The notes beneath the pieces were generated by a model. That model was not told the DNA's origin and made no database searches. It saw only the letters and a list, made by a program, of their open reading frames with translations. The translations under genes and the position numbers were made by a program. Positions 1 to 64,000 of a stretch of DNA of 64,000 bases are shown in pieces. The stretch spans positions 222,006-286,005 of the IMG/VR virus record IMGVR_UViG_3300020195_000009; one strand, 5' to 3'. How positions within the stretch are numbered: position 1 is the first letter of the stretch; each line of letters begins with the position of its first letter.

Positions 1-20
1 GGTGGAAGATCACCCGCGTC

Positions 21-1898
21 ATGTTGGCGGCGGGGTGGAAGTACAAGGCCAGTGGGGATACGGCCGTCAAGGAGAGTGCAGGCGTCTCCACCGATGATCG
101 CTGGGCGATCGGTGGAATTACCAATCACGTTCAGGTTGGGGCTCAAGGCGGAACATCTCCGATCATCACGACGGGAGCGAGCGGTGTCATCACCCTCACA
201 GGCATCTCGGGCTTTGTGGCCGCATCGGTAGGTCGCTACATCAGACTCACTGGGTTCGGTGATGCCAACGACGGCCTGTTTCGCATTCTCTCGCAGGGTG
301 GTACAACGCTTACGTACTTCAACCCGAACTGCCCGGGCTCAGCAACGGGGGGTGTAAGCCAGACGTGGTCTGAGCGTCAGGGCGGAACAGCGGCAAGCTC
401 CGGTTTGTCAGGCTCGGCCCCTGCAACACCGGGACGGCAAAACATCACGGGCCTGACTGGGATGGTTCTGGCCACGTCGTTCATGCGTGGTTCGGTAGGA
501 AACCGCCTGACGATCAGTGGTGCAGCGACAGGTGCGAACAACGGTACCTTCATGATCACTCGTGTCTTGTCCGCGACTTCCGTAGAGGTCGACAACGCCG
601 CGGGGGTTGTGGACGCCAACAACGGAGCAATCCTCTGGTCCGAAGTAGACCCCCTTCAACAAGTTTTCCCTGTGGGTACTATCGGAGGCGCAACAGCAGG
701 ACAGTGGATCTGTCTCCAAGGCCCCTCAACGATCAAAGTCCCGATCGGTGCGGGTGTTCCAACCGGCACGTTCCGAAAGGGAGAGAACGTCACGCAGGCG
801 ACGTCCCTAGCTGAAGGTGAAGTCATCGGCGTCCAAGTCGATACCGGAGGAGGTCTCGGCTATCTCGTCATCATGCCCCGCCTGAACGGCATTGGAGCTG
901 GTGTTCGAGGCTGGAGTAACACTGCGGTCATCACCGGCTCTATTTCGGGAGCTACGGCCACGCCAACGGCAACACTGATCGAGTACGTGCGTGAGTGCGT
1001 TTGGACGAAAGGCGTCAACAATACTTCAGGTTACAGTGGCCACTGGTTTCAGCAGTGCGTGGATTCTGTCGGGGAGTCGGCGCAGCGTTTCTCGGTACTA
1101 GCTACGGCAGGGGCGGTCACTGCGTCTCTGATGCCGGGGTTGCCCACGGGAACGTTCCCTACCCTTGGAACCTACGCGGTACTTGGGACGGGCGGGGCCA
1201 ACGCCGCAACGACAGGAGTAAGCAACTTCTATGACGCCAACAATGGCACCGCGAATCTGGGTGTGGTCCAGATGATGTGTGCAAACTGCATTGGCACCTC
1301 CGGGATTTCCGAAGACGGTAGCTGGCTCTTGTGTCCTGGGGTGCCAGTCAACGGTGTCAACGGTTGGTTTGGGTTTCAGTACTGTGAGAATTCCGAAGAT
1401 GGTGATGTAGACCCCTACGTCACGAATCCGCAGAGCAACTCCACTTCATACGGAGGCGTCCGTACGTCTGGCGCTGTGTCTCACGGCCAGTTCAGGGCAG
1501 ATTGGTTCAATCAGTTCGCTTCCGCATCCACGCCTTGGCGTGGATACCGTCGTCGAGGAATGGCGTCAGGGGACGCTTTCCAAGAATTCGGCTGCGCGAT
1601 CCTCGGGAACGCCAGCGCTAACGTGGGTGCGAACAACCCGAACAGCCAAGAGCGAGTGGCGTGTGTTCCAACGCAGCTCACAGTGGTGAAGGATCAACTC
1701 TGGGTGATCTCGACGCAGTCCAGCCAGAAGATGCGCAAGGGAAGTCTGCGTTGGATGGTCTCGATCGCCTTCGTTACGCCTGGCGGTCTCTACGACAACG
1801 GCCGTTTTGTCGGGATCGGCTTGGGTCTGTACGGGACAGCCTTCTCTAGCTACGCGGTTGGTCCGTGGGACGGCGTAACGCCTGGCGGATACTCCTGA
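21..1898 (+). CDS. Gly/Thr-rich putative virion/tail structural protein (probably 5'-truncated by window edge); paralog of next gene
   Basis: 625-aa ORF sharing blocks with 1914..3650 (GWKYKASGD/GWRYKASSD, GPSTIKVPIGAGVPTGTF, MCANCI, EDGDVDPYV, QKMRKG.LRW, GPWD). Confidence 0.6.
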   Translation: MLAAGWKYKASGDTAVKESAGVSTDDRWAIGGITNHVQVGAQGGTSPIITTGASGVITLTGISGFVAASVGRYIRLTGFGDANDGLFRILSQGGTTLTYFNPNCPGSATGGVSQTWSERQGGTAASSGLSGSAPATPGRQNITGLTGMVLATSFMRGSVGNRLTISGAATGANNGTFMITRVLSATSVEVDNAAGVVDANNGAILWSEVDPLQQVFPVGTIGGATAGQWICLQGPSTIKVPIGAGVPTGTFRKGENVTQATSLAEGEVIGVQVDTGGGLGYLVIMPRLNGIGAGVRGWSNTAVITGSISGATATPTATLIEYVRECVWTKGVNNTSGYSGHWFQQCVDSVGESAQRFSVLATAGAVTASLMPGLPTGTFPTLGTYAVLGTGGANAATTGVSNFYDANNGTANLGVVQMMCANCIGTSGISEDGSWLLCPGVPVNGVNGWFGFQYCENSEDGDVDPYVTNPQSNSTSYGGVRTSGAVSHGQFRADWFNQFASASTPWRGYRRRGMASGDAFQEFGCAILGNASANVGANNPNSQERVACVPTQLTVVKDQLWVISTQSSQKMRKGSLRWMVSIAFVTPGGLYDNGRFVGIGLGLYGTAFSSYAVGPWDGVTPGGYS

Positions 1899-1913
1899 AG
1901 GAAGAAGAAGACC

Positions 1914-3650
1914 ATGCCTAACGTAACTATCCCCAACGCGTCCCTCATCTCAGGCTCTTCGGACTTCATCAGCTCGTGGTGGCGCCTCACACGTGGCCTG
2001 AAGGCCTCGGGCTGGCGGTACAAGGCCAGTTCAGACGGTGCAGCGAAGGAGACCACGGGCAACCCCTCCCTCGACAAATGGGGCGGCGGTGTTCAGGTCG
2101 GATCGCAGACGGCGACCGTGTCGTTCGTCATCGGAGCCCCGACGACGACGGCCAAAGGCGGTCGTTCGATCATCACTGGGCTGACGGGTTTCACGGCGAC
2201 GACGCCTACTGGTGGATCACCTGGGCGCTTCCTGGTGATCACTGGAGCGACAAACGCCGCGAACAACGGAACTTGGTTGATCACCAAGTTCATCTCGGCC
2301 ACTTCGGTGGAGATCGAGAACCCCGCGGCGATTGCGGAGACAACACCGGGTACGGCGACATGGACCGAGAAGTCCGCGGTCACGGACACGATGCCTGCCG
2401 CGTTCCAAGGAACGGCGGGGTCGGGAGCTTGGTGGTGTGCTGAAGGCCCTTCGACGATGAAGATCCCCATCGGAGCTGGGGTTCCCACGGGCACCTTCAT
2501 TCGAGGAGAGAACGTCGTTCAGACAACCAGCGGAGCCACTGGCGAGTTGCTCGGTGTCATGACCGATGCTGCGGGGGGCGCCGGGCATCTGGTCATCGCT
2601 CCGCGGGCAAGCGGCACAGGAGCTGCCGTTCGAGGGTGGGGCTCCGCGAACACGATCACAGGCTCAACTTCGGGCGCCACGATTGTGTCGGCAGGAACCC
2701 CTATCGAGTACGTGCGGGAGCTTGTGATCTGGAAAGGCAGTTCCACGGCCACGCACGGCCACATGTACTTCCAGTGCATCGACAGCGTGAACGAAAGTAC
2801 GCCCGCAACTACGGTCGGCCGATTCTCGCAGATGGCTACTCTCGGCGGTTGCACTGCAACGGTGGCTCCTGGTGGTGTGACAGCAGCAGCTCCTAGTGCG
2901 AACGGTTTTCCAGTCGTCGGCACCTATGTCATCTGTGGACAGGGCGGCCCTGCAACGCTTGGTACAAACCAGACCCGGCTCTTCAGTGGCTCTTCAAACA
3001 CGGACGCCTATGGTGTCTGCAACGCGATGTGCGCGAACTGCATCGAGGACGTGGGCGTCTCGCAAGACGGTAGCTACATCTTGTCGATCAGCGTGAGCGC
3101 TAGCTCCGCGTACATCGGATCGGCCTTCCAGCGCTGCGATGATGGAGAAGAGGGTGATGTAGACCCGTATGTCCACTGGCAGCAAGGCGCAGCCAACTAC
3201 GATTCGGCGCCGACGACGACAGCCAGAACGATCCGAAACGTGGAGACAGGATCTACTCCCGATACCTTCCGTTCCGGGTTTATTGCTGCGAACGCCTACA
3301 CGCCATTTCTAGGTTCGCGGCGTAGGGGCTTCCCGACACAAGATGCCTACCAAGTCTTCCAGGGAGGGTTCTTGATCTTCTCTCCGGGTACGGGCACGAT
3401 TGCTCAGAACCTCGGCACTGTAGATCGAGTAGCGACAGCTCCGGTCAACACCGCCGTGCGGGAACCTATTTGGGTTCACTCCGTGCAGTACAACCAGAAA
3501 ATGCGCAAAGGCACTTTGCGCTGGATGTTCTGGATCATGGGCGGTGTCGCCACGGACACCTACGACACCAAGAGTTATGTGCAGATGGCCACGACGATCT
3601 TCGCCACCGTTGCTGGTCCATGGGATCAGTCCACAGTTCCTACGCTCTGA
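1914..3650 (+). CDS. Gly/Thr-rich putative virion/tail structural protein, tandem paralog
   Basis: 578-aa ORF, purine-rich RBS upstream, ATNAANNGTW repeat unit shared with the upstream gene. Confidence 0.65.
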   Translation: MPNVTIPNASLISGSSDFISSWWRLTRGLKASGWRYKASSDGAAKETTGNPSLDKWGGGVQVGSQTATVSFVIGAPTTTAKGGRSIITGLTGFTATTPTGGSPGRFLVITGATNAANNGTWLITKFISATSVEIENPAAIAETTPGTATWTEKSAVTDTMPAAFQGTAGSGAWWCAEGPSTMKIPIGAGVPTGTFIRGENVVQTTSGATGELLGVMTDAAGGAGHLVIAPRASGTGAAVRGWGSANTITGSTSGATIVSAGTPIEYVRELVIWKGSSTATHGHMYFQCIDSVNESTPATTVGRFSQMATLGGCTATVAPGGVTAAAPSANGFPVVGTYVICGQGGPATLGTNQTRLFSGSSNTDAYGVCNAMCANCIEDVGVSQDGSYILSISVSASSAYIGSAFQRCDDGEEGDVDPYVHWQQGAANYDSAPTTTARTIRNVETGSTPDTFRSGFIAANAYTPFLGSRRRGFPTQDAYQVFQGGFLIFSPGTGTIAQNLGTVDRVATAPVNTAVREPIWVHSVQYNQKMRKGTLRWMFWIMGGVATDTYDTKSYVQMATTIFATVAGPWDQSTVPTL

Positions 3651-3657
3651 TTGACCA

Positions 3658-4062
3658 ATGGCTGATCAAGGAGCTTCTCAGGCAAGGAGCAACGAGACGC
3701 TCAATCGCGCCTCCTCGTTTCAGGGGCGAGATGGGGCGGCTGCGGTCAGTCGTTCGGTAACGTCATCCGCGAACTATCTGGGTCAAGATCGACGCTCGGT
3801 GGAGTCAACCGTAGTAGCAGTCGGGTCAACTTTCGATGGTGCGGACCGCGCTGCTGCAAGACGTTCAAGTGCTGGCGTGCCTCGTGGGACAAGAGACGGT
3901 CTTGTTCGGACGTACGTGCTCCGAAGGTTCCTCGGTTGGAATGGAGGCACGCCCGTTCGTTGGGTCAGTGCTACGGACACACCCCCACAACCAGGACTCA
4001 CCAACATCACTATCGAAGACGAGGCTCTGGTGCGCTTTCCGGTAGGGGGACGGGTTCGATGA
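3658..4062 (+). CDS. small structural-module protein, paralog of 5600..5884
   Basis: Identical N-terminus MADQGASQAR and shared LGW.G.TPVRW.S...LTNIT.EDE. Confidence 0.6.
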   Translation: MADQGASQARSNETLNRASSFQGRDGAAAVSRSVTSSANYLGQDRRSVESTVVAVGSTFDGADRAAARRSSAGVPRGTRDGLVRTYVLRRFLGWNGGTPVRWVSATDTPPQPGLTNITIEDEALVRFPVGGRVR

Positions 4063-5591
4063 GGAAAGTCCTTCGCCTCCATGACTCCTTCCGTTTCGTT
4101 GCGCCGGTCATCTTCGGGGCAAGGCCGAGCCCGACCGCGAACAATGGTCTCCGTCCCATCACGGTGCTTGGGAAGAACTTCGTCAACGCGCCGGTCGTTA
4201 CGGTGTCTGGGGTTCCCGCTACGAGTGTGTGGCGTTTGTCAGACTCCTTGCTCACGTGCTTGCCCCCGGCTGGTGCGGTGGGGGTGAAGAATCTGGTTGT
4301 CACGAATCCCGATGGGCAGCACAGCGGCACGAGCGGCAACGGTCTCCTTGAATTTGTTTTGTGGCCGCACATCACCTCGATCACGCCCAATACAGGCACT
4401 GCCGATGGTGGCACAGCGATCACCAATCTCGCTGGGTCAGGGTTCGTTAGTGGTTGCACGGTTACGATCGGTGGTGCGCCTGCGCCCAGCGTCGTTTTCG
4501 TTTCGTCTTCCCAGCTGACGTGCGTGACTCCGTTACGCACGATAGGAGCGAAGGATGTAGTCGTAACGAATCCGGACGGGTCGACGTCAGGTACGGCAGG
4601 GAACGGGTTGTTCACGTACACGTTGCCGTTCGATCCGACGACTCTAGTGTTGTCGTCTTACCAGCGAGACTACACGGATGCCGATGCGAGTAGCCTTACT
4701 TGGCTAGGTACTGCCAGCGCAGGAATCAGTGCTCAGCACAAAGAAGGCCAGCTCTCCGCTATGCCGCTCGCAACGGCTCCGTTGAATGGTTTCAAGGGGG
4801 CTGGATACACGCGAGCGTCAGGAAGGAATACGGCGACAAGGAGAGTGTCTGATAACGGGGCTGTCCTGATGGATCCTACGCTGGTCACAAATACAGCATA
4901 CACCGCCTCATTTTTCCTGGATCTCATGGAGGCGAGAAAAGGGAATGCGACGATCTACCTCAACTCCAGCGTGTTCCAAGCGGATGCGCACTGGGGGTGG
5001 ATGTTCAAGTCCACGGCGTCACTTACGACGCAGGTTGCCATCACGATCACTGCGAGCACGCGGACAATCGATCGCGCGAATGGCAGTTGGATTACAGACG
5101 GCTTTGTAACAGGCCAGACGGTCTACATTCGACGGTCAGTTTTCAACGATGGTTTCGTCTCAACGACACTGCTTAGTGTTTCCGCCCTTACGCTCACTTT
5201 CAACGTTGGAAGTAACCTCGTTGATGAGGTCAGCCTCTTTAGCGATGACATCGCGATCTCCGCGGGTCCTTACGCCTTCATGGTGTTCAATTACACCGGG
5301 TCGTTCCCCTTCGTTGAGGTGGTCACAACTCCAGGACTTCATTGGTACTACGTGCGGCGTACAGCTTCTGGCACCATCCAGATTGATATCGACGGAGTAG
5401 CAGGAACGCCGACTGCTCTTGTAGATCACATCGGTGCCAGCGGCATTGGAGCCCAAACAAACACAAGCTATGGAGGTGCTCAGTGTTCGTTCGTGCTGTA
5501 TGAGCGCTTCACTGCGCTTGTCTCTCAGTCCACGACGGAGCGAACCGACTACAAGCGGTACCTGAACGCCAAGTACGGCACGGCCTACTGA
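4059..5591 (+). CDS. IPT/TIG Ig-like repeat protein, probably virion-associated
   Basis: Two Ig-like units (VVTNPDG twice, ITSITPNTGTADGGTAIT); ATG at 4059 overlaps the upstream stop (ATGA). Confidence 0.7.
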   Translation: MRKVLRLHDSFRFVAPVIFGARPSPTANNGLRPITVLGKNFVNAPVVTVSGVPATSVWRLSDSLLTCLPPAGAVGVKNLVVTNPDGQHSGTSGNGLLEFVLWPHITSITPNTGTADGGTAITNLAGSGFVSGCTVTIGGAPAPSVVFVSSSQLTCVTPLRTIGAKDVVVTNPDGSTSGTAGNGLFTYTLPFDPTTLVLSSYQRDYTDADASSLTWLGTASAGISAQHKEGQLSAMPLATAPLNGFKGAGYTRASGRNTATRRVSDNGAVLMDPTLVTNTAYTASFFLDLMEARKGNATIYLNSSVFQADAHWGWMFKSTASLTTQVAITITASTRTIDRANGSWITDGFVTGQTVYIRRSVFNDGFVSTTLLSVSALTLTFNVGSNLVDEVSLFSDDIAISAGPYAFMVFNYTGSFPFVEVVTTPGLHWYYVRRTASGTIQIDIDGVAGTPTALVDHIGASGIGAQTNTSYGGAQCSFVLYERFTALVSQSTTERTDYKRYLNAKYGTAY

Positions 5592-5599
5592 GATGAACC

Positions 5600-5884
5600 A
5601 TGGCTGATCAAGGAGCGTCACAAGCAAGAGGGATCTCCGTACCGACTTCGAGCACAGCTACGTTTAGTGGTCACAACCACGCCGCAGCTGCTAAGCAGGC
5701 GCCGTTCGTGCGAGCAGGAATACTAGATGGACTAGATCACAAGCAGTTGCCACTAGTGAGCTTCAAGCTCCTGGGGTGGGACGGTGCAACGCCTGTTCGG
5801 TGGATCTCCCGTAGCTACGTTTCAGCCAGAGACAACCTCACGAACATCACGGTCGAAGACGAGTGGGAAGTCGCAGACGAGTGA
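5600..5884 (+). CDS. small structural-module protein, paralog of 3658..4062
   Basis: MADQGASQAR N-terminus and shared C-terminal block. Confidence 0.6.
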   Translation: MADQGASQARGISVPTSSTATFSGHNHAAAAKQAPFVRAGILDGLDHKQLPLVSFKLLGWDGATPVRWISRSYVSARDNLTNITVEDEWEVADE

Positions 5885-5908
5885 CTTGACGCCAAACCGG
5901 AGACATCC

Positions 5909-6106
5909 ATGACGCTCACTGAACGCAACCATATCGAGGCGCTGTTTCACATCCCCTCGAACAACATCATTGATCTGACCACCCAGCAGGACATCAACGA
6001 TCCCGACGTGTGGACCGGCTACGTTCGCATCTGGCCGGATAGCCCCGTGTTTGATGAGTTCACGGCTCTCGAAGGGTCTGGCCTCACACTCAAGCCAGGT
6101 CCGTAG
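5909..6106 (+). CDS. hypothetical protein
   Basis: GGAG RBS, in operon orientation. Confidence 0.5.
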   Translation: MTLTERNHIEALFHIPSNNIIDLTTQQDINDPDVWTGYVRIWPDSPVFDEFTALEGSGLTLKPGP

Positions 6107-6113
6107 TCCTAAA

Positions 6114-6657
6114 ATGAAATTAGACGCAAACCAGGTCTACCCAGGGATCTGGCAAGGCTCAATCCCACCCGAAGGCTACACCCTCCACAAGTTTGGGTTT
6201 CGTGGGCTCGTCCTTTGCGCTCAAGAACACCAACCCAAGACTGAGCGGTTCCCAGGGATCAACGTCATCCACTCCCCCAACGATGACGACTTCACCCGGC
6301 TCCCAACTAGGGAAGAACTACAGATGGCCCTCCAGAGCGCCAGGAAGGTCGCTGCAATGGTCTCGGGGGGGTGAGTCTGTCCTTGTGACCTGCCGGATGG
6401 GAAAGAACCGCTCAGGGCTTGTCAGCGCCTTGGCGCTTCATCTCCTGACCGGCCAAGAGGGGTTGGCTTGTATCCAGCACATCCAAAGTCGACGTAAAGG
6501 CGCCCTTCGGAACTCTGGGTTCAACCAGTGCCTTGTGAAGCTGCAATCAGTCAGCGCGGGGGGTCTCACTGGCAAAGACGTAAGCCGACCCATCCCACTT
6601 GTAGGTGCGAGTAATCGAACCCGCAGGGCCCCCAGCCGAGCCCCTCAGCACGACTGA
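6114..6657 (+). pseudogene. dual-specificity/tyrosine phosphatase split by a frameshift in a G7 run
   Basis: N-half NQVYPGIWQGS in one frame; catalytic VLVTCRMGKNRSG (CX5R) in another; removing one G at 6365-6371 joins them. Confidence 0.7.
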
Positions 6658-6921
6658 CACCTTGAGAATTGACGACGTGGATATCGTGACTCGACCCTCA
6701 CCCGTCCAAACCACCTGCTTTTTCTGGTCCTTCGACACCCGGTAAGCCGTCACATCCGGGGAATAACAAGCACAATCAGGGTCCTCAACCGTGTGGATAC
6801 AGTTGGGGCCAACAAGGGCGTCCCCCACATCACACACGGACTTGGGCTCTGCGGCAGCAAGGCCTGAAACCGAGAGGGTAGCAACCGCGACGAGTCCAGC
6901 GAGGATGTTTCGGAGGCCCAT
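6547..6921 (-). CDS. secreted/periplasmic hypothetical protein
   Basis: Signal-peptide-like N-terminus ending AAA; ATG at +1 of a class I promoter. Confidence 0.6.
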   Translation of the reverse strand: MGLRNILAGLVAVATLSVSGLAAAEPKSVCDVGDALVGPNCIHTVEDPDCACYSPDVTAYRVSKDQKKQVVWTGEGRVTISTSSILKVSVVLRGSAGGPAGSITRTYKWDGSAYVFASETPRAD

Positions 6922-6957
6922 GTATCTAGGACACCCGAAAGTGGGTCTGATTCAACC
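6922..6957 (-). promoter_or_regulatory. class I promoter, leaderless
   Basis: GGTTGAATC-N14-GTGTC-N8-ATG(6921). Confidence 0.75.
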
Positions 6958-7322
6958 AAAATAGACAACTAGGGCTTCTTTTCGAGAGGCCGCTCTGTAG
7001 GTGTAGGGGCACCCTTGTAGAGCCCTGCGCCGGGGGGCAGTCTCTTTTTGATAGCCGGGGGCGGATCACTCTTCACACGATCGATAAACGCCTTCGTAAC
7101 TTCGAGGATCTGCCTAGCCTCCTCGGTGACCGCCTGAATTTGACCCGACTCACGCCGGAAGAGTTTCGGAGCCGTATCGCTCACGGCGTTTGGTTTGACC
7201 TCTTCAGTCCCACCTTCTTGAATTTGGTCAGGTTTGAGCATAAAGAGCCTCGGTGCTGTTCCGCCCATGGTGCTCCTCCTTACCTAACAGGATCGTTCGA
7301 TAAGTCAAAATGAGGGCACCTT

Positions 7323-7838
7323 TCAACGGGATGGTTTGATCAAACCTAGCGCAGATTGAAGCCCTTGAAGCAAACCCCGAACCTCAGCCATTGTATTTTT
7401 GACCTGAGCAATCTCCTCGGCTCGCTGACGGTCCGCCTGCTCAAAGTCCTCTTCGGGGACACACCTCTTGATCTTGCTTTCAAGCCTTTCGTGGCACTCC
7501 TCGATGTCTTTGAACTGACCCTCCAGCTTACGAAGGCGCTCTTCAAAACCAACGCTCTCCAAGTTGGTGAACGAGCCGGGTCTCCGACGTGGCCAGCTCT
7601 CATCCCCCTGCTGTTCTCGCTGGTAGTGCTCACGAACACTCTTGAGCCCCTCCTCCATGAGGTGAATGGAGTACACGAGGCCTGTCTTGCTATCGATTGA
7701 GCCGATCTTCTTCTCCAGCTCTTCCACTCGCTTTTTGATATCGCGGAAAAAGGCGAGGATCGTAGAAAGAGCCGTACCGCCACCTGAGATGACCGCAGGT
7801 ACAACACTCTCTAGGAGGTGGTCGAGAGAGAAAGCCAT
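7323..7838 (-). CDS. N-terminal hydrophobic segment plus coiled-coil protein (possible lysis-associated membrane protein)
   Basis: Hydrophobic residues ~10-30, then heptad-rich coil; GGAGG RBS. Confidence 0.5.
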   Translation of the reverse strand: MAFSLDHLLESVVPAVISGGGTALSTILAFFRDIKKRVEELEKKIGSIDSKTGLVYSIHLMEEGLKSVREHYQREQQGDESWPRRRPGSFTNLESVGFEERLRKLEGQFKDIEECHERLESKIKRCVPEEDFEQADRQRAEEIAQVKNTMAEVRGLLQGLQSALGLIKPSR

Positions 7839-7942
7839 GATCCTCCGGTTGGACCTTCCAGAAGGCCTAATCTAGCCAAACCATAAGGCAAAAACCGTGG
7901 TAGGTGAGAAGGGGCCCTTGTCTAAAGGTAACCCATAAATTG

Positions 7943-7980
7943 AAAAAGGCCGGCAGGAGTTTTGAACCCCTGCCGGCCTC
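7943..7980 (-). terminator. intrinsic terminator
   Basis: AGGCCGGCAGG/CCTGCCGGCCT stem followed by a T run on the minus strand, downstream of the TROVE remnant. Confidence 0.7.
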
Positions 7981-8001
7981 TTGACGTGTTGGAAGGTCTA
8001 C

Positions 8002-8495
8002 TTACAGTTCGACCTTCTCGATTACATCGACCCAGTGGTCCTTCGTGGCACCCTTGGTGAAGGCCGACACAACCTCGAACACGGTGTCCGAGAAACCACC
8101 CACGTTGAGAATGTTACCGTCCTGATCAGGGACCTGAACGGTACTGTGTGGCGTCAAGTCGATGCAGACCAACTTGGCGTTGGGGCAGCGGCGCTTGAGG
8201 ATGAGCCACTGCTCCATCATCGCCGTTCCACGACCCCCGGCCCCAATAGGGTGCGCCCAGGACTCGTAGTCGGAGACGAAAACCACGAGGTCTACATGAG
8301 CCCGCTCCGCATTGAGAGCCCGGAGCGGCGCATCGCAGTTCGTGGCCCCACCCCGGAACGAAGCGAGCCTCGTAGGCCTCCACACGAGCCGGCAGGTTGC
8401 CTTCGATCGGGAAGACCTCCTCCCCGAACTTCGCCGCCGTCTTCCCAATGAGGTAGGCGTGAAGAGCCGAACGAACCTTGGTCTTGAGGTTGGGG
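8002..8495 (-). pseudogene. Ro60/TROVE-VWA remnant with internal deletions
   Basis: C-terminal GGATNC..L..VDLVVFVSD.ESW..AKLVCIDL..ILNVGGFSD.VF typical of bacterial Ro60; out-of-frame upstream fragment ALHAYLIGK..LPARVEAYEA resembles mid-TROVE. Confidence 0.7.
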
Positions 8496-8518
8496 GTTAG
8501 TTACATCATAAGGACGAA

Positions 8519-9232
8519 CTAGGCACGCTTTTTCTGACGGCGGCTCGTCCGAGAGGCCACATAGGCCTTCGCAACCCTCTTGAATTTCGGGAACTTCGCC
8601 CCGAAGAGTGAATGTTCTTTCCCAGCCGTCCTGTAGATCGTGTACCCACCCTTCGCGATCGTGAAGGGTTTCTTGAGGACACTCATCTGGTCGAACCGTC
8701 GAAGCGAGTCAGACCCAGGGTCGTTCGAGTCGAACCACTCGGGGAAGAGGAAGTTCGACACGGACACGCTCTTCTTTCCGACCTTGATCGGGTAGGCGTC
8801 CCCCTCGACAGCATCGCAAAGCTCCCAAGCGTGGCTCTTGCCATCCGGGGCATCCCCCCACTTGTTGCAGTTGGGGTCACCCCAAAGCTCCAGGATCTCG
8901 TGGGAGAGGACACAAGAGAGAGAGTTGGGCCCTTCAAACTTGGTGCCTCCGTTGTCGAGGATGACGCCCACGAAGACCTTGCCGTACTCCCTCCCCTCAG
9001 GATCCTCGAAATGGTACCCAAGAGCATCCGCCTCATCCGCTTCGTCAAAGAAGTAGATAGGGCACGCCTCATCCGGCACCTGCCGTGGGTCCTCGTAGAA
9101 GATGACCGGGGCTACCCTAGCATCCCAGGCCGGGGCAGCATGCCGACGCATCTGAGAGGCACACGCCTTCGTCATCAGTAGAACTTCGTCGTTCGTGACC
9201 CTTTTGGACTTGTTTACGATGGCGATGAGCAT
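8519..9232 (-). CDS. putative zincin-like metalloprotease
   Basis: ALGYH, SHEILE, ELCDAVE and VSNFLFPEWF motifs; GGAGG RBS. Confidence 0.55.
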   Translation of the reverse strand: MLIAIVNKSKRVTNDEVLLMTKACASQMRRHAAPAWDARVAPVIFYEDPRQVPDEACPIYFFDEADEADALGYHFEDPEGREYGKVFVGVILDNGGTKFEGPNSLSCVLSHEILELWGDPNCNKWGDAPDGKSHAWELCDAVEGDAYPIKVGKKSVSVSNFLFPEWFDSNDPGSDSLRRFDQMSVLKKPFTIAKGGYTIYRTAGKEHSLFGAKFPKFKRVAKAYVASRTSRRQKKRA

Positions 9233-9266
9233 GCTGGCCTCCGTGGAAGCCAGCGAACAAGTAGGA

Positions 9267-9563
9267 TCACACTGCTACGAAGCTGGGACCCCGGTAGGTC
9301 GCCAGGACTGCACCCGTCTGCTGATCCTTGATGAAAGCCGAGAAGACAACCTGCACCCCGAGGTGCTCATTGCAACCACCCGACTTCGAGGAAGCCTCGA
9401 AGTGCTCGATGTACGCCTTGAGGTTCTCCTCAGTCGGCTTCCCATGTGCCGGGATCTGCCCCTGCTTGCGGGTCCGCCACTCAGCGGGGGTACAACGGGC
9501 CGTCCCGTTGTACCCCGTGATCGTCATCTCCACCGTGACCGGAATCATTCGGCTGCGTCCCAT
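9267..9563 (-). CDS. hypothetical phage protein (leaderless)
   Basis: ATG at +1 of class I promoter. Confidence 0.65.
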   Translation of the reverse strand: MGRSRMIPVTVEMTITGYNGTARCTPAEWRTRKQGQIPAHGKPTEENLKAYIEHFEASSKSGGCNEHLGVQVVFSAFIKDQQTGAVLATYRGPSFVAV

Positions 9564-9599
9564 ACTGAGAGAACACGCAGCTCCCCTCTGGATTCAACT
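9564..9599 (-). promoter_or_regulatory. class I promoter, leaderless
   Basis: AGTTGAATC-N14-GTGTT-N8-ATG(9563). Confidence 0.75.
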
Positions 9600-9608
9600 T
9601 TAATCGTC

Positions 9609-10406
9609 TCATGGGATGAGATATTTGACCCAACCCGAATCCGTACGCTCAGCCAGCCCGAGCGTGATGAAAACCTCGTCCATCTTCAACTCTTGTGCGT
9701 AGAAGAAGCTGTATTTCTTCTTGCTCATCTCGACGTACAGTGTCCTGGCCTCCGTCTTGTCACCCGTCGCCGCCAAGGTGATGAACTTGTCCGCAAAGTC
9801 CTTCTTGATGGCCTCACGCTTGGCCGACAAGGCAGCCTGCTTCGCTTTGGTGGCCGCCACCTTATCGGCCTTTACCTGACGGGCTGCGGCCCGCTCAGCA
9901 GCTCGTACGTCCTTGGCCGCCTTCTCCTCGGCCATACGCTCCTCGATGGTGCGAATGGGGGCGAGTTTCCAAGCCAAGATACGATTCACCAGGCGGAGAA
10001 CTTCGGCCGTGAGCTGGCGAACCATGTACTTGACTTCGTGGGTGGCGCTCTCAAGCTGACGGGTCCAGGTCCAAAGCTCAGTAACGCCGCAGATGTACTC
10101 CGTGGTCTCGATGCTGTAGAAGGAGGCCTTCGACACCGAGAGGTGGGTCACGGCACCGGGGGTCTGGAGCTGAGTAAGGCGCTCCTGCTTGTGTACCAGC
10201 TCCTCTTCGACACTGACCAGATACGACCTCACCAGCTCGCAGGAAACCTCGTAGGGGTCCGCCTTGACGCCGTAGCAGTCACCGACGATCTCCCCGTGAC
10301 CCGGCCTCTTGTAGCCGTGGTGGACAAGCTTACCGTCGTGGAGCTTCTGCTCCTGCTCGCAAATCTGGCAGCAACCGAGGAACCGAGTCTTGAGGTTGGC
10401 GTCCAT
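9609..10406 (-). CDS. hypothetical protein with N-terminal CxxC/HHG..C putative zinc site
   Basis: CQIC..LVHHGY..GDC; ATG at +1 of class I promoter. Confidence 0.65.
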   Translation of the reverse strand: MDANLKTRFLGCCQICEQEQKLHDGKLVHHGYKRPGHGEIVGDCYGVKADPYEVSCELVRSYLVSVEEELVHKQERLTQLQTPGAVTHLSVSKASFYSIETTEYICGVTELWTWTRQLESATHEVKYMVRQLTAEVLRLVNRILAWKLAPIRTIEERMAEEKAAKDVRAAERAAARQVKADKVAATKAKQAALSAKREAIKKDFADKFITLAATGDKTEARTLYVEMSKKKYSFFYAQELKMDEVFITLGLAERTDSGWVKYLIP

Positions 10407-10442
10407 ACTGGAGGAACACAGGAGGAGGCCAAGGATTCAACC
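10407..10442 (-). promoter_or_regulatory. class I promoter, leaderless
   Basis: GGTTGAATC-N14-GTGTT-N8-ATG(10406). Confidence 0.75.
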
Positions 10443-10499
10443 CAAAAGATAAGAAATCGGAAACCTTCTGTTACTACAAGGAAATACAGAAATCGACAC

Positions 10500-10532
10500 G
10501 AGAGGGTTGATTCTGAGACCCCCTCCCGTGTT
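10500..10532 (+). repeat. 33-bp perfect direct repeat, copy 1 (class I promoter)
   Basis: GAGAGGGTTGATTCTGAGACCCCCTCCCGTGTT identical to 11983-12015. Confidence 0.9.
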
Positions 10533-10624
10533 TACCTAGCAACGAAGCTCTACTCGAAATCGCTACGGAACCTGTCAGATTCGGCAAGTCGGTGGCGTCC
10601 AACGGTGTACTAGGAGAGACCCCC

Positions 10625-11971
10625 ATGGCGAAGATTCAGCTCACGATCAAGACCGACTACCTCCCCAAGTGGGGCGCCTATGAGGGTGTGAGGGAGTTGG
10701 TCCAGAACGCCAAAGATGCCGAAGTCGAGCATTCGGCGCCCATGACCATCGACTGGTACAACGATACGCTCCGTATCGAGAACGAGGGGACGACGTTGCC
10801 TCTCAAGGCTCTCCTCCTGGGCCACACGACCAAGCTCGGGAACTCCGAGATGATCGGCAAGTTCGGAGAGGGTCTCAAGCTCGGGGTCCTGGCTCTCGTT
10901 CGAGCCGGCCACGATGTCAAGATTCGTAACGGTGAGGAGGTCTGGATCCCCACCATCGAGCGTGACGATCGCTTCGATGATAACGTCCTCACATTCAAGA
11001 TCGAAGGGGGCCGGGAGCAGCGAAACCGCGTCCGTATCGAGATCGGCGGCATCTCGAAAGAGGCTTGGGCAAAGATGAAGGATTGCTTCCTGTTCATCAA
11101 CAAGCCGAAGAAGAACGACTCGATCACGACCTACAATGGGTCGCTTCTCCTCGGTCCCGACTTCAAGGGTCGGATCTACGTGAAGGGCATCTTCGTCCAG
11201 ACCGACCCGGACGCCGCATTCGGCTACGATCTCAAGGAGGTCGAGCTGGACCGTGATCGCAAGATGGTCGAGTCGTGGAACCTCAAGTACCACACCCGCA
11301 AGGTCTTCCTAACCGCGATGAACAAGAAGGAAGAGCTGTTTGCACAGTTCACGGAGATGTTGACCACTCCGACGACGGAGACCGAGAGCATGGACGCCAG
11401 CTCGGTTACCTACGACATCACGAAGGAAGTCGCCGACAAGGTGGCCGACCATTTCCGCAAGGTCCACGGGCCGGACGCTGTCCCGGTCGCCAGCCTTGCA
11501 GACAGCAAGGACATCGAGCACTTCGGTAAGAAGGGGATCGTTGTCTCCAAGCCCCTCGGGGCCGTCCTCGCCAAGTCCCTCGGTGATGCCCTCACCGTCA
11601 AGGAGAACCTCAAGAAGGAGACCCTCAAACTCTATAGCTGGAGCGACCTTACCGAGATCGAACAGTCGGTCATCACAGGCGCCGTCGCCATGATCAACGA
11701 AGTCGAAACCTTCCGGTTGGACGACATCGACGTCGTGGACTTCCGCTCGGTTACGATGGACGGCCAGTTCAAGGACAGCCGAGTCCTCATCGCCAAGAAG
11801 CACTTGGCCAGCGCTGACGAGACCCTCAAGGTTCTTGTCCACGAAGTCGCACATCGCCTCGGGTCCGATGGCTCCAAGAGTCACGTCCAGGCCATCGAGG
11901 AGCTTTGGACGGGGATCGTCCGTAACCTCAGGAATCACCTGGGGGATCGGCTGTCTCGAATCGCCAACTGA
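10625..11971 (+). CDS. GHKL (Hsp90/MORC-like) ATPase fused to a C-terminal HExxH metallopeptidase-like domain
   Basis: RELVQNAKDA (N box), GKFGEGLK (G box), VLVHEVAH; GGAGA RBS. Confidence 0.75.
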   Translation: MAKIQLTIKTDYLPKWGAYEGVRELVQNAKDAEVEHSAPMTIDWYNDTLRIENEGTTLPLKALLLGHTTKLGNSEMIGKFGEGLKLGVLALVRAGHDVKIRNGEEVWIPTIERDDRFDDNVLTFKIEGGREQRNRVRIEIGGISKEAWAKMKDCFLFINKPKKNDSITTYNGSLLLGPDFKGRIYVKGIFVQTDPDAAFGYDLKEVELDRDRKMVESWNLKYHTRKVFLTAMNKKEELFAQFTEMLTTPTTETESMDASSVTYDITKEVADKVADHFRKVHGPDAVPVASLADSKDIEHFGKKGIVVSKPLGAVLAKSLGDALTVKENLKKETLKLYSWSDLTEIEQSVITGAVAMINEVETFRLDDIDVVDFRSVTMDGQFKDSRVLIAKKHLASADETLKVLVHEVAHRLGSDGSKSHVQAIEELWTGIVRNLRNHLGDRLSRIAN

Positions 11972-11982
11972 AAATTCAACGG

Positions 11983-12023
11983 GAGAGGGTTGATTCTGAG
12001 ACCCCCTCCCGTGTTCCCTCAAC
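11983..12023 (+). promoter_or_regulatory. class I promoter / 33-bp repeat copy 2, leaderless
   Basis: GGTTGATTC-N14-GTGTT-N8-ATG(12024). Confidence 0.8.
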
Positions 12024-12236
12024 ATGGACACCCAGACGATGATCACGCGCAACCAGGACGGCTCGCTCCCCCTCGTGCGACTCTCGCCCGAGACTTCGGG
12101 CGACTGCCCTTGCGGGTGCGGCGACGCCGCCTTCGCCTTCGGTATGGACGGCTTCGACGGCTACGTGGATGCGGCTCCCGCGTGCGCGCAGGACGCCGGG
12201 GAAGAGGCGCTCTTGTCCTCGGTGGAGTTCCCGTGA
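12024..12236 (+). CDS. small Cys-containing hypothetical protein
   Basis: ATG at +1; CPCGC motif. Confidence 0.55.
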   Translation: MDTQTMITRNQDGSLPLVRLSPETSGDCPCGCGDAAFAFGMDGFDGYVDAAPACAQDAGEEALLSSVEFP

Positions 12237-12562
12237 GCAACTGCGTCGTCACTCGTCGCGAGGCTCTCGAAAACTTCGTGAAGCTCGCTCAGGCTCTCGT
12301 CGACAACCACATGTCGTCCACCTTTGCGCTCAACAGGCGCAAGGTGCTCACGGTGGAATCGGGTCGTCGATACGCCCGCATCGTCATCCAGAGCGAAGGT
12401 GACGTTCTATCCCGCTCTGCTTTCTGTTTCGTCGACATGACGAACGGTGACGTGCTCAAGCCTGAGGGCTGGAAGAAGCCGGCCAAGCACGCACGTGGGA
12501 GCATTTTCGCTTCCAACCCGGTCGAGGGTATCGGCCCCTACGGCGCCCTGAGTCTCAAATGA
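12233..12562 (+). CDS. conserved phage hypothetical protein
   Basis: GTG overlaps upstream stop; GRRYARI..FVD..GDVLKP..WKKPAKHARG motif that I recognise from large phages. Confidence 0.6.
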   Translation: MSNCVVTRREALENFVKLAQALVDNHMSSTFALNRRKVLTVESGRRYARIVIQSEGDVLSRSAFCFVDMTNGDVLKPEGWKKPAKHARGSIFASNPVEGIGPYGALSLK

Positions 12563-12712
12563 AACGCTGCACTAGGTGTGGGAAAAAAGATGCGAAGGTC
12601 ACGGTTACGAACCGTGACTGCGCCGATGTCGTTCATTGGTGGCACTCCAAGTGCTGGGCTCAGATGAAGGCGTGGTTGGCTTGCAAGCCGATCCCAAAAT
12701 AAAACACTCCCT

Positions 12713-12748
12713 GGTTGATTCCCCAAGCCCCTCACGTGTTCTTTCAAC
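12713..12748 (+). promoter_or_regulatory. class I promoter, leaderless
   Basis: GGTTGATTC-N14-GTGTT-N8-ATG(12749). Confidence 0.8.
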
Positions 12749-13099
12749 ATGAGTCACCGAACCTCCAGTGTCAGTATCACCTTCCACGTTGAACGAGACG
12801 GGGTAGAGGTCGATCTTCGGATTGCCGGTCGGTACACCCCCGGCCTTGAAGGACGGACCTTCGGCCCCCCCGAGAACTGCTACCCCTCGGAGCCCGCTGA
12901 GGCCGAGATTGAGGCCCTCTGGATGGGTGGCCACCCTTGGGCCGGTACGCTGACGGACGAGGAAGAGGAAGCCGTCATCGAGGCCCTCATCGCTTCGGCT
13001 GAGGAGTCCATCTCGGACGGCCCGGACCCGGACGACGACTACGACTCACGGTGCGACCGTGATGACGACTACCGCGAAGACTCCCGAGAGGACTACTGA
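12749..13099 (+). CDS. acidic phage hypothetical protein
   Basis: GPPENCYP motif, D/E-rich tail; ATG at +1. Confidence 0.6.
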   Translation: MSHRTSSVSITFHVERDGVEVDLRIAGRYTPGLEGRTFGPPENCYPSEPAEAEIEALWMGGHPWAGTLTDEEEEAVIEALIASAEESISDGPDPDDDYDSRCDRDDDYREDSREDY

Positions 13100-13100
13100 G

Positions 13101-14576
13101 ATGGACTGGTTCACCGTAGATAAGGCCGGGCTCGCCAAGCTCTTGGACAAGAAGGGCAAGGCCTTCGCTGTCTTCGAGCTGATTCAGAACGGCTGGGATA
13201 CCTCAGCGAAGAACGTTCAAGTGACCATCACTCCGGTCCCAGGGAAGGCCCGCGTCACCCTCAAGGTCGAGGATGATGACCCGGAAGGCTTCAAAAACCT
13301 CACCCACGCTTTCACTCTCTTTGCCGAGAGTGAGAAGAAAGGCGATCCCTCCAAGCGAGGTCGATTCAATCTCGGGGAGAAACTCGTCCTGGCTCTCTGC
13401 GATGAAGCCTCCGTGATCTCCACGAAGGGCTCCGTGGTCTTCGACGCTGAGGGCCGCCACGAGTCCCGTAGGAGGCGGGACACGGGCTCCGTGTTTCAAG
13501 GGGTCATGCGGATGACCCGCGAGGAGCTGGCCGAAGTCGAGGCCGCCGTCCAACGACTCATTCCGCCGATCGGGTGTGGGACGGTCTTTAACGGAACGGC
13601 CCTCCCCTCACGGGAGATCCTCCGTAAGTTCGAGGCCACCCTCCCCACGGACATCAGTGATGAAGAGGGTTACCTTCGTCGGACCCAGCGTAAGACCGAG
13701 GTGACCGTTCATGAGGTCAAAGCCGGCGAGACCGCCACCCTCTACGAGATGGGGATCCCTGTTGTAGAGCTGTCCGGGGGTGAGCCGTGGCATGTGAACG
13801 TCCACCAAAAGATCCCCTTGAACGTGGACCGAGATAACGTCACCCCGGCGTATCTCCAGACGATCCGGGTCCTCCTCGCCAACGAGATGAGCGGCGCCAT
13901 CACGAAGGAAGGCGCCGATCAGGTATGGGTCAACGCTGCCACGGAGGATGAGCGTATCGACTCCCTCGCCGTGGAGAAAGTGCTTGATCATCGCTTCGGG
14001 AAGAAGCGAGCGATCTTTGACGCCAGTGATCCCGAGGCCAACAAGCAGCTCATGAACGAAGGCTTTTCCATCATCCACGGAGGCTCCCTCTCGAAGGGCC
14101 AGTGGAACAACGTGAGGGACGCCGGGCTGGCCATCCCCTCTGGTCAGCTCCGTCCGAGCGGGGTTCAATACGACCCTGACGGGGACCCCGAGAAGATCAT
14201 CCCCGAGTCGGACTACACGTCCGGGATGAGAGAGATCGTAGACTTGTCTAAGGCGCTTGCCAGACTCCTCATCGGTAAAGAGATCGGCGTCAAGCTCGTC
14301 AACGAGCCCATCGCCCTCCCTCATGCTGCATGGTACGGCCATGGCGTCCTCGCCTTCAACATCGGCCGGCTAGGTAAGGCCTGGTTTCACGATGGCATCC
14401 ACCCGAAGCACGTTGAGCTGATCCTCCACGAACTGGCTCACGATCGGGTGAAGGATCATCTTACGTGTGAGTTTGCCGATGAGGTCGGCCGGCTCGGAGT
14501 GAAGCTCGTTCGTCTCGCCCTTGCTGATCCTGGGTTCTTCAAGACCCACAACGTGTTCACTCTGTCGCCCCACTGA
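13101..14576 (+). CDS. GHKL ATPase with C-terminal HExxH domain (second copy of this architecture)
   Basis: FELIQNGWD, VEDDDPEG, GRFNLGEK, ILHELAHD. Confidence 0.75.
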   Translation: MDWFTVDKAGLAKLLDKKGKAFAVFELIQNGWDTSAKNVQVTITPVPGKARVTLKVEDDDPEGFKNLTHAFTLFAESEKKGDPSKRGRFNLGEKLVLALCDEASVISTKGSVVFDAEGRHESRRRRDTGSVFQGVMRMTREELAEVEAAVQRLIPPIGCGTVFNGTALPSREILRKFEATLPTDISDEEGYLRRTQRKTEVTVHEVKAGETATLYEMGIPVVELSGGEPWHVNVHQKIPLNVDRDNVTPAYLQTIRVLLANEMSGAITKEGADQVWVNAATEDERIDSLAVEKVLDHRFGKKRAIFDASDPEANKQLMNEGFSIIHGGSLSKGQWNNVRDAGLAIPSGQLRPSGVQYDPDGDPEKIIPESDYTSGMREIVDLSKALARLLIGKEIGVKLVNEPIALPHAAWYGHGVLAFNIGRLGKAWFHDGIHPKHVELILHELAHDRVKDHLTCEFADEVGRLGVKLVRLALADPGFFKTHNVFTLSPH

Positions 14577-14578
14577 TC

Positions 14579-15694
14579 ATGAAGAAAAGGGACATCCAGG
14601 CGAAGGCTACGATCAAGGTCGGACGAGACGGAAGCGTTTCCGTCTCGTCACCGGATGTCGTTGACCCCCGCGTGCTCATGAAGCTCGGGATGACCGAGAT
14701 GTCCCGGCGTAAGTTCGCTCAGGTCGCCCCCAAGGCTTTCGGGTTCACCCCCGACGTAGCGGACAAGGACGACCTCATGCGGCTCGGGGAGGTTCTCCGA
14801 AAGGAGACCTACCAGCACGGTGGGGATGAGGTTGCCGCCCCGAAGCTTCTTGAATGGGCGAAAGCTCAGGGTGAAGACTTCATGGATTTGTTCCAGGTTG
14901 AACAGAACGCGATCGTCTACTTCGCCGCCGCCCGGTGGGCCGATCAAGCCTTCCCCGTCGTGACGATGGGAGAACGGTTCTGCGCTGCCCTCATGGCAAC
15001 GAAGATCCCGGAGGAGATGCTCGAAGAGATCGAGGCCCCCTGGCATGCGTTCATGATCGAAGTCCCCGGCAACATGCTGAGTGTCTTCGACCCGGACTCC
15101 ATGCGCCGGACAAGCATCGTCCGGATCTTCGTTCACAAGACGATCGATGTCGATGAGCCGTGGCGCTGGGTCGCGATGGGTAAAGATGGCCAGCACGTCT
15201 GGCGCATGGGGTCCTCTTTGAACCTCGTCACTCCAGTCCAATTCCGGAAGCGCGAGACGGTCCCTTACGAGGTCAACAGCGACGACTGGGAAAACGACCT
15301 TCACCGGGACGAGCGGCTCTACGTTCTCGTAGGTCGCCTCATCCTCAACGCCTGTTTGGTCCTTGCCGACCCAGATCAAGTGAAGCCGCTGGGGTCAAGC
15401 CACAAGCGCCACGAGGCCAACAAGGCCCGCCGACCCGGCCCCCCGGAGCAACGCGTTTTCCAGATCGGTCGACCCATCAACCTGGATTGCCGGGATGCCA
15501 TCCGGGAATACGTAGAGGGGGAGCGCTCTGGACACGAGTTGAAAATTCAGGCGCTCATCCGAGGCTACTGGCGCCGGCAACCCTACGGGCCGAAACTCGC
15601 CTTCCGCCGTAGGCAGTGGATTCAACCCTATTGGAGAGGCCCCGAAGACGCCCCCATTCTCATTCGCCCTCACATGATCCCAGAGGACACATGA
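14579..15694 (+). CDS. phage protein with C-terminal RG(H/Y)WR..PYWRGP motif
   Basis: IRGYWRRQPYGP..WIQPYWRGP. Confidence 0.6.
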   Translation: MKKRDIQAKATIKVGRDGSVSVSSPDVVDPRVLMKLGMTEMSRRKFAQVAPKAFGFTPDVADKDDLMRLGEVLRKETYQHGGDEVAAPKLLEWAKAQGEDFMDLFQVEQNAIVYFAAARWADQAFPVVTMGERFCAALMATKIPEEMLEEIEAPWHAFMIEVPGNMLSVFDPDSMRRTSIVRIFVHKTIDVDEPWRWVAMGKDGQHVWRMGSSLNLVTPVQFRKRETVPYEVNSDDWENDLHRDERLYVLVGRLILNACLVLADPDQVKPLGSSHKRHEANKARRPGPPEQRVFQIGRPINLDCRDAIREYVEGERSGHELKIQALIRGYWRRQPYGPKLAFRRRQWIQPYWRGPEDAPILIRPHMIPEDT

Positions 15695-15881
15695 AATACA
15701 TTGAACCGAAGTGGGTAGAAGAGAAGATGATGGTCATCGCACCTTTCGATGGGGCTACGGGTGTCCGGTGTTCTGTCATCGTGGCAACCGGCAAGCACGC
15801 AAGAGTCCTCAACGCCAAGCGGAACATCGACCGCTGGTTCCCCCTTACCGACCTTCGAGTCCCCGAAGGAGATCCTCACGC

Positions 15882-16376
15882 ATGAAAGCCAAGCGCCGAG
15901 ACGAGCCCGTCTACAACAAGAAGGAGCGGGAGGAAATCCTCGCCTCCATGGAGAAGGTCCGAACCGCCTTCTACTACCAAGCTGTCCAAACCAAGTGCCA
16001 CCCGTTCATCGAGTTCTGCGGGGTCATGGGGGAGTACGTTACCGTTTGCCGAGAGGCTCACAAGAACGGGATCGACTTCACCCAGGCGAATACTCACTCG
16101 GGACAGGCCCTCCCCATCCAGACCTTCCACGCCAATTACCTGGCGGAGAAGCTTAATTGCATCTACGGGCCGAGCCTCATCCAAGACGAGGCCGTTCGAG
16201 ATGCCTTCATCTCCAGGCTTTTCGACGGACAGTTCAAGCTAGTTCCCGTTGTCGAGAAGAGCGAGTTGGCTGAAAAGGCGGAACGACTCCGGGATCCTAA
16301 CTACGGGTCGATGTCCGGGGAAGAGCAGTGGGCAGACGACAAAGCAAACGGCCTTCTCGATTGGGACGGCCGCTAG
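15882..16376 (+). CDS. conserved hypothetical protein
   Basis: HPFIEFCG..YLAEKL.CIYG block. Confidence 0.55.
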   Translation: MKAKRRDEPVYNKKEREEILASMEKVRTAFYYQAVQTKCHPFIEFCGVMGEYVTVCREAHKNGIDFTQANTHSGQALPIQTFHANYLAEKLNCIYGPSLIQDEAVRDAFISRLFDGQFKLVPVVEKSELAEKAERLRDPNYGSMSGEEQWADDKANGLLDWDGR

Positions 16377-16409
16377 CGTTCACCCCAAACCCGGTGTAGA
16401 GTTCATACA

Positions 16410-16488
16410 CGGGTAAGCCGAGACCTGTCGCCCCACCTCCCCCACACCCCCCTGTGAATGGTTTGGCTGGCGACAGGTTTCGGATCCC
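16410..16488 (+). ncRNA. candidate small RNA or leader: 15-bp stem with C-rich loop
   Basis: CCGAGACCTGTCGCC (16418-32) pairs with GGCGACAGGTTTCGG (16469-83); class II motif at 16391. Confidence 0.5.
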
Positions 16489-16722
16489 TCTCCCCCCATG
16501 CAACAGATCCCCGACTTCCTGATCCCGACAGAAGAGCAGGTTCGTAAGGACCTGGCTTACTACCATGCGAAGGTGGTGTTCTGTTTCCAACGGATGCCAC
16601 GGGACCGGGCTACGACGGCTACCGAACGAACGCGGAAGCTCATCCGCCTCATTAAGAAGACTGCCTTTCTAGCTGGGATGGACATTCGGTAGCGAGTCTT
16701 TCGTTACGGTGTCATCAGGTGC

Positions 16723-17649
16723 ATGATCATCCCAGCTCCATTAGTCGGGGAGGGTGTTGGGGATGCTCTTGGTATGGCCTTCGAGACTAAGAAGGCCGAC
16801 CACGAGGAGCTACTCCAGTGGGACGGGGAAACGTACCATGGTAGCGAGTACCATGGGTTGAGCCCCGGCCAGTGGACCGATGACACGATGATGGCGAAGC
16901 TCATCGCCGAGAGCCTCGTCACGTGCGGTGGTTACTACCCCCGTGATGTAGCGGACCGCTACCGAACCTGGTACCGAAGCGATGACCACCGAGGGATGGG
17001 GAAGACAACCAAAGCGGCCCTCCTGAACCTAGACAACGGGATCCCTTGGGACCGGAGCGGCATCAATGGAGCTGAGGGGAACGGGACCGCCATGCGGATC
17101 GCCCCACTCGGGTTCTTCTTCCATGAAGACCTGGTGACCACCCGCCAGTTTGCGCAGATCGATGCTCGCATCACCCACTGCTCGAAGGAAGCCGAGATGG
17201 GCTCCATCGCTGTAGGGTTGGCTGTCGCCTTGCTCGTTGAAGGGGTTACCTTCGAGATCCTCACGGAACGGGTCCTTGAAAACCTAGAAGACTGCCAGGT
17301 GAAGCAAGGCCTTAAAAAGGTCTCTTTCTATCAGAGGCAGCCAGACTTCCCCGTACGAGATGCCTTGAGGGTGATCGGAACCCACGCTCACGTTACCCAG
17401 ACGGTACCCGCAGCCTTTGCCGCTTTCGTCCTAACCAAGTCCTTTGAGGAGGCGGTTCAAGCCGCGATTCGGGCTGGCGGAGACACTGACACGACGGCCG
17501 CCATTACGGGGGCGCTTGCGGGAACCCACTACGGGTTGGATGCTATCCCCATCGCTTGGCGGAAGGGTTTGGAGGACTTCGACCACCTCCACCGGCTTGA
17601 GTTGAAGATCGCTGGCGGCCCGAGAAGCAGCGCCATCTGGCTCCGCTAA
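16723..17649 (+). CDS. ADP-ribosylglycohydrolase (DraG/ARH family)
   Basis: GDALG, WTDDT, GNGTAMR, ITH, GGDTDT motifs. Confidence 0.9.
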   Translation: MIIPAPLVGEGVGDALGMAFETKKADHEELLQWDGETYHGSEYHGLSPGQWTDDTMMAKLIAESLVTCGGYYPRDVADRYRTWYRSDDHRGMGKTTKAALLNLDNGIPWDRSGINGAEGNGTAMRIAPLGFFFHEDLVTTRQFAQIDARITHCSKEAEMGSIAVGLAVALLVEGVTFEILTERVLENLEDCQVKQGLKKVSFYQRQPDFPVRDALRVIGTHAHVTQTVPAAFAAFVLTKSFEEAVQAAIRAGGDTDTTAAITGALAGTHYGLDAIPIAWRKGLEDFDHLHRLELKIAGGPRSSAIWLR

Positions 17650-17880
17650 GATACGCTCGAACCTGGTCTTGTAGGGCTCGGGTGGGGGTGGCACAAAGTA
17701 GACGTAACCTCGACGGGGGCCGCCATTCGGCTCTCGTGCGACAGCTCCAGTGTTGTTGAAGGCGCACAAGGTCGAAGCGACCGATGAGGTCTTGGCTTGA
17801 AGAGCGTGTGATATTTCCGTAGCGCTCTTGCCAGGGTTCCCCCGGACGTAGTTCAAGATCCTGTCTTTGAGCATCTCCAT
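17431..17880 (-). CDS. winged-helix protein carrying KTRFERI; tail runs antisense into the ARH gene
   Basis: ILNYVRGNPGKSATEIS..GYVYF wHTH-like pattern; ATG abuts the tRNA 3' end. Confidence 0.55.
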   Translation of the reverse strand: MEMLKDRILNYVRGNPGKSATEISHALQAKTSSVASTLCAFNNTGAVAREPNGGPRRGYVYFVPPPPEPYKTRFERILAEPDGAASRAASDLQLKPVEVVEVLQTLPPSDGDSIQPVVGSRKRPRNGGRRVSVSASPNRGLNRLLKGLG

Positions 17881-17957
17881 GGTGGTCCCGACGGGATTTG
17901 AACCCGCACCCCGCGAATTTAGAATTCGCTGCTTCAAACCATTTGAGCTTCAGGACC
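17880..17957 (-). tRNA. amber suppressor tRNA (anticodon CUA)
   Basis: Acceptor GGTCCTG/CGGGACC, anticodon arm GCGAA-TT[CTA]AA-TTCGC, T arm GCGGG-TTCAAAT-CCCGT, ends ACCA; atypical A8 and D arm. Confidence 0.8.
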
Positions 17958-18047
17958 GTGCTGCCTAGGGCTGCCTAGGGTCTACACCGCGAAATGTCAC
18001 GGGTGGTGACTAAGGGTTTCCCTTATGGGGTGGTGTACACCAACCCG

Positions 18048-19070
18048 ATGCGTATTGAGATCCCTACCCCCGATGACCTCCACGTCCATCTTAGACAAGA
18101 CTGGATGCTGGAGCACACGGTCGAACAATCCGCCCTCCACTTCGGCCGGGCTCTCGTAATGCCCAACCTCACCCCACCTGTCAAGACGGGGGCGGATGTC
18201 GAGAAGTACCGTTCGGACATCCTCGCTTGGAGACGATTCAGCAAGAAGCCGTTCGAGCCTCTCATGACGATCAAGCTCATGCCGGACACAACGCCGGAAA
18301 TCATCAAAGAGGCCTTTACTGCTGGGGCAGTCGCGGGCAAATTGTATCCCGAAGGCGTCACCACAAACTCTGAGGACGGGATCTCGTTCCAAGGCATCTA
18401 CGAGATGAACGCAGTCTTCAAGGCGATGGAAGACGTAGGAATGGTACTGAGCCTTCACGGCGAGAAGCCCGGTGCCTTTTGCATGGATCGAGAGGAAGCG
18501 TTCCTCAACACTCTCGGGACTATCGCTCATGCTTTCCCAAAGCTCCGCATCGTTATGGAGCACATCACGCACCAGAATACGGTGAAGACAGTGAAGGCGC
18601 TTCCCACCAACGTAGCGGCAACCATCACGGTTCACCATCTGGTCCTCAGCCTCGATGATGTCATCGGAGGCTCGCTTCAACCCCACAATTTCTGCAAGCC
18701 GATCGCAAAAAGCCCCGAGGACCGAGAAGTCCTTCGTGATGCAGCTATCAGTGGCAACCCCAAGTTCTTCTTGGGGACGGACTCGGCACCCCACCTCAAA
18801 GAGAAGAAAGAGTCCGCCTCCGGGTGTTCGGGGGTCTACACGGCACCGATAGCGATGCCCATCCTTGCTCACATCTTCGAGGAAATGGAAGCTCTCGACA
18901 AACTAGCCAACTTCACCTCGAAGTTCGGTGCTGACTTCTACGGGCTGCCCGCTCCGAAAGGGACTCTCGTTCTTGAAAAGGGCGAGCCCTGGGAGATTCC
19001 AAAGAGCTACCACGATGTTGTACCCCTTTGGGCGGGACGTTCAATCGAGTGGAGAGCCGAGCGTCTGTAA
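18048..19070 (+). CDS. pyrC: dihydroorotase (E. coli-type)
   Basis: PDDLHVHLR, VMPNL.PP, KLYPEG.TTNS, LHGE, EHIT, FCKPIAK, FLGTDSAPH. Confidence 0.92.
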   Translation: MRIEIPTPDDLHVHLRQDWMLEHTVEQSALHFGRALVMPNLTPPVKTGADVEKYRSDILAWRRFSKKPFEPLMTIKLMPDTTPEIIKEAFTAGAVAGKLYPEGVTTNSEDGISFQGIYEMNAVFKAMEDVGMVLSLHGEKPGAFCMDREEAFLNTLGTIAHAFPKLRIVMEHITHQNTVKTVKALPTNVAATITVHHLVLSLDDVIGGSLQPHNFCKPIAKSPEDREVLRDAAISGNPKFFLGTDSAPHLKEKKESASGCSGVYTAPIAMPILAHIFEEMEALDKLANFTSKFGADFYGLPAPKGTLVLEKGEPWEIPKSYHDVVPLWAGRSIEWRAERL

Positions 19071-19103
19071 ACAGATTCTCCACAGCCTGTGGATAGAACG
19101 GGG

Positions 19104-19176
19104 CGCTCCCGGCAGGACTTGAACCTGCGACGTACGGATTTAGAAACCGATGTTCTGCCGACTGAACTACGGGAGC
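19104..19176 (-). tRNA. amber suppressor tRNA (anticodon CUA)
   Basis: GCTCCCG/CGGGAGC acceptor, GTTC/GAAC D stem, loop TT[CTA]AA at canonical spacing (anticodon stem has two T-T mismatches), T arm GCAGG-TTCAAGT-CCTGC, G73, no encoded CCA. Confidence 0.8.
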
Positions 19177-19182
19177 ACACAT

Positions 19183-19509
19183 TCACGCTAGCGCTAAAGG
19201 TAAATTCTTACACAACCGTTTAGCCGCAGGTTCCAAGGCGATTGCAGTTGTCTCATTGTCCCGATCTGGCTCTTTGAAGACCGAAACTTTCAAGCCTTGA
19301 TCCCCGGCCCTTTCAACGAGGCGGAGAAGAGCCGCCTCGTTGGGGACCGCTAGGATCGCAAGATGATTCGAGGTCTCATACCAATGGAGGTCTGTTTCAC
19401 TGTGCTGGGCGGAAAACTCCCGCCTGGCGTGGGCTGCTTGAACGGCTTGTTGCCCTGCGGGAAGGTCCGACCTCACAACGAGATAGAGCTTTTCCACCGA
19501 AAGCCCCAC
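19183..19509 (-). CDS. peptidyl-tRNA hydrolase type 2-like protein
   Basis: LYLVVRSDL..GQQAVQAAHA..F.EPD..TTAIALEP; start may be GTG at 19497. Confidence 0.7.
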   Translation of the reverse strand: MGLSVEKLYLVVRSDLPAGQQAVQAAHARREFSAQHSETDLHWYETSNHLAILAVPNEAALLRLVERAGDQGLKVSVFKEPDRDNETTAIALEPAAKRLCKNLPLALA

Positions 19510-20033
19510 AGCTCCAAGTTCGCCTTCACTCGCTGGAGAAGCGAAGGGCGCTGACTAGGCTTGGAAGGCTCCTGAACTTCAACCACCTCTTCGATGGGAA
19601 CCTTCGGAGCCGGCCCCCCATCGAGCCAGGACTTGATGGCGGTCTCGGGGAAGTGAACCATCAGGTCCTTGCTGAGGACGTTCCCCAGGGCTCTGTAGAG
19701 AGCCCCAGAGTACATCTTGTTCCAAGGGTGGCACTTGGCCTCGATGGTCTTGTACGGCCTCCCTCGGAGCAACCCAAGGAGCAGGAAGTAGACCCTGGCG
19801 TTCGAGCCCACCCCTCGCTTGTCGACCCAGAGGGCAGCCCTCTGGGTTCCAGTCTCAGGCCGCTTGAAGGCAATCCAAGCCTTCTTGCCCGTCACCTTTC
19901 GGCCGGACACATCCTTCTGGACCGGAGGCCGACCCTCCTTCCACTTGAGAGTTTGAATCTCCAGGCGGAGCTTCTTGCTCTCCTCGATGCGGTCTTTGAT
20001 GAGCTGCTTGATCGTCTGCTTTGCGTTTCTCAT
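19473..20033 (-). CDS. hypothetical protein
   Basis: GGAG RBS before ATG 20033; GLLRGRPYKTIE motif. Confidence 0.55.
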   Translation of the reverse strand: MRNAKQTIKQLIKDRIEESKKLRLEIQTLKWKEGRPPVQKDVSGRKVTGKKAWIAFKRPETGTQRAALWVDKRGVGSNARVYFLLLGLLRGRPYKTIEAKCHPWNKMYSGALYRALGNVLSKDLMVHFPETAIKSWLDGGPAPKVPIEEVVEVQEPSKPSQRPSLLQRVKANLELWGFRWKSSISL

Positions 20034-20384
20034 GACATTCTCCAGTTCTTTCGTTCGGGTTTGACCAGGCACGAAGGAACGGGAGGTGGGCCACGCGGAC
20101 CGCGTAGCTAGAAAAACGGAGGCTGTACCTACCAGTAGCGGGACATGGAAGTGAGAGTAACCCTCGGAGGGGCTGAGGTCAACAGCCGTGGAAGCTCTCT
20201 CGGACCCCCTGCTGGATGACCCGGATCGTGAGGGTATCCCAGCGGAACGCCTTAGCGTCCTGAACCAGGTTACCCATGGCTTCGTCCTCGGTCATGCCCC
20301 CAAGAGTGCCGAGGAAGTTCTCGATAGCGACCGTTCGGACCCCGTCCTGGTTCGCCAGCTCATGAATGCGGTTGAAGGTCAGCA

Positions 20385-20768
20385 TTAGAATTGCTCCACG
20401 AAGTAGATGTCCCCGCCGCCCGTGTGAACCTTGATTTCCGTAACCCGTACGGTGAAGGGTTTGCTTCCGTGGAAGCTCTTGTCCACGACCTCCACGACTT
20501 CCCCAACGGCGGGGGGCGTCCGTTTCCGGCAAACGTGTAGAACTTGAGCCGGGTGTGTCCCGACCTTGAACCGGAGCCTCACCGGCCGTCCCAATCGGTC
20601 CAGGCGTCCTCGGAGGACACACCCATGACCCGGCACCACCTCGGCCTCGACCGGCTCCACCTTCGCAGCCTTGACGGTGCGGGCGTAGGAGTTGGCAAGC
20701 GCCTCCGAGGGGAACGTCGCCTTGCCAGGGGTGCCGTTCTTCTGCGTGAAAGTAACTCGAAACGCCAT
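20385..20768 (-). CDS. hypothetical protein
   Basis: AGGAGG RBS at the predicted +1 of a class I promoter. Confidence 0.6.
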   Translation of the reverse strand: MAFRVTFTQKNGTPGKATFPSEALANSYARTVKAAKVEPVEAEVVPGHGCVLRGRLDRLGRPVRLRFKVGTHPAQVLHVCRKRTPPAVGEVVEVVDKSFHGSKPFTVRVTEIKVHTGGGDIYFVEQF

Positions 20769-20781
20769 CGTCGTGCCTCCT

Positions 20782-20817
20782 GTTGAGAGGACACGCGAGA
20801 GGGGTCAGGGTTCAACC
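20782..20817 (-). promoter_or_regulatory. class I promoter, short SD leader
   Basis: GGTTGAACC-N14-GTGTC-N8-AGGAGG..ATG(20768). Confidence 0.7.
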
Positions 20818-20825
20818 AGAAAACA

Positions 20826-21260
20826 TCAAGGGTCGGATTTTCGCCTCGTACCTGAACGTCTTGTGTGGGAAAGAGTCACGGCGTTGTTGACCCATCCGAG
20901 AACCCTGCCTAGATCGTAGGGCTTCAGGATGATCTTGAACACTCTTCGGTCCTTACGAGCGGCCACCACCTTCACCAAGTCGAACGGTTCTGTGAGCAGC
21001 AAGGCAACCAAGTAGGGCACCAAAGAGCCGGACTTCTGGAGGATATCGAGCCCGGTCCCATCGGGGAGCTGGTAGTCTGCAACCAGTACGTCAATGGGGC
21101 TCCGCCGTAAAACCTGGAGGGCTTGGGCAACCGTAGCTACAACCGTAACGTCTACGTGTGGGATGAGGAGTGGCCCCAACGTCTGACAAACCTCGCCCCC
21201 TTCGACGAGCAAGATTTGGCCGCGAACTGCTTGTATACCTTTGGCTAGTACCTGCGCCAC
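20826..21260 (-). CDS. stand-alone response regulator receiver (degenerate acidic pocket)
   Basis: ILLVE, DVLVADYQLPDGTGLDIL, KPYD. Confidence 0.75.
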   Translation of the reverse strand: MAQVLAKGIQAVRGQILLVEGGEVCQTLGPLLIPHVDVTVVATVAQALQVLRRSPIDVLVADYQLPDGTGLDILQKSGSLVPYLVALLLTEPFDLVKVVAARKDRRVFKIILKPYDLGRVLGWVNNAVTLSHTRRSGTRRKSDP

Positions 21261-21354
21261 GTTGGCCTTCAGTTTAGGTTGTATTTTGAAGTTGTCCTAA
21301 CTTTTCCACAACCTCACGAAACCCGTAGTAAAACTCGGTGTAATTGAGTTAGGC

Positions 21355-21762
21355 ATGCCTTTCCGCATCGGTTACCTCTATCGCCTCGAAGGTCACACGC
21401 CCGTGGCCGTGTCTTCGTTCGAGGAGTTCATGCGTTGGGAGCTGGAGACTCTCCACGAACAGAAAATCGTACGGAAGGATGTCGTGGGGGGCGTAGAGAT
21501 TTCCACGGTCTTCCTCGGCCGAAACCATCAGTTCCGGGATGGACCCCCTCTTGTGTTTGAGACGATGGTGTTTGGAGGTGCTGGGGATTACCAGGCTCGC
21601 TACTCCACGTGGGAGCAGGCCGAGCAAGGCCACGCTCGGGCTCTTGCTCAGGTACTTGCTCAAACTCAAGCCCTTGTACCCACGCACAAGGCTCCCGATT
21701 CAAACAAGCCACCCGACCCCTCCTTGAAAACCCGTCTGGAGCGAGTTGAGGAAGAGGACTAA
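21355..21762 (+). CDS. phage hypothetical protein ending in KTRLERV
   Basis: ISTVFLG..FETMVFGG..RYSTW..A..GH family-like motif. Confidence 0.65.
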   Translation: MPFRIGYLYRLEGHTPVAVSSFEEFMRWELETLHEQKIVRKDVVGGVEISTVFLGRNHQFRDGPPLVFETMVFGGAGDYQARYSTWEQAEQGHARALAQVLAQTQALVPTHKAPDSNKPPDPSLKTRLERVEEED

Positions 21763-21952
21763 CCCCTTCCAGCATCGAGCTTCACCATGGGTGCCGGCTC
21801 TGGCGGCATCGGTCCCGTCTTCACAGCGGGGCGGAAAAGGGACCAGATGATCCCCCCAAGGCAGACGGTGAACAGCACTGCCCCGAAGACTTTGATGAGG
21901 GTTGCAGGTGTCTTTGTCATACCCTCAGACCTTCCATAAGAAAGACACCGGG

Positions 21953-22459
21953 ATGATTACCTACCTCAAAGGCGATGCGACCTGCCCTCAAGCGAAGGGG
22001 ACCAAGCTGATTATACACATTTCAAACACGTTGGGCGGTTGGGGCAAAGGCTTCGTTCTAGCGATTTCCAAGCGTTGGAAGGCTCCTGAGGCTATGTACC
22101 GCCAGTGGTACCACCAACGAGATCCGATTCAAAACACCGAGCCCGGTGCGATCGTAATGACTTCCGGGCGTTTCGCTCTCGGGGAGACCCAGCTCGTAAT
22201 GGTCCAGTCAGGCTTGGCGGTCGTCAACATGATCGCCCAAGAGGGCATGCGAACTGGAAGCAAAGGACCGCCCATCCGGTACGAAGCTCTCAAGACGTGC
22301 CTTGGACTGGTCAACGGATATGCTAATTCTTTCAAGGCTTCCATCCATGCACCCAGAATTGGATGTGGACTTGCGGGCGGAAGCTGGGACAAGGTGGAAC
22401 CCATCATCCAGGAAACCCTTTCAGAGCGGGACGTGTACGTTTACGACTTTTCCGGTTGA
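21953..22459 (+). CDS. macro domain (Appr-1-p processing) protein
   Basis: GDAT, GGWGKGFVLAISKRW, VVNMIAQ, HAPRIGCGLAGGSW. Confidence 0.85.
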   Translation: MITYLKGDATCPQAKGTKLIIHISNTLGGWGKGFVLAISKRWKAPEAMYRQWYHQRDPIQNTEPGAIVMTSGRFALGETQLVMVQSGLAVVNMIAQEGMRTGSKGPPIRYEALKTCLGLVNGYANSFKASIHAPRIGCGLAGGSWDKVEPIIQETLSERDVYVYDFSG

Positions 22460-22488
22460 TTCCCCAACCCCTCAAGTGTTCCTCAAAC
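22454..22488 (+). promoter_or_regulatory. class I promoter, leaderless; its TGA is the macro gene stop
   Basis: GGTTGATTC-N13-GTGTT-N8-ATG(22489). Confidence 0.8.
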
Positions 22489-23992
22489 ATGAGCAAGGTT
22501 GCCCTCCCCGAGTCGATCAAGTCCCAGATGTCCGCCTGGCGTGAGGGCTTTTGCGACATGCCGTCCGAGTACGTCGCCTTCCACAAGGATCTTGCCGAGA
22601 AGGCGCTTCCCGTCCTCGTTGCGGAGCACGGGCTGACGGTCCACAGCACGACGATGAAGGGTGACGGTTGGATGGACGGCATGAACGTCCTCCAGGTGGT
22701 CATCGAAGAGAAATCGGGCCGCCTGGTGAAGCTCTCGTGGCACGACGGGAACCAGGAGTTCTTCGAGCGTGGCATCGGCTCGTTCCGCTACCGCCCGAAC
22801 CGGAAGGTGTCGTCGTGAAGATCGAAGCAGAGAAGGAGCGCCTCCAAGCGCAGCTCAAGACCGAGACGTACGAAAAGAACGGGGCCCTCTACTGGTCCGT
22901 GGGTTGTACGTGGAGTCCCCCGGAGGACCGCCCGGTCCCGATGGACGTCTTCCGGGATGCGGGCGTCGAGCCTCCGGCCGGTCAACAGGCCGCCGTCACG
23001 GCCCACACGGATGCGAATCTCGCCGCCTATCGTAAGGCCATGGAGAACCATGTCCCGAGCGCTGAGGAGATGTTCGAGATGCGGGCTGCGTTCGGTCCCG
23101 GAGCCACGGTCGTCAACGTCATCACGGGCAAGGAGACGAAGCTGTGAACACCACCAAGCCGGAAGGTCTCAGCGAGGCCGGGTCTAAGGCCTATGACGCC
23201 ATCATGCAGATTATCACGGAGAACGGCGCCACTAACACCGGGGAGTGCAAGGCGTTCTACTCCCCGACGGAGTGGGAGAAACGGGGCGAGTCCTACGGCA
23301 AGGGAGCCGAGCTGATCGTGGTCTACGACGGCGGGGACCACCGGAGGTTCTTCAACATGGACGCTGCGTACCCGACGTACATCAGTCACCTAAAGATGGT
23401 GAACGCTCTCGGGGCGGAAGGCTTGTTCTTCGAGGAATGCACGGGTTGGTATGCCGCCATCTACAAGGGGTAGCGGTGTAGAACCAACGGTGATTGATCT
23501 CGACCGCCTGGAACGACTCATCTCGTCTCGTTCCCGCGAGCCGCTCGTTTGGGAACGCAAGAAGAACGGCCGGGTCTTCCAAGGATCACACCTCGGACAG
23601 ACCCTCATCGCTCTCGATGACACCTACGAGGACAGCCAAGTCGACTGCGAGTTCATCGAGGCCGCCTGCGAGGCGCTCCCGGCTCTCATTGCCGAGGTCC
23701 GCAACCTCCGAAAGAAGAAGGTATGAGCCAGGTCGACGCTCCGTGGACGGATGACCAGGTGGCCTCCCTCAACGGCTACCAAGCGTGTGATTTCGTTCAC
23801 CCGTTCACCGGGAAGCGAGGCCCCAACGGAGAGGAGACTGTCCTCATCGCCACGAAGACCGGCTGGATCGAGAAGGAAGGCGGTCCGATCGTTCAGGAAT
23901 GGGCTCACGAATTCATGGCTGATTGGGGCTGGAAGAAAATGGTCCCGGAATGGCTTTGGGCCGCCAAAAAGGCTAGCGATGAGACCGCCTGA
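22489..23992 (+). other. run of small hypothetical genes (22489-22818, 22815-23147, 23144-23473, 23490-23726, 23723-23992)
   Basis: Overlapping start/stop codons downstream of class I and class II motifs. Confidence 0.55.
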
Positions 23993-24467
23993 GCGGCTCC
24001 ACTGGAAGATCATCAGTATCACCGGGCACCGCTCACTCACCTCGACTGATAGAGCCGTGGTCAGGAAGGGCATTCAAGCTCTCGTCAACAACAAGACGAT
24101 CGATGCCCTCTACTTCGGTGGAGCGAAGGGGGTCGATACGGAAGCCCTCAAGGCAGCCTTGGAGCTACGAACAGACAATAAGCCTTGGCTCACCGTGGTC
24201 CTCCCGGACACAATCTCTGACCAACCCTTTGAAACACGTGAGTGGACCCGCAAGGCCGATGAAGTCATCGAGCTGAAAAACCCCATCACCAAGGACAACA
24301 AGTTCGCGAGCTACCGAATCCGCAACCAGTACCTCGTGGACATCTGCAAGTTCCTCGTGGCCTTCTTCAATGGGGACTACAAGAGCGGTACGGGGCAAGC
24401 GGTCCGCATGGCCGAGAAGGTTGGCTTGGTCATCTATAGGGTCCCGGTATCAGGGAGAGATTCGTGA
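23979..24467 (+). CDS. SLOG superfamily (YspA/DprA-like) nucleotide-binding protein
   Basis: ITGHR, GGAKGVD, RNQYLVD, SGTGQAV. Confidence 0.75.
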   Translation: MRPPERLHWKIISITGHRSLTSTDRAVVRKGIQALVNNKTIDALYFGGAKGVDTEALKAALELRTDNKPWLTVVLPDTISDQPFETREWTRKADEVIELKNPITKDNKFASYRIRNQYLVDICKFLVAFFNGDYKSGTGQAVRMAEKVGLVIYRVPVSGRDS

Positions 24468-24781
24468 GCATTCCTTGGGCCATGGCGATCGGAGTTGGAA
24501 GCACTCTTGTCTTCATCCTCCTGTGCCTCGTGACCTTTAATTGGTGGTTCAACCGCCAACGGGAACAAGCACGTGTTGAGCCTAGGGTACCGGAACCTGA
24601 GGACACACTCACCCCTGAAGCCGAGGCCTTTCACAACGCACCAAGCGGAGCAAACCCCGCTGCCCGCCTTACCACGGTCAAAACCAAGAAGGTAAAGAAG
24701 AAGGCCAAGGCCGCCAAGCCAAGACGGCCCCCGAAGACCCGCAAGACCCGGTTCGACCGAATAGGTGAGGAGGACGATTAA
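24464..24781 (+). CDS. single-TM protein ending in KTRFDRIGEEDD
   Basis: Hydrophobic N-terminal helix, basic tail. Confidence 0.6.
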   Translation: MSIPWAMAIGVGSTLVFILLCLVTFNWWFNRQREQARVEPRVPEPEDTLTPEAEAFHNAPSGANPAARLTTVKTKKVKKKAKAAKPRRPPKTRKTRFDRIGEEDD

Positions 24782-25524
24782 CAGGGCTCGATGGTGAACG
24801 TCGGGTCAAAGTCCCTGTTGGGCTCTCCTGGCAACCGGCTGTTGACGTAGCCGAAGGGGTTGCAGACCACCCGCGTCTTGCCGACCACGTAGTCGTGGCT
24901 CGTATGTGTATGCCCGTGGATCCAGAGCTTCGCTTCCCCGTGTTCCACGATGTCCCCAACGTTGTGGACGAAGTAGCCGTTAATGGGTGATCGCTTGAAC
25001 CGAGGGGCGATGCTGTTGAGGTGCGGCACCATATGGGTGATGACCACGTCCCCTGGTTGAACCGTCTCACGAAGGAACTTGGCGGAAGCCTTCGCTCGTT
25101 CATGAACCCACTGAAGGCCGCCTTCGATATACTCGAAGTCCCCCATCTCAAAGTCGGTCAGAAGGCCAACCGGATGCTCATACCAGAGGGTGCAACCTAC
25201 GAAGCGTTGCCCTTGAACCTCGCACACACTCTGTTCGAGAATGGTCAAGTTGGAGCAGACCTCTTTGACCTTCTCGGCTTCCTCGAAGGCACCCTCCAAA
25301 GAGCCCCCGTAGGCCTCGTGATTACCTAGAACGTAGAGCACAGGCCGAGGAGCCACCGCAGATGAGAGGAGCGTCACCGCTTGGTAGAGCGTGTTGAAGG
25401 CTCCGATGTCCCCGGCAAGGATGAGGACATCAAACTCACCCTGGGTGACTTCGTTGACGAGGCTCCGCCCCCCATCCTTGTGGAACTCGAAGTGGAGGTC
25501 CGAGACGATCCGAAGTCTTGTCAT
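24778..25524 (-). CDS. calcineurin-like metallophosphoesterase
   Basis: SDLH, AGDI, GNHE, TH, HGHTH. Confidence 0.9.
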   Translation of the reverse strand: MTRLRIVSDLHFEFHKDGGRSLVNEVTQGEFDVLILAGDIGAFNTLYQAVTLLSSAVAPRPVLYVLGNHEAYGGSLEGAFEEAEKVKEVCSNLTILEQSVCEVQGQRFVGCTLWYEHPVGLLTDFEMGDFEYIEGGLQWVHERAKASAKFLRETVQPGDVVITHMVPHLNSIAPRFKRSPINGYFVHNVGDIVEHGEAKLWIHGHTHTSHDYVVGKTRVVCNPFGYVNSRLPGEPNRDFDPTFTIEPC

Positions 25525-25851
25525 TTGGACCTGCGAAGCAACTCCCCCCAGATCGCACGATCCAGAACATGCAGGGAATTAGCGTAAGCGTAACTTAAGA
25601 ACGCTGTCGGGTGCCGCAAGACTTCTCTATGGAAAAGACGTAGAATTTCATCGGTCTCCTCTGCTGTCGCATTGGGTTTCGAGGCGACGGTATCAACCCA
25701 AAGAGGGCGCAAGGAATCCACCTTGGAGATGGCTTGGTTCGCCTTCTTGCGGGCATCCCGCATCTGAGATCCAATGAACCCTCGGAGTGAGGTAAGCTCC
25801 GCACTCGTCAGGTGGGTGAGGTCGGGGACCTCAACGGGCATCGTGAGATGT

Positions 25852-26301
25852 TCAACGGGCACGTCCGGTACGAACACCGCCGGGCTGCATGGTTACAGCT
25901 GCCCACGCATTTTGCGGGGGTCGGGCAGGTCGAGGGGCGTTAGCCGTTGCGTAGTACTGGACGAAGACAACCTGCTGGATGTTGACCTGCTGGAAGTTGA
26001 CCGTCTGGACTTGGATAAAAGGTACCGGAGCCGGCCTCGATACCGAGACACTGAGCTTGTCGACATCGTTCTTGATGGCGCAAGCGAGCTTGAACTTACG
26101 GGTCTTCTCGGGATCGTTGTCCGTCCGATCCGGGTGAAGCTCGAAGGCCAGCTTCTTGAACCCAGCCTTTACCTTGTCTTTGAGCGCTTCGAGCTGACGC
26201 TGTGCATCCTCGAAGGAAGGAGCCCGTTGAATCAAGTGAAAGTCTTGGGGATTTACCCCCATCTCACCGAGGAGCTTCTGAACTTCGGGGTCCACGTTCA
26301 C
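25852..26301 (-). CDS. J-domain-like protein
   Basis: FKKLAFELHPDR (HPD) followed by EKTRKFK. Confidence 0.65.
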   Translation of the reverse strand: MNVDPEVQKLLGEMGVNPQDFHLIQRAPSFEDAQRQLEALKDKVKAGFKKLAFELHPDRTDNDPEKTRKFKLACAIKNDVDKLSVSVSRPAPVPFIQVQTVNFQQVNIQQVVFVQYYATANAPRPARPPQNAWAAVTMQPGGVRTGRAR

Positions 26302-26662
26302 CTACCAAGTTTTGAATAGCCTGACGGACCACCTGAATGTCTGTCTTCTCTAGCAACGGAACTGCGGCTTTACGCACTCTCTCGACCAGGTCCGTGGGGC
26401 CTCCCCCTGACCAAATGATAAAGCGATCCGCCAACCGAGGCATACTCCCTTGGACCCACAAGTAGAGGTCTAGCCCCGTGCCACCCGGCATCATGAGGTC
26501 CGAGATTATCCCATCAAACACGATCGAACGATCCGTCAGAATCTGCTTCGCCTCTTCTACATTTGAAGCCACGGAGGTTATGAAGTCCCCCTTCAGGAAT
26601 CGGACGAGACTCTGACGAACCATCAGGTCGTCATCAACGATCAACAAGTGAAGTTGAGGCAT
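26264..26662 (-). CDS. stand-alone response regulator receiver
   Basis: LIVDDD, IISDLMMPGGTGLDL, SG, EK; ATG 9 nt after class II motif. Confidence 0.85.
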   Translation of the reverse strand: MPQLHLLIVDDDLMVRQSLVRFLKGDFITSVASNVEEAKQILTDRSIVFDGIISDLMMPGGTGLDLYLWVQGSMPRLADRFIIWSGGGPTDLVERVRKAAVPLLEKTDIQVVRQAIQNLVGERGPRSSEAPR

Positions 26663-26733
26663 GTTTAACACTACACCTGGACGGTAACCGTTCTATGGTG
26701 TACTTAGCATAAAGGAAGTCCGTTGGAAAAACC

Positions 26734-27045
26734 ATGAGCAACGAGACCGATCAGACCCTCAACTGTCGTGACTGCAAGCAGCCTTTCGTCTTCACGGCGG
26801 GGGAAGCGAAGTTCTTTGCCGAGCGACAATTCACCACTCCGAACCGATGCAAGCCTTGCAGGGACAAGCGCAAGGCAGCCAAGGAAGCTGGGGAGGCCCC
26901 CGGTACCTTCAACCCCTCGGGTGGGTACACAACGACCAGCGCTCCGACTCCGGAAGCCCCCTATGACAGCGGGAAGGGTCCAGGTCGTCGGGGTGGTGGG
27001 GGTCGTGGTCGTAGAGGTCAAAACGCAGGCGGTTACGACGACTGA
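26734..27045 (+). CDS. zinc-ribbon (CxxC-x17-CxxC-like) protein with RGG tail
   Basis: CRDC..FVFTAGEAKFF..PNRCKPCR, GRRGGGGRGRRG. Confidence 0.75.
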   Translation: MSNETDQTLNCRDCKQPFVFTAGEAKFFAERQFTTPNRCKPCRDKRKAAKEAGEAPGTFNPSGGYTTTSAPTPEAPYDSGKGPGRRGGGGRGRRGQNAGGYDD

Positions 27046-27227
27046 CTGTTATCACCTAGGCCAACTCGACGGGGGCGAGGATGCCGCCCAGTAATTCGTC
27101 CGTGTTGGAGCACCGACCAAGTAGCTCACACCACACAGCGGAATCGAAGGGCCCCCGTCCGTACCGATGCTGATAGCTCCTAGGTTGAATTGAGCCGTAA
27201 CCCCAGCCGTTAGGTAGGTATGAGACC

Positions 27228-28031
27228 GTGAACAGGATCCCAGGCAGCAAGCTCACGACCGAGCGACCAGACATCTGGATGCTCGGCATGCAACTCGCGA
27301 CGTCGCTCACGGGCTACGCCTACCTGCCAAAGCTGGAGAATCCAGACGGCACGCTCTGGGCCTGCGGAGGCGGAGGCGGAGGCGGCATCGCCCCGAACTA
27401 CAATCCGAGTCACGTCCCGAGATACGTCCCGTCTCCTCCTGAGCCCGAGGATGAGGAGGAAGAGGAAGAGGAGGTGGAGGACCCATCTCAGATCGAGAGG
27501 GAGCGAATCGATCGAGAGATCGAGGACATCGAGGATTCGATCAAAAATGCTGAGGAGTCGATCCTGGAGATCAGCGATGAACTCGTCCAAAAAAAGAAGG
27601 AGCTGGTCGACCTGCAAAAACAACGCAAGCAGTTGATCAAGGATCGCAAGGTGCTGCTGGCATCCCCCGTCGTCTGGGTGCCGGAGGGAGCCATGGAGTG
27701 GCTGCTCCATGAGGTCGGCCACTACGTGGCGTCCACGCCGGCCGAGCGTCGGCTTCCGAACTACGGAGTCACTTCCGCCGAGTTTGGTCACGACGGCGAC
27801 CGTGAATGGCAAGCGTGGGCGTTCCAAGAAATCGTTCTCGCGCCGTGGGGACCAGCCCGCCACTTCGCGCCTCCGACCCAGCGAGACGGGGCGGCGTTCG
27901 CAAAGGCCGGTCCGATGCCGCAGCGTGCGCTTCACCACGTAGATCGGCGCATCGCGGAGCTGGGTCTAGACATCGAACGATGGCGCATCGTATGGGGCGC
28001 GTGGGCTGACTGGTTGAGGGTGACGCCGTGA
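27228..28031 (+). CDS. HExxH protein, C-terminus EpmC/YfcM-like, with acidic and coiled-coil insert
   Basis: LLHEVGHYVAS..RRLPNYG..E. Confidence 0.45.
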   Translation: MNRIPGSKLTTERPDIWMLGMQLATSLTGYAYLPKLENPDGTLWACGGGGGGGIAPNYNPSHVPRYVPSPPEPEDEEEEEEEVEDPSQIERERIDREIEDIEDSIKNAEESILEISDELVQKKKELVDLQKQRKQLIKDRKVLLASPVVWVPEGAMEWLLHEVGHYVASTPAERRLPNYGVTSAEFGHDGDREWQAWAFQEIVLAPWGPARHFAPPTQRDGAAFAKAGPMPQRALHHVDRRIAELGLDIERWRIVWGAWADWLRVTP

Positions 28032-28096
28032 GCGACCTCGAATGCGTCCCGGATGCGGGGACTGCGCCGAGCTGCGGGTGACGCCGTGAGCGACCT
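28018..28096 (+). repeat. 21-bp direct repeat, 58-bp period
   Basis: GGGTGACGCCGTGAGCGACCT at 28018 and 28076. Confidence 0.85.
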
Positions 28097-28426
28097 GGAG
28101 TGCGACCACGCGTTGACGTCGCTCGTCATTCGCGACGGCGTGATGTGGCTCACTGTCTGCGCTATCGACAGCAGGACGTGGATCGTGACGTGGAGCAACG
28201 TGCCGCCGGCGGCGGATCCGATCGAGGAAGGCAAGGAGGAGCGATGAGCACTATCACCGTCCCGCAGCGTCGCTGCCGTCAACAGCCGATCAGCTCGTAG
28301 TTCACGCCGATCAGCTCGTGTGGCTCATGATTATCACAGACCAAGTCCTCCACGTGGTCTGTAACGCCTTCGCCCTTCGGTACCTCACGTGATTTCTCGG
28401 TAGTCGTTTTCTAAGCTTCCCTCGGC

Positions 28427-28744
28427 ATGAGCCACGACTACGATCGCCGAACGGCTGCGTCCAAAACAAAGAAGCTCCCGTCGGTTGGGGCAACCCAGAG
28501 GTGGGCTGTCATGGATGGAGACCAACAGATCGGGATCGTCGAGAAGAATCGGTCCACCGCGAGTTCTCTGGAGCCCTACCACGCCTCCGTGGGGGTTGGG
28601 AAAGAGGAGAAGTCCGTGGGGGCTTTCTATGACGAAGAGGAAGCCAAGAAGAAAGGCCCTCAGATGTCCGACGAGACACGGAAGAAGGTCAAGTGGGGTG
28701 GCCTGGACGCTGCAATCAAGGCGGTCGAGCAAGCAGCCAAGTGA
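28427..28744 (+). CDS. hypothetical protein
   Basis: Phage-like codon use; overlaps next ORF (28741-29058). Confidence 0.5.
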   Translation: MSHDYDRRTAASKTKKLPSVGATQRWAVMDGDQQIGIVEKNRSTASSLEPYHASVGVGKEEKSVGAFYDEEEAKKKGPQMSDETRKKVKWGGLDAAIKAVEQAAK

Positions 28745-29022
28745 AGTCCCTCCGGGATCTCGTCACGACCAAGGCCACCTCGGATACCGACATTCACGGG
28801 TCGGCTCGTGGCGAGGGTCCGACTGCCGATCCTGGGGTTCACCCGGATGAAGCTCGCTTTACGGCGAGGATGCCCGGAGACGCATCCGACCACCCGTTGA
28901 ACTCCGACAACCCCTTCAGGGGGAAGAACCCTCAGACGGTCCTCCGGGCTCTCCGAGAAGGCAACCTCTCCCCTGACCAGGAGCGCCAAGCTCGGGCAGC
29001 CATCGACACCTACGCGAAGCTT

Positions 29023-29292
29023 TCAGGTGATCCCGTCGGGGGTCCTAGGAAGCCCTAGACCTTTCACGATCTTCAAGATGTCCCGCGATGTGACCACAAG
29101 ACACTTCGCTTGAATTTCGGTGATACGACGCTTGGGGATGTCGTAGTGAGGGTACGAAGACTTCGAGTGGAACCAGCAGCGGAGGATGCCTAGTTCCTTT
29201 GCCATTCGGTGCAAGTTCTCGATACTGTAGGGTTCGCAGACAAGGTGCCGAGCCTCATCGCAGTAGAACGTGAGCTTCTCAGTCAACGTCAT
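29023..29292 (-). CDS. DUF4031-like protein
   Basis: HLV...LH..A..LGI...WF...HYDI...R. Confidence 0.65.
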   Translation of the reverse strand: MTLTEKLTFYCDEARHLVCEPYSIENLHRMAKELGILRCWFHSKSSYPHYDIPKRRITEIQAKCLVVTSRDILKIVKGLGLPRTPDGIT

Positions 29293-29724
29293 CGAGGCTA
29301 CCCTGACCGACCAGGGTACTCATCGTCGCTCCACAGAGGTTGCACTCTCTAAGCTCGAAAGTGCCCCACGGGTGCCGTTCCATCCGACTCGCCAGTTGTT
29401 CAAACTCAGACTTGGCGTAAGGGCGCCCGCATTCGCACCTTCGATGAATCTCCCCGGAATCGAGGAGTTGGTGCCGGATGTCCTTGATGAGCCCTTCAAG
29501 TTTGGCCCGCCCCACTTTGGGATCGAGGAGGAGATAGACCTCCTTGAGGTCCTCAGGCTCATCGAGGCGAAGGATCTCCCCCAAACCCTCGGGAGGAACC
29601 GGCCGTCTCCCCCAAATGAGACCCGCCACCAGTTGCACGGCTTCTTCGCGGGCCCACACCTTCACGAGAAGAACCCGATCTATCGTGGGTAGGTGGACCC
29701 TGTAGTAGTTGTCCATGGCCCTAT

Positions 29725-30342
29725 CTATTCTTGAGGATCAACATCACGTTCAAACCTCGTGGGGGCAAGAGGCTTGCCGGTCTCGTCCCATCGGGCTGTC
29801 TCCCCAGAAGGTACCGTTTCCCACATAGTGACTTCGACTGCGTCCGCTGGGAAATGAAACCCTGCGATCGTTCGAGGACCCATGATGCCATCCTCAGCTA
29901 CCCCTGCGGCTCGTTGAATCCTCCGAACCTCATCGGGAGTCGGAGGTCGAATCACGAAGAAGTCCGCTAGGTTGGGGATGATACGGATCTCTCTCGTCAC
30001 CCGAACCATCGGCTCAAACACCTGCTCAGGGAAGTCCCTAGCCATGAAGGTACCGGATTCTTGGCTGATCCCCGTAACAAGCAGACAGTACCCGTTGGAA
30101 TCCTCCAGGACATCGCCCACTTGGAAGATGCGGTTCCCCTGGGCGTCCTGGATCTGCTGGTGGCTGATCGTGCCCCAAGGCGGCCCATCGCCTAGCCCCG
30201 TGAGCCTAGCAAGCGCCACGTGAACAGGGCAATCGGCTTCTACCCGATCGTGGGCACCATTGTCTGACCAGACGCACGAGCAGACTTCTTCGGTCGAATT
30301 CCCAGCAACGGGTGCCGGAGGTTGAGGGTCTTCGGAAGGCAC
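29725..30342 (-). CDS. hypothetical protein with peptidoglycan-binding-like segment, ending PTRFERD
   Basis: IQRAAGVAEDGIMGPRT; GTG 10 nt after class II motif. Confidence 0.55.
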   Translation of the reverse strand: MPSEDPQPPAPVAGNSTEEVCSCVWSDNGAHDRVEADCPVHVALARLTGLGDGPPWGTISHQQIQDAQGNRIFQVGDVLEDSNGYCLLVTGISQESGTFMARDFPEQVFEPMVRVTREIRIIPNLADFFVIRPPTPDEVRRIQRAAGVAEDGIMGPRTIAGFHFPADAVEVTMWETVPSGETARWDETGKPLAPTRFERDVDPQE

Positions 30343-30491
30343 GTCAGAAGTTTACACCTGATGGGGTGCGATTCCAGCCAACTTAGGGCGTTAAATCGCG
30401 AAACCCCGCAAGTCTTTCGACTAGCAGGGTTCGTTACCACGATCCAACAGCCTTTTTAGGGCATGTCCTCGCCCGGTTACCCGGATGTGGC

Positions 30492-30920
30492 CGAGGTCCG
30501 CCTCAGATTTCTCTGAAACAGATAAACAGTGCCTTGTTTCAACTGCCTGATGGTTTGACCCACCTGCTTAGCCGATCCAACCAACCTGGAGTTACCCCCA
30601 GACTGAAGACACCCACGAGACCTTTCGATCCCCCGACCTCCCCGGTTCTTCTCCTCTTGCGAAGAGTCCCTCGGAGACCACCGCCAACCTCCCTTGCGGG
30701 AGGCCAACCGTGTTGGAATGAGATTTACTCATTCCCAGGTTCCAAACAGCCTTTCGACCATCTGAAGGGAGCCGGACTTCTTGCGTCCTCCGACCCTACC
30801 TTGAATTCCTTGCGGTCTCCAAGGGCCTGTCTGCCTGACTTGCGCCAGCACTGCTTGTTTCAACACGAAGAGTTGCCTCCCCGTGTTCAGAACGAGGCGG
30901 ACAGTACAGGCAGACCTCGC
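30492..30920 (-). ncRNA. large unannotated structured RNA (~430 nt)
   Basis: 12-bp closing helix, at least seven GNRA-capped hairpins with G-U pairs on the minus strand, GTGTT-N8 element at the predicted 5' end. Confidence 0.75.
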
Positions 30921-31047
30921 TGTAAGCAAACACTTTTTTCTACCTACTTGTCGATTCCCTACAGCTCATATAAAGTAGGTGGTCTGAACCACAAGCCTCT
31001 AAAACACCAAGGTGGGATAAGGAAATCCAACAACGGTTGACGATTCC

Positions 31048-31083
31048 GGTTGAAAACCAAAGTGGTCAAGGTGTCTCAAAGGG
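31048..31083 (+). promoter_or_regulatory. class I promoter, short SD leader
   Basis: GGTTGAAAA-N14-GTGTC-N8-AAGGGG..ATG(31097). Confidence 0.65.
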
Positions 31084-31096
31084 AAGGGGATCGACA

Positions 31097-33059
31097 ATGA
31101 CCTACGACGAGATGGCTGTGGAGATTCTGATGGGCCCTGGCTTGGTCAAGACCAAGCAGTCGAAGCTCTCGAAGCTTGCCAAGCAGGCGGCGGCTCGTCT
31201 GGAAAACCGTGTCGAGTGTCCCGAATGTGGACACGAGGGCCCGCACGAGGACAACGGGTGTTCGGGTTCGCAGAAGTCTTACCTCTGCTCCGGCTGCGGT
31301 TGCTGCTTCGATGCGGTGGCGTCGTGAAGGGGTTGGCGAATTTCAGCCGAACGCAGGAGGCCCTCAAAACCTACGACACCGACAAGTCTCGTCGGGACGC
31401 CGTTTGGGGCGCAACCGACACGAACGAGGCTGTCTATGCAGCCCAGGCCGAAGACAAGAAGGCGGCTGACAAGGTTCGTGAGGCTTTCGCCGAGGACACC
31501 AAGAACATCAACAGCCGCGAACAAGCCTTCCTCGTCAACCCAGACGATCCCTGGCTTCGCGGGCTGGTCACCAAGTACGGAGACGAATCATGAGTATTGT
31601 GTACTTTCAAACCGATCACGACGATCGCTGTCACGAGCTAAACGGGGAAACCCCGGCTCGTCTCAAAGACAAGACCCTCATGGGTCTTCTTCAAGACATG
31701 CCTGCCACCGGGGACACCCTGGAGGTTTACCTCGGGACCGACTGGGTGTCCGGTTGGATCCGTGGGGAACCCAACACCTACAAGTTCGAGATCGAATGCG
31801 TGTCGTTCGAGGACGAACGAACCGTCCACGGCGCCATCCACGATGGGCTCATCAAGTACTACAGTGCTCGAAGCAGCCCCCTTCCGTGGCACAAGATCAT
31901 CCCGCCTTCCAAGCAGTGCAACAACCTCCCGGACGAGGTCTACGTGGTCATCGCCAGGGAGGACCGCCAGCCGGACGGCTCCCAGGGTCGGTACACGCTC
32001 GCAACCCGAGCCTTCTTCAAGACTGAAGAGAAAGCCAAAGACTACGCCGTGGGGATCAGCTCCTCTCGGGAACCCCTGGTCATTCCAGGCCGTTTCAATC
32101 AAATGCGAAAGTCTGGTTGATTCCAACAACCCCTCAAGTGTTCTTCTACTATGAACGCCGACCTCATCTTCGTCCTCGCTGTTTCCTTCACGAACGGCAC
32201 GGTCCTGACCGCCAACAACGTTACCGCTGGTAACGGAATGGTGATCGACTGGCGCAACGTGAAGTCCGGTGAGACTGTCGTGTCTGAGGGTGATGCCTAC
32301 GACATGGCTGTCACCTTCGTTGGGCTCGTCGGGTGGGGTGCGGCGGCCATGGCTCTCGATGAGAAGGAGGCCGCATGAACCGCACCGAAGCCTACCAGAA
32401 GGACCGTAAGGGGGACTTCTACGTTGACGACTGCGAGGTCACCGGAGGCCATGGCGTCTTCGGGTCGGAGACCGGCTTCTGTTACGGGTCGTTCTCCGAC
32501 GCCTCCGACGCCTATAGGCTCTGCAACGACCTCATGGACGGAAAGGCCAGGATTCAGTGAGCCACGGGGAGGTCCGCCACCACGGCTTGAAGGAAGAACC
32601 GGACGGCTCCGCTCAGACCATCACCGAGACTTGGTGCAACCATTGCCGGAAGTGGATCCCTACCAATGGGGTTCTCGGCCCTCTCACTTTCATGGCGAAG
32701 CACCGAGACGGAGACTGTCAGCAGTCATGAGCCTTACCGAGCAAGAGATCCAAGACAGCATCCTCCGGTCCCAACGGGACGTCGCCCTTCTCCTCAAAGA
32801 AGCCAAAGCCAAGCTCACTTACGTGGAGAAGCTCGTCTCTGAGGGTCAGTGTGTTCTTCTTCGGTCCGATATTCCGATCGCTGAGCTAACGGCCATCCTT
32901 TGCAAATTTGACGCGATCGAAACCTGTCGGGAGGTCCTCCGCAAAGTCAAATCGGAGCGAAGCCGCAGGCAAGCTAAAGCCAGGGAGGGTGGTCGATGTA
33001 GGTTCAACCGCATCTCTCGGGGCAAAGTCCTGAAGGAAGAAAATTCAAAGTCTGGTTGA
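31097..33059 (+). other. small hypothetical genes (31097-31327 zinc ribbon, 31324-31593, 31590-32120, 32151-32378, 32375-32560, 32727-33059)
   Basis: Coupled ORFs downstream of class I promoters. Confidence 0.55.
32115..32150 (+). promoter_or_regulatory. class I promoter, leaderless; supplies upstream stop
   Basis: GGTTGATTC-N14-GTGTT-N8-ATG(32151). Confidence 0.8.
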
Positions 33060-33088
33060 TTCCAACCCAACCCAAGTGTTCTTCCAAC
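33054..33088 (+). promoter_or_regulatory. class I promoter, leaderless; supplies upstream stop
   Basis: GGTTGATTC-N13-GTGTT-N8-ATG(33089). Confidence 0.8.
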
Positions 33089-33652
33089 ATGAGCACGAAC
33101 GAGAACAATCAGGTCAGCATCACGGGTCCACGCCCCTGCACGCGTTGCAAGGGTGAGGGCCGTACGCACAGCCAGTGGGCTGTGGAGAACGGTTACGAGA
33201 CCGCTGAGGGTAAGCCCTGCACCCGCTGCAACGGAACGGGCCAGTTCGAGGGTCTCGATGTTGGAGCTATCATCGATGCGCTCTTCACGACCAAGGGCAA
33301 GAAGGCGTTTCGCAAGGCCTTCCCGGCCAAGATGGACCACTACAAGGGTGGGTTCGCTGCCCGTGTATACTACGTCTGGCGCCTCACTCGCTTTCACGGC
33401 GGCCGAGACGTCACGATGCCGATGACGGCCGACATGGTCATCGGCGGCGACCCCTTCCAGAAAGAGCTGGACGCCCTCGCGGGTCTCGTCGCCAAGAAGG
33501 TCTTTGGGACCGACATGGCGGCGGCTTACCGCTGGGGAATCCTCCTCGGCTTCCACAAGGGTGAGGTCCCTGCCGGTCTCCCCGAGACGGCCTACGAGGG
33601 TCCAGTCGCTGACGAGTTCAAGCCGGCCTTCGAGGCCCCCGAGCTTCGCTAA
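33089..33652 (+). CDS. protein with DnaJ-type CxxCxGxG zinc finger
   Basis: CTRCKGEG and CTRCNGTG. Confidence 0.65.
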   Translation: MSTNENNQVSITGPRPCTRCKGEGRTHSQWAVENGYETAEGKPCTRCNGTGQFEGLDVGAIIDALFTTKGKKAFRKAFPAKMDHYKGGFAARVYYVWRLTRFHGGRDVTMPMTADMVIGGDPFQKELDALAGLVAKKVFGTDMAAAYRWGILLGFHKGEVPAGLPETAYEGPVADEFKPAFEAPELR

Positions 33653-33982
33653 TGCCTCGCCAACGACGCCGTAGGGAGCCCGAGCCGGCTCCCGTAAACC
33701 CGGCCCTTGAGGTCCTTCTGGACCGCCGTGAGAAGCTGGAAGAGCAGCTCAGTGAGCTGGACGAGGAGCAGATGTGGACGGTCCTCCGGCTCGTCACCGA
33801 GAACCGGGACAAGATCCTGGAGTACCCCAAGAGTTTTCTCTTGGGCGCTGTGTTCACGGAGGACGACCTAACCCTCGGGGTCCACTCCTGCGAGAGCCCA
33901 ATCGGGATCTGCGTCTACGACGATATCAACGATCCCACCCACGACCACTGCCTCTTCTGCGGCGATCCTCGCGAAAGAAAGT

Positions 33983-34018
33983 AGTTGAATACTTAACCCT
34001 CTCGGGTGTCCCTTCAAC
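33983..34018 (+). promoter_or_regulatory. class I promoter, leaderless
   Basis: AGTTGAATA-N14-GTGTC-N8-ATG(34019). Confidence 0.75.
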
Positions 34019-34668
34019 ATGAAGACCCTCACCATCCTCAGCCAGCTCGACAAGATCGCCGCAGCGGACCTTCGTACGGCACTTAAGGACAAATACTCCG
34101 TCATCGGCAACACAAAGCGGGGCACGCTCACGCTGTCCTACTCCGAGGGCACGTACACGCTCTCGACCTTCAGTCACAACCCTGTCTGCATCGCCCAGGG
34201 CACCCCGGCCGTCGTTCGACCCATCCTCGCTTCCCTGTATGCTTGCGCCCGATGAGCCAGCGCAAGTACAGCATCGTGTGCCCCGTCGGCCTCCAGGCGT
34301 TTGGTGAGGATGGGCACCCCAAGTACAACGAGAACCACTATTCGTGATGTCCAACGTGGGTGTGTACATCACCAAGGAAGAGTATGCCCAGCAGGAGCGT
34401 GACTGTGAGGCTCGGGGAGCTTGCTCTGACGACCTCGGGGAGTACCCCATCGGCTCAGACTGCACCAAGAAGCTAAAAGCGGCTGGCGTCCCGGTTTACA
34501 CGAGGGGATCGTGAACCTCCACGAGCGTATCGCTAAGGCTCTAGGTTGGTCCGTCCAGGATACCCAGAGCTGCTCGCTGCCAACCTTGCGAGAACTCGTA
34601 CGGCCCGTCTCCCCGTCCCTCGCCTACGAAATCAGCCAAGTCATTCAGTCGGGCTCTCGTCTCTTTTT

Positions 34669-34704
34669 GGTTGAATCCGAACCTCCCTCAGGTGTTCCCT
34701 CAAC
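34669..34704 (+). promoter_or_regulatory. class I promoter, leaderless
   Basis: GGTTGAATC-N14-GTGTT-N8-ATG(34705). Confidence 0.8.
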
Positions 34705-35210
34705 ATGAAGACGCTCCGCATCGTCAGCAGCGACAAGATCAACCAGGCGACCAAGGACGTGCGGTACAACGATTACCGCCTGTCCAACTGGCTGGGTGAG
34801 ACCCAGCTTTGGGCTTGGGGGGGCGGGGACGCGATGGTCGTCGTGACCGGGACTCTCCCCGGTCGAGTCACCGGCTACACGGTCATCCGTGTCGGCAAGA
34901 CCGTCCGCGTCATCGAGGGGAGCGTCAACAACGCTCTCCGTGAGATGGGGTTCAACCCCGAGAAGGATTTCAAGGTCGCATGAACATTCAACAATTCCTT
35001 GCGGAACTGAAGATATACGCCGACACGGGTAGTGCGGTGGAATCTCTCCGGGTTGCACTCCTACTCGGATCCGCTCCTGCGGCCAGTGAGGCGTTGGAGG
35101 CGGCTCGTGAGCAACTAGAGCGAAATCAAGAACGGGGCCAGTTCTCCAGCGAGGAGCATCAGAACCGATTGGCTGGGCTCCTCGATTTTCTCAAGATCAT
35201 TGACCCGCCA

Positions 35211-35245
35211 GGTTGATTCCCAACCCCCTCCCGTGTTCTTCCAAC
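35211..35245 (+). promoter_or_regulatory. class I promoter, leaderless; supplies upstream stop
   Basis: GGTTGATTC-N13-GTGTT-N8-ATG(35246). Confidence 0.8.
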
Positions 35246-35551
35246 ATGAGCAACGTAGTCGCAAACACCATCGTCTCGCAGATCGGCCGCTCTACGGGCC
35301 GCATGGCCTCGATGATCGGAGCCTACAACTTCATCGCCGGGGCCTACGCCCTGACGTTCAGGTTCAAGGCTCGGGCCAAGAACGCAGCCAACTGCGTTCG
35401 CATCACCCTCGGGGCCTCGGATACCTACCGGGTCGAGTTCATCAGTGTTCGGGGTGTGAAGGTCAACACGAAGGGCGACTTCTCCGACGTGTACGCTGAG
35501 GACCTCAAGCCCCTCTTCGAGCGTGAGACCGGCCTTTACCTTTCGCCCTGA
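35246..35551 (+). CDS. conserved phage hypothetical protein
   Basis: VANTIVSQIG..MIGA..D.Y.EDL..LFE.ETGL pattern; leaderless. Confidence 0.65.
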   Translation: MSNVVANTIVSQIGRSTGRMASMIGAYNFIAGAYALTFRFKARAKNAANCVRITLGASDTYRVEFISVRGVKVNTKGDFSDVYAEDLKPLFERETGLYLSP

Positions 35552-35752
35552 AGCCAATGACTACCTGCAACGCGGATCTCGATCACCCGTGCGATGCCGG
35601 CCCAGACGAGTCCCCGTGCTCGGCTTGTCGGGCAGAGCACACCTACTGGCAGGCTCAATGGAAGGTGGCCTCCCCCGAAGAGAAGAACCCGGCTCAGTAC
35701 GCTCAAGACCTTCGGGATGCCGGGAGAGGTCATCTACTCCCCGAGTGACCAA

Positions 35753-35866
35753 CTTCGAGGCAGAGTGCAGCGGCCCGCCACAAAGCGGGACGAGGGTAAA
35801 GCGGTCCGGCCGGACGCCCCCTCAGTGTGAGGTGCAAGCCCTCACCCCTTGCACTCTGCCCCGAAG
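35753..35866 (+). ncRNA. tRNA-like cloverleaf RNA with extended closing stem
   Basis: CTTCG-A-GGCAGAGTGCA/TGCACTCTGCC-C-CGAAG; three internal hairpins, the last GTGAGG-TGCAAGC-CCTCAC (T-arm-like). Confidence 0.6.
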
Positions 35867-35877
35867 ATGTCGATTTA

Positions 35878-35913
35878 GGTTGAATCTCAAACACCCTTCC
35901 GTGTTGACGGTCA
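35878..35913 (+). promoter_or_regulatory. class I promoter, leadered
   Basis: GGTTGAATC-N14-GTGTT-N8-A..AGGAG..ATG(35939). Confidence 0.7.
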
Positions 35914-36621
35914 AGAAGGCCGTTCAGGAGTCCGTGTCATGAAACCCATCAACCTGACCCAGAAGGAAATCCAGCGAGCTTGTGACGGCCTCACCGTCGT
36001 GGTTCGCCTCCAGGCTTCGACCAACCTCTACATGGTCGCAGCCGTCAACGTTCAGACCGGCCTTCCGGTCTTCAAGCCGAGCATGGTCTCCAAGAGCGAG
36101 ATTCACAAGGCTGTCAGGACTGAGCTTCGGATGGCCTCCAAGTGTGGGATGGGCGGCTCGATGGCCGACGCATCCCGCTTTCGTGAGGTCTCGTGAGTCC
36201 TCGAATCCAAGCAGTTACGGATTTTCTCCGTTGGCTCGATGACAACGAGAAGCCGGTTGCTCTATGCAATACGGACGACTACGACCGCCCATTCGCCAAC
36301 AACATCGAGGCTCTCCTGGCAGAATGGGAGAAAAGTGAACATCATGCCCATCCCCATTCATCGCGAAGACCCTGAAGATCCCCCGGTGGAGCGTTGCTGC
36401 TTCTGCCGTAACGTGACGCCCTTCTGGACGTCACTGTCGGACCGCAAGGGTGGGCAACAGGTAGCTTGCTGCGAGCACTGTGCAGGCCGGGGTGACCCGG
36501 TTGACGTTCCGACAAAGGACCAGTGGTGCCGGAGGGAGAGGATTGCGCATCGGCCGACCATCGGGGAAATCTCCCAGGGTCGTGACCGAAACTACCCTCC
36601 CCCTCCCATCACGAACCGTCC

Positions 36622-37131
36622 CTAGTTGGCGTTGGCGAACGCGTGGGTCGACTTCCCGCTCATCGACTTCCCGTTGGTGACCTTGGGGGGAAGAAGGGTC
36701 CAAACCATTTGGCCCTTCTTCCCTGACTTGGATCGGACCAAGCCAGCCTTCCCGAGCTTGACGAGCATGGGAGCGAGACCCTGAGCCCCACGGAGCCCGA
36801 TGCTCTTGGCGATCTCTCTGGCAAGCATCCCCTCAGAACCCTCCAGGGCACCAAGGACTCGACTCTGACGCTCCTCGGGGGTCATCTTGGACAACTTGGT
36901 CTTGCGCCCTGGCTTGCCCGCCTTGGGCTTGAGGGAGAGCTTCTCGACGAGCTTCTGACCCTGGGGTGAGACGGCTTGGATGAGCGTCCCAGAAGCCACC
37001 GTGGTCATGAGTCGGGAGACTTGCAGGATGTCTGTCTCGCTCATGCTTGGGTGTTGGGCTCGGATCTGGAACAAGAGCCTCCCAAGGTGAAGGAACTGGT
37101 TGATGGCCTCTTTGTCCTGATCTGTCTTCAT
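36622..37131 (-). CDS. protein with C-terminal winged-helix domain
   Basis: VLGAL..GMLAREIA..L.KL.KAGLV..VWTL. Confidence 0.55.
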   Translation of the reverse strand: MKTDQDKEAINQFLHLGRLLFQIRAQHPSMSETDILQVSRLMTTVASGTLIQAVSPQGQKLVEKLSLKPKAGKPGRKTKLSKMTPEERQSRVLGALEGSEGMLAREIAKSIGLRGAQGLAPMLVKLGKAGLVRSKSGKKGQMVWTLLPPKVTNGKSMSGKSTHAFANAN

Positions 37132-37634
37132 TTGATGTACCCCATTTTGGTTAGAGCGGCTTCTAACTGCCCAACCCGCCGTTTCAGTTTCGCGTTCTCT
37201 TTCCTCAGCTTCACAATTTGAGGTGAGACCCTCGGGGGTGTTTGAAGTCCAAGCTCCTGCCTCCTCTGGCGGACATACTCCGCCACGAGCTGGTAAGTAG
37301 GGGGCACCTTGTGAGCCTTGATCCAGCCGAGAGTCTTCCGCGTCACGCTCTGACGATGATCCTTGGGGAGACGGGCCAGGGCGGCACTGCCGTACACTCC
37401 AAATGTTCGCACATCTAGGAACTTGGACGCCGCCTTAAAGGCTCGGTACAAGGTTGGAGTGCAGAGCCGGTCTTCCCGAAGGAGCACATCCCAGCGGTGC
37501 GTTTTATGGGGATTGTCCCACCAGATCGCCGTCTTGGGTTCCGTCTCTACGAGAAGCGTCATCAGAGAGAGCCGTTGCTCTTCGCCTAAATTCGCGTACT
37601 TCCGCGCTGTTCGGACGAACGTGTCGTAGTTCAC
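37128..37634 (-). CDS. hypothetical protein
   Basis: Coupled to 36622..37131. Confidence 0.5.
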   Translation of the reverse strand: MNYDTFVRTARKYANLGEEQRLSLMTLLVETEPKTAIWWDNPHKTHRWDVLLREDRLCTPTLYRAFKAASKFLDVRTFGVYGSAALARLPKDHRQSVTRKTLGWIKAHKVPPTYQLVAEYVRQRRQELGLQTPPRVSPQIVKLRKENAKLKRRVGQLEAALTKMGYIK

Positions 37635-38172
37635 CCTCGGCTCATATCACCGGACGGGTGACCCCTCAAAGCAGAAACGACACGGCGCCTCTACTTTTGC
37701 AGGTCGAGTGAGTTAGATCCGGTCAAACCGTGTAGATCGCTTAGGCTTTGGAGCGGACCTAAGAATTTGGACGAGCCCCTCCGCCCAGTCCCGGCACTTC
37801 GAGCAAAGGGGGATGGGGAGCCCTTTGCCTGTCGGATCCTCAAACGAACACGCTGGGTCCGCTGGGCTGGAGCACTCGTTACACTTCACCATCAGGAACT
37901 CTTCGCCGGGTACTTCTCACGTAGGTAGACTTCGAGCCCCTGTTTGAGAAGATGTTCTTCACCCCAGTTGATGCCGAAGGACTCCTCAAACTCCGCGTCG
38001 GGGAACTCCAGCTTGGCTCGATCCTTCAAAGGGTTGAGCCAACCGCCCTTGTAGAAGCGACCTTGGCCTACAATACACCAGCCGATGGTCTTGCCGTTGT
38101 ACTGATGACCATCGCTGATTGCGTGGCAGGTGAACTTCGTCGCCATGCCCTAAGCGTACACCGGAGGTAAAG

Positions 38173-38733
38173 CTAACATTCGACAAGCTCCCCATTTCTG
38201 AGCCAGCCGTGATACCCGTTTGGCCCGTTGAAAAGGATCGAAGGGTTTGCCGTCACGTTGGGAGGTACGCCAGTCCTAGTCCAACGGTTGGGGCCGTCAA
38301 CGACCCACTCCCCACCGGGAGTCTTGACGACCAAGCAATGCCCATCCGACCCCTTCCAAGGATACCAATCGGCGTACCACATAGCGCCGACCGGAGCTGA
38401 TTCAAGAGTCACCCAAAGCGGGAACGCTTCCGTCTTGAATAGACGGTTCAAGTTGTGCTGCCACTGATCTTCCGGTTTGAAATCATAACCACACTTGGAA
38501 CAAGCCTTAGGCCAACGGGGATCTTCATGGGGAAAGTTGTCTGCCCCTTCCCCCATCATTACTTCCGCCCCTTCCCCCATCTGATAAGAAACGGTTTCCA
38601 ACACAACCGACGCATCATGACCCCAAGTACCTGCCCCCGGGCAGGTAGCACGATCCCCGTACGTGAATCGCCTTAGACTCTGGCGGGCTTGGTCAATGGG
38701 TTGGAGGAAGAAACATTTGATGGTACTGCCCAT
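38173..38733 (-). CDS. conserved phage protein with C-terminal TANPSI..YHGWL motif
   Basis: WTRTGVPPNVTANPSIL..YHGWLRNG. Confidence 0.6.
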   Translation of the reverse strand: MGSTIKCFFLQPIDQARQSLRRFTYGDRATCPGAGTWGHDASVVLETVSYQMGEGAEVMMGEGADNFPHEDPRWPKACSKCGYDFKPEDQWQHNLNRLFKTEAFPLWVTLESAPVGAMWYADWYPWKGSDGHCLVVKTPGGEWVVDGPNRWTRTGVPPNVTANPSILFNGPNGYHGWLRNGELVEC

Positions 38734-38776
38734 ACCATTTCAAAATTCATCGACAGAAATTCAAGAGGAGATTTAC

Positions 38777-39124
38777 TTACACGGGCTCGTCTCTGTTAAA
38801 TCTGGTTCGCGTGTGATCCAGGCACTTTGCTTCGTACTTGGCGTGAACGCCCTCGTCTTCCGACACGACCCGAATGAGTCGAAGATGAGTCTGGGAGCCG
38901 GCGTAAAACGTCCTCTCACAAACGATGCACTTCCGATCTTCTTGGAGGGTCTCCACGACCCAACCCCCAACCTGGACCTCGCACGCCCCCGCATGGATCC
39001 TACCAAGCGAGATGTAAGCTCTAGCCTCTTCCTCGGTACGAAAGGCCGTCACGAGAGCCCATGGCTCCGTTGAGGTCTCGTAGACGTGCCATCGGCCGTT
39101 ACGCTCTTGAACCGAAAGGGACAC
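38777..39124 (-). CDS. Cys-containing hypothetical protein ending RTRFNRD
   Basis: CIVC; class II-like motif upstream. Confidence 0.5.
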   Translation of the reverse strand: MSLSVQERNGRWHVYETSTEPWALVTAFRTEEEARAYISLGRIHAGACEVQVGGWVVETLQEDRKCIVCERTFYAGSQTHLRLIRVVSEDEGVHAKYEAKCLDHTRTRFNRDEPV

Positions 39125-39169
39125 GGGTGTCCCTGGTATAACACCGGAACCCAGGCCTTTCGAGGGATC

Positions 39170-40288
39170 TCAACCTTGGATGGAACCCATCATCCCTAGT
39201 TGATAACCTGTTGGGTTTCCGTTGTCCCCATAGAACGTAGCCGATGCTCCGTTTACATACTCCAACCAGTAAATTTGGTGGAACCCAAGGCCTGGGTAAT
39301 TCTCGTAAGTCGCTTCGGTCCCTACGGCCTGAGCAGAGCTTTGATTACCCCCATAGATATCAGCGCTGTTCGTGCTCGTTGAGTCGATACCGACCCCAGT
39401 TGAGCCAGTCCCCTCACTTCCTGAACCGATACCTAAAATATGAGCATTAACGCTAAGAAGCGCATCCCCCATCCCGCATACATATTGAAAACTGTTGGAG
39501 GAGGAGCCGTTTACAGCCCGCCAAGTGGCTGTACCGTAACTCCACGAGTCCGTAGATTCGGTGACCTTAAGCTTGCGTTTGACTGGGTTGTAGTAGTTCC
39601 AGACAAACCGCTTAGCTATTGAATCCTCAGTGGTTGTGGTGCTCGTCGTCCGAATCGTTCCAAGGTAACGTCGAGTCAAACTGCCAGACTTTACCCAGAC
39701 CCCGTCTTGAAGAGCGAGAGCATCTGTTCGAGCCGTGTCCGTCGACCACGCAGCGGATAGTTCGATCGTCAGCGTGCCGGAGTTATCGTACAAAAATACG
39801 TCGTAGTTCTTGTCGTTTGTGAGGCTAGTAAGGGTGAACGAGACCTCACTAGCGCCGTACAGTTTCCAGATCGTCCCGTTGTAAAGAGCGATCCGGTTAC
39901 CCTTATAGGGGGTGAAATACAACGTGGCGGCGGCCGTCACATCACTCGTTGTTACCGGGACGGCCGTGGTCAAGGTGAGTCGACCACCAACTTCGCTGAG
40001 GGGCATCGTATCTGAGGTCTGAGCTTCAATGGCCCCAGCGGTTACAACATGAGTGATCGTCGCTCCGTCCGCATGAGAAGCTGCGGTGGAGCCTTCGATC
40101 CCTCGGGTAACCGTGAAGTTGGACCCTGAGACCGCCGTGACAAGAAGCAGCTCAGCGTCGATCTTGATCCGAAAGTTCCCAGTGGTGGGGAACAGCGTCG
40201 CCGAAGTCACGACGATAGGCGTGACAACCGAGTCAATCGCCCCGTTCAGGGTCGTGAAAGCCTTGTTGGCAAATTTCTCGGTGGCCAA
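39170..40288 (-). CDS. tail-fibre-like structural protein
   Basis: TTLNGAI, GRLTLTTAVPV, RYLGTIRT, RFVWNYYN blocks typical of phage fibre modules; lower GC than its neighbours. Confidence 0.65.
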   Translation of the reverse strand: MATEKFANKAFTTLNGAIDSVVTPIVVTSATLFPTTGNFRIKIDAELLLVTAVSGSNFTVTRGIEGSTAASHADGATITHVVTAGAIEAQTSDTMPLSEVGGRLTLTTAVPVTTSDVTAAATLYFTPYKGNRIALYNGTIWKLYGASEVSFTLTSLTNDKNYDVFLYDNSGTLTIELSAAWSTDTARTDALALQDGVWVKSGSLTRRYLGTIRTTSTTTTEDSIAKRFVWNYYNPVKRKLKVTESTDSWSYGTATWRAVNGSSSNSFQYVCGMGDALLSVNAHILGIGSGSEGTGSTGVGIDSTSTNSADIYGGNQSSAQAVGTEATYENYPGLGFHQIYWLEYVNGASATFYGDNGNPTGYQLGMMGSIQG

Positions 40289-40330
40289 GGTGTGCCTCTA
40301 CCCCTGGCAAGCGAACAAGAAGATTCGGAT

Positions 40331-40609
40331 CTAGAGTCGCTCAAACCGGGTCCGAGCCGTATTCAAGATGACGTCCACGGCCTTCTGCACCTCATCAGGG
40401 ATCTGGTACCAGAGGGAATTTCGGAAGTCCCGCCACGAGTGCTCTTCCGACTCGAACCCCTCAAGCGAATTCTCAATGCTTTCACGATACGGCCCTAATA
40501 TCTTGAGAACGAGTTGAATCTTCTCCTCAGGGATCTCACCCAGCAAGCTGTCCCTCACCCACTCATCGAACCCACCCCCGTCGTAACTAGACACAAGGTT
40601 CTCGTTCAA
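40331..40609 (-). CDS. hypothetical protein ending RTRFERL
   Basis: ORF with shared C-terminal motif. Confidence 0.5.
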   Translation of the reverse strand: MNENLVSSYDGGGFDEWVRDSLLGEIPEEKIQLVLKILGPYRESIENSLEGFESEEHSWRDFRNSLWYQIPDEVQKAVDVILNTARTRFERL

Positions 40610-40615
40610 ACCTGG

Positions 40616-40879
40616 TCAAGGGGCCGTCCCTCCAACCCTCAGGCCCCTAGACTCTTCCGGTACAACTTGCCCGGTCTTATGGGGACCGTCAAACATAGGC
40701 TCACGTTTCACCGTTACGAGAGAAGTCTCCTCTCGTAACTCCCTCGCTTGGGCGACCTCAAGGGTCCCCCCTTCCTCAACGAGACCTCCTGGGAATGACC
40801 ACCCCCCGTACCTGCGGTTCCAAACGCAGAGGAGGCGACCGTCTTTGCGTTCGATGTAGGAAACGGCGGACTGCTTCAT
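40616..40879 (-). pseudogene. Nudix hydrolase, C-terminally truncated
   Basis: PGGLVEEGGTLEVAQARELREETSL Nudix box, only 87 aa. Confidence 0.7.
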
Positions 40880-41690
40880 CGAACATCCTTGGGCACGAAC
40901 CCAGCCGCCAGTAGCGCTGTCTCTAGATCGGCGGAGAACTCAGCATCAACCGAACGCCTACGCTGGGCGTACCCCCAAAGCAAGTCTTGAGCGGTTGCGT
41001 CTTTTACGCTCAAGGGAACCTTCCCACGAGGGGTCGTGGGATACTTGTCGGACTGGAATTCGCCGTCGATCAGATGAGCGCCCATCCAAAGGTCTACACC
41101 AAGGCTTTTATCATCGTCACACCACGTCGTCCTGGAGCACACGAGCGAGTCGCCCCCACCTACGCTCCTTCGGAGCGTAACCCACCATCGCCTCAAAAGC
41201 CATAAGATTGTAAGCCTTCCGACACTCGGCTCGGGTGCCATAAGCCCTCCCCAAGCAGATGTCCCTGGCGTCTACCGCAACGAAAGCCAAACCAAGACTC
41301 CTCACCCGGATCCACCGGCTCGACGAGAAGGTAACTGTCGGTCTTCTCGACCACGACCCCATACCAACGGTTCTGGACTTGATTTCCGCTCCATGCCAGA
41401 CGGTCCGCCCCAAACTCCACAGGATCGAAGAGGCTGAGCTGTTCGACCATGTAGAAGCAATCGCCCCGAGCCCTAGGCATCCACCGCCGATCGAGACCCC
41501 CCGGTTTCGTCCCGTCCACGTTGATGACGGCCAGCCAGTTCTTCGCTCTTCGCTCCTCCCACACGGGAACCGAGAGGAGAGCGTTGTTCACACAGGGGAG
41601 CTTCAAGAGCCCCGTCTCTACTTTCAGGGCAGTTTCAGACATGGCTTCTAATCTATACACCAGAGAAAAAACGACCAACCTGCTTTTCTT

Positions 41691-41726
41691 GGTTGATTCG
41701 GAACGAGCCTCGGGTGTTCATGGGAC
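41691..41726 (+). promoter_or_regulatory. class I promoter with no ATG at +1
   Basis: GGTTGATTC-N14-GTGTT-N8-A(41727). Confidence 0.7.
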
Positions 41727-41875
41727 AAGAGCAAGGACGGGAAACCCCGGACGCCGATTGGGACCAACTTGACCGTGGTAGGACCCTTGGGCTGATGCAA
41801 AAGAAACGGCACGTACGCCCTCCGTGGCACCCTGTTCCGTCCAGTACCTCTGCTAGCGAGGTAGTCTGACCGTCC
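41727..41875 (+). ncRNA. candidate small structured RNA
   Basis: GGACGG/CCGTCC closing pair, TACCTC-TGCTAGC-GAGGTA hairpin; converges on a minus-strand gene. Confidence 0.4.
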
Positions 41876-42578
41876 AGGGTAGTCACGGGGGCTCGTGCGT
41901 TTCCATCACCAGGAAGACCGCGTGATCCCCGAGGATCTTCGTGAACCTGTTGGCCGGCTGGATCTGGAGCGGCTTGTTCGACCCCTGGTAAACATGCGGC
42001 CCACCCTCGAAGATGAGGTCGTGGACCCCATCGATTCGCCAGCCGTGAGCCCAAGCTACGATGGTCCCAGCCCTAAGGGCGATGCCTCGTTGCTCTCGGG
42101 GGTAGCTGGGCCACCCCCGAGCCTTGGCGTCCCTATCGAACCCTGAAGCGAGAACCGGCACAAGCTTATCTCCGTGCTGCTCATACCCCAGCAAATCCTC
42201 AGAGATGACGTTCCTGGCAACAGGCTGGCTGCTTGGGGAGAACGTCGTCATCGGGTGGATGGTGACACTCTGAGTCACGGACGGGATGGTGAAGTAATAC
42301 TCTGCCATCGGGCGGGTTATACTGAGCGACCGCCCTTGGCGGCATCCTATGTGGAGACACCGCCAAAAACCCGCGAACTATTTTACAGCTCACGTCGTTT
42401 AGTAGGTCAGTGTAGGACCATCAGAACGCAACCGGCCATGAGACCCGCAGCGACCGAAAGGCCAACCGCCAGGAACCACGGAAGAACCGGAGTCGATCTG
42501 AAGTACACCCAACGGAGCCGAGAAGCTGTAGGCGAGGAGGTCATCAACAGACTTGAGGGCATCAAAGGATTTGAAAGC

Positions 42579-43847
42579 CTACAAGTACCCAGACAGCTCA
42601 AGGTTGTTCAAGGCTGCCCACTCCTTGAGGACTTGGAACTCCCGAGCCGTGGACTTGCGGTTGTACTTCCCTCGAACCTGCACAACTTTGCGGATATCGT
42701 TGCGAAGCTCGATGGTCACCATCTTCATGGGGGTTGAGCCCTCAGGGGACTCAGCGGTCATCGACCAAATGGAAGTCTGCCCTTTCTCCACGGACCACGA
42801 GTACGAGTACACGCAGTGGTTGAGCTTCCGCCCTTCGTCAAGCAACGCCTTGGAGGTGAGAAGCTCCGTCACCCGCCAGGCTTCCGTGATGTAATTTCCG
42901 AAGGTGTCTCGGTACCCCTTCGCCGTTTCAAAGGGACGGAACCCGCTCGGCTTGAAGGGGGTCCCCGTGATGGCCTTCTCCTTGGAGAGGGTTGCGTGCC
43001 ACTCCTCCATACCTCGGATCATGGCGAGGACAGTCCGACCCTTCATCGAGAAGTTGATGTCCTGCCGCTGACGAAAGAGGATGAAGTCCACAAGGGGGCT
43101 CACCTGGTTGGGATCGACCATGAGGTTCTTCCCAAACCATTCCAGGACCGTCATCCAGAAGGCTTCGTTGATCTTCGAGTGGAGGACCCGTCCCGCTTGG
43201 GAGGTCATCCATACGTTGAGGAACCTCTCGGTACCACCGAAAGAGAAGATAGTGATTCGACGGAGAGCCCGAAGGAAGGTCCCATCCGAGGGCGTGCTCA
43301 TGAAGTCGTGGCACATCTTCCTGGTGAACGGGATCTGAAGCAGGCCGTTCTTGACCGCCTCGAAGACGCTGCCACCCCCAGCAACGAACCCCACGAACGG
43401 AGCGAAGGTCGGAGCGTCCCCGTCAAAGAAGGCCGACCACAGGAAGTAGGGCATCGGGTACTTCGCCAACAGGTGCTCACAGAGCCCACGGAAGAGCGTG
43501 TCACGGCCTTTCCCCTTCGGCTTCCAAGAAGCCGGGGATCGAAGGAACGGGAGCTTCGCCACCTCTCGGAAGGCGTTCAACGTGGAGGTCTCTGCCAAAC
43601 GAGGAGCCTTGTCCTGGATGACTTCCAGGATCTCCAAGTAAGCTCGATCCAACCCCGTTGGCTGACCGTCGAAACGAGGACCGTGCTTTTCCACCAAGGT
43701 CTTGGGCTTCTCCGAGAGGGCCTTGCGGACCTTGGCTTCCTTCTCGGCTGCCTCGGCTTCCCGAGCGGCCTGAACCTGTTCACGCTGACGACGAGCTTCC
43801 GCCTTCGCCTTTACGGCCTCTTGGGCCGCACTCAATGGACGACGCAT
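42579..43847 (-). CDS. PcfJ-domain protein
   Basis: EWH, L..EG..LNHCVYSY, TIEL, QVRGKYN. Confidence 0.75.
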   Translation of the reverse strand: MRRPLSAAQEAVKAKAEARRQREQVQAAREAEAAEKEAKVRKALSEKPKTLVEKHGPRFDGQPTGLDRAYLEILEVIQDKAPRLAETSTLNAFREVAKLPFLRSPASWKPKGKGRDTLFRGLCEHLLAKYPMPYFLWSAFFDGDAPTFAPFVGFVAGGGSVFEAVKNGLLQIPFTRKMCHDFMSTPSDGTFLRALRRITIFSFGGTERFLNVWMTSQAGRVLHSKINEAFWMTVLEWFGKNLMVDPNQVSPLVDFILFRQRQDINFSMKGRTVLAMIRGMEEWHATLSKEKAITGTPFKPSGFRPFETAKGYRDTFGNYITEAWRVTELLTSKALLDEGRKLNHCVYSYSWSVEKGQTSIWSMTAESPEGSTPMKMVTIELRNDIRKVVQVRGKYNRKSTAREFQVLKEWAALNNLELSGYL

Positions 43848-43957
43848 GACGCACTACTCCCTAGAATTGCCTACAAAAAGTGGGAAAACCCTAACTCTTT
43901 GTAGTTTCTAGGAGCAGGCCACGCATGGGACTCATCCTATAACACCGGAGCGAAGAG

Positions 43958-44206
43958 TCAACCCTCAGATAGCCGTTCAAACCTAGAACGGCCTTCGTTG
44001 AGGCTCTTGGGGTCGGGGGCCTTCAGGAAGATCCGAAGTGCTTCAACGACTTCCTTGTCGTTCTCGACCAGCCGACCCCTTACGTAGATGTCCCCGTTGG
44101 GTTTGAACCGGAGAACCTCTCCGCTCTTCACGGAGAAGACCATCTCCCCCTCTTCGAGAGAGCCGAGGGTGATGGGCATGTCTTCGAGAGGGCCGAGAGA
44201 ACTCAC
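43958..44206 (-). CDS. hypothetical protein ending RSRFERL
   Basis: EVLRF.PNGDIYV.G; shared motif. Confidence 0.55.
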   Translation of the reverse strand: MSSLGPLEDMPITLGSLEEGEMVFSVKSGEVLRFKPNGDIYVRGRLVENDKEVVEALRIFLKAPDPKSLNEGRSRFERLSEG

Positions 44207-44453
44207 GGGTGAGCCCCGAAGCGGCTCGTGACGAAGGCTTGGATCTCTGCCTCGATGGCTCGGGCCTCATCGTTCAACGGGCTCAGCTCCCCCGTGATGA
44301 AAGGGCCGAAATCTGTGTTGCTTCCGATGGCCCCGAAGATGACCGTACACCTAGGGCAGCAACGCCTCGCATCCGTCACCACCTTTCCCAAGTGGCCGCT
44401 GTAGTCCTCACCGCTGCCTTCAGGGTCGATCTTCACTACAGTGAACTTAGCGC

Positions 44454-45224
44454 TCATTCGTCAAACTCCAGGTTGGCGAGAAGGGTATCAAGGTCCCCAC
44501 CCACAGGAGGAGCCTTCGCCTCTTCCACTTTGACGGGGTCGATCATCGGGACCTCTTCCTCCGGGTCCGTAGGGAGAGCCCAGTTGATAGGCGGGATCCA
44601 AGCCCGTGACAACGCCTTGTTGGCTTGCGAGAAAGGCTTGGACCCAAGGAACCCAGACCCACCCATAGGGGACGGGTGGGAAGCCGCAAGGACCGTGTGC
44701 TTGGCCGTGTTGATGAGACCCCCTTTGTCCTGAGCGTGCTTCCCCCAGAGCAGGAAGACCATCGGGGTCTCCCTCTCACTCAAGACAGAGATGACCCGAT
44801 CGGTGAAGGTCTCCCAGCCGGCCCCCTTGTGGGAGTTGGCTGACTTCTGCCGAGCCGTCAAGACCGTATTGAGCAGGAACACTCCCCGCCTCGCCCACGC
44901 TTTCAGGTGCCCATGAGAAACCTGAGCCAACCCAAGGTCGGCCTCCAACTCCTTGTAGATGTTGACCAAGCTAGGAGGGATCTTCACCCCTGATCTCACG
45001 GAAAACGATAGCCCGTGGGCTTGACCCGACCCATGATAAGGATCCTGTCCGAGAATGACACACTTGACCCGATCGAGCGGGGTCTCCTCGAACGCCGTGA
45101 AAACCTCCCCGTTCGGAGGGTAGACCGGGCCGTCCTCTCGCTCGCTCTTTAGGTAGGCAACAAGATTCACAAAGTAGGGCTTCGTGAACTCGTCCTTCAA
45201 CTGGGCTTGCCATGTCCGGTGCAT
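44454..45224 (-). CDS. ung: uracil-DNA glycosylase family 1
   Basis: GQDPYH, AHGLSFSV, PPSLVNI, LLN, HPSP. Confidence 0.95.
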   Translation of the reverse strand: MHRTWQAQLKDEFTKPYFVNLVAYLKSEREDGPVYPPNGEVFTAFEETPLDRVKCVILGQDPYHGSGQAHGLSFSVRSGVKIPPSLVNIYKELEADLGLAQVSHGHLKAWARRGVFLLNTVLTARQKSANSHKGAGWETFTDRVISVLSERETPMVFLLWGKHAQDKGGLINTAKHTVLAASHPSPMGGSGFLGSKPFSQANKALSRAWIPPINWALPTDPEEEVPMIDPVKVEEAKAPPVGGDLDTLLANLEFDE

Positions 45225-45244
45225 CGCCCGGTGTCTTACACCAA

Positions 45245-45873
45245 GTGACCGATCTTCTCCTAGGGGGCCTGTCGACCGACAAGCCGGGGGAATGGTTCAA
45301 GGTTGGAGCGAAGGTCCTCAGCCTTCTAAACTCTTGGGTCATCGTTCAAATCGATGCTGACTCGTTCCTCGCTGTTATAGAGGGTGTGGATGAATGGACC
45401 CGCAAGCCGTTCGAGCCCATTCGGTTCCAAACGCACGAGCTGTTCTGGTTCACTCCTGTGCCAGACCGCTTTAATCGTGAGATTTCGATTGAAGGCAAGT
45501 AGCCTTCGGTGTCTTAAGGGGTATGGCCGACTGGCACCACGTCTCCCTCATCTGGCGGGGGCGGCCACCGGAAACTTCTCGTATCCAGGAGCTAAACGAA
45601 CTCCTCCATGAGCTAGACTACGATTGCCCCCAGCTCACACAGAAGGGGCTCGACACCGCTCGATGGCGGAGCCCTCTTCTCACTTTATTGGAATTTCTGG
45701 ACTTTCTCGACAACATGGGGCACGCCTGCCAAGGCCGACTCACCCTCAGTTACGAGGATGATGACGACTGGCAGACCCACCAACGTGCATCCTGGACCGA
45801 GTCAACTACCAGAGTTCACGAGAAGTTTGCTCACCTCTTGAAGCCCGTCCCTACAAGGTTCGAGCGTATCTAG
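45245..45873 (+). other. two class II-driven small genes (45245-45502, 45523-45873) ending DRFNRE.. and PTRFERI
   Basis: GTGTC-N9-start codon before each. Confidence 0.55.
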
Positions 45874-46090
45874 GCAAGCGAAACACCGGGCCTTTTCACT
45901 CGGAACATAGTCTCCCCGGTACACCTTCGTGTGACCACACTCCAGGTGGAGCGTCGTGATCGGTACCATCCACCAGGTGAAACCTCGACCCTTCCCGACG
46001 TGATCTTCCTGGGTTCGGACCTTTTGCTTGATTTTCCGCCACGGGCTCATACGAAGCCCTACACCGAAATTTACGAATTTGAAGACTCGT

Positions 46091-46126
46091 AGTTGAATCT
46101 CAGACCCTCTTCCGTGTTCTTCAACC
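46091..46126 (+). promoter_or_regulatory. class I promoter, leaderless
   Basis: AGTTGAATC-N14-GTGTT-N8-ATG(46127). Confidence 0.8.
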
Positions 46127-46495
46127 ATGAGCCTCCAAGATTACTACCAGATGTTCAACTCGGGTTGCTGGGCGACTTCGGATGTCGAGGAGTGCCTCTG
46201 CCACGGTAACGGTTGGGCGCTCTCCGACGTGGACACGTGGCACAAGTGCCCGGTTCATTTCGCCGGCCAGCTTCACCCGGAGGCTGACGAGCGCTTCGAG
46301 GACGAAGCCGACTACCTGTCGGCTGAGGCGGATTCGATGAAGGCCTTCAAGGACTTCCAGGTCGCTCGGGCGGCTCGTTCGTTCTCTGGTTCGTTCGAGG
46401 ACTTCCAGGCCAAGCGCTACTTCGCTTCGGCTCCTACCCTCCCGGCTCCGGTCGAGACCGCCTCGGACGTGGGCGACGACGAGATCCCCTTCTGA
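46127..46495 (+). CDS. hypothetical protein with SSB-like C-terminal tip DDEIPF
   Basis: Ends GDDEIPF; Cys/His cluster. Confidence 0.6.
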   Translation: MSLQDYYQMFNSGCWATSDVEECLCHGNGWALSDVDTWHKCPVHFAGQLHPEADERFEDEADYLSAEADSMKAFKDFQVARAARSFSGSFEDFQAKRYFASAPTLPAPVETASDVGDDEIPF

Positions 46496-48551
46496 TGGCC
46501 ATCTCGTTGCACATCTACCCGATACGAGATGTATTCTCGGAGTCCTTCTACTGTCCGACTCACCTCCATTGTGGTTATGCGTCTCACGAGCTGGCCGAAG
46601 CCATCGAAGCGCTGGGCACCTTACTCAACGTCCGAGGCATCCTCCCCGCTGTGGATACCGGATGCGAAGAGGGTCACGAGGTTCCCTCAAGTGGCTTCTC
46701 GGTCCTTACAGCCGCTCAGCTCCTCCAAGTACCGTGGCAGAAGTTGTCCGAGGATCCTGAAGGCATGATCTCCAAACGAGCAGCGTGGGCCTACCTCGCT
46801 GCTCTCGCCCCTGAGACTCAGATCATCGTCTGGGTCTCTCGGTGACACAACACGAAGGTCACGGTCATCAATGAAGACCCTCGAAAAACTGAGAGCCCGC
46901 TACCGCAAAGCAAGGAAAGAACTAGATGCCGCCAACACGGCCTTGGAAGCTCACCTTCGCCCCTTGGTCGTAGAGGCCATCCAAACCGGGGACTTCGACA
47001 AAGCCTTAGACCTCGCCTTGATGCTTCCTCCTCGATACCATCCGTCAAGCAAAGCTCCTCGCAAACAAGAAACCCATGAAGATCCCCGAAGTCATCGTTC
47101 ACCGGGACACCAACGGAACCACCGTTGACTCCCCCTGCAAATGCTTCGGGAGCCCAACCCGAGCCCACTCCACGACGGAGTGCCCCTGGCTCAAGTTCCG
47201 CACAGAGTTCCCGGAAGGGAGGCGTGTCCAGCTTCACCCAGGAACCGACCAGTGGATGAGGGGGGACCGTTTCGGTACGGTTCGTAAGGTCGACCTCAAG
47301 ACCTTCCTGGTTCACGTAAAAATGGATGTCTCCAAGAAGACCCTCAAGTGCAAGCCCGAGCACATCCTCAAGCGGGACCCCAAGACGGACAACAGGCTGG
47401 AGCCGTGAACCCCGTTGAAACCAGAATAGCTCGTCGAGCCTACGTCGAAAAGGTCGGGTGGGGTCTCACCCAAGAGGGTTGGGACCGCATCGACCGAGCC
47501 ATTGAGGCAATCGACACCTGGGAGGATGAAGATAGGCGAGCTATCGCCGAAATGATCATCGTGGGTCTAGAGATCGGAGCCAACGCAGACAAGGTGGCCA
47601 AAGTCACCGGCCTCAACCGAGACAAGTTCGTCCGCCCCAAAGCCAAACTCCTCCGTGAAAACGAATGTTGGGTCAACGGCAAAACCGCCTTCACCCCAGA
47701 TTCCATGGGCGACGACGAGGCCTCAGCTCTCAACACCGCTACTGAAATCCTGCTCTTCGTCCTAACTGCCGAAGGGCGTATCAAAAGGTCACAGCACCGT
47801 TGGCTGCCTCCAAGCACAAGGGAAGAGACTCTATGAGCCACCTCGAAACTGCCGCCTATGAGGCTATCCAAGCCGCCCTCCTGGATTCAAGCTGCCACCC
47901 AAGGGCCGCTATCCAAGCCGCCCTCCGGGCACTCGTGGAGTTCGCGGAGGGGGAGGACATCCTTCGATCACCCAATCGAGAAGCCACCCTCCAAGACGCA
48001 ATCAGCCACGGCGAATCCCACCACAAGGTCCAGGAATACCGAAAGGCTCTTGAAGAAGGGGCTCTTGAAGACCTGATCGAAATGGTCAAGGCAGCCTGGG
48101 AAGAACGAACGAAGTTAGGACGACTAAACCAATGACCACCAAGTACAACCTCACCGTCACCGAAGAGCAAGCCCGTATCCTCACGGACGCACTTGACCTC
48201 TACAGCCGGATCGGGATCGGCCAGTTCGAGGAGGTTCTTCAAGTCTACGACCGAAACCTAAAACTCGATGAGGAGACACGGGACCGCATCAGGATCGGCC
48301 TCGACATCGCCAAGAGAGAAGCCGGCCACCCTCGCAGCGGCTCTCATGGCATCCACAACGAGAAGGTTGATGACCGTTTCCGAGCCGCCTACGACCTCCA
48401 GCAGGTCGTGAGAAACAGGCTCGCTTGGGACAGAAACCCCAAGGGGGGCATCCAGGTTCAATTCGATGAACCCAGGGCCATCAGTCAGATGAGACTTGCC
48501 ACCATCGAGAAGGTGAAGCCCCCCGTCATCGACGAAGAGTTTCAACCTGAG

Positions 48552-48588
48552 GGTTGAATTCCTGACCCCTCTCCCGTGTTCTAGCCTC
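48552..48588 (+). promoter_or_regulatory. class I promoter, leaderless; supplies upstream stop
   Basis: GGTTGAATT-N15-GTGTT-N8-ATG(48589). Confidence 0.75.
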
Positions 48589-48879
48589 ATGCTCGTTCAC
48601 CTCTCCAAAAAGAAGTCTGTCGAAGTCGCCTCCTTCGCAGCCGCCAGCGCGGAAGTCCGAGCCTATTGGAACGATCGTTCCTCGACCACGTTTTACCGAG
48701 ACCCCAAGGCGGGCATCATCGAGGACAGCGGTAAGCCCGTCGCTCACGTGTCCTACAATGGCCGCGTGTGGGAAGGTACTTCCCGCTTCACTCTCGGTAA
48801 CACCGAGATTCAGCTCTGACTCCCAGCTCTCTAAACCCCAAGACCGACAACCATGATCAAGCCCAACAAGACCTAACCC

Positions 48880-49468
48880 ATGATCGACCTAGCTTACGTT
48901 CAGAAAAGAATGGCGAATTCATCAACGAGACCGCCTACTCGTTCTGGTACGGCTGCCACATGCTCGGGGTCCATACGGTCCCTTATGTCGCCAAAGACGA
49001 AGAAGCACAACCACGATGAAGGAGGTCCGCTACCGCTTGGAAGAGGGCCGGCACATCTTCATCAAGCCGTTGAAAGTTCAAAAGGCCTTCACGGGGTTCG
49101 TCACATCGGGAGAGGTCAAAGACCTCATCAAGACCGCCGGCTTCGAGGACGATTTTGAAATCCTCGCCTCCGATGTCGTCGAATTCATCACTGAGTACCG
49201 GCTCTTCATCCACGACGGCCTCATCATCGGCTGCAAGAACTACCGAGGAGACTTCACCAAACTCCCTGACTTCAAGGTGGCGGAGGACTGCCTCCGGGCC
49301 TTCAAGAATCAACCTGTCGCCTTTTCCCTCGATCTGGGTGTGACGGATCAAGGTCAAACGCTGGTCGTCGAAATCAACGATTTCTACGCTCTAGGGGCTT
49401 ACGGCCTCCCGTCCATCCCCTACGCTCAAGCAGTCATCTCCCGCTGGGAACAGATGGTCGGCCCGTGA
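48880..49468 (+). pseudogene. ATP-grasp (DUF4343/R2K-like) gene broken by frameshift and deletion
   Basis: C-half FIKP..KAFTG..EYRLFI..SLDLGV..LVVEIND; N-terminal pieces in other frames. Confidence 0.65.
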
Positions 49469-49694
49469 GCATAGACCACGAGTGGGTCCTTGAGAGGGTC
49501 GGGGAAGACACTCGGATCTGGCGCTGTACCGTCTGCAAACGAGCGGCTCGCCGCATCCGAGGCATCCTCGAAGACGACGACAAGTGGAACGAAGACGGAC
49601 CCCCATCTACGGAGAAGTTCGGGTTTTGCGACATCGACAAGCGTATCGCACACTTGGAGGCTGAGTTAAAAACCCTCAAAGAAAAGAAGAACCC

Positions 49695-49730
49695 GGTTGA
49701 ATCCTGACGGACCCACCGTGTTCTTCCAAC
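49695..49730 (+). promoter_or_regulatory. class I promoter, leaderless
   Basis: GGTTGAATC-N14-GTGTT-N8-ATG(49731). Confidence 0.8.
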
Positions 49731-50172
49731 ATGAACCCCGCCGACCTCGTCCAGACCCAAGTTCTCCATCTGACCGTCTCCGAAGCTGAGAACCTCCTTC
49801 GTCGGGTCCGCAACTGCCGGACCTTCATAACATATGGGATCGAGGTCTACACGGTGACGGCGTCCAAGCAGGCCGTCATCAACCCGGTGACCGGCGAAGT
49901 GACGGAAGAGGATGGCGTCAACGTCATGGTCCGAGCTGAGACCGACATGCAGGCTGGCATCGGCAAGGGCTTCCTCTTCGCCGTCTACGAAGGGATCGGC
50001 AAGTGAAAGCGATTCACTACGGCGTCCCCGGAACCAAGCAGGACGGAGCGGCCCTCGTCCCCTACTGCGAGAACGGCTACGCCGCCTTCCAGCGGAACGC
50101 CCTCGTCATCATGAACACCATCCCAGCCATGGTCGACTGCAAACACTGCCTCGCCGGCATGAAGAGGGCCGC

Positions 50173-50448
50173 ATGAAATTCAAGACAGGACAGATCGTCG
50201 GTACCCCCGGAGCTACCGAGACCTTCGAGGTCCCCTTCATGGCTCGCTGCCTCGCCCGGCACGTGGAAGGCGATTGGGGTGATGTCGATACCCACGACAA
50301 GGCCGCCAACGAAGACGCCCTCAAAGACGGCTCCCGCCTCATGAGCGTCTACAAATCCGAGGGGAAGACCCTATGGATCATCACCGAGGCCGCCGATGAT
50401 ACCGGGGACCGCTCTGCTACCACTTTCCTCTTGCCGGAAGATTACTGA
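50173..50448 (+). CDS. conserved plasmid/phage-associated protein
   Basis: RH..GDWG..D..AN..AL..G.RL.S.Y..WIITE..RS.TT.LLP.DY. Confidence 0.7.
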   Translation: MKFKTGQIVGTPGATETFEVPFMARCLARHVEGDWGDVDTHDKAANEDALKDGSRLMSVYKSEGKTLWIITEAADDTGDRSATTFLLPEDY

Positions 50449-51247
50449 GCCATGAAGATCGAATTCAAATGCCCCAAGTGTGGAGCACTGCCCAACGAGC
50501 ACGGGAAAGGCGGGGGGCTGAAGTGCAACGAGCGCCGCCACGAGTCCTGCATGGGCTTCATCTGCGACTGCAATGACGATACGGGGGAAACCCACGGTGA
50601 GTCCTTCGAGGACCCGTGCCCCGAGGCCAACTGCTACCACTGTGGATGGGGTGGCGTCTTCCCGGTCAAACCCAAAGGCCTTCAGGCGTGGGAGAAGAAA
50701 GCGCTCGATGCCGGGTGGACCATGTCTGAGACACGCAAGAAGGAGCTTGGGTTATGAAGCGTCCCACAACTAACGGACTCAGCGGTTCACTCGTCACGAC
50801 CCCACGAGCCTCGATGATGATGCAGCTCCTCGGATCTGGAGCTATCCAGGGCTCCGTGGCTCTGACCCGAGACGAGTTCACTGCGGTCAAGAAGCTCTAC
50901 GGTTACAAGGCCGAGAAGCCCAACAAGAAACCGGAGCCCCCCAAGGCTCCCGAGCGCTCCGACTTCGCAGACATCTGGAAGTACGATGAGGCTGTCAAAG
51001 CTCACGAGCGGGCTCTCAAGGCCCACGCCAACTGGAAAGACCCCAAGCCGCTCATGCAAGCGGGGGCTGACCGAAACGCCATCCGTCATGCCGAAGCCGA
51101 CGGACTCCGACTCCTCGCTTGGATCTCCAAGTTCGTTCCGGCCGGAGAGGACCCTATGAGGACCCTCATCCGAGCCACAGCCGATGCCGGCTGGGACGTA
51201 GACCACGAGGACATCGCGTGGGCTGACGACGAAGAGTTGGAGGACGC

Positions 51248-51946
51248 TTGATCCGCTGGCTCATCAACGAGGTCTCCGAGAAGGTCAACCTCCCCAAGGT
51301 CTACCGGGACCTCAAAGCCCTAGGGAAGAAACACGGAAGACGGTTCTTCTGGGTAGCTCTCATCTGGGAGCTTATCGAAGACGTAGTGTTCCCGTTCCTC
51401 TCCTGGCTCCTTGGGGTCCCCGAACTCATCCCCGTCTTCCTTGTCCTTCACTTCGAGCCCATCGTCTACCCGGCGTTCTTCTGGGGTTTCAGGATGTGGG
51501 ACCGAGCCAAGGGCCGAGAACCCTGGGAGCCGGACCGCTCCGCTCAATCGGCTTACTGGAGATCCTTCGCCAAAGTCCTGACCTTCCAACTCGCAGCTTC
51601 AGGTTGGTTGTCTCGGATGATCCTGTGGAAGCCGTTGGTCGTCTTCGCTGTCCTGACCAGCGCCTTCGGTTTCGTTCACGAGCGCATTTGGCATGACGTC
51701 AACTACGGGATTCTTCCTGATGATTCAGTGGCAGCCAAAAGAACCATCGGGAAGACCGGGACCTACCTGCTCGTCTCGACCATGACCCTCTTTCCGCTTC
51801 TACGTGTCTCAGGGGCGGCCCCCATCTGGAAGCCCCTCTTCCTCGTTCAAGGGGTGGCGGGCCTTCTGTACCTCATCCTCGAAGCCGTGTGGGCTAAGTC
51901 CGCCTGGGGTGTCACCCCTTGCGAACCACCTAAGCCGAAGGCTTAA
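51248..51946 (+). CDS. multi-pass membrane protein
   Basis: Several hydrophobic segments; HERIW motif. Confidence 0.6.
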   Translation: MIRWLINEVSEKVNLPKVYRDLKALGKKHGRRFFWVALIWELIEDVVFPFLSWLLGVPELIPVFLVLHFEPIVYPAFFWGFRMWDRAKGREPWEPDRSAQSAYWRSFAKVLTFQLAASGWLSRMILWKPLVVFAVLTSAFGFVHERIWHDVNYGILPDDSVAAKRTIGKTGTYLLVSTMTLFPLLRVSGAAPIWKPLFLVQGVAGLLYLILEAVWAKSAWGVTPCEPPKPKA

Positions 51947-51987
51947 AAATGGGGGTAGGGCCATTTTTACCTTTCGTATGTAGGTGG

Positions 51988-52023
51988 AGTTGAATCCGAG
52001 AGCCCTCCCGTGTTCCTCCAAAC
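51988..52023 (+). promoter_or_regulatory. class I promoter, leaderless
   Basis: AGTTGAATC-N13-GTGTT-N9-ATG(52024). Confidence 0.75.
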
Positions 52024-52062
52024 ATGAAGACCCAAGCTGCTGCCTTCTTTCATCGGATATCC

Positions 52063-52102
52063 GGGGCGGAAACCCCGTCCTTTAGGGCGGGGAGGAAGCC
52101 CC
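52063..52102 (+). mobile_element. IS200/IS605-family terminal hairpin remnant
   Basis: AAACCCCGTCC-TTTA-GGGCGGGGAG, typical of IS605/IS1341 ends; no tnpA/tnpB nearby. Confidence 0.6.
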
Positions 52103-54096
52103 TCTCTAAGAGCGAGCCCCATGAACGAGTTGGACGAACTACCGAGTCTCCGAATCCTTGCGGTGCAGGTCAAGAAGCATTTTGAGGGGGTGAAGGTGGC
52201 CCGTTCGCTCCCCGACCGCTCCAGCTCGTCCTGGAGAACCTCCCCGTAGACTTCGAGAGCCCTCCGAGCGGCTAGGTCCTTGGCTCTTTTGAGTTTGGCT
52301 TCTGTCACCGAGGACACCTGTTCCAATGGTGGGCTTTGCAGCGCTTGCACCAGGGAGACGGTGGACGTGTCGCCTGGGTTGGGTAGTAGTCCGCGTCGGA
52401 TCATCTCCCACTCAAAAATGTGATACCGAGCTGAGCCCTTTCCGCCCTTCGCAGCGGCCTTCTCGTACGAATCCAAAATCTGCGAATCCGAAGCATGGGC
52501 CGCCCATGTCTTCAGATTCGTTTGACGCGTCGTCACGTGAACGTGCTCCAGCTCTCCAGCGTCTCGTCCCATCTCCAGCCAAGCTTCCCCAGCTCCCCCT
52601 TGTGTGCCTCAGAGAGGTCTTCCGGTCGAGGACCTGTCGCATGAAGTACGTCATGCTGAGCATCGCAGTTCCACGTCACCCCGTCAGGCTTGTACCCGTT
52701 CAAGATAGTGAGCCCTTGGGCTATGTCGTGCTGACTTGCCATCTTGCGCCCCATAGCCAAAAATGAGAGGTTTCCAACCAAACCCACCCCCTCGCTGACA
52801 CCGAGAGTCTAAAGTGACTCACCAAATGAGATCGGAGAGCCAAAAATGAGGGGTTTCCGAGAGCCCTACCTCTTCTTACTCTTTTTCTTCAAAGAGATAC
52901 CGCCCTCTAAGACCCCAGAGCCAAAAATGAGAGGTTTCCGAGCAGGTTCGGCCTCCGCTCGCCTACGACGGACCTCACGGATGAGAGCCAGGACCAGACG
53001 GCCGTTGAGTCGGAGCCCTTCCTTGGACTCTCGAAGACAAGAGATCGGCTTCTTCTAGGTCCCGTGGGTGAGCATCTCCAGTTCTCACGTGGTAAGTCTT
53101 CGGTACCTTCTCAAGGAAGCTTTCTCCTACCTCACCAGGTGAGAGCTTCCTGGCTTCATTCATCACCCCGGCCACAAGAGGCTGCCATGAACGGCCCTCG
53201 CGAAGGACAAGAAGCCCACCCGACGGGCTCATGAGCGTCACTCTGTACTCTTTTGATCCGAAGGGATGGGTCAGCTCCAAGATTCGACCCACCTCGTCTT
53301 CCCAGACTCTCCGGTCAAACGTGTGCCACGACGGAGCGGCGTAGCCGCTCGTCGAGTGAGCGTCTCGGACCCCAGGATACGTCAAGCGCCAAGGCATGGT
53401 CCCTAGTATTCCCCAGGGTTTCGTCCCGACCAATCCAAGTCCATCGTCTGGTCCGCCAAGACCTCGTACCCGAGCCCGGCCCACGAGTGAAGCGTCTCGT
53501 CCCGCAGCCGAAGTTGCTCAGGTCCAGACCCAAACATAACGATGAGCGGCCAGTCTTTCGTAGGAAGACGCCGGACCTTATCGAAGCGGTCCAGACCCGG
53601 AGGGTCTTCTTGCCCTTCCCGAAGCTGTACATGAATCGTCGGGAAGCCCATGCCAGGGAGTACACCGGGGATTACCCCCTTCCCCTCAAAAATGAGCCGG
53701 GCTATGAAATTTAGGTCCGGGCAGGGACAGGGGGTTTAGCTCCTGGGCTCCAAAAATTGACCGGCACCCAAAATTTAAGGTCGGGGCGCTCGGAATCCTC
53801 TCATTTCTTAGGGGTTACCCGTCAAACGGGAGCCTCGCGGGGGTAAGGCTAGGCGCAAGAGCCCTCGTCAGGGGCGTTTGGTCGGAATCCTCTCATTTCT
53901 AGGGCTCGTCAGGTCATTCGTCGGGTGTTACGTCCTATTACCCCTCGGCCGGACCACATGTCCGTGTTAATTCGATACGCCCTTTTTGCCGATTTCCCAT
54001 AGTCAAGGGGAATAATCGAGCGGTTTTTATTTTTACAGGAAATATGTATGCCACCTGACACCCCCTGGTCCTGAGGGGTTTTTGAGGAATCGTGCC

Positions 54097-54132
54097 AGTT
54101 GATTCAGGGCACCCCTGCCGTGTTCTCCAGGG
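54097..54132 (+). promoter_or_regulatory. class I promoter, leaderless, driving the recombinase
   Basis: AGTTGATTC-N14-GTGTT-N8-ATG(54133). Confidence 0.75.
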
Positions 54133-54969
54133 ATGGACCGTGACCTCTCAGGTGCATCGAATGACGCAGAACTCATGCAGCTCTGGTTACAAGGGAGACC
54201 TGAGAGCACCATGAGAGTGTACGAGCCTGTAGCTCAGGCCTTCATGGCCGCTCTCCCCCAAGGCTTGCGAGGGGCAACCGTCAAGGACGTGCTCACCTAC
54301 ATTCAAACACACGTGAAGGGTGAGCCTGCTACCAGGGCTAGGTTGGTGAGCACCATCAAGAGCCTGCTCTCATGGGCCTGGAGGACGGGCTATACAACCG
54401 TCAACGTAGGTAAGGCTATTAGGTGCGTACGGGTGCCCAGTACCCTACACAAGAAGCTGTTAGATGAAGGTCAGATACAAGGGCTATGCCGGGCCGCAAG
54501 CGGCCGTGACCATGCCCTTGTTGTTCTTCTGTACGTGAGCGGTCTTCGTATCAGCGAGGCCTGTGGCCTTCTCGGGTCCGACTTGAGGGGATGTCATGTG
54601 ACGGTCCTTGGTAAGGGCACCAAGACCCGAACCGTCCTGATCCCCCAGGCAGTAGCCGACCTTCTCATGACCCTTACCAAGGGGCACCAGGTTGACCCGA
54701 GTAAGCCGCTCTTCTGTTCCCGGTGGGGGAGGCGCCCCCTGGGCGTCCGGGCCGCTAGGGAGGCTATCTACAAGGCGGCATCAAAGGTCGGCCTGGACGA
54801 CCTGTCGCCTCACTGGCTCCGGCACGCTCATGCGACCCATGCCATGGACCGGGGGGCTCCCCTCCACGTCGTCCAACAGGGCCTTGGTCACGCCTCCGTG
54901 GCAACCACCTCGAAGTACCTCCACGTGAAGCCGAGCGTAGGCGCTTCGCAGTGGCTCGCTCCGGTGTAG
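54133..54969 (+). CDS. XerC/D-like tyrosine recombinase
   Basis: SGLRISE, GKGTKTR, PHWLRH, LGHASVATTSKYLH. Confidence 0.92.
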   Translation: MDRDLSGASNDAELMQLWLQGRPESTMRVYEPVAQAFMAALPQGLRGATVKDVLTYIQTHVKGEPATRARLVSTIKSLLSWAWRTGYTTVNVGKAIRCVRVPSTLHKKLLDEGQIQGLCRAASGRDHALVVLLYVSGLRISEACGLLGSDLRGCHVTVLGKGTKTRTVLIPQAVADLLMTLTKGHQVDPSKPLFCSRWGRRPLGVRAAREAIYKAASKVGLDDLSPHWLRHAHATHAMDRGAPLHVVQQGLGHASVATTSKYLHVKPSVGASQWLAPV

Positions 54970-54993
54970 AGTAGGTAGCTCCTTCGGGAGTAA

Positions 54994-55050
54994 GAAGCCC
55001 GCTGTCGTGACCTTGCCCCCCCGAGTGTCCGCAGCGGGCTTCGCTATTTT
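54994..55050 (+). terminator. terminator-like stem (possibly part of a small RNA)
   Basis: GAAGCCCGCTG/CAGCGGGCTTC followed by TATTTT. Confidence 0.55.
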
Positions 55051-55052
55051 CG

Positions 55053-55087
55053 AGTTGAATCCCGAGCGTCTCAGGTGTTCCTGAAAC
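55053..55087 (+). promoter_or_regulatory. class I promoter firing into the 158-nt element
   Basis: AGTTGAATC-N13-GTGTT-N8-GAAGCGGA(55088). Confidence 0.75.
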
Positions 55088-55245
55088 GAAGCGGACGGTA
55101 GGAAAGCTCTCAGAGAGGCTTGACCGGACGGAGTAGGGACGCTTCGGGGAGATCCGTCCGGGACGCCGGATTCTGAACGGATCTCCCCGAAGCCCGGACT
55201 ACTTCGTCTGGGTCTCTCCCGTTTCGGGAGGGGGCCATCCGCTTC
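55088..55245. ncRNA. 158-nt highly paired four-way-junction element, predicted sense and antisense RNAs
   Basis: Terminal IR GAAGCGGA(C/T)GG; perfect 17-bp helix 55141-57/55177-93; 13-bp helix 55124-36/55199-211. Confidence 0.75.
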
Positions 55246-55280
55246 TTCTGGTAAACACAGAGCTTCGCTCGGAATCAACC
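55246..55280 (-). promoter_or_regulatory. class I promoter firing into the same element from the other end
   Basis: GGTTGATTC-N13-GTGTT-N8-GAAGCGGA(55245). Confidence 0.75.
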
Positions 55281-55434
55281 CAGAAATGAGAGAAATTCGA
55301 GCGTAGCGAGCCTGCCCCAAAGGGTGCCCTTCCTGTAGGGCGCGAAGCTCGAAAACCTCTCATTTCCAGGGCCTTTCCCACGTGGTAGCTAGGCAACCGA
55401 AAACGTGACTTTTCGGATCTAGTGCCCAAAAAGG

Positions 55435-55469
55435 GGTTGAATCCGAGCGTCCTCGGGTGTTCCTAGATC
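55435..55469 (+). promoter_or_regulatory. class I promoter, leaderless
   Basis: GGTTGAATC-N13-GTGTT-N8-ATG(55470). Confidence 0.75.
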
Positions 55470-55550
55470 ATGAGCAAGACCCGATTCGACCGGATTCTGG
55501 CCCTCATCGGGCTACCGCCCCAGAACCTCCGAACCAAGGAGGGGCGTAGG
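55470..55550 (+). CDS. 26-aa microprotein MSKTRFDRILAPHRATAPEPPNQGGA
   Basis: ATG at +1 of a class I promoter; carries the shared motif; below the ORF-track cutoff. Confidence 0.55.
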
Positions 55551-56015
55551 CTCAAGGCGTGGTCCGTTCCGCAAGGCCTTCCTGGCCATCAAGATCGCTG
55601 ACGCCTACGACGCTGCCATGGTTGCCCTCGGGGACGACCGACGAGCCTGGCGGGGCTCCAACTGAGAGCCAGAAATGAGAGGTTTCCGTTGAACCGTGGG
55701 TCTCTTTTGAGGTACCCCAAATTATCTTCTCTCTTCGGAAAGAAATCAGTTGAAACAAGAGGCCGGCGAAGACAAAGCTGTCTGCCTCTACGCCCGTGTG
55801 GAACATGACCTACGAGACCCTCGACGCCCTCCTTGACGAAGGGACCAAGAGCGCCAACGTCATCTCCATCTTCCGCAACGTAAAGAAGGCGGCCTGAGCG
55901 CCAAGGCCCAGGTGAGGCTGGCGAAGCTCCGAGAAGGCTGGGCCTCTTGAGAGACAGAAGAGCCGGGCCTCCTCACGGGGGGTCCGGCTCTTCTGTCTCA
56001 ACGCAGGCTCGGAGC

Positions 56016-56270
56016 CTACACCTTCTGGCTCGCCTTCAGGAGGTCTTTCCAAGAAGACTTCTTGCCTCGGGAGCGAGCGGCGTTCTTGGGCATCTTGTAC
56101 CTTCGGGGCGTGTCCCAAAGCCGGCTATAGCAACGAGGGCATATAGAAGGCTTTGGAAAGGGCTCCTCCGGCTTCGAGCCGTCTTCCTCCAGCTCAAGTC
56201 CTTTCGGCACCCATTCCCCATCGCAACGAAGGCAGCGGTAACCCCAGACCACGATCTGGTGAAGGCCCAT
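56016..56270 (-). CDS. zinc-ribbon protein
   Basis: CLRC..W..CPRC.S..W. Confidence 0.6.
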   Translation of the reverse strand: MGLHQIVVWGYRCLRCDGEWVPKGLELEEDGSKPEEPFPKPSICPRCYSRLWDTPRRYKMPKNAARSRGKKSSWKDLLKASQKV

Positions 56271-56279
56271 CGTTCCCTT

Positions 56280-56717
56280 TCAGGAGGGCTGGGCCGGGTG
56301 GTACTTGGTCTTCGACCGCTCCCCCGTCTTCGTGATCCTCCCCGAAGTGAGGGCCGTCTTGATCAGGTCGCTCAGCTTCGGACCTACTTCACAACCCATC
56401 CGCTTCGCAATCTCAGAGGACGGGATACCCGACGGCTCTGTGACGACCGCTACCAGGGCGTCCAGCTTCTCTTCTGAGCCATTCCCGGAAGGGGACGACT
56501 CAGAACCTTCACGCTCGGCCTTGAAGAAGTACGTCTCTCCACGGCTCAGGATGAGCATGGAGCGACCCTCGACCATGTGAGGGCCCTTTCCAGCCGCATC
56601 GAAGACCTGCTTTGCCAGGGCGCTCCGCTTGATCTTCGTCACCTCCAAGGCCTTCTCGACCTTCTCCAGGAGCTTGTTCTGCTCCACCCACGCAGCAATC
56701 AACTTGTCCTTGTCCAT
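56280..56717 (-). CDS. protein with C-terminal winged-helix domain
   Basis: GIPSSEIA..L..G.ITKTGERSKTKY. Confidence 0.6.
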   Translation of the reverse strand: MDKDKLIAAWVEQNKLLEKVEKALEVTKIKRSALAKQVFDAAGKGPHMVEGRSMLILSRGETYFFKAEREGSESSPSGNGSEEKLDALVAVVTEPSGIPSSEIAKRMGCEVGPKLSDLIKTALTSGRITKTGERSKTKYHPAQPS

Positions 56718-58381
56718 CGTTTGTTCGACCTCGCTTCCATCGCCTACCTACACCAACCATAAGAACTCGGGGGTTGTCTTTCGTCGGGGTCAGAAAGACA
56801 CCCGGAATCAAGCCTCGTGCCGGGAAATTCAAATGAAGAACTGGCCCCCTTCTTGACGGGCCTCTTGGTACGGCTCTTGATTCAATAACTGTTTCAAGGA
56901 AATGACCAAACGTTCATGAACGCGCATTTGGTTTACGGGGGTCTGAGGGTCATTCCAGTGGGGACGGATCCTACCCTTCTCTTAGCCCTTCGGGCTGTTG
57001 TCTGGGTGAAAAACTCAGGTGTTGTCTGGGTGAAACCAAGGCATAACCCAGGTGCCGCCCACCCTTCAAGATGATCAGAGATGAACTTCTTGTATTCGGG
57101 TTGACGCTTCCGATCGCCGAAGACGTCGTCGGGTGGAACTTGTTTTTCCTTTTGCCAAGTCTTGGATGCCTCTTGCCAACTGGGGTATTTAGCCAGGTAT
57201 TTCACGTATTCGTTCCTTGGCTGCTGATCCTCCTTGGCGAACGCGGCAAGTTTTGTTGAGATAGCGTCGTCGTGCTCAAGCAAACGACGAACGACGTTGC
57301 GAATACCCGCCGGCCGGCGTGTTTGCTGGCACGCTTCTGGATGGGTTCTCTCGATGGTTCGGTTTGCCCAAGCGAGCTTCTCTGAGGCGGGCATCCTTCC
57401 TGTCTCATGGTGGCACTCAGAGCAGCGTAGGAAGGCTTCTGCTTCTCTCTCGGGGGTCTTCATGGTCAGGACTTGGGTGAGCACTCCAGGGCGCTTGTAC
57501 AGGGTGGGCCGATTAGCTCAAACGGGTAGGTGACTTTGGGGTTGGCCATGGGCGTGTTCTTTCTTCTTCGGCTGTGTTGCCTCGTTCGCCTGTGGACTTG
57601 GTTGGTTTCACCTATCCTCGGGGGCCACGGGGGATACGACCGGCGCCGGTTCGTCCTGGGTGGAGCGTCGAAGAGCGAGGCCCGCTCGCTTCCGTTCCTT
57701 CGGTTGTCGAGGTTATGGTGTCGGGAGCCGAAGCCGAAGTGGCCAGTGTTCCAGAGGGGGTTGAAGAGGTCGTGGAGCTTGCGAGCGTGAGCGAGGATGA
57801 GTTTCGTACGGATCTCGTTTCCCATGGGGTCGTAGGGTGTGAGGTCGCTCTCGCGGGCTACATCACGGGTGGGTGCTGCATTCGAGCTTCTCGACGGTTG
57901 GTGGAGGGCAGCAATCGCGGGCGTTGTCGTCGAAGTCGTCGGGTGCGTCTTTGGGCTTGGGGGTTGAGGGCTTCAGGAAAGAGAGCGGGTCGTCATCACC
58001 ATCGGTGGGCTCCGTCACGGTACGGATCTACACCCTCGTGTCTGGTCGGTGTCACTGTTACGCATGGAGCCGAACCTTCGAGGGTTGTTCAAGTGTGGCG
58101 GTCATAACGGGTCAGTCGCCTACGAGAAGGAACCTGGGCAGCCTTGCTACATCATCGGATCCGAGGGGGAGAACATCCTCATGGTTGAGAAGCCGTCTCG
58201 GGCGTCGTACCACCTCTTTACGGGCCTTGTCACTTCGGGGACGAGCCGGTCATCATCCTCGGTGTGTGTCAGGGGGAGTTTCTTGGCGAAGTAGCGGAGG
58301 TTTCGTACACGGTGAATGGGGTGGGGGTCTGGTCGTGTGCGCTTTCGGTTTTGAACCCACGTGGAGTGTTGGCGCTACGGG

Positions 58382-59094
58382 TCACGTAGGGCGACCTTTC
58401 GCTTCTCGGTATAGTACCGGACGCACCTTTTCTCCAGGCGAGCGAAGTAGGCAGCCCAATACGATCGCATCCTTGAAGTCATCGACGGGATTTCCCATGG
58501 TCTTCTCCCCCTCGGCGAGTCGCATGACCGCCTTTCCGTAGAGCCCCGACAACGACAGGGTGCGTTGCATCCGGTACTTGGCCGAGACCTTCATGATCTT
58601 CATGGCGGCGCCCGAGCCTCCCTCACGCTCGTTCGTCTTACCGTAATCGGTCACGACTTCCAGGTCGTCGAGCTTCTTCTTCCGGTCTGCGTTATCGCGT
58701 TGGTCGCGGTTGCGCGGATCCGCGAGGTCCGCCACGCCGGCCCAAGGCTCGTTCCACACTTCGGCAGCCGCGCCGTTGATGTAGTTGAGGTGGATGTAGT
58801 GACCAAACTCGTGGAGCACGGTCTCACCCGACCCTGACTCAACGAACCTCCCCGCGGTTCGTTGAGGTAGTCGAGGCCGGAGAGAACGCTTCGGCACTTC
58901 TCATCGGAGAGGTGCTGCTTGTTCTCGACCTTGATGCCCTCGTAGCTGAAGTGCTCCGGGGCAGTGCTATCGACAATCTCCTGCAAAGTCCGCTTGTACT
59001 GCTGGATGACGTCGGACAAGGCGTCTTCCGGGGCCGCGTCCTTCTCCTTCGACAGCTTTGAGAGCGCCCTTCGGACCGCCAGAAACTTGGCCAC
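58382..59094 (-). pseudogene. fragmented HExxH metallopeptidase-like gene
   Basis: VLHEFGHYIH and VTDYGKTNERE in one frame; upstream part in another; abrupt junctions. Confidence 0.5.
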
Positions 59095-60029
59095 CTGGTT
59101 CGGGGAGTGACATGACGACGTTGCGCGACTTCCAGGATAGCCTCTGCTGCGACGAACTACTGGGAAGGCGCGACCGCCGACCTCAAGAAGTTCAACTCGC
59201 TGTACGCTCCTGTCGAGAAGAAGCCGGGCGACAAGGCGACGCTCGTGAAGTGTGCGGTCTGGGCGACCAAGTGCCTCACGCCGGAGCTAGACGCCTTTCG
59301 CGTCGTCGTTCGGAAAGAGGTTGCCTGCCTTGGCGAGGACCCTCTTCTTCAATTCAGCACGAAGGCCAGGCGCCTGGTTGAAATGCTGAATCGTACCGTC
59401 AAGAGCGTAATGCTCCATGCCGGGCTTGATACGATGGACGCGATCCACCGTGAACTTGACCATCCGATCCCAGAGCGCCCCTTCGAGGGTCTTCGGGTCG
59501 ATGAGGGTGATGCCCGGTCCGAAGAACATGTTTTCGGATCCTGAGAGCTTCTTGACGGTGTCCTTCGCGGCCGACGTCGGGCTCTTGCCCTTCATCATCG
59601 TGCGCACCGCGTACTCGACGACCGTGTCGTGCGTGGAGCGGTCGGTGCGGGACGTCGCCTTTGCGGCTTCGCTGTCGGCACTCTCGGCCGAGGCGGTACG
59701 CGCAACGAACGTCGGGCCCTTGGCCGCCAGAACGACCCGCTCGACGATGAGGGCATCTTGAAACTCTCGCACGGCGTCCGACATGGCAAAGACCTCGTTG
59801 GGTTTACAACGAGGTCTGCCTATCAAAGGAGTCTCAGGCGCTCTTACCTGGGCTTTTAGGGCCCCGTAACTTCACGCCTTCTTCTTCTTGGGCTCTTTCA
59901 CCTCGGCCGCCGGAGTCACCCACGCCCGACTTCAAGTGCGTGGAAATGTACACTTTCCCGTAAAGCACCTGCGGAAAGGTCGAGCATCACGATTGTCAGA
60001 AACGACACCACCCCATTCGCGAACCCGTC

Positions 60030-63000
60030 TTGCTCCCCAGCGTCATGAGGGAAGTGGCGACCTGGCCGAAGGCACTTCGCACGCTGGAGATCGCCAGCTC
60101 GGCTTCAGATGAGACCCTGGAGATCAAACACGGCCTGTACAAGGCATCTGCGAAGCTACGCTCGACCTCCGGTCCTGTGATTGTCATCGGTTGCTTTGAG
60201 GTTGAGAAGCTCGATGGTGAACGTTGGCGGTGCAAGAACACCCTCACGACCTACGAGCACGTCTCGTACGGGACCGAGGCGGAGATCCGGGAGCTACTCG
60301 AAGCTCAGACCGTCTCCTGGAATCGCCGCCTGGAACCCAAGGCAAGCGGGAAGAGTGCTCGCCTCAGTAGCTCCAAGTGGAGTACCCAGAACACGGCCGA
60401 GGTCGCCCGCTTGAAGCAAGAGAAAGAGAAGGGCAAGTGACGGTCCACTATCTCGCCAACCAGATTCCAGGTTCGAGAGTATCGGAGCCTGCCCCATGAT
60501 CTGCCCGAAGTGTGGGGGAGCTATCAAGCCCTGGCATTGGGAGGGTGACGGCGGCTACCGGGGTATTCAGTGCATAGGATGCGGTCAACAGTGGTGGTCT
60601 GGATCCCTCGTCAAGACGTTCCACGACGTGGGACCAGATCCGAGCCGCTGAACCAACCTCAACCCACCGGATGTATTCCCGCAAATGACGCAAGATGAAG
60701 TCCGGGCTATCAAGATAGCCTTCCAGCATCAATTGACGGCCTCCAGCGTCCCGCCCTGGCTCCGAGGCGTCGGCATCGGGAAGGACGAGCAGGGCTACTA
60801 CATCAAGGTCAACACGGGAGAGGCCCTCCCCGAAGGGATCGTAGCCTCATCATTCAACGGTGTACGCATCGTCCAAGATGTCGTGGGGGACATCCGAGCC
60901 CATGAGACCTGACCTCCCCGAAGTCCTCGTCATCAAAGAGGGAACCACTGCCGAAGAGCTTGGAGCCTACCTCCAAGGCGGCCCGATGCCCGAAGGAGCC
61001 CCCCTCCCCATGAAGACGGTCGAAGACGAAGAGACCGGCAAGACCCAGCTCAAGCCCGACAACGACTGGGGGTGTATCTTCTGTACCAGCTTCGTTTGCG
61101 GCAACTGCTACTCGCAGCACACGGAAGAGAAGCACCCGGAGAAGTACACGTGAACGCCGGATTCAAAGAAGCCAAACGCCCACATAAGAATGCACATGTG
61201 TTCACCGAGCCCTACAGGACGGCGTACAAGGCGCACCTCGAAGCCGTGATGGGTGAGGCGTTCCCCGTCCCGGTTCGCAAGCTGATGTTCGACGCCTTCA
61301 ACGCCGGCTGGGTCGCCAGCCGGCAAGTACCACCGACGAAGAGCCCATGACCATCCCCTCCAAGAAGACCCGAAAGATCGTCGTCAACACGCCGGGAGGA
61401 CCGCACCCCTTCCGTTGGATGGTCGGCTCAGGGAAAGGCCGCCTCATCGGCACGTCTGGCCCTGGACTCGTCCTCACCGTTCAAGCCAACGGTCCCCACG
61501 GGGGCGTCTTCCAAATGCACCTGTTTTCCAAGGCTTACACCCTCCAGAACGACTACGACGAAGAGCATACGGGGCTCAAGAGCACCCTCGGCCCCAAGGA
61601 CGTCAAGAAGGCCATCGAGTACGCCCTCAAGTCAGGTTGGGACCCCAACGACAAGAGGCAAAAAGGCGCACCGTTCAAGCCGAAGGGGCCTCTGGACCTC
61701 GGGGAGTACGAGCTGTGAGCCTGTTCAAGGTCGGCTTCCGTGGCTCAGGTGGTACCATCCTTCCCAAGGCGGTCGAGGCTGACTCCCCCGAAGGAGCCCT
61801 CCGAAAGATTGACGGCCCCACCTTGGAGAACACGGTGGCCTTGGTCGTTGGCAACGACGCTCTATCCTCGTTCCGTCGTGAGAACGGCACGTGGGTCCTC
61901 CTGGAGCAACGCAAATTCCCATGAGCTACTGGCTCCCAAACTTCCGAAGGGATGAGGCTTGGAAAGAGATAGCCAACCGTAAGCTCACCTCCGAAGAGAT
62001 CGCCCGTGAGTGCCACGACATCCGTTCGAGGCCTTGGCCCGAGATGACCAGGCTCCACATGAAGAACCTGTACTCGAAACCCCTTCGATGCGGCTTGCTC
62101 TTCAAGAGACCAACCGGGGAGGTCGATCCCGTCATCCAAGCGCAGTTCAACATCGGCATCGGGCCCAGCTTTTATGCCTCACCGGAAGCCCCTAAAGTCT
62201 CAACTTTCAAGACCTTGGAAGACCTCGTCACTGCCGGTTGGGTCGTGGATTAGCGATGGACGTCACCTACGCCCCTTCGTTTGAAAGGTTCCTGGACGCT
62301 CTCCGAGAACAAATACACAAGCACGGGCGGCCCTCCTGCCAAGCTAAGGATGACCCAAAGTCCCGTGCGATCGGCTTCACAAGCCCCGACGGTTGGTTCC
62401 TCATCCCCATCGGACCCCTCAAAGAGTGGGTCGCATGGCAGATGAAAGAACGAGAGGGACTCACCCGCATTGGCCCGAAGCAACTTGTCCAAGAAGCCCT
62501 CCAAACTGTCTGGGACGCAGCACCCTCATGAAGAAGCCCAAGCACCTCTCGACGCCGCTGTCCGAGTGCCTCCTCTTTGACCCCACGTCACCGGGTGGGG
62601 CCATTCATGATCTCGACCCGTTCGGCTCCTACCTCACCGGGGAAGCCGGTACCATCGTCTTGTTCCGGGTCTTCCTCGCGGTCGCCAAGAACACCAAGAG
62701 GTTCCTGGTCACCAGCTATGAAGGTGGGAACAGCCTCCTCCAGCACCGGGTCGACGGCAAGCTATTCTCTGGTGGAGCCCTCGATTTGAACGGGATCAAG
62801 AGCCACACCCACGTCAACGCCCTCCCCGACAACAGCGAACCCGAAGAGGTAGGGCGCCTTTGTTACTTCGACGGCTCGGGGACCCAGTCCTCCTGTCACC
62901 CGAAGCAATGGGGGGCGAAGAAGGCCACCCGAAGAGCCCGTAGAAGGGTCTCCAAGGTCGTCATCCGAGAGGGGCTGCAAGGGTGACGGCCTATCGCCCA

Positions 63001-63954
63001 CCGAACGAAATAGCCGAACTGCTCGTCATGCTCGTCGGCCGGCGGACCGCGATGGACCTATGTGCCATCGCCCCGTCCGTCACGGAGGACCCGCCAGGCA
63101 AGAGGGACCTTCACCACCGACTCACTGAGGTCACGGACAAGATTCTCGGCCCGGTACCCACGATGCCCCTCGAAGCCCTCGTGGAGCGGTTGGAGAAGGC
63201 TGCACCCCGTCTTCAAAAGGCGTGGGATGACGAGGACGCTCCGATTATCTTCGCTGCCCTTGCTGCCATGGTGGCGGACGTTCACGCCCCACAAGACCTC
63301 TTGACCGGACTCCAATGGGAGCGAGCTGAGGAGCTATTCAAGAGCTTGAATGAGGGTGAGCCCCGTGAGCCCCGCCCGTTCAACAACGATGATCCAAACG
63401 ACGGGTCGTTCAAGCGCTTCACCTGCGAATGCGGAACCTGCATCGAGGTTACCCCGACGTGGCGCAACACCCACAACAACCCCTGGTGGATCGAGACCTT
63501 CTGCTCAGAGAAGTGTGGGTGGAAGGCCCGTGGGGTCACCTTACGAGCTTGGGCAGAAGACGCCGAGAAGCCACGTGGGTAACGTTTTCCTCTTCCCGAT
63601 CCGGTGTAATTCATGCGGGAAGCTCGTCGAACAAGCCCGTAGGTGCTACGCCATCCCGACCTGCTTCACTTGCCTCCCGCCCCCCGAACCCCTGCCGATC
63701 TGTCCGATGAAGAAGCCCCGTTGCCCCCACACGACGGTAAACGACACCCCGATTGGCCTCGTCTGTGCCCGTTGCGGGGATGTCGTCAAACCAAAGAAGG
63801 CTCGCTCCAAGTGAGCCAAGAAGACCGAGCCAAGAAGAAGGCCGTGGCTACGACCAGTGAGGGCTGGGGTCGGGACCGGATGAACAAGACCCACCGCAAG
63901 GGCCGGAAGGGCGCCAAGAAGCAAGAGGGCCGAGCCCGACGAAGGGGTCTGTAA
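60030..63954 (+). other. co-oriented run of small hypothetical genes (e.g. 60685-60912, 60902-61153, 61347-61718, 61921-62253, 62528-62986, 62983-63582)
   Basis: Chains of overlapping start/stop codons; no recognisable domains. Confidence 0.5.
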
Positions 63955-64000
63955 GCTCCTCAACCCGTTCTTCTATGCGGCTAACCGCACCATCGAAACG

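What the first reader, a model, noticed from the sequence alone, without database searches (positions are those of the whole stretch)
6922..55469. Window-wide leaderless promoter regulon RGTTGAWTC-N13/14-GTGTY-N8-ATG (24 copies)
Seen: 24 copies on both strands with near-fixed geometry. In 17 an ATG begins 8 nt (once 9) after GTGTY with no SD. In 4 a leader starts there (20781 starts directly with AGGAGG), and 3 precede non-coding structures. Inference: a -35/-10 pair unlike sigma70 (no TATAAT), probably for an ECF-type or phage-encoded sigma, producing mostly leaderless mRNAs. It corrects ORF starts (22489, 33089, 35246) and reveals sub-60-aa genes (52024, 55470).
Basis: partly seen in the sequence, partly recalled or inferred. 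Interest (0 to 1): 0.8.

Follow-up and report, generated by a model that had tools for sequence, protein, structure and literature searches.

The report
Phage promoter set for leaderless genes
An uncultured 286-kb phage carries about 25 copies of a two-box, promoter-like signal placed so that most of its transcripts should begin exactly at the start codon, and its whole phage clade uses a second unusual start signal (GGTGTA) in place of ordinary ribosome-binding sites.

Summary
A position-weight scan finds 23 copies of GTTGAWTC-N13-15-GTGTY in the window, against about 1 in shuffles. All 23 lie outside gene bodies and all point at a downstream gene or structured RNA. In 17 copies an ORF-opening ATG sits 8 nt (once 9) after GTGTY. 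The predicted +1 is a purine in 23 of 23.

The window is the last 64 kb of a 286-kb metagenomic huge-phage contig. The motif is confined to one roughly 49-kb accessory-gene arm, plus 2 outliers. It recurs only in this phage and one close relative, where the boxes are kept while the flanks drift.

I read it as a sigma-type bipartite promoter that makes leaderless mRNAs. It has a TTGA-type -35 box, a fixed CCCTC block and a non-canonical -10 box that lacks A at -11. I also found a second, clade-wide element, yyGGTGTA 9-11 nt upstream of ATG, in 31 related huge-phage loci. That clade shows no Shine-Dalgarno enrichment.

The reading enzyme is unidentified. No complete sigma factor or RNA polymerase gene was found in the 56% of the genome I could read, only a zinc-ribbon protein with a sigma region 4 domain. 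No RNA data were available, so transcription start sites are inferred. Verdict: a new variant of a known kind, phage-specific promoter classes.

The parts
6921..6956 (-). class-1 promoter; +1 = ATG 6921 (124-aa gene 6547-6921)
   Evidence: the orthologous site is kept in the relative
9563..9598 (-). class-1 promoter; +1 = ATG 9563 (98 aa)
   Evidence: the public gene call uses this start
10406..10441 (-). class-1 promoter; +1 = ATG 10406 (265 aa); divergent with the 10506 copy
10506..10541 (+). class-1 promoter with an 84-nt leader toward the 448-aa gene (ATG 10625), which also has its own GGTGTA element at 10604
11989..12024 (+). class-1 promoter; +1 = ATG 12024 (70 aa)
   Evidence: in the relative the spacer and the W position differ while the boxes are kept
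12714..12749 (+). class-1 promoter; +1 = ATG 12749 (116 aa), heading the operon with the HATPase-like, AcrVA2-like and ADP-ribosylglycohydrolase genes
20781..20816 (-). class-1 variant (GTTGAACC / GTGTCC); the predicted +1 is the first base of AGGAGG, with ATG at 20768
22455..22489 (+). class-1 promoter; +1 = ATG 22489 (109 aa), first gene of an 8-gene plus-strand unit
   Evidence: the relative has a 15-nt spacer here instead of 13
32116..32151 (+). class-1 promoter; +1 = ATG 32151 (75 aa)
33055..33089 (+). class-1 promoter; +1 = ATG 33089 (187 aa)
33984..34019 (+). class-1 variant (GTTGAATA / GTGTCC); +1 = ATG 34019 (78 aa)
34670..34705 (+). class-1 promoter; +1 = ATG 34705 (92 aa)
35212..35246 (+). 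class-1 promoter; +1 = ATG 35246 (101 aa)
35879..35914 (+). class-1 promoter with a 25-nt leader to ATG 35939 (85 aa)
41692..41727 (+). class-1 promoter with no ORF downstream; the transcript would run antisense to minus-strand genes 41883-45224. It is back-to-back with the GGTGTA element at 41661(-).
46092..46127 (+). class-1 promoter; +1 = ATG 46127 (122 aa)
48553..48589 (+). class-1 variant (GTTGAATT, spacer 15); +1 = ATG 48589 (76 aa)
49696..49731 (+). class-1 promoter; +1 = ATG 49731 (91 aa)
51989..52024 (+). class-1 promoter; ATG 9 nt after GTGTT; the 53-aa ORF has non-coding-like composition, so the product may be an RNA
54098..54133 (+). class-1 promoter; +1 = ATG 54133 (278 aa; the only candidate seen for the window's one Phage_integrase match, but that match was not mapped to a gene)
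55054..55088 (+). class-1 promoter; +1 = G 55088, the first base of the structured RNA
55245..55279 (-). class-1 promoter convergent with the 55054 copy; +1 = G 55245, which would transcribe the complement of the same element
55436..55470 (+). class-1 promoter; +1 = ATG 55470 (43-aa ORF)
55088..55245 (.). 158-nt element whose 5' and 3' ends pair, bracketed by two convergent class-1 promoters; no Rfam match
   Evidence: RNA fold dG -100.7 (z -8.5) on the plus strand for 55088-55250 and -90.4 (z -8.4) on the minus strand for 55088-55245; Rfam shows only sub-threshold noise
10604..10627 (+). class-2 element GGTGTA-N15-ATG (448-aa gene)
18032..18050 (+). class-2 element GGTGTA-N10-ATG (amidohydrolase gene)
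21337..21357 (+). class-2 element GGTGTA-N12-ATG (135 aa)
   Evidence: kept in the relative (the end of L002 shows GGTGTA-N12-ATG)
23475..23492 (+). class-2 element GGTGTA-N9-GTG (78 aa)
26660..26677 (-). class-2 element GGTGTA-N9-ATG (receiver-domain protein)
30340..30358 (-). class-2 element GGTGTA-N10-GTG (205 aa)
38144..38162 (-). class-2 element GGTGTA-N10-ATG (84 aa)
41083..41100 (-). class-2 element GGTGTA-N9-ATG
41640..41661 (-). class-2 element GGTGTA-N13-ATG (149 aa)
45222..45242 (-). class-2 element GGTGTA-N12-ATG heading the minus-strand unit with the UDG-like and PcfJ-like genes
46048..46065 (-). class-2 element GGTGTA-N9-ATG, divergent from the class-1 copy at 46092
53649..53666 (-). 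class-2 element GGTGTA-N9-ATG (82 aa)
58016..58034 (-). class-2 element GGTGTA-N10-GTG (51 aa)
60859..60880 (+). class-2 element GGTGTA-N13-ATG (91 aa)

Best explanation
The 35-bp unit is a phage-specific promoter.

Anatomy, shown by the sequence:
- GTTGAWTC lies at -35 to -28.
- A spacer of 13-15 nt follows. Its last part is a fixed CCCTC block at about -21 to -17.
- GTGTTC lies at -13 to -8.
- A purine lies 8 nt after GTGTY, and in 17 of 23 copies it is the A of an ORF-opening ATG.

Mechanism, inferred:
- A sigma-type holoenzyme binds the two boxes. A region-4-type helix reads TTGA. A second module reads GTGTTC, which has G rather than A at -11 and so is not a primary-sigma -10 box.
- Transcription starts at the purine, giving mRNAs with no 5' leader. 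These would be translated without a Shine-Dalgarno sequence.
- In the other copies the same start point yields an mRNA that begins directly with AGGAGG, two short-leader mRNAs, an antisense RNA, and both strands of a 158-nt structured RNA.

The class is confined to one accessory-gene arm of a 286-kb huge phage, which suggests one temporal or regulatory class. A second, clade-wide element, yyGGTGTA 8-13 nt before start codons with no -35 box, drives replication, tRNA-array and most minus-strand units.

The factor that reads the class-1 boxes is not identified. I think a phage-encoded or phage-recruited alternative specificity factor is more likely than the host primary sigma.
For: - Enrichment: 23 sites against about 1 in shuffles. 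GTTGAWTC occurs 25 times against 4.1 expected.
- Position: 23 of 23 sites lie outside gene bodies, although 58% of the window is gene body, which gives P of about 2e-9. All 23 face a downstream ORF or structured RNA.
- Geometry: ATG lies exactly 8 nt (once 9) after GTGTY in 17 of 23 copies, each opening an ORF. The chance of ATG at a fixed position is about 1 in 64 per site. Reading the listed sequences, the predicted +1 is a purine in 23 of 23, including the 6 copies without ATG.
- The second box almost never occurs without the first.
- Specificity: in IMG/VR and JGI metagenome scans, only this contig has more than one exact match (16 and 10 matches). Every other contig has a single match.
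- Regional restriction: 23 of the 25 sites in the 161.5 kb seen lie in contig 228.9-277.4 kb.
- Purifying selection: in 7 orthologous pairs with contig Ga0395805_0001776, the two boxes differ at 3 of 98 positions, two of them at W. The flank, spacer and discriminator differ at 68 of 308. One pair changes its spacer from 13 to 15 nt with the boxes intact.
- No competing canonical signal: sigma-70-type promoters and intrinsic terminators are not enriched.
- Shine-Dalgarno cores are at the chance level: 42 of 195 genes have one (my estimate of the chance rate is about 15%).
- Independent gene calls use the leaderless ATGs.
- Class 2: GGTGTA is the top hexamer 8-14 nt upstream of ORF-opening ATGs in 31 relatives' loci, 69 against 8.7 expected. 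Spacings of 9, 10 and 11 nt occur 19, 24 and 18 times. The same method on 47 unrelated phage loci returns Shine-Dalgarno motifs instead.
- A phage gene encodes a zinc-ribbon protein with a sigma region 4.2 helix (LTRERIRQIE) like that of primary sigma factors, which read TTGACA.
Against: - No transcription start site or expression data: no RNA run was listed.
- No complete sigma factor and no RNA polymerase gene was found in the window or in the 56% of the genome I read, so the reading enzyme is hypothetical.
- The relative used for conservation is close (79-96% DNA identity), so the conservation signal rests on few substitutions.
- The zinc-ribbon sigma-4 protein family is widespread in ordinary phages that use Shine-Dalgarno sequences and lack both motifs. 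It is therefore not specifically tied to this promoter.
- The host is unknown. The hints are a Lysinibacter-labelled MAG and a Myxococcota homologue.
Confidence: 0.72

Rival explanations
1. The boxes are read by an ECF-type (group 4) sigma factor, phage-encoded or a host stress sigma.
For: - Bipartite geometry with a rigid short spacer.
- CGT or GTT lies inside the second box: CGTGTT in 10 of 23 copies.
- From my own knowledge, actinobacterial SigH/SigR-type promoters are written GGAAT-N16-18-GTT. TGAAT-N16/17-GTT can be read in the copies where W is A.
- One clade relative sits in a MAG labelled as an actinobacterium.
Against: - The -35 box lacks the AAC core. Half the copies have TGATTC, where W is T.
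- No Sigma70_r2 or ECF protein and no anti-sigma gene was found in the 161.5 kb read (plus the Pfam columns).
- The MAG label is only a binning result.
Confidence: 0.2
2. The host's own housekeeping holoenzyme reads these sites as early promoters. The host would belong to a lineage whose promoters differ from the E. coli type.
For: - TTGA is the conserved core of the primary-sigma -35 box in 23 of 23 copies.
- The genes served are small accessory and anti-defence-like genes typical of early regions: AcrVA2-like, ADP-ribosylglycohydrolase and Ku.
- No canonical sigma-70 promoters are present to serve as early promoters.
Against: - The second box has G at -11 and no TAnnnT. The residues that read A-11 and T-7 are conserved in primary sigma factors of all phyla (established knowledge).
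- Exact copies occur in no other contig more than once. Host genomes were not scanned for the motif, because the one genome-contig scan went to a protein query.
Confidence: 0.12
3. A phage-encoded RNA polymerase reads both classes. It could be multisubunit like phiKZ/AR9, or single-subunit, and it could be virion-borne or made early.
For: - The GGTGTA core is short, conserved across the clade and independent of genome GC (49-67%). That argues for a phage-borne specificity.
- AR9 late promoters are likewise a 4-nt element about 7 nt before the start site: AACA-N6-T-A/G (PMC5312081).
- 124 kb of the genome is unread.
Against: - No polymerase gene was found in the 161.5 kb read.
- The two giant ORFs at about 32-41 kb look like fibre or beta-helix proteins and carry no clear NADFDGD-type motif; the only D-x-D-G-D match is DDDGD.
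- A -35 box with TTGA and a spacer that varies by 1-2 nt is typical of sigma-dependent recognition.
- phiKZ and AR9 transcripts have 26-491-nt leaders, and no leaderless transcript was detected in phiKZ (PMC5312081, PMC8244752).
Confidence: 0.15
4. The motifs are RNA-level signals rather than promoters. They would be a non-Shine-Dalgarno ribosome-binding element, or a cleavage signal that trims polycistronic RNA to create leaderless mRNAs.
For: - The clade lacks Shine-Dalgarno enrichment, so some other initiation signal is needed.
- GGTGTA sits 9-11 nt upstream of ATG, a spacing like that of a ribosome-binding site.
- Several GGTGTA copies lie inside the 3' end of the upstream gene.
Against: - Only about 10-15% of genes carry either motif. 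These are the first genes of units, after intergenic gaps, after tRNAs, or in divergent pairs.
- Six class-1 copies precede no start codon, yet keep a purine at the same distance.
- Class 1 has a second box 13-15 nt upstream with DNA-type (-35/-10) spacing.
- The complement of GGUGUA is not in the conserved 3' tail of 16S rRNA (established knowledge).
Confidence: 0.08
5. GAWTC in the first box is a methylation-controlled switch. It is a subset of GANTC, the CcrM-type site, and a phage N6-adenine methyltransferase would time promoter activity.
For: - GAWTC is a palindrome. The A and T forms of W occur about equally, and W flips between orthologues.
- The phage encodes a 539-aa N6_N4_Mtase and a second methyltransferase.
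Against: - GANTC sites are neither depleted nor enriched genome-wide.
- N is never G or C in 22 of the 23 sites; the one exception, 20816, has GAACC and no GANTC at all. A pure GANTC requirement would not predict this.
- The target sequence of the methyltransferase is unknown.
Confidence: 0.08

Closest known systems
T4 middle and late promoters (MotA box at -30 plus a -10 box; gp55/gp33-dependent TATAAATA late promoters)
   Same: - A phage reprograms the host polymerase with its own specificity factors.
- One class has an upstream box at about -30 to -35 plus a downstream box. Another class has only a short -10-type element.
- The classes map to genome regions or temporal groups.
   Different: - The sequences are unrelated.
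- T4 middle promoters keep a sigma-70 -10 box, whereas GTGTTC here lacks A at -11.
- No MotA, AsiA, gp55 or gp33 homologue was found in the part read.
- T4 mRNAs have leaders with Shine-Dalgarno sites.
phiKZ/AR9 jumbo-phage promoters read by phage multisubunit RNA polymerases
   Same: - A jumbo phage with short phage-specific consensus elements unlike sigma-70 promoters.
- Two or more classes, some of them driving antisense RNAs (PMC5312081).
   Different: - The early consensus there is a long AT-rich block (AAATATATATTAT-N6-G). The late consensus is AACA-N6-TA/G or TATG.
- 5' UTRs are 26-491 nt in AR9, and no leaderless transcript was seen in phiKZ (PMC5312081, PMC8244752).
- Here the motif is GC-rich and bipartite with a TTGA box and mostly leaderless geometry, and no polymerase genes were found so far.
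Leaderless-gene promoters of Actinobacteria and Deinococcus (TANNNT about 6-7 nt before the start codon)
   Same: - The -10-type box sits at a fixed short distance from the ATG, so that +1 is the A of ATG, with no Shine-Dalgarno sequence.
- In class 2, the TA of GGTGTA falls at -12/-11 when the spacing is 10, with a weak T at -7 (38%).
   Different: - Class 1 has G at -11.
- The invariant part of class 2 is GGTG-TA rather than TANNNT.
- Internal genes of this clade also lack Shine-Dalgarno sites, unlike actinobacterial genomes (my own knowledge).
ECF (group 4) sigma promoters, e.g. GGAAC/T-N16-18-(C)GTT
   Same: A rigid bipartite architecture, with GTT or CGT in the downstream box.
   Different: - There is no AAC core, and W may be T.
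- No cognate sigma or anti-sigma gene pair was found.

Membership tests
Primary sigma (sigma-70 / group 1) promoter | -35 hexamer resembling TTGACA | tested here: met
   TTGA is present in 23 of 23 copies, and TTGAWT in 22 of 23; the exception is 20816, which has TTGAAC.
Primary sigma (sigma-70 / group 1) promoter | -10 hexamer TAnnnT with A at -11 and T at -7, 16-18 bp from the -35 box | tested here: not met
   With +1 at the ATG, positions -12 to -7 read TGTTCY, so G is at -11. The consensus scan finds no enrichment of sigma-70 pairs: 3 against 4.0 and 3 against 4.4 expected.
ECF (group 4) sigma promoter | -35 box with an AAC core (GGAAC-like) | tested here: not met
   The box is GAATC or GATTC in 20 of the 23 copies. 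The one variant at 20816 has GAACC.
ECF (group 4) sigma promoter | -10 box with CGT or GTC | tested here: inconclusive
   CGTGTT occurs in 10 of 23 copies. GTT occurs in 20 of the 23; the other three have GTGTCC.
ECF (group 4) sigma promoter | A cognate sigma (Sigma70_r2 plus r4_2), usually with an anti-sigma, encoded by the element or host | tested here: inconclusive
   None was found in the window or in 161.5 of 286 kb (plus the Pfam columns). 124 kb and the host genome are unseen.
T4-type late promoter / gp55-gp33 system | A single -10-type element without a -35 box, plus gp55-like and gp33-like proteins | tested here: not met
   Class 1 has an obligatory upstream box. No PHROG match to late sigma or accessory proteins was found. 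Class 2 fits the single-element criterion only.
phiKZ/AR9-type phage RNA polymerase promoters | Split beta/beta' polymerase genes in the phage, with AT-rich early or AACA/TATG late consensus | tested here: inconclusive
   The consensus sequences do not match (PMC5312081). No polymerase gene was found in the 56% of the genome read.
Leaderless mRNA | The primary transcript's 5' end coincides with the start codon | not testable with these tools
   The geometry fits: ATG lies 8 nt after the box in 17 copies, with a purine at +1. No RNA run was listed.
Dispersed repeat / mobile element (REP, MITE) | Whole-length sequence conservation, often palindromic, in either orientation relative to genes | tested here: not met
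   Only the three short blocks are conserved, and spacer length and sequence vary. All 23 copies are oriented toward downstream genes or RNAs.

The most novel reading that the evidence does not exclude
A large clade of uncultured huge phages (230-450 kb, GC 49-67%) may run a gene-expression programme that bypasses both canonical bacterial signals. Transcription would start from a clade-specific yyGGTGTA element read by an as yet unrecognised phage-borne specificity factor or polymerase. Translation would be largely leaderless or Shine-Dalgarno-independent. In this one lineage a -35 add-on (GTTGAWTC plus CCCTC) would create a separately controlled regulon for accessory and anti-defence genes. 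That add-on might be read by the phage's stand-alone zinc-ribbon sigma region 4 protein, acting as one half of a split sigma.
Probability: 0.2. Interest if true: 0.8.

Novelty: new variant of a known kind. Interest (0 to 1): 0.6.

Why it matters
Phage-specific promoter classes are the handles by which large phages time their genes and take over the host. For metagenomic huge phages, essentially nothing is known about transcription signals.

These motifs have three uses:
- They give a sequence-only way to define transcription units, correct start codons, and find small genes and non-coding RNAs in this clade.
- They mark a 49-kb arm, rich in anti-defence-like genes, as a co-regulated set.
- They show that the clade does not rely on Shine-Dalgarno sites, which matters both for gene calling and for host prediction.

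If the reading factor proves to be a new kind of sigma or polymerase specificity subunit, it would also be an orthogonal promoter and factor pair for engineering.

Tried and rejected
- Nucleotide searches of phage GenBank records found nothing. Protein-level hits are only distant, and no cultured relative exists.
- RNA-seq runs: none was listed. The two DNA runs cannot map start sites.
Two look-ups returned only short Logan contigs. Two more failed, one of them because the gene starts with TTG.
- TAG recoding, suggested by the two tRNA-CTA genes, is not evident in the regions read. TAG ends 21 of 107 called genes, and treating TAG as sense does not merge ORFs any better than the other stop codons do.
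- The clade-conserved 203-aa protein that I hoped might be a sigma is an HExxH metalloprotease-like protein.
- The 168-aa gene divergent from the sigma-4 gene has no detectable relatives of known function.
- GANTC counts are unremarkable.
- Upstream T-runs are not terminators in most copies.
- Two literature searches for GGTGTA or similar motifs in phages returned nothing relevant.
- Rfam finds nothing for the RNAs downstream of the three non-coding copies, 41692, 55054 and 55279.

Full report
**What the window is**

An exact-protein look-up places the window at 222,006-286,005 of JGI metagenome contig Ga0163150_10000022, which is IMGVR_UViG_3300020195_000009 (286,005 bp), from a microbial-mat sample. 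The gene content is that of a huge phage:
- In the window: integrase, R2K ATP-grasp, zf_Tbcl, DprA-like, AcrVA2-like and ADP-ribosylglycohydrolase domains.
- Elsewhere on the contig: PolA, DnaB, clamp loader, RNR, RecA, ligase, GroEL, RtcB, ClpX and a tRNA array.

No cultured phage is close. A conserved HExxH protein links the contig to more than 30 uncultured phage contigs, many of them 230-450 kb, with GC from 49 to 67% in the fetched stretches.

**Checking the observation**

GTTGAWTC occurs 25 times against 4.1 expected. Twenty copies carry GTGTY 13-14 nt downstream. A two-block weight-matrix scan gives 23 copies, against about 1 in shuffles. The second box almost never occurs without the first.

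Seventeen copies have an ORF-opening ATG 8 nt (once 9) after GTGTY. The six others keep a purine at that same distance:
- The A that begins AGGAGG at 20781.
- The first base of two leaders, at 10541 and 35914.
- The start of an antisense or non-coding transcript at 41727.
- The two G's that begin the two strands of a 158-nt, very stable structured element at 55088-55245.

All 23 copies lie outside gene bodies, although 58% of the window is gene body. The public gene calls checked, made independently, already use the leaderless ATGs, including that of the Ku gene just upstream of the window.

**Distribution**

I read 161.5 kb of the contig (1-41,535 and 166,018-286,005). In that part there are 25 class-1 sites. 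Twenty-three fall within 228.9-277.4 kb, which is window 6.9-55.5 kb, and 19 are on the plus strand. The two others precede the Ku gene (214.2 kb) and a 108-aa gene in the replication module (16.9 kb).

Exact-pattern scans of IMG/VR and of the JGI metagenome collection find multiple copies only in this contig. Every other contig has one chance match.

**Conservation**

A second contig from another sample (Ga0395805_0001776) is collinear at 79-96% identity. In seven orthologous promoter pairs:
- The two boxes differ at 3 of 98 positions, two of them at the W.
- The upstream flank, spacer and discriminator differ at 68 of 308 positions.
- One pair has changed its spacer from 13 to 15 nt with both boxes intact.

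This is what selection on two protein-contacted boxes predicts. It is not what a dispersed repeat predicts.

**A second class**

K-mer enrichment upstream of called genes turned up yGGTGTA. In the window, 15 copies lie 9-15 nt before a start codon, against 1.3 in shuffles. Most are on the minus strand. In the part of the contig I read there are 33, spread over all regions, and 25 are on the minus strand. No -35 box accompanies them.

In 31 loci from related huge phages, GGTGTA is the most enriched hexamer 8-14 nt upstream of ORF-opening ATGs (69 against 8.7 expected). The spacing is tight: 9, 10 and 11 nt occur 19, 24 and 18 times. AGGAGG is not enriched there.

As a control, the same procedure on 47 unrelated phage loci of similar GC returns AAGGAG and AGGAGG and only 8 GGTGTA cases. 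GGTGTA copies typically follow tRNA genes, hairpins and intergenic gaps, or sit in divergent pairs. They cover about 10-15% of genes. That fits unit starts rather than a per-gene ribosome-binding site.

With a spacing of 10, the TA of GGTGTA falls at -12/-11, and T is mildly enriched at -7 (38%). Class 2 is therefore compatible with a TAnnnT-type recognition extended upstream by GGTG. Class 1 is not, because it has G at -11.

**Mechanism**

The architecture is a TTGA-type box, a spacer that varies by 1-2 nt, a second short box, and a purine start 8 nt later. The best-supported reading is a sigma-dependent promoter that produces mostly leaderless mRNAs.

Canonical sigma-70 pairs and intrinsic terminators are not enriched. 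Shine-Dalgarno cores upstream of genes are at about chance frequency (42 of 195). The whole expression system is thus non-canonical. [quoted passage not shown]

**Who reads the boxes is open**

I found no Sigma70_r2 protein, no gp55/gp33-like protein and no polymerase subunit in the window or in the other 97 kb I read (plus the Pfam columns). 124 kb remain unread.

The only transcription-type protein is a 122-aa zinc-ribbon protein with a sigma region 4 domain (contig 198,403-198,771; Pfam E 6e-9). Its recognition helix matches that of primary sigma factors. It sits between divergent, overlapping GGTGTA elements. It could read TTGA. However, its family is widespread in ordinary phages that lack both motifs, and one homologue sits in a Myxococcota MAG chromosome, so the link is only a lead.

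Host hints are weak. One clade relative is binned in a MAG labelled Lysinibacter sp..

**Comparison with known systems**

The logic resembles T4: a box at -30 plus a -10 box for one class, and a lone -10-type element for another. It also resembles the jumbo phages phiKZ and AR9, which have short phage-specific consensus elements and antisense promoters. The sequences differ, though, and AR9 and phiKZ transcripts carry 26-491-nt leaders, with no leaderless transcript detected in phiKZ (PMC5312081, PMC8244752).

**Verdict**

The promoter and leaderless interpretation is well supported by sequence statistics, position, orientation and comparative conservation, but it lacks RNA evidence. The sigma assignment is unproven. 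I rate it a new variant of a known kind, with moderate to high interest. The interest comes mainly from the clade-wide GGTGTA element and the Shine-Dalgarno-independent design, which make transcription in uncultured huge phages directly testable.

Noticed in passing
window 17880-17957 (-) and 19101-19177 (-): Two tRNA genes with anticodon CTA (amber suppressors) flank the amidohydrolase gene. Rfam tRNA scores are 55.9 and 64.1 bits. TAG still ends 21 of 107 called genes in the window, and I saw no sign of TAG recoding in the regions read. Late genes in the unread part might use it.
   Followed up: partly
window 55088-55245: A 158-nt element with paired 5' and 3' ends (dG about -100 kcal/mol, z -8.5) is bracketed by two convergent class-1 promoters, so both strands could be transcribed. 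It has no Rfam family. The close relative encodes a full 556-aa Ro60-type vWA protein, which raises the idea of a Y-RNA-like partner. I did not test that.
   Followed up: partly
window about 7840-8520 versus L002 4889-6559: The relative carries a 556-aa vWA_Ro60 gene where the window has only a short remnant. One window protein gives a vWA_Ro60 match at E 1.6e-7, but it was not mapped to an ORF. The DNA alignment is broken in this stretch.
   Followed up: no
whole contig and the relatives L087-L118: Shine-Dalgarno motifs are not enriched upstream of genes in this phage or its clade. C at -1 and A at +4 around the ATG are the only general features.
   Followed up: partly
window 41692-41900 (+): The class-1 promoter at 41692 faces no ORF. 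Its transcript would be antisense to the minus-strand unit 41883-45224 (UDG-like, PcfJ-like), which is driven by the GGTGTA element at 45242. This could be antisense control between the two promoter classes.
   Followed up: no
window 21-5591 (+): Three large ORFs (625/651, 578 and 510/551 aa; the last has IPT/TIG domains) have a flat GC1/2/3 profile unlike the other genes, and they have no Pfam or PHROG match apart from TIG.
   Followed up: no
contig 1-41,535 and 166,018-286,005: CTGCAG is absent (0 against 44 expected). GCGC (313 against 986) and CTAG (217 against 534) are depleted. GATC and TCGA are over-represented. This looks like restriction-site avoidance.
   Followed up: no
contig 198,403-198,771 (L088:4044-4412), outside the window: A 122-aa protein has four invariant cysteines (RPCPWVSCKxHL...) followed by a sigma region 4.2 helix-turn-helix identical in its key residues to primary sigma factors. 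The family has at least 74 small homologues with the PF04545 domain only, in many phages and in a Myxococcota MAG chromosome.
   Followed up: partly
window 12749-17649 (+): One class-1-driven unit encodes a HATPase_c_3 (MORC-like) protein, an AcrVA2-like protein and an ADP-ribosylglycohydrolase. That is a plausible counter-defence cluster.
   Followed up: no
window 54133-54969 (+): One window protein matches the tyrosine-recombinase family Phage_integrase (E 5e-30). The match was not mapped to a gene. The 278-aa gene at 54133-54969, expressed from a class-1 promoter as a predicted leaderless mRNA, is my candidate from its size and N-terminal sequence. An integrase would be unusual for a 286-kb phage.
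   Followed up: no
L306 (MAG labelled Lysinibacter sp., contig JBBAQX010000004.1): A 127-kb contig of the same phage clade (58% identity in the conserved protease, with GGTGTA-N9/10-ATG elements) is binned in an actinobacterial MAG. This is the only host hint, and a weak one.
   Followed up: partly

What the first reader, a model, noticed from the sequence alone, without database searches (positions are those of the whole stretch)
10500..12015. GHKL gene bracketed by a perfect 33-bp promoter repeat: promoter-bounded cassette
Seen: the two promoter copies flanking 10625..11971 are identical over 33 bp, including the otherwise variable spacer. Similarly 32108-32127 equals 33047-33066 (20 bp). 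Established: promoter-containing repeats mediate module shuffling in T4-type phages. Inference: genes enter or leave as promoter-bounded cassettes by recombination, possibly aided by the tyrosine recombinase.
Basis: partly seen in the sequence, partly recalled or inferred. Interest (0 to 1): 0.65.

Follow-up and report, generated by a model that had tools for sequence, protein, structure and literature searches.

The report
Twin promoter copies flanking GHKL gene
Two identical 33-base copies of a huge phage's own promoter-like signal do flank a conserved ATPase gene, but that gene is kept in all 10 related sequences examined rather than hopping in and out; the identity is best explained by one copy overwriting the other, in a region where neighbouring genes really are swapped at such signals.

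Summary
Window 10500-10532 and 11983-12015 are identical (33/33), and 32108-32127 equals 33047-33066 (20/20).

The repeats belong to a 22-copy promoter-like family (RGTTGAWTC, 13-15 nt, GTGTTC, 7 nt, ATG). It is concentrated in the last ~70 kb of a 286-kb huge-phage contig. In 17 of 22 copies the ATG sits at a fixed distance, which suggests leaderless genes.

The GHKL gene is not a come-and-go cassette:
- It has over 770 homologues and is present in all 10 relative loci examined.
- Two close relatives in other metagenomes keep it.
- The source run shows no empty site.

The downstream copy doubles as a stem-loop that follows this gene in relatives too. The upstream copy has upstream-type flanks around a downstream-type core. 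I therefore read the identity as a short gene-conversion tract.

The wider idea is partly borne out:
- A relative lacks exactly one promoter-to-promoter unit (843 nt) to the left of the gene.
- The 725-nt unit to its right is missing in two relatives.
- The GHKL gene has a different ancestry from both of its flanks (Fisher p 5e-14).

No evidence involves the tyrosine recombinase. The closest analogue is the PeSL elements of T4-like phages.

The parts
10490..10532 (+). Promoter-like copy 1, with the exact 33-bp core at 10500-10532. The -35-like TTGATT is at 10507-10512 and GTGTT at 10528-10532. A weaker stem-loop spans 10495-10532 (-14.9 kcal/mol). It has no leaderless ATG and is followed by a leader.
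10533..10624 (+). 92-nt leader of GHKL1, with a Shine-Dalgarno GGAGAG. The words CCTGTCAGAT and CGGTGTAnnAGGAGA are conserved in the relatives L001, L005, L018 and L024.
10625..11971 (+). GHKL1: 448 aa, with an Hsp90-like GHKL ATPase N-terminal and middle part and a conserved C-terminal HExxH (H406, E407, H410). It matches phrog_6077. It is present in all relative loci examined.
11973..12026 (+). Promoter-like copy 2, with the exact core at 11983-12015. A stem-loop at 11979-12012 (-21.5 kcal/mol) starts 8 nt after the GHKL1 stop. GTGTT is at 12011-12015 and the leaderless ATG at 12024.
12024..12236 (+). 70-aa ORF with no homologue in any relative locus. It lies on a ~230-nt stretch (12033-12262) that is absent from relatives X2 and X3. 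In those relatives the leaderless ATG opens the DUF7717 frame directly.
12233..12562 (+). DUF7717 gene (Pfam E 4e-13; profile positions 23-97 of 117, so the N-terminus is missing). It is the orthologue of the gene that follows GHKL1 in L001 and L024, and is absent from L003 and L005.
12559..12702 (+). 47-aa ORF that closes the 725-nt unit between copies 2 and 3.
12698..12751 (+). Promoter-like copy 3 (65% identical to copy 1 over 43 nt, no stem-loop), with a leaderless ATG at 12749. By position it corresponds to the single element between GHKL1 and the 116-aa gene homologue in L003 and L005.
12749..13099 (+). 116-aa gene (weak YuA_Gp49 and phrog_6858 matches). It is conserved in relatives.
13059..14576 (+). 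GHKL2: 505 aa, HATPase_c_3 (E 2.3e-6), with a C-terminal HELAH. It is a distant paralogue of GHKL1 and is conserved next to it in relatives.
9609..10406 (-). 265-aa accessory gene with no Pfam family and no homologue in any relative locus. L003 carries a non-homologous 259-aa gene in the same slot. The slot is empty in L001, L005 and X3.
10404..10442 (-). Minus-strand promoter-like copy heading the 265-aa gene (TTGAAT from 10440, leaderless ATG at 10406).
9561..9599 (-). Minus-strand promoter-like copy heading the 98-aa gene (TTGAAT from 9597, ATG at 9563). It lies 843 nt from the copy at 10440, which equals the net deletion in X3.
32108..32127 (+). First member of the exact 20-bp pair (promoter-like copy with TTGATT at 32117).
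33047..33066 (+). Second member of the exact 20-bp pair (promoter-like copy with TTGATT at 33056).
54133..54969 (+). Tyrosine recombinase (Phage_integrase, E 5e-30). It is itself headed by a promoter-like copy at 54099. No link to the repeats was found.

Best explanation
The two 33-bp copies are members of a phage-specific, promoter-like family with the layout: A/T-rich stretch, RGTTGAWTC, 13-15 nt C-rich spacer, GTGTTC, 7 nt, ATG. The family heads mostly leaderless genes in the accessory, early-looking right end of a huge-phage genome of at least 286 kb.

Copy 1 drives the conserved GHKL1 gene through a 92-nt leader. Copy 2 is a composite element. Its stem-loop closes the GHKL1 transcription unit, and its promoter restarts transcription for the next gene.

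GHKL1 is a fixed, vertically kept gene of this phage clade, not a gain/loss cassette. The perfect identity arose when a short tract of the downstream element (33 to ~40 bp) was copied over the upstream promoter. That is gene conversion between two related elements 1.48 kb apart during the intense recombination of phage replication.

The same elements mark the edges of modules that differ between relatives, so they behave like the PeSL elements of T4-like phages.

Shown: the repeat, the family, the fixed ATG distance, the conserved stem-loop position, the conservation of GHKL1, the indels and the mosaic ancestry. Inferred: promoter and terminator activity, leaderless translation, and the direction and mechanism of the conversion.
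For: Family:
- There are 22 copies against 0.75 expected by chance, 20 of them between 214 and 277 kb of the contig.
- In 17 of 22 copies an ATG lies exactly 13 nt after the G of GTGTT and opens an ORF of 43-278 aa.
- The upstream 28 nt are 56% A+T against 43% for the genome.

Stem-loop:
- Strong hairpins occur only in copies 2 (-21.5) and 1 (-14.9), with one further moderate fold at 55437 (-13.9).
- A hairpin directly after the GHKL1 stop is present in L001 (-32.5, z -4.6), L005 (-22.6, z -5.0), L024 (-31.4, z -5.3) and L003 (-17.2). The stem sequences differ between these loci.
- In the relatives' upstream regions the most stable fold lies elsewhere, not over the promoter-like element.

Chimeric copy 1:
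- Its flanks match the upstream type. AAATCGACAC resembles L001_up and L022_up, and GTGTTTACC resembles GTGTTTAAG in L003_up.
- Its core matches the downstream type seen in L003_dn.
- Relatives have both elements, but the two share only 10-14 bp.
- Copy 1 has no + strand gene upstream to terminate.

GHKL1 is fixed:
- At least 772 homologues were found, many on contigs of 280-600 kb.
- It is present in all 10 relative loci.
- An X2 contig is colinear over 9200-12032.
- No X1 joint was found, and unitig depths are 80.5 / 85.5 / 77.2.
Against: - No RNA data exist, so promoter, terminator and leaderless status rest on sequence pattern alone.
- The -10-like word is not sigma-70-like: a consensus scan finds none of the copies.
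- The stem-loops lack a T-run: the terminator scan does not call them.
- L001_up also carries CTGAGAACCC in its spacer. A similar spacer may therefore be old at both positions, which would fit long-term constraint rather than one recent conversion.
- The de Bruijn contigs of the source run cannot by themselves tell the integrated arrangement from an empty site plus a circle at equal depth, and contigs drop rare variants.
Confidence: 0.6

Rival explanations
1. GHKL1 is a mobile, promoter-bounded cassette that excises as a 1483-bp circle and re-inserts by recombination between the repeats, possibly catalysed by the tyrosine recombinase.
For: Direct 33-bp repeats flank the gene. PeSL-flanked genes in T4-like phages form mini-circles (PMC2839356). 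The synteny around GHKL1 breaks on both sides in more distant relatives: in L018, L020 and L026 the DUF7717/GHKL2 module is inverted, and L024-L027 have other neighbours. GHKL1 has a different ancestry from both flanks. A tyrosine recombinase is encoded in the window.
Against: GHKL1 is never absent in 10 relative loci or in X2 and X3. The source run shows no empty-site joint, and depth over the gene is not reduced. Relatives carry both elements without extended identity, so the arrangement is ancestral rather than the scar of an insertion. The discordant ancestry fits replacement of one allele by another, not gain and loss. The recombinase gene lies 42 kb away. The 33-mer has 7-9-bp arms around a 13-nt centre, unlike known core sites; that comparison rests on my own knowledge and was not tested.
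Confidence: 0.1
2. The identity is kept by selection. The 33-mer, including its spacer and imperfect palindrome, is a shared operator or structured site that puts GHKL1 and the downstream genes under one regulator.
For: Spacer words recur across distant relatives at both positions: CTGAGA(A/C)CCC in L001_up, and CCTGACCCCCTCCCG in L003_dn. The block has sharp edges. The two flanked transcription units carry functionally linked genes, GHKL1 and GHKL2.
Against: In L001, L003 and L005 the two elements share only their core words, 10-14 bp. The X2 contig runs through both copies without breaking, whereas the X1 contigs break exactly at the repeat. This suggests that the copies in the ~97% relative are not identical over 31 bp or more (inference from how k=31 contigs behave). 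No candidate regulator was identified.
Confidence: 0.2
3. The identity is a by-product of the recombination event that brought an L001/L024-like GHKL1-DUF7717 module into an L003-like backbone. The crossovers would have lain within promoter elements, and heteroduplex repair would have homogenised them.
For: Informative sites show the mosaic. GHKL1 groups the window with L001 (54 against 29; quartet 21:2:8, spread over residues 22-441). The 237-aa gene (4:45), GHKL2 (23:85) and the AcrVA2-like gene (9:96; quartet 2:37:2) group it with L003. Fisher p is 5e-14. DUF7717 is shared with L001 and L024 but is absent from L003 and L005. Copy 2 joins an L003_dn-like hairpin to an L024-like gene start.
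Against: AU topology tests are not significant (p 0.076-0.24). Breakpoints are resolved only to intervals of about 1.06 kb (9563-10625) and 1.09 kb (11971-13059). Simple reciprocal crossovers swap segments and do not homogenise them, so conversion is still needed. The groupings were chosen after the identities had been seen.
Confidence: 0.15
4. Assembly artefact: the repeat, or the placement of the 1.5-kb segment between two copies, was created by the assembler.
For: The Logan unitigs of the source run break at the repeat. The 33-nt unitig has depth 128 rather than about 160.
Against: The unitig graph reproduces both junctions exactly (10379-10529, 10503-12012, 11986-15100). X2 and six assembled relatives from other samples show the same order: flank, GHKL1, downstream genes.
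Confidence: 0.02

Closest known systems
PeSL (promoter-early stem-loop) elements of T4-like phages (Arbiol et al. 2010, PMC2839356; Comeau et al. 2014, PMC4122927)
   Same: Both are repeated intergenic composite elements, with an A/T-rich stretch that often holds the upstream stop codon, a -35-like box, sometimes a G/C-rich stem-loop overlapping the promoter, and then the next gene's start. Both cluster in a plastic region full of small unknown genes. Both flank units that differ between close relatives. In RB49 and phi1, PeSLs also border a conserved gene (g43) on either side.
   Different: The -10 position holds GTGTTC rather than a sigma-70 consensus, and this word changes between related phages. 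There is no Shine-Dalgarno: the ATG sits 7 nt after the motif, which suggests leaderless genes. Only 2-3 of 22 copies have a stem-loop. The conserved span is about 45 nt rather than about 100. The genome is 57% G+C and comes from a huge phage in a microbial mat. No mini-circle has been seen.
Morons of lambdoid phages (a gene with its own promoter and terminator inserted between two genes)
   Same: The 265-aa gene with its own promoter copy, and the 725-nt DUF7717 unit, are extra transcription units set between conserved genes.
   Different: Here the bounding elements belong to one sequence family shared across the region. GHKL1 itself is not extra DNA. This comparison rests on my own knowledge of morons and no paper was read for it.
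Integron gene cassettes (attC hairpins recombined by a tyrosine recombinase)
   Same: A gene lies between two hairpin-forming direct repeats, and a tyrosine recombinase is encoded in the same genome.
   Different: The repeats carry promoter-like boxes, whereas integron cassettes are usually promoterless. Most family copies do not fold. The recombinase gene lies 42 kb away and has no array next to it. No cassette array is present.
Hsp90 / MORC-type GHKL ATPases
   Same: GHKL1 has the N-box (E24, N28, D31) and a glycine-rich box (G78-G83), all invariant in 36 homologues. Its model matches Hsp90/TRAP1 N-terminal and middle domains.
   Different: GHKL1 is only 448 aa and has a C-terminal HExxH domain in place of the Hsp90 C-terminal dimerisation domain. 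TM-scores are only 0.3-0.38 and sequence identity 10-13%. No sequence match to any solved structure was found.

Membership tests
PeSL-type composite promoter/terminator element | Sigma-70-like promoter with consensus -35 and -10 boxes | tested here: not met
   The -35-like TTGAWT is present in all 22 copies. The -10 position holds GTGTTC, and the sigma-70 consensus scan of 9300-13200 calls none of the copies.
PeSL-type composite promoter/terminator element | Stable stem-loop within or next to the promoter | tested here: inconclusive
   Met for copy 2 (-21.5), copy 1 (-14.9) and one other (55437, -13.9). The other 19 copies fold at -4 to -10 kcal/mol. It is met at the position after GHKL1 in L001, L003, L005 and L024.
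PeSL-type composite promoter/terminator element | [quoted passage not shown] | tested here: met
   56% A+T against 43% for the genome. The GHKL1 stop lies 1 nt before the 43-nt element, and the stop of the 47-aa ORF lies inside copy 3.
PeSL-type composite promoter/terminator element | Shine-Dalgarno and start codon at the 3' end | tested here: not met
   The start codon is at a fixed 13 nt from the G of GTGTT in 17 of 22 copies, which leaves no room for a Shine-Dalgarno. Only copy 1 is followed by a leader with GGAGAG.
PeSL-type composite promoter/terminator element | Indels and replacements between close relatives bounded by the elements | tested here: inconclusive
   Bounded by elements: the net 843-nt difference in X3, and window stretches 9571/9591-10482/10555 and 11963/12095-12757 against L003 and L005. 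Not bounded: the right end at 12263/12287, 14207-14913, 6547-7004, 8574-8985 and 16014-16700. Enrichment cannot be separated from the fact that both promoters and indel edges lie at gene junctions.
PeSL-type composite promoter/terminator element | Mini-circles formed by exchange between neighbouring elements | tested here: inconclusive
   The contigs of the source run show no joint, but contigs drop rare forms and break at the repeat.
PeSL-type composite promoter/terminator element | Demonstrated promoter and terminator activity | not testable with these tools
   No RNA run holds the sequence.
GHKL (Bergerat-fold) ATPase | Bergerat fold with the N-box Asn/Asp and glycine-rich ATP-lid motifs | tested here: met
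   E24, N28, D31, G78, F80, G81, E82 and G83 are invariant in 36 homologues. The model has pLDDT 89.1. There are 135 PDB matches at E <= 0.001, and all of those listed are Hsp90 family. Pfam-A gives no hit for GHKL1 itself. The paralogue GHKL2 hits HATPase_c_3.
Integron-like cassette system | Array of promoterless cassettes ending in attC hairpins, next to an integrase gene with attI and Pc | tested here: not met
   The elements carry promoter-like boxes and most do not fold. The recombinase gene at 54133-54969 is 42 kb away and is itself headed by a family copy.
   PF00589 at E 5.4e-30, residues 110-266, and 106 bits in the genome search. This says nothing about its substrate.

The most novel reading that the evidence does not exclude
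A clade of huge phages uses its own class of composite elements as the joints of modular evolution. Each element has a -35-like box, a lineage-specific -10-like word and a leaderless start, sometimes overlaid by the stem-loop that closes the preceding gene. Whole promoter-to-promoter units would be gained, lost, replaced and inverted at these joints, and even a conserved gene (GHKL1, with DUF7717) would be exchanged between lineages there. The perfect 33-bp pair would then be a fresh footprint of that recombination. This would be a PeSL-like mechanism evolved outside the T4-like phages, with a different promoter grammar.
Probability: 0.35. Interest if true: 0.55.

Novelty: new variant of a known kind. 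Interest (0 to 1): 0.4.

Why it matters
Promoter/stem-loop elements as recombination joints have so far been documented for T4-like phages. Finding the same logic with a different, apparently leaderless promoter grammar in an uncultured huge phage would suggest that regulatory cassettes as exchange points are a general solution for keeping swapped genes expressed. The family also gives a ready map of about 22 likely transcription starts in a genome with no experimental data. It also suggests that the -10-like word co-evolves with a phage factor. For the specific finding the result is sobering: a perfect repeat around a gene is not evidence that the gene is mobile.

Tried and rejected
- Nucleotide searches of the INPHARED phage set found no near match. 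The distant search gave one weak match, to GHKL2 only.
- Scans of IMG/VR with the GHKL1 protein, the 28-nt core and the degenerate family pattern gave nothing useful. The pattern scan returned seven single, probably chance, hits.
- The JGI metagenome scan returned the source contig and six relatives at 28-77% identity, with none closer. The X2 and X3 relatives could therefore only be seen through read laying tables, not as sequence.
- A LAGLIDADG homing-endonuclease reading of the 265-aa gene was considered, because the L003 gene in the same slot has a faint LAGLIDADG_3 hit. It was dropped: the window protein has no Pfam hit even at E 5, and no similarity to the L003 gene.
- The idea that the two GHKL genes are recent duplicates, with the repeat as a duplication scar, was rejected. 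BLASTP between them gives E 0.27, and they share only the motif boxes.
- Tree topology tests for discordant GHKL1 ancestry were not significant (p 0.076, 0.238, 0.136). The discordance rests on informative-site counts.
- Rfam found only the two tRNAs, and nothing in the GHKL1 leader.
- A crude test for stop-codon recoding, prompted by the CUA tRNAs, was uninformative.
Full report
CONTEXT

The window is the last 64 kb (222006-286005) of a single 286,005-bp contig. The contig is an IMG/VR virus record, has linear ends, and is rated about 60% complete by CheckV. It has 57% G+C and was assembled from a microbial-mat metagenome. This is therefore a huge phage whose full genome is probably larger. 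No isolate phage in the INPHARED set resembles it at the DNA level.

THE OBSERVATION

The 33-mer at 10500-10532 recurs exactly at 11983-12015 and nowhere else. No shuffle produced a match. The spacing is 1483 nt. Similarity extends upstream to 43 nt at 91%, and a third, weaker copy sits at 12698-12740. The block has sharp edges: 7/14 matches to the left, 33/33 in the core and 10/28 to the right.

WHAT THE REPEAT IS

The pattern TTGAWT, 13-18 nt, GTGTT occurs 22 times in the contig against 0.75 expected. Twenty of the copies lie between 214 and 277 kb, and most are on the + strand.
- The family consensus is an A/T-rich stretch (56% A+T against 43% for the genome), RGTTGAWTC, a C-rich spacer, GTGTTC, seven bases, then ATG.
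- In 17 of 22 copies an ATG lies exactly 13 nt after the G of GTGTT and opens an ORF of 43-278 aa.
- A box in the -10 position, 7 nt before the start codon and with no room for a Shine-Dalgarno, is the layout of promoters for leaderless mRNAs. That reading is my inference, because no RNA run holds this sequence.
- The -10-like word is not sigma-70-like, and a consensus scan calls none of the copies.
- The word also differs between related phages while GGTTGA stays constant. It is GTGTTC here, GTGTCTTT in L003, TTCGTCGTAG in L001 and L018, and GATCGTCTA in L005. This hints at a phage-encoded specificity factor. A 435-aa ORF with a weak Sigma70_r2 match exists outside the window.

Among all 231 pairs of copies, the pair around GHKL1 is an outlier. 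It scores 33/33, against a median of 18/33 and a next best of 26/33.

THE TWO COPIES ARE NOT EQUIVALENT

Copy 2 starts right after the GHKL1 stop, folds into a strong stem-loop (11979-12012, -21.5 kcal/mol) and ends in a leaderless ATG at 12024. Copy 1 lies in a divergent intergenic region. It folds less well (-14.9) and is followed by a 92-nt leader with a Shine-Dalgarno before the GHKL1 ATG.

In the relatives L001, L003, L005 and L024, whose GHKL1 is 70-76% identical, a stem-loop also begins 5-8 nt after the GHKL1 stop and overlaps a GGTTGA box and a leaderless start. The stem sequences differ between phages (-17 to -32.5 kcal/mol; z down to -5.3). That position is therefore a conserved composite 'end of GHKL1 / start of next gene' element. 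The relatives also have a promoter-like element upstream of GHKL1, with the same AAATCGAC word and a conserved leader. In those upstream regions the most stable fold lies elsewhere, and the element shares only 10-14 bp with the downstream one.

In the window, copy 1 has upstream-type flanks. AAATCGACAC resembles L001_up and L022_up, and GTGTTTACC resembles GTGTTTAAG in L003_up. Its 33-bp core, however, is of the downstream type and closely resembles L003_dn. A chimera of this kind, carrying hairpin arms that have no job at that site, is what a short gene-conversion tract from copy 2 into copy 1 would leave. A weaker point is that the X2 contig runs through both copies whereas the X1 contigs break at them. 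This suggests that the ~97% relative does not have 31 or more identical bases.

IS GHKL1 A CASSETTE THAT COMES AND GOES?

No.
- The protein has at least 772 homologues, many on contigs of 280-600 kb.
- Its model (pLDDT 89.1) matches Hsp90/TRAP1, and the GHKL boxes plus a C-terminal HExxH are invariant or nearly so.
- It is present in all ten relative loci fetched.
- In L001, L003, L005 and L024 it heads the same gene series: GHKL1, optionally DUF7717, the 116-aa gene homologue, then GHKL2. An AcrVA2-like gene follows in L001, L003 and L005; in L024 it lies on the opposite strand.
- In the source run the unitigs reproduce both junctions, and there is no joint from 10499 to 12016. The depth over the gene (85.5) is not below that of the flanks (80.5 and 77.2).
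- A contig of the sediment relative X2 is colinear over 9200-12032.
- Contigs cannot exclude rare circles.

WHAT DOES VARY

1. Relative X3 skips 9579-10481 (903 nt) with 60 nt in its place, a net loss of 843 nt. This is exactly the distance between the two minus-strand family copies at 9597 and 10440. The unit lost is the 265-aa gene plus one promoter copy. That gene has no homologue in any relative locus. L003 has an unrelated 259-aa gene in the slot, and the slot is empty in L001 and L005.
2. The 725-nt unit between copies 2 and 3 holds the 70-aa ORF, DUF7717 and a 47-aa ORF. It has no counterpart in L003 or L005, where a single element joins GHKL1 to the 116-aa gene homologue.
3. X2 and X3 lack about 230-250 nt (12033/12039 to 12262/12286). 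In them the leaderless ATG opens DUF7717 directly. In the window the extra DNA creates the 70-aa ORF and truncates the N-terminus of DUF7717. The right end of this indel is not at a motif.
4. Other differences are far from any copy: 14207-14913 in X2, and 6547-7004, 8574-8985 and 16014-16700 against L003 or L005.
5. In L018, L020 and L026 the DUF7717/116-aa/GHKL2 module is inverted relative to GHKL1. GHKL1 keeps its own promoter and leader there.

MOSAIC ANCESTRY

In three-way comparisons, GHKL1 sites group the window with L001 (54 against 29, p 0.008). The 237-aa gene on the left (4:45), GHKL2 (23:85) and the AcrVA2-like gene (9:96) group it with L003. The heterogeneity has p 5e-14. Quartet sites give 21:2:8 for GHKL1, spread over residues 22-441, against 2:37:2 for the AcrVA2-like gene.

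AU tests on the small trees are not significant (p 0.076-0.24), and I chose the groupings after seeing the identities. Even so, the counts show at least one ancestry switch between 9563 and 10625 and another between 11971 and 13059. Both intervals contain the family copies. A segment carrying GHKL1, and probably DUF7717, has therefore been exchanged between lineages.

VERDICT ON THE INTERPRETATION

The elements do mark module edges, as PeSLs do in T4-like phages (PMC2839356; PMC4122927). However, GHKL1 is replaced allele for allele rather than gained or lost. Not all indels use the elements. Enrichment cannot be separated from the trivial fact that promoters and indel edges both sit at gene junctions. 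Nothing ties the tyrosine recombinase (54133-54969) to the repeats.

COMPARISON WITH KNOWN SYSTEMS

PeSLs are defined by the following features:
- a sigma-70 consensus promoter;
- an A/T-rich upstream region;
- a stem-loop;
- a Shine-Dalgarno and start codon;
- clustering in hyperplastic regions;
- association with indels between close relatives;
- mini-circles.

Here the A/T-rich region and the clustering are met. The stem-loop is met in only 2-3 of 22 copies. The sigma-70 -10 box and the Shine-Dalgarno are not met. Indel association is partial, and circles were not seen. I therefore describe this as working like a PeSL, not as a member of that family. I rate it a new variant of a known kind, of moderate interest.

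Noticed in passing
window 17880-17957 (-) and 19101-19177 (-): Two tRNA genes with anticodon CUA. ARAGORN labels them Pyl, and Rfam scores them as tRNA at 56 and 64 bits. They look like amber-suppressor tRNAs. A crude comparison of stop-to-stop ORF coverage gave no clear sign that TAG is recoded.
   Followed up: partly
window 54970-55470: About 500 nt of non-coding DNA lies directly after the tyrosine recombinase gene. It holds three family copies (55055 +, 55278 -, 55437 +) that share the spacer word CCGAGCG. It also holds a perfect 17-bp hairpin at 55141-55193 and inverted repeats at 55283-55308 / 55341-55366. It could be an attachment or regulatory region, or it could encode small RNAs.
   Followed up: partly
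window 8002-8448 (-): Only a C-terminal stump (about 122 aa matched) of the Ro60/vWA-like gene remains here. The gene is 547-560 aa in L001, L003, L005 and L025, so the window has lost most of it.
   Followed up: partly
window 10533-10624; L001, L005, L018, L024 upstream of GHKL1: The GHKL1 leader keeps two words across relatives, CCTGTCAGAT and CGGTGTAnnAGGAGA next to the start codon. GHKL1 is one of the few genes in the region with a leader and a Shine-Dalgarno. This may be a translational operator. Rfam finds nothing there.
   Followed up: partly
L001, L003, L005, L018, L024 promoter-like elements; contig 208445-209752 (-), outside the window: The -35-like GGTTGA is constant, but the -10-like word is different in each related phage. 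The contig encodes a 435-aa protein with a weak Sigma70_r2 match (E 3e-4, below the Pfam cut-off). This may reflect co-evolution of promoters with a phage factor.
   Followed up: partly
window 10625-11971 and 13059-14576: Both GHKL proteins end in a conserved HExxH (HEVAH at 406-410 and HELAH at about 457-461). They are kept as a pair in relatives, close to AcrVA2-like, ADP-ribosyl-glycohydrolase and Ro60-like genes. This looks like an early or counter-defence neighbourhood, and the function of the GHKL-HExxH architecture is unknown.
   Followed up: partly
window 14207-14913; 11963: In relative X2, 705 nt are replaced by 869 other nt at 14207-14913, which covers the end of GHKL2 and the start of the AcrVA2-like gene. 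X2 also has a 9-nt tandem duplication (CCAACTGAA) at the GHKL1 stop.
   Followed up: no
window 10308 and 10408: Source-run unitigs end here in Nextera adapter letters. This is a library artefact, not biology.
   Followed up: no

Follow-up and report, generated by a model that had tools for sequence, protein, structure and literature searches.

Shared docking peptides organise replication, as with the sliding clamp and SSB, and cargo loading, as in encapsulins. The C-terminal tip of bacterial SSB (D-D-D-I-P-F), an acidic run followed by I-P-F at the very end of a flexible tail, is bound by many genome-maintenance proteins. The sliding-clamp-binding motif (Q-L-[S/D]-L-F or Q-x-x-L-x-x-F) and the PIP box are portable peptides, often C-terminal, found on many unrelated proteins that all dock on one hub, and they are conserved in orthologues while their flanks drift. 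The cargo-loading peptides of encapsulins (G-S-L-x-I-G-S-L) and the capsid targeting sequence of T4 internal proteins, an N-terminal peptide cleaved off at L/I-x-E, address unrelated proteins to one destination in a phage-like system and are read by a shell or a prohead protease. In Hsp70 systems, short peptides commit a client through a dedicated J-domain protein, as with LPPVK of IscU, which is read by HscA with the J-protein HscB, and the KFERQ-like motif, a pentapeptide with a flanking Gln plus basic, acidic and bulky hydrophobic residues, is read by Hsc70 in a lysosomal pathway of eukaryotes. Terminal degrons, common in bacteria (ssrA, MuA, lambda CII), are exposed peptides that act on unrelated proteins, and those read by ClpX, Lon or FtsH are apolar or need the free chain end.

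In an uncultured 286-kb phage (IMG/VR record IMGVR_UViG_3300020195_000009), of which a 64-kb stretch was analysed (the window, positions 222,006 to 286,005), about a dozen unrelated small proteins end in the same short peptide, [K/R/P]-T-R-F-[E/D]-R-[I/L], for which no description was found in the papers searched. Like the SSB tip, it is a conserved peptide on a flexible tail, but in SSB one protein carries the peptide and many partners read it, whereas here many proteins carry it and presumably one partner reads it; the sequences are unrelated, the tails end in I, L, D, E, G, K or V rather than I-P-F, and a free C-terminal Phe is not required. The phage also encodes a different protein (46127-46495) that copies the SSB tip, ending in DDEIPF. 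None of the 14 tails has Gln or the Leu/Phe pattern of the clamp-binding consensus, the carriers are not replication or repair enzymes, and no clamp gene was seen in the window. The motif is not a twin-arginine (Tat) signal (N-terminal S/T-R-R-x-F-L-K followed by a hydrophobic stretch), since it is C-terminal in 11 of 12 copies, its two Arg are not adjacent and no hydrophobic stretch follows. It does not fit ssrA-like or ClpX C-terminal degrons either, as it is polar, is followed by 0 to 17 mostly acidic residues and occurs once at an N-terminus. The core R-F-E-R resembles K-F-E-R and a J-domain gene co-occurs with the tail, but the flanking Gln is missing, the KFERQ pathway does not exist in bacteria, and general DnaK-binding peptides disfavour acidic residues, which abound here; no binding has been shown, and the resemblance is a lead only. 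The encapsulin and T4 consensus sequences are not matched, and no shell or prohead protease gene was seen in the window; as 222 kb of the genome was not read, this comparison does not settle whether a shell or prohead protease reads the tag.

Occurrence of the motif in the window

The copies are as follows, where "stop" marks the stop codon; the last entry is a candidate partner module, discussed below.

17653..17670 (-): KTRFER(I) on a PapI/Ren-like winged-helix protein; the probable gene starts at 17880, and the ORF 17431-17937 has no stop after the motif.
21727..21744 (+): KTRLER-VEEED-stop on gene 21355-21762, whose globular domain is widespread in phages and of unknown function.
24743..24760 (+): KTRFDR-IGEEDD-stop on gene 24464-24781, consisting of an N-terminal membrane helix, a long charged linker and the tail.
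29746..29763 (-): PTRFER-DVDPQE-stop on gene 29725-30342 (or start at 30219).
37719..37736 (-): STRFDRI-stop on a 59-aa Cys-rich (zinc-ribbon-like) protein, gene 37713-37892.
38792..38809 (-): RTRFNR-DEPV-stop on gene 38777-39124 (or start at 39052).
40337..40354 (-): RTRFERL-stop on gene 40331-40609.
40602..40619 (-): LTRFER-EPCV-stop, one base out of frame with the truncated NUDIX gene 40616-40879 and probably the former end of that gene.
43973..43990 (-): RSRFER-LSEG-stop on gene 43958-44206 (or start at 44179), whose core domain matches phrog_16927.
45461..45478 (+): PDRFNR-EISIEGK-stop on gene 45212/45245-45502.
45850..45867 (+): PTRFERI-stop on gene 45523-45873.
55476..55493 (+): MS-KTRFDR-IL at the N-terminus of the 43-aa ORF 55470-55601.
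13043..13060 (+): degenerate copy DSRCDR (F replaced by C), 12 residues from the end of gene 12749-13099.
32994..33011 (+): degenerate copy RCRFNR(I), 15 residues from the end of gene 32727-33059.
25521..26662 (-): operon of a receiver domain (26264-26662), a J-domain protein with HPD (25852-26301) and a 106-aa helical protein (25521-25841); candidate partner module, by inference only.

An earlier note had listed ten such peptides; all ten are in the sequence at the stated places, and the observation is confirmed and proves larger than described. In the six-frame translation, TRF[EDN]R occurs 9 times, against a mean of 0.23 (maximum 3) in 300 dinucleotide shuffles, and 7 copies lie within 8 residues of a stop, against 0.047 expected. 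Terminal enrichment relative to shuffled proteins had been proposed at the outset as the comparison that could overturn the claim; in a set of 133 proteins called with our own rough script, the strict motif lies within about 15-20 residues of the C-terminus 6 times and the relaxed motif 9 times, against 0.001 and 0.033 in 2000 residue shuffles. With relaxed and degenerate copies, 12-14 genes carry the motif. By contrast, about 2.4 Mb of other phage and metagenome DNA holds almost none: among the 79 IMG/VR loci that carry a homologue of 21355-21762, only one (L019) has the tail, and 0.97 Mb of metagenome and genome loci has none.

Three copies require correction. First, the copy at 17653-17670 is not near a stop in this sequence, as the ORF runs on for 73 codons antisense to the ADP-ribosylglycohydrolase gene; its orthologues are 78-87 aa and most stop 1-4 residues after the motif, with ends such as RTRFERVID, PTRFDRIYFA and SRFERILKD. 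Second, the copy at 40602-40619, regarded as an orphan, is probably the out-of-frame end of the truncated NUDIX gene; an independent assembly of the same sample is identical across it, so the break is not an error of the IMG assembly, and a relative's contig diverges exactly at 40589. Third, the copy at 55476-55493 is N-terminal and its ORF sits directly behind a phage promoter-like repeat, with the ATG at the usual distance. Three copies are additions: STRFDRI at 37719-37736, which the note missed, DSRCDR at 13043-13060, which lies outside the range it covered, and RCRFNR at 32994-33011. The note also stated that several of the genes follow class II promoters, but only one promoter-like repeat family was found, and it precedes only two motif genes, starting at 12749 and 55470.

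Conservation and portability

The carriers are unrelated outside the tail: an all-against-all BLASTP comparison finds similarity only in the tails, and the Pfam and PHROG domain hits differ between carriers, which comprise a winged-helix protein, a membrane anchor, a zinc ribbon, a NUDIX remnant and orphans. The codons also differ between copies, since the first Arg uses AGG five times, CGG three times, and CGT, CGC, CGA and AGA, whereas the second uses CGA four times, CGT four times, CGG three times, and AGA. In five orthologous families from related phages (45-65% identity), 40 core codons in 8 orthologue pairs gave 12 identical codons, 22 synonymous changes and 6 mostly conservative amino-acid changes, which indicates purifying selection at the protein level. 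Several genes in the window look decayed, namely the NUDIX gene, the R2K gene and the winged-helix gene that lost its stop, and thus selection in this particular genome may be relaxed. The linkers, often Pro/Lys-rich, vary in length and sequence while the motif stays.

For gene 21355-21762, eight orthologues keep T, R, E and R behind a linker of 0-20 aa, whereas the more distant homologues listed (P0009-P0120) end before it. For gene 29725-30342, orthologues of 47-66% identity keep P[TS]RF[ED]R[DV]xD while the linker diverges. The orthologue of 12749-13099 in the related locus L185 ends YDSRFDRDD. For gene 24464-24781, the orthologue in the relative L182 keeps only the membrane helix, the basic stretch and RTRFDRIGDDD, which fits a protein that acts through the tail as a tether. 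Bacillus-phage homologues of 43958-44206 share the core domain but not the tail. Since more distant homologues of two carriers have the domain without the tail, the tail is an add-on. In addition, seven copies lie in a 12-kb island (about 36.6-48.9 kb) that L182 lacks, and therefore newly acquired accessory genes carry the tag too. AlphaFold models of two unrelated carriers, the winged-helix protein and 21355-21762, place the motif at the start of a short helix with Thr as N-cap.

A proposed docking motif for a common partner

The motif has the hallmarks of a short linear docking motif, a class with 3-10 conserved residues in an otherwise variable, flexible region: a core of 5-7 residues is conserved in orthologues, is portable between unrelated proteins and sits behind variable linkers. 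Its consensus is [K/R/P]-[T/S/D]-R-[F/L]-[E/D/N]-R-[I/L/V/D/E], followed by the chain end or by acidic residues. We consider it somewhat more likely than not that the motif forms a one-to-two-turn amphipathic helix, in which Thr caps the N-terminus, Phe and Ile/Leu make the apolar face and the two Arg flank that face, and that this helix would dock into a groove on one common partner in the cytoplasm of the infected cell. The phage would thereby gather a set of accessory proteins on the same hub, including a membrane tether and a DNA-binding protein. The enrichment, selection at the protein level, portability and the predicted helix rest directly on the data, whereas binding in trans to a single partner is inferred: no partner was found, and neither complex prediction nor a binding experiment was carried out. 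The earlier note's proposal of an undescribed docking or addressing tag is thus partly supported; among its options, hub-protein binding remains the best fit, capsid packaging and compartment import are disfavoured, and a protease adaptor is weakened. The N-terminal copy indicates that a free C-terminus is not needed.

The identity of the partner is a guess. The leading candidate, by co-occurrence only, is the conserved receiver / J-domain / 106-aa operon, which would link tagged proteins to host DnaK. The operon is present near the tail-bearing orthologues where enough flanking sequence was available (L182/L183, L019, and the J-domain gene on the contigs of orthologues P0007 and P0001), and it is absent from 78 loci whose homologue of 21355-21762 has no tail. 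Among the 79 loci, only L019 has the ARH / PTH2 / DprA-like / receiver / J-domain / zf_Tbcl / R2K set. However, this co-occurrence is confounded by relatedness and amounts to one independent lineage beyond the close relatives, and other co-occurring genes or a conserved host protein are equally open as candidates. A bolder possibility, which we regard as unlikely although the evidence permits it, is that a lineage of very large phages runs its own protein-addressing system, in which a portable helical tag gathers a dozen or more accessory proteins, including newly acquired genes, a membrane tether and a small decoy-like peptide, on a phage-encoded hub, with the receiver / J-domain operon as the candidate, that would couple them to the host Hsp70 machine. 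This would be a virus-encoded client-selection code for a chaperone and a general way for phages to plug new genes into an existing control hub.

Alternative explanations

Other readings are less likely, though a degron, a modification site and a packaging signal are not excluded. One may argue that the motif is a degradation tag recognised by a host or phage protease or adaptor, so that a set of accessory proteins is removed together at a given time in infection, since it is near the C-terminus, exposed on a flexible linker and shared by many small accessory proteins. This is unlikely, because known C-terminal degrons need the free chain end or are apolar, which does not agree with the residues that follow the motif or with the N-terminal copy, the polar residues T, R, E and R are the most conserved, and a membrane anchor plus linker plus tail with nothing else conserved makes little sense if the tail only destroys the protein.

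It is also possible, but doubtful, that the motif is a recognition site for a protein-modifying enzyme of the same gene module, either for reversible ADP-ribosylation of one of the two invariant Arg, removed by the ADP-ribosylglycohydrolase at 16723-17649, or for addition of amino acids to the acidic ends by the R2K ATP-grasp ligase. The glycohydrolase gene converges on and abuts the tail end of the winged-helix gene in the window and in related loci L185 and L186, and the contig of P0007 shows the same gene layout. Moreover, R2K and glycohydrolase genes co-occur with the tail, the two were linked before in bacterial operons and predicted to act on proteins (PMC4431377), and two families end in runs of Glu/Asp. 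However, no ADP-ribosyltransferase was seen in the window, the R2K gene here is broken by a frameshift plus loss of about 55 residues while the tails are nevertheless kept, many tails end in I or L without acidic residues, and Phe is as conserved as Arg, which points to a binding surface.

An addressing signal for packaging into the capsid, or for import into a phage-made compartment, seems improbable. Shared terminal peptides do this job in other systems and the phage genome is very large, but the carriers include an integral membrane protein and a small DNA-binding regulator and lie among small accessory genes, not with structural genes; no encapsulin or chimallin-like gene was seen in the 64 kb read. 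Slightly less likely still is an intramolecular capping helix that folds back on its own domain and arose independently or was copied without any shared partner. In its favour, the winged-helix tail is modelled with pLDDT 85-88 and the tail of 21355-21762 with 73-79, not as disordered, and in the winged-helix family the tail is ancient and widespread, also in a Trp form, T-x-W-[E/Q]-[R/H]-[I/L]-L-x-D-D, so there it may pack against its own domain rather than bind in trans. Against it, more than ten unrelated folds would each need a matching groove, linker length varies from 0 to 20 residues within one family, one carrier has no folded cytoplasmic domain to fold back on, and homologous domains elsewhere do without the tail. 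Finally, a signal at the DNA or RNA level (terminator, recombination site or regulatory RNA site) or mere chance is already close to refuted by the freely varying third codon positions and Arg codon families, the excess of synonymous changes and the shuffles, although the copies sit at gene ends and one lies exactly at the mosaic junction at 40589.

Implications

No described case was found of a phage putting one common tag on a large, mixed set of its accessory proteins. If the partner is found, one peptide would give a handle on the function of a dozen orphan genes at once, and it would show how newly acquired genes are wired into a phage's control network. It would also provide a small portable tag for recruiting proteins in bacteria. 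Moreover, the Trp variant on small winged-helix proteins from other metagenomic contigs suggests that the partner, or the principle, is wider than this lineage.

Genomic context of the motif

The source contig, IMGVR_UViG_3300020195_000009, is a 286,005-bp viral contig from a microbial-mat metagenome, of which only the last 64 kb were read here (window position = contig position minus 222,005). Its G+C content is about 58%. A 90-97% identical relative occurs in a sediment metagenome, but no cultured phage is close at the DNA level, since a megablast search with 8 kb against cultured phages gave no match. The window holds large structural-looking genes at its start, a long stretch of small accessory genes, and a tyrosine integrase. 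Gene calls are from our own rough script. The following features bear on the motif or lie among the genes that carry it:

16723-17649 (+), ADP-ribosylglycohydrolase gene
17650-17880 (-), small winged-helix gene, converging with the glycohydrolase gene
21908-22459 (+), gene for a 183-residue protein that matches phrog_335 (annotated "phosphatase", E 5e-27) and contains a GGWGKGF segment reminiscent of macro domains
36600-48900, variable accessory island of about 12 kb
44454-45224, uracil-DNA glycosylase gene
46127-46495 (+), gene for a 122-residue protein with no OB-fold hit that ends in DVGDDEIPF
48850-49468 (+), broken gene of the R2K-family ATP-grasp ligase
54133-54969, tyrosine integrase gene
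52738-52944, 53778-53912, 55337-55379 and 55650-55692, second repeat family (GAGCCAAAAATGAGAGGTTTCC and its inverse)

The 183-residue protein lies close to the glycohydrolase, PTH2 and NUDIX genes, which suggests a nucleotide or ADP-ribose metabolism theme. The end of the 122-residue protein copies the C-terminal tip of bacterial SSB (DDDIPF), so it may be a decoy or competitor for SSB-binding proteins. The second repeat family flanks the integrase gene, and its copies may be recombination or regulator sites.

A phage-specific promoter-like repeat, TTGAWTC-N13/14-GTGTTC, occurs about 20 times in the window, at 11990, 12715, 22456, 32117, 33056, 33985, 34671, 35213, 41693, 46093, 49697, 51990, 54099, 55055 and 55437 on the + strand and at 20815, 10440, 9597 and 6955 on the - strand. 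The ATG of the gene usually follows 7-8 nt later, so many transcripts would be leaderless or nearly so, and the repeat does not look like a sigma-70 -10 box. One copy precedes the gene of the SSB-tip mimic. The earlier note had stated that several motif genes follow class II promoters, but a promoter class as a common feature of the motif genes is rejected, because only two of them have the element.

Occurrence and specificity of the motif

The observation made in the earlier note, a shared C-terminal motif on about ten unrelated small proteins, holds: a six-frame scan finds every peptide listed there, and more. TRF[EDN]R occurs 9 times, against 0.23 expected from 300 dinucleotide-preserving shuffles (maximum 3), and seven copies lie within 8 residues of a stop, against 0.047 expected. 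The note had also proposed that a lack of terminal enrichment relative to a shuffled proteome would speak against the motif. In a proteome from our own rough gene-calling script, residue shuffling gives 0.001 terminal strict copies against 6 observed, and 0.033 relaxed copies against 9 observed. Counting relaxed copies (KTRLER, RSRFER, PDRFNR), one copy that the note had missed and two degenerate ones, 14 sites carry the motif. The three additional sites are:

37719-37736, STRFDRI followed directly by a stop (missed in the note)
13043-13060, degenerate copy DSRCDR
32994-33011, degenerate copy RCRFNR

The motif is specific to this lineage, although it may also be used in an unrelated contig described in the final section. 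The 79 other IMG/VR loci that carry a homologue of one carrier, the product of gene 21355-21762, have a single clear copy, which lies in that homologue in L019, a 512-kb phage contig of 49% G+C. In addition, one short metagenome contig (L014) has a variant, RTRHER, also in the orthologue. A further 0.97 Mb of metagenome and genome loci has none. Gene 44454-45224 was used as a synteny anchor in viral and metagenome collections, but as a uracil-DNA glycosylase gene it returned only unrelated genomes, which served as background. A DNA pattern for K-T-R-F-[E/D]-R-I with the codons of this phage hits only the three window copies plus two chance sites in all of IMG/VR; broader patterns, which would return thousands of chance hits, were not searched. 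A scan of a genome collection found seven loci with tail-less homologues and gave no clue to the host, and a search with the PcfJ-like gene found only the source contig.

Conservation at the protein level

The two Arg positions use both CGN and AGR codons, and the Thr, Phe and Glu/Asp codons also vary. Eight orthologue pairs from five families were compared, and of the 40 core codons 12 are identical, 22 differ synonymously and 6 change the amino acid, mostly T/S, E/D or F/L/H. A DNA hairpin in the motif was considered and rejected, since only codon combinations with GAC-CGN give a 3-bp stem. The carriers share nothing but the tail. They include a small winged-helix protein of the PapI/Ren look-alike kind, a protein with one N-terminal membrane helix, a Cys-rich 59-residue protein, a NUDIX remnant, a domain shared with Bacillus phages, and several orphans.

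Conservation in relatives

Eight orthologues of gene 21355-21762 (55-64% identical) all end in [K/R]-T-R-[L/H]-E-R-x followed by three or four acidic residues, behind a linker of 0 to 20 residues. In contrast, the more distant homologues listed (about 110), including those of cultured Rhizobium and Pseudomonas phages, stop before the tail. Orthologues of gene 29725-30342 at 47-66% identity keep P-[T/S]-R-F-[E/D]-R while the preceding 25 residues diverge, and one orthologue carries 17 more residues after the motif. Contigs of relatives include Logan SRR19905787_20714 and SRR32830375_5194 and IMGVR_UViG_3300028654_000001. The DNA of the contigs of two relatives (P0007 and P0001) was not part of the comparison. 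Syntenic contigs of a 63.5% G+C relative (L182, L183 and L185) keep the tail on the orthologues of five window genes, including the membrane-anchored one, in which only the anchor, a basic stretch and R-T-R-F-D-R-I-G-D-D-D are alike. L019 keeps A-T-R-F-E-R-I-L-R-D-D on the orthologue of 21355-21762. In this contig a 469-residue TnpB/IS605-like ORF at 8551-9960 (-), identified by reading of the sequence without further testing, is inserted in the conserved module.

The winged-helix family is wider. A word-based homologue search with the 77-residue protein found nothing, but an exhaustive search recovered representatives from other metagenomic contigs, which carry either the Phe form or a Trp form, T-x-W-[E/Q]-[R/H]-[I/L]-L-x-[D/E]-[D/E], at the same place. 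tblastn searches of cultured phages with the winged-helix protein and with a Trp-type relative gave no match. A profile search of solved structures with this family gave only generic winged helices, and a protein-atlas search gave PapI/FaeA and Ren look-alikes and nothing about the tail.

Predicted structure of the tail

AlphaFold models of two unrelated carriers put the motif at the start of a short helix. In the winged-helix protein the predicted helix spans residues 73-76, with Thr72 just before it and a pLDDT of 85-88, whereas in the product of 21355-21762 it spans residues 127-134, with Thr126 just before it and a pLDDT of 73-75, behind a coil linker. A fold search with the latter model gave nothing. 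T-x-x-E is the classical helix capping box, which would explain why Thr, Ser or Asp occupies the first position and Glu, Asp or Asn the fourth. On such a helix, we infer, Phe and Ile/Leu form an apolar face flanked by the two Arg.

Irregular copies

Three copies depart from the general pattern. First, the winged-helix ORF has no stop after K-T-R-F-E-R-I and runs 73 codons into the antisense of the glycohydrolase gene. In L185 (10001-11172) and L186, the 80-residue orthologue stops two residues after the motif and overlaps the glycohydrolase gene by 4 nt at their stops; the stop therefore seems to have been lost here. Second, the copy described as an orphan in the earlier note lies one frame off the end of an 87-residue NUDIX fragment. 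An independent assembly of the same sample is identical over this stretch at about 86-fold word depth, and a relative's contig stops matching exactly at 40589, right after the stop codon of the orphan. It is a real gene remnant at a mosaic junction. Third, the copy at 55476 is N-terminal, in a 43-residue ORF that sits directly behind one copy of the promoter-like repeat with its ATG at the usual distance, and it is probably expressed.

Possible function and candidate partners

The pattern is that of a docking motif: it is short, sits on a variable tether, is portable, is selected at the protein level, and is present on genes of the 12-kb island (about 36.6-48.9 kb) that L182 lacks. This island holds seven motif genes, the PcfJ-like gene, the uracil-DNA glycosylase gene and the SSB-tip mimic, and in L182 the orthologue of 36335-36625 lies about 700 nt from the R2K gene, with one gene between them. 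The membrane-anchored carrier argues that the tail is the working part of the protein, and the N-terminal copy and the tolerated extensions argue against a signal that needs the free C-terminus. The interpretation offered in the note, an undescribed docking or addressing tag, is thus supported in part: the enrichment, the portability and the selection at the protein level are shown, whereas binding to a partner is inferred, interaction was not assayed, and no partner was identified.

The only lead to a partner is co-occurrence. Among the 79 viral loci with a homologue of 21355-21762, only L019 has the tail, and only L019 also has, within 10 kb, the set of glycohydrolase, PTH2, a 186-residue protein, a DprA-like protein, the receiver / J-domain / 106-residue operon, a zf_Tbcl protein and the R2K ATP-grasp ligase, but this association is confounded by relatedness. 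Eight co-occurring proteins of the phage are encoded at 16723-17649, 19183-19497, 19473-20033, 23979-24467, 25521-25841, 25852-26301, 26264-26662 and 26734-27045. Within that set, the R2K ligase was considered as the reader of the tails, but its gene is broken in the window: the first residues lie in one frame and the next 33 in another, about 55 residues are missing compared with the 243-residue orthologue read in L182, and only the C-terminal 150 residues form an ORF (49016-49468). This frameshift and loss speak against it. The receiver / J-domain operon is intact in all three lineages and is the most protein-interaction-like candidate, although its choice is a guess. A conserved host protein is just as possible, and the Phe/Trp variants across phages of 49-64% G+C would fit that.

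Alternative explanations

One may argue that the tail is a degron, a modification site, or a packaging or import signal, and none of these is excluded by experiment. A helix that packs in cis is unlikely as the general answer, given more than ten unrelated carriers, but it may hold for the winged-helix family. A DNA- or RNA-level signal, or chance, is effectively excluded.

Wider significance

Shared docking peptides are a known kind of device, but neither the peptide strings nor the concept of shared phage tail motifs was found in the literature searched, and a phage-wide tag on mixed accessory proteins is, as far as we could find, not described. In L188, an unrelated metagenomic phage contig, a DUF5131 protein (8292-9179, + strand) ends in RTAFERVLGGGRLDG and the nearby winged-helix protein (6823-7080, + strand) ends in KTSWQHILDEDDDE, each directly before the stop. 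The tag may thus be used on several proteins outside this lineage too.

What the first reader, a model, noticed from the sequence alone, without database searches (positions are those of the whole stretch)
30492..30920. Unannotated ~430-nt ornate ncRNA
Seen (minus strand): CGAGGTCTGCCT pairs with AGGCGGACCTCG to close the RNA. Hairpins include AACACGGGGAG-GCAA-CTCTTCGTGTT, CAGATGGTC-GAAA-GGCTGTTTG, CCTCCC-GCAA-GGGAGG, CTCTTC-GCAA-GAGGAG, GGGATC-GAAA-GGTCTC, CTGGGG-GTAA-CTCCAG and TCAGA-GAAA-TCTGA. Long-range helices are CCTTGGAGACC/GGTCTCCGAGG and CAGTGC/GCACTG, and each strand of the latter is preceded by the same GTTGAAACAAG. An alternative 5' pairing partner (GTCCGCCTC) hints at a switch. 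I see no RNase P, tmRNA or group II hallmarks. Inference: a new large phage RNA class, comparable in kind to ROOL/GOLLD.
Basis: partly seen in the sequence, partly recalled or inferred. Interest (0 to 1): 0.85.

Follow-up and report, generated by a model that had tools for sequence, protein, structure and literature searches.

The report
New large ornate phage RNA gene
A jumbo phage carries a free-standing, promoter-driven gene for a roughly 530-base, highly folded RNA that matches no known RNA family, is kept in related phages by compensating mutations, and so looks like a new class of large structured phage RNA whose function is still unknown.

Summary
On the minus strand, window 30920 to about 30389 (about 530 nt, roughly 100 nt longer at the 3' end) encodes a non-coding RNA.

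- **Fold strength:** it folds far better than shuffles (z = -8.3) and far better than its antisense.
- **GNRA hairpins:** it has 9 with at least 5 contiguous pairs. No other 527-nt stretch of the window has more than 2.
- **Homologues:** I found five distinct full-length variants plus one fragment, at 71-98% identity, all in environmental phage contigs.
- **Covariation:** over 154 modelled pairs, 97.6% of cells are canonical and 32 pairs carry two-sided compensatory changes.
- **Not coding:** 23% of pairs are G-U, indels are 1-2 nt, and no reading frame is conserved.
- **No known family:** Rfam 15 gives no match at E <= 10 inside the RNA.
- **Independent cassette:** it has its own conserved phage-type promoter. 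It sits in different gene contexts and is absent from close relatives.

The second long-range helix, the full 12-bp closing helix and the repeated 11-mer are not conserved.

It is best read as a new trans-acting ornate RNA class. Its function is unknown.

The parts
30928..30954 (-). Promoter-like box TCGACA-N15-GTGTTT. It has the same architecture as the phage's recurrent gene-upstream motif TTGAWTC-N13/14-GTGTTC-7 nt-ATG.
   Evidence: The box is conserved in all five variants while the DNA further upstream is only 68-70% identical. The motif family was found.
30920..30920 (-). Predicted 5' end of the RNA, 7 nt after the GTGTTT element. This is the same spacing at which ATG follows GTGTTC at about 17 genes.
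   Evidence: Inference. There is no transcript data.
30887..30919 (-). 5' segment of unresolved pairing. It contains CGAGGU, which may pair with ACCUCG at 30497-30492, and GUCCGCCUC.
   Evidence: Competing pairings were scored. L017's own minimum-energy fold closes with CGAGGU/ACCUCG. There is no compensatory change either way.
30863..30886 (-). Hairpin A, with an invariant GCAA loop.
   Evidence: 3 pairs with two-sided change, plus loss of one whole base pair in L008.
30849..30856 (-). 5' strand of long-range helix LR1 (AAGCAGUG). LR1 encloses the multi-hairpin core.
   Evidence: Pairs with 30531-30524. 100% canonical, 2 compensatory pairs. It also forms in L017's own fold.
30835..30848 (-). 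Hairpin B (CUGGC-GNRA-GUCAG).
   Evidence: The loop stays GNRA (GCAA, GCGA or GUGA). 1 compensatory pair.
30799..30824 (-). Hairpin C, a local hairpin with a GCAA loop.
   Evidence: 3 compensatory pairs. In L014 and L017 it is a near-copy of hairpin D.
30769..30796 (-). Hairpin D, module CGGA-GGAC-GNRA-GAAG-UCCG. It is almost invariant.
   Evidence: 8 of 9 pairs are invariant, and the loop is GCAA or GAAA.
30741..30766 (-). Hairpin E, 11 bp with an invariant GAAA loop.
   Evidence: 2 compensatory and 4 one-sided changes, 100% canonical.
30715..30735 (-). Hairpin F, with a variable non-GNRA loop.
   Evidence: 3 compensatory pairs.
30679..30712 (-). Hairpin G, with a GCAA or GCGA loop.
   Evidence: 3 compensatory pairs, 90% canonical.
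30639..30677 (-). Helix H (UCUCCG/CCGGGGA) enclosing hairpin I (CUCUUC-GCAA-GAGGAG).
   Evidence: One-sided changes only, 96-97% canonical.
30613..30636 (-). Hairpin J, with a GAAA or GUAA loop. An invariant stretch GUGGGUGUCUU (about 30616-30606) overlaps its 3' strand and runs into the following junction.
   Evidence: 3 compensatory pairs.
30582..30605 (-). Hairpin K, 10 bp, with a variable loop (GUAA, UUCG or other).
   Evidence: 4 compensatory and 6 one-sided changes, 100% canonical.
30549..30564 (-). Hairpin L, with an invariant 6-nt loop GUCAAA. It is preceded by the conserved junction GCUAAGC.
   Evidence: 2 compensatory pairs, seen in L014, L017 and L013.
30524..30531 (-). 3' strand of long-range helix LR1 (CACUGUUU).
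30498..30521 (-). Hairpin M, 10 bp with an invariant GAAA loop.
   Evidence: 4 compensatory pairs, including in L009 and L013.
30450..30496 (-). 3' domain, first part: CCUCG/CGAGG around UCCGG-GNRA-CCGGG, then GCC-CUARAAA-GGC. It is almost invariant.
   Evidence: Invariant in six sequences, so the structure is not testable by covariation. It was used as the search pattern that found the homologues.
30389..30449 (-). Terminal long hairpin P (three stacked helices, GAAA or GCAA loop). It probably marks the 3' end. No U-tract follows it.
   Evidence: 2 compensatory pairs at the top and 7 one-sided changes. Conservation stops at GAUUUAAC. In L016 a convergent gene abuts it.

Best explanation
**Shown.** Window 30920 to about 30389 (minus strand) is a gene for a non-coding RNA of about 530 nt, carried on a roughly 570-bp promoter-plus-RNA cassette in a 286-kb jumbo phage.
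- The RNA folds into a core of about eleven hairpins closed by a long-range helix (AAGCAGUG/CACUGUUU).
- After the core come one more hairpin and a nearly invariant 3' domain that ends in a long rod-like hairpin.
- Eleven hairpin loops stay GNRA in every variant even when their letters change.

**Inferred.** It is transcribed on its own from a phage-type promoter and acts in trans, not as a leader of the next gene. The conserved GNRA loops dock into helices or receptors to lock a compact three-dimensional particle, possibly joining several copies as in ROOL and GOLLD. That particle, not any coded peptide, is the functional product. Because close relatives lack it, its role is accessory (a fitness or host-interaction factor) rather than essential. 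The biochemical activity is not known.
For: **Structure beyond chance and strand-specific**
- z = -7.9 and -8.3, against -3.0 for the antisense.
- 9 GNRA hairpins, against at most 2 anywhere else in the window.
- 36 of 154 pairs are G-U, and these would be C.A mismatches on the other strand.

**Homologues.** L008 = L038, L009, L014 = L016, L017 and the fragment L013 come from JGI, Logan and ENA assemblies.

**Covariation**
- 97.6% of cells are canonical and 32 pairs have two-sided change. Column shuffles average 12.6 such pairs (maximum 20). Slid registers give 33-52% canonical cells.
- In the 71%-identical L017, 56 of 68 changed pairs stay paired. In L008, all 10 changed pairs stay paired.

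**Loops and coding**
- The loops remain GNRA through changes such as GCAA to GCGA, GUGA or GAAA, and GAAA to GUAA or GCAA.
- No reading frame is conserved, and indels are 1-2 nt.

**Independent gene**
- The RNA has its own conserved promoter box with the phage's standard architecture.
- The next gene, ORF205, has its own promoter-like motif.
- The downstream neighbour differs between variants: ORF205 in the window, a 97-aa ORF in L009, DUF4031 in L017, and a convergent gene in L016.
- The cassette is the only similarity between the window locus and L016.

**Conservation and distribution**
- The RNA is 93% identical to L009. Over the same comparison ORF205 is 75%, ORF145 is 88% and the upstream spacer is 68%.
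- It is absent from relatives L010-12 and L033-37.

**Known precedent.** ROOL and GOLLD are large phage or prophage RNAs, non-essential, with no known protein partner. They form RNA-only multimeric cages held by A-minor contacts and kissing loops (PMC12286853).
Against: - There is no transcript, end-mapping or structure-probing data, so the ends and the promoter are inferred.
- Only five distinct full-length sequences exist, and most compensatory changes come from one of them (L017, 25 of about 36). Statistical power is therefore limited and phylogeny is not controlled.
- The closing of the 5' end and the folding of the nearly invariant 3' domain are unresolved.
- No tetraloop receptor, pseudoknot or intermolecular contact has been demonstrated. 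GNRA loops could equally serve protein binding.
- High nucleotide identity could partly reflect recent horizontal transfer of the cassette rather than selection alone.
Confidence: 0.6

Rival explanations
1. It is the RNA part of a ribonucleoprotein, or a decoy: the folded RNA binds and sequesters or scaffolds a host or phage protein, for example a defence or RNA-metabolism factor. On this reading the GNRA loops and invariant junctions are protein-recognition sites.
For: - The RNA is accessory: it is present or absent among close relatives, which is typical of phage host-interaction cargo.
- It has long invariant single-stranded stretches, such as GUGGGUGUCUU, GCUAAGC, the loop GUCAAA and CAUGCCCUARAAAGGCUGU.
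- Related phages carry RNA-repair-type genes (RlaP, Ro60/TROVE) near the same locus.
Against: - No protein gene co-occurs with the RNA in all contexts.
- No Ro60 gene was found among the window genes scanned.
- No Y-RNA or other Rfam match was found.
Confidence: 0.2
2. It is a large ribozyme. It would either process itself or act on other RNAs, for example the phage's tRNA or mRNA transcripts.
For: - Its size and its density of GNRA loops and junctions resemble group I and II introns and RNase P RNA.
- It has nearly invariant junction nucleotides.
- The phage encodes its own tRNAs.
- The string GGAGGA..AAGUCCGGCUCC resembles the RNase P CR-I box (plus my own recollection of the E. coli sequence).
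Against: - No match to RNase P, group I, group II or any self-cleaving ribozyme model at E <= 10.
- The putative P4 partner UCGGCU is not conserved: it is UCAGCU, GCACU or GGGCU in homologues.
- The CR-I-like string is a local hairpin that is duplicated in L014 and L017.
- There are no flanking exons.
Confidence: 0.12
3. It is a cis-acting leader (a riboswitch or attenuator) that controls the downstream genes ORF205 and ORF145.
For: - In the window, L008, L009 and L013 it lies upstream of, and on the same strand as, ORF205.
- Alternative pairings of the CGAGG/CCUCG segments exist on paper.
Against: - In L016 the next gene is convergent. In L017 it is a DUF4031 gene, and in L009 another ORF is inserted.
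- ORF205 carries its own promoter-like motif after the RNA.
- Relatives keep the ORF205 or ORF145 homologues without the RNA.
- At about 530 nt with 15 hairpins, it is far beyond known leaders.
Confidence: 0.04
4. It is not an RNA gene at all. It would be a DNA-level element (an origin, packaging site or recombination site), a small protein gene, or a CRISPR-repeat mimic, since hairpin A is followed by GUUGAAAC.
For: - It lies in a divergent intergenic region.
- Spurious ORFs of 66-168 aa overlap it, and one was called as a gene in L008 and L038.
- GUUGAAAC resembles the 3' end of some CRISPR repeats, as in L007.
Against: - Pairing is strand-specific, with 23% G-U pairs.
- The antisense has no GNRA hairpins.
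- No frame is conserved, and the indels shift the frame.
- The GUUGAAAC strings are not conserved.
- There is no repeat array or cas gene nearby.
Confidence: 0.03

Closest known systems
ROOL RNA (Rfam RF03087) and GOLLD RNA (RF01998)
   Same: - Large (over 500 nt), many-hairpin 'ornate' RNAs encoded by phages or prophages.
- No known protein partner.
- Dispensable or sporadic in distribution.
- Free-standing genes.
- Tertiary and quaternary structure built from A-minor-type contacts and loop interactions (PMC12286853).
   Different: - There is no sequence or structure match to either covariance model.
- The host range differs: a 58% G+C environmental jumbo phage rather than Lactobacillales or rumen phages.
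- It is not next to a tRNA island here. The tRNAs lie 11-13 kb away.
- Multimer formation is untested.
OLE, raiA and HEARO RNAs (other large bacterial structured RNAs)
   Same: Large, covariation-supported, multi-junction RNAs with conserved GNRA-type loops.
   Different: - No model match.
- OLE works with the membrane proteins OapA/B, and HEARO is the guide RNA of IscB. No such genes are adjacent here.
RNase P RNA and group I/II introns
   Same: The size class is comparable, the loops are GNRA-rich, a long-range helix closes the core, and there is a CR-I-like string GGAGGA..AAGUCCGGCUCC.
   Different: - No model match.
- The P4-like pairing is not conserved.
- The CR-I-like string is a duplicated local hairpin.
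- There are no exons or splice-site context.
Phage 'morons' (independent promoter-gene-terminator cassettes inserted between phage genes)
   Same: - It is a self-contained unit of about 570 bp with its own promoter and a terminal hairpin.
- It is present in some relatives and absent in others, and it is found in different gene neighbourhoods.
   Different: The cargo is a large structured RNA rather than a protein gene.

Membership tests
ROOL (RF03087) / GOLLD (RF01998) | Match to the family covariance model (sequence plus secondary structure). | tested here: not met
   cmscan against all 4227 Rfam 15 models gave no hit to either family at E <= 10. This covered the window RNA and L009, L013, L014 and L017.
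ROOL / GOLLD | RNA-only homo-oligomeric cage. | not testable with these tools
   This needs native gels, SEC-MALS or cryo-EM of the transcript.
Large ornate phage ncRNA (descriptive kind) | Phage-encoded, over 400 nt, non-coding, many conserved helices supported by covariation, and free-standing. | tested here: met
   - The source contig is an IMG/VR viral contig of 286 kb.
- The RNA is about 530 nt.
- 154 pairs are 97.6% canonical, and 32 have two-sided changes.
- No frame is conserved.
- It has its own promoter and variable neighbours.
RNase P RNA (RF00010, RF00011, RF00373) | Conserved P4 helix between the CR-I and CR-V boxes, and a model match. | tested here: not met
   There is no model hit. 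The candidate P4 3' strand varies without compensation: UCGGCU, UCAGCU, GCACU or GGGCU, against an invariant AGUCCGG.
Group I / group II intron | Interrupts a gene (flanking exons) and has the catalytic core (P3-P9, or domain V with the AGC triad). | tested here: not met
   - It is intergenic, lying between a promoter and the next promoter.
- There is no RF00028, RF00029 or related hit.
- The terminal hairpin has domain-V-like size but reads AAC, not AGC, and has a 1x1 loop rather than a 2-nt bulge.
tmRNA / tRNA-like | A tRNA-like domain plus a tag reading frame. | tested here: not met
   ARAGORN finds only the two tRNA(CUA) genes elsewhere in the window. There is no Rfam tmRNA hit.
Riboswitch / cis-regulatory leader | Constant position in the 5' UTR of a regulated gene family. 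| tested here: not met
   The downstream gene differs or is convergent in L009, L016 and L017. ORF205 has its own promoter-like motif.
CRISPR repeat / RNA anti-CRISPR mimic | A conserved repeat-like hairpin plus handle that matches a host CRISPR repeat. | tested here: inconclusive
   The GUUGAAAC strings are not conserved among homologues. The host and its CRISPR repeats are unknown.

The most novel reading that the evidence does not exclude
A previously undescribed class of self-folding RNA, possibly a self-assembling RNA-only particle or a new ribozyme. It travels between environmental jumbo phages as a compact promoter-plus-RNA cassette. These phages also carry amber-suppressor tRNAs. It may act on translation or RNA metabolism, or as a decoy against host defence.
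Probability: 0.3. Interest if true: 0.9.

Novelty: new variant of a known kind. Interest (0 to 1): 0.72.

Why it matters
Only a handful of large, intricately folded RNAs without known function are known (OLE, GOLLD, ROOL, raiA, HEARO). Each one that has been studied has revealed unexpected biology or architecture, such as RNA-only nanocages and RNA guides for nucleases.

This RNA is a new, unrelated example:
- It has an unusually clean design: about 15 hairpins, 11 conserved GNRA loops and one closing long-range helix.
- It has a defined promoter.
- It is clearly modular and horizontally shuffled.
- It is small enough (about 530 nt) for direct in vitro transcription and cryo-EM.
- Because it is present or absent among otherwise similar phages, its function could be approached by comparison once a host is known.

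It also shows that rare RNA classes escape all-against-all screens of viral databases. Only one copy is present in IMG/VR.

Tried and rejected
1. **Pattern scan with the two 11-mers in viral contigs.** It returned only the source contig and false positives: tandem repeats in genes and a CRISPR-like array. The 11-mer is not a family signature.
2. **Similarity searches.** Distant BLAST of the region and megablast of 12 kb against 50,697 GenBank phages found nothing.
3. **Three further conserved-motif scans of IMG/VR.** They returned only the source contig.
4. **Scan of 185,579 species genomes.** It gave 15 hits, and all are chance by nhmmer.
5. **Searching the protein database with the spurious ORF inside the RNA.** It found only L008.
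6. **Flanking-protein routes.** These gave L008, L009, L013 and L038 with the RNA. They also gave several relatives without it (L010-12, L033-37).
7. **RNase P idea.** Rejected; see the membership test.
8. **Group II domain-V idea for the terminal hairpin.** Rejected, because the triad and bulge are missing.
9. **RNAalifold's local helix GUCUGCCUG/CAGGCAGAC.** Rejected, because three pairs break in L017.
10. **Local alternative AGGCAGU/ACUGUUU to the long-range helix.** Disfavoured by two mismatches in L013.
11. **TAG read-through as an explanation for the gap.** There is no conserved frame with or without it, and no gain in coding density in the window.
12. **Tool limits.** I did not pass a typed 554-character structure to the count of structure pairs, and I built no covariance model because the alignment exceeds 400 columns. 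The same measures were computed in scripts.

Full report
**What is there.** The region lies between two divergently oriented gene sets. A + strand gene starts at ATG 31097. On the minus strand, ORF205 (30342-29725), ORF145 (29716-29279) and a DUF4031 gene (29292-29023) follow. The window is part of IMGVR_UViG_3300020195_000009, a 286-kb viral contig.

**More than chance.**
Its antisense folds at -137.5 (z = -3.0).
- The full 527-nt span gives -250.1 kcal/mol (z = -8.3).
- The RNA strand has 9 GNRA hairpins with at least 5 contiguous pairs. The mean is 0.15 and the maximum 2 in all other 527-nt windows of both strands, shuffles average 0.23, and the antisense has 0.

**Not a known family.** Rfam 15 (4227 models) gives only two tRNAs in the whole window at gathering thresholds. 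At E <= 10 it gives nothing inside the RNA, either in the window or in homologues L009, L013, L014 and L017. The one exception is a 19-nt chance hit in L014. GenBank phages hold nothing similar. The published IMG/VR screen for structured RNAs clusters homologous intergenic regions within IMG/VR (PMC10690425). My four motif scans find only the source contig there, so that screen could not have detected this RNA.

**Homologues.**
- Through the neighbouring protein ORF205 I reached L008 (Logan), L009 (Logan) and L013 (ENA, which holds the 3' 180 nt only).
- Through a 21-base conserved motif I reached L014, L016 and L017 in JGI metagenomes.
- Through ORF145 I reached L038, whose RNA is identical to that of L008.
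- Identities to the window RNA are 97.7, 93, 83.5, 71 and 82%.
- L014 and L016 give identical scores, coordinates and aligned rows, so I treat them as one variant.
- The 15 hits in species genomes are chance matches.

**Extent.** The conserved block begins at a promoter-like box (30954-30928) and ends at GAUUUAAC (about 30389). Outside it, identity drops sharply. That extra 3' domain is the most conserved part.

**Promoter.** The phage has a recurrent motif, TTGAWTC-N13/14-GTGTTC, followed after 7 nt by ATG. About 17 genes show it, and there are 36 relaxed matches against 6 in shuffles. The RNA is preceded by TCGACA-N15-GTGTTT, followed after 7 nt by G30920. The core of this box is conserved in all variants. 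By analogy the transcript starts at 30920. After the RNA, ORF205 has its own copy of the motif.

**Structure.** I combined RNAalifold with an exhaustive search for compatible stacks. This gave 154 pairs in 20 helices, with coordinates.
- Across six sequences, 97.6% of cells are canonical.
- 32 pairs have two-sided changes and 41 have one-sided changes. Column shuffles average 12.6 two-sided pairs (maximum 20).
- Sliding the partner by 1-3 columns gives 33-52% canonical cells and 1-9 two-sided pairs.
- Compensatory changes occur in L008 (1), L009 (2), L014 (4), L013 (4) and L017 (25).
- In L017, 56 of 68 altered pairs remain paired. In L008, all 10 do.
- L008 also deletes exactly one base pair of hairpin A.
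- The long-range helix AAGCAGUG/CACUGUUU is fully canonical with two compensatory pairs. It also forms in the independent minimum-energy fold of L017.
- Eleven loops stay GNRA through substitutions. Loop L (GUCAAA) is invariant.

- The helix CCUUGGAGACC/GGUCUCCGAGG competes with local hairpin C, which has three compensatory pairs, and it loses pairs in L014 and L017.
- The inner half of the 12-bp closing helix belongs to the extended hairpin M, which has four compensatory pairs. The outer CGAGGU/ACCUCG is possible but unproven.
- The GTTGAAACAAG repeat is not conserved.
- The proposed switch remains an untested possibility. CGAGG occurs twice and CCUCG twice.

**Not coding, and RNA-level.**
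- 36 of 154 pairs in the window are G-U.
- The longest open frames differ in strand and frame between variants, and indels are 1-2 nt.
- The ORF called inside the RNA in L008 and L038 has no relatives.

**An independent, shuffled cassette.**
- The downstream neighbour is ORF205 in the window, L008 and L013. It is an extra 97-aa ORF in L009, DUF4031 in L017, and a convergent 92-aa gene in L016.
- Between the window locus and L016, the only similarity is window 30956-30387.
- Relatives L035-37 have the 77-aa gene directly next to ORF145, with neither the RNA nor ORF205. L010-12, L033 and L034 have other genes there and no RNA.
- Against L009 the RNA is 93% identical, ORF205 75%, ORF145 88% and the upstream spacer 68%.

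**Interpretation.** The data show a real, independently organised, structured RNA gene of a new family.
- The mechanism is inferred: a trans-acting, self-folding particle held by GNRA-mediated tertiary contacts. It is possibly multimeric like ROOL and GOLLD, which are phage-borne, dispensable, have no known protein partner, and are held by A-minor and loop contacts (PMC12286853).
- Protein decoy or scaffold and ribozyme readings remain open.
- A cis-regulatory leader, a DNA element, a coding gene and a CRISPR mimic are unlikely.

**Limits.** There are only five full-length variants, and one sequence dominates the covariation. There is no expression data, and the host is unknown. The 5' closure and the fold of the 3' domain are unresolved.

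Noticed in passing
window 17880-17957 (-) and 19101-19177 (-): Two tRNA genes with anticodon CUA, which are amber suppressors. A crude test showed no gain in coding density when TAG is read through inside this window, and TAG ends 24 of 95 crude gene calls. Stop-codon recoding is therefore not shown here and may concern other parts of the 286-kb genome.
   Followed up: partly
window, about 20 sites, e.g. 11990-12016, 22456-22481, 33056-33081, 35213-35238, 49697-49723 (+); 10440-10414 (-): A recurrent gene-upstream motif, TTGAWTC-N13/14-GTGTTC, followed after exactly 7 nt by ATG, with no Shine-Dalgarno sequence. It looks like a phage promoter class that gives leaderless or near-leaderless mRNAs.
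   Followed up: partly
window 52738-52944 and 55650-55692 (direct); 53778-53912 and 55337-55379 (inverted): A repeat of about 20 nt, AGCCAAAAATGAGAGGTTTCC, occurs in several copies around a tyrosine recombinase gene (54133-54969). The copies may be regulatory or recombinase-binding sites.
   Followed up: no
window 21-1898 and 1914-3650 (+): Two adjacent large paralogous genes of 625 and 578 aa with no family match. Several in-register DNA repeats lie 1725-1752 bp apart.
   Followed up: no
window 16723-17649 (+), 17994-19070 (+): An ADP-ribosylglycohydrolase gene and an amidohydrolase gene are interleaved with the suppressor tRNA genes.
   Followed up: no
L034:1-1096 and 3282-4439; L010:2410-3576: Related phages that lack the RNA carry RNA-repair-type genes a few kb from the syntenic locus. 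L034 has a Ro60/TROVE-vWA protein, and RlaP is also present.
   Followed up: no
L007:9770-10320 (IMGVR_UViG_2765235960_000001): A CRISPR-like array of repeats GCAGCCGCCTTCGGGCGGCTGTGTGTTGAAAC in an unrelated viral contig. It was picked up as a false positive of the first pattern scan.
   Followed up: no
window 30799-30824 versus 30769-30796; L014 and L017 equivalents: Hairpins C and D are tandem copies of one module, CGGA-GGAC-GNRA-GAAG-UCCG. The copies are nearly identical in L014 and L017 and have diverged in the window lineage. The purine-rich 3x3 internal loop may be a recurrent tertiary motif.
   Followed up: partly
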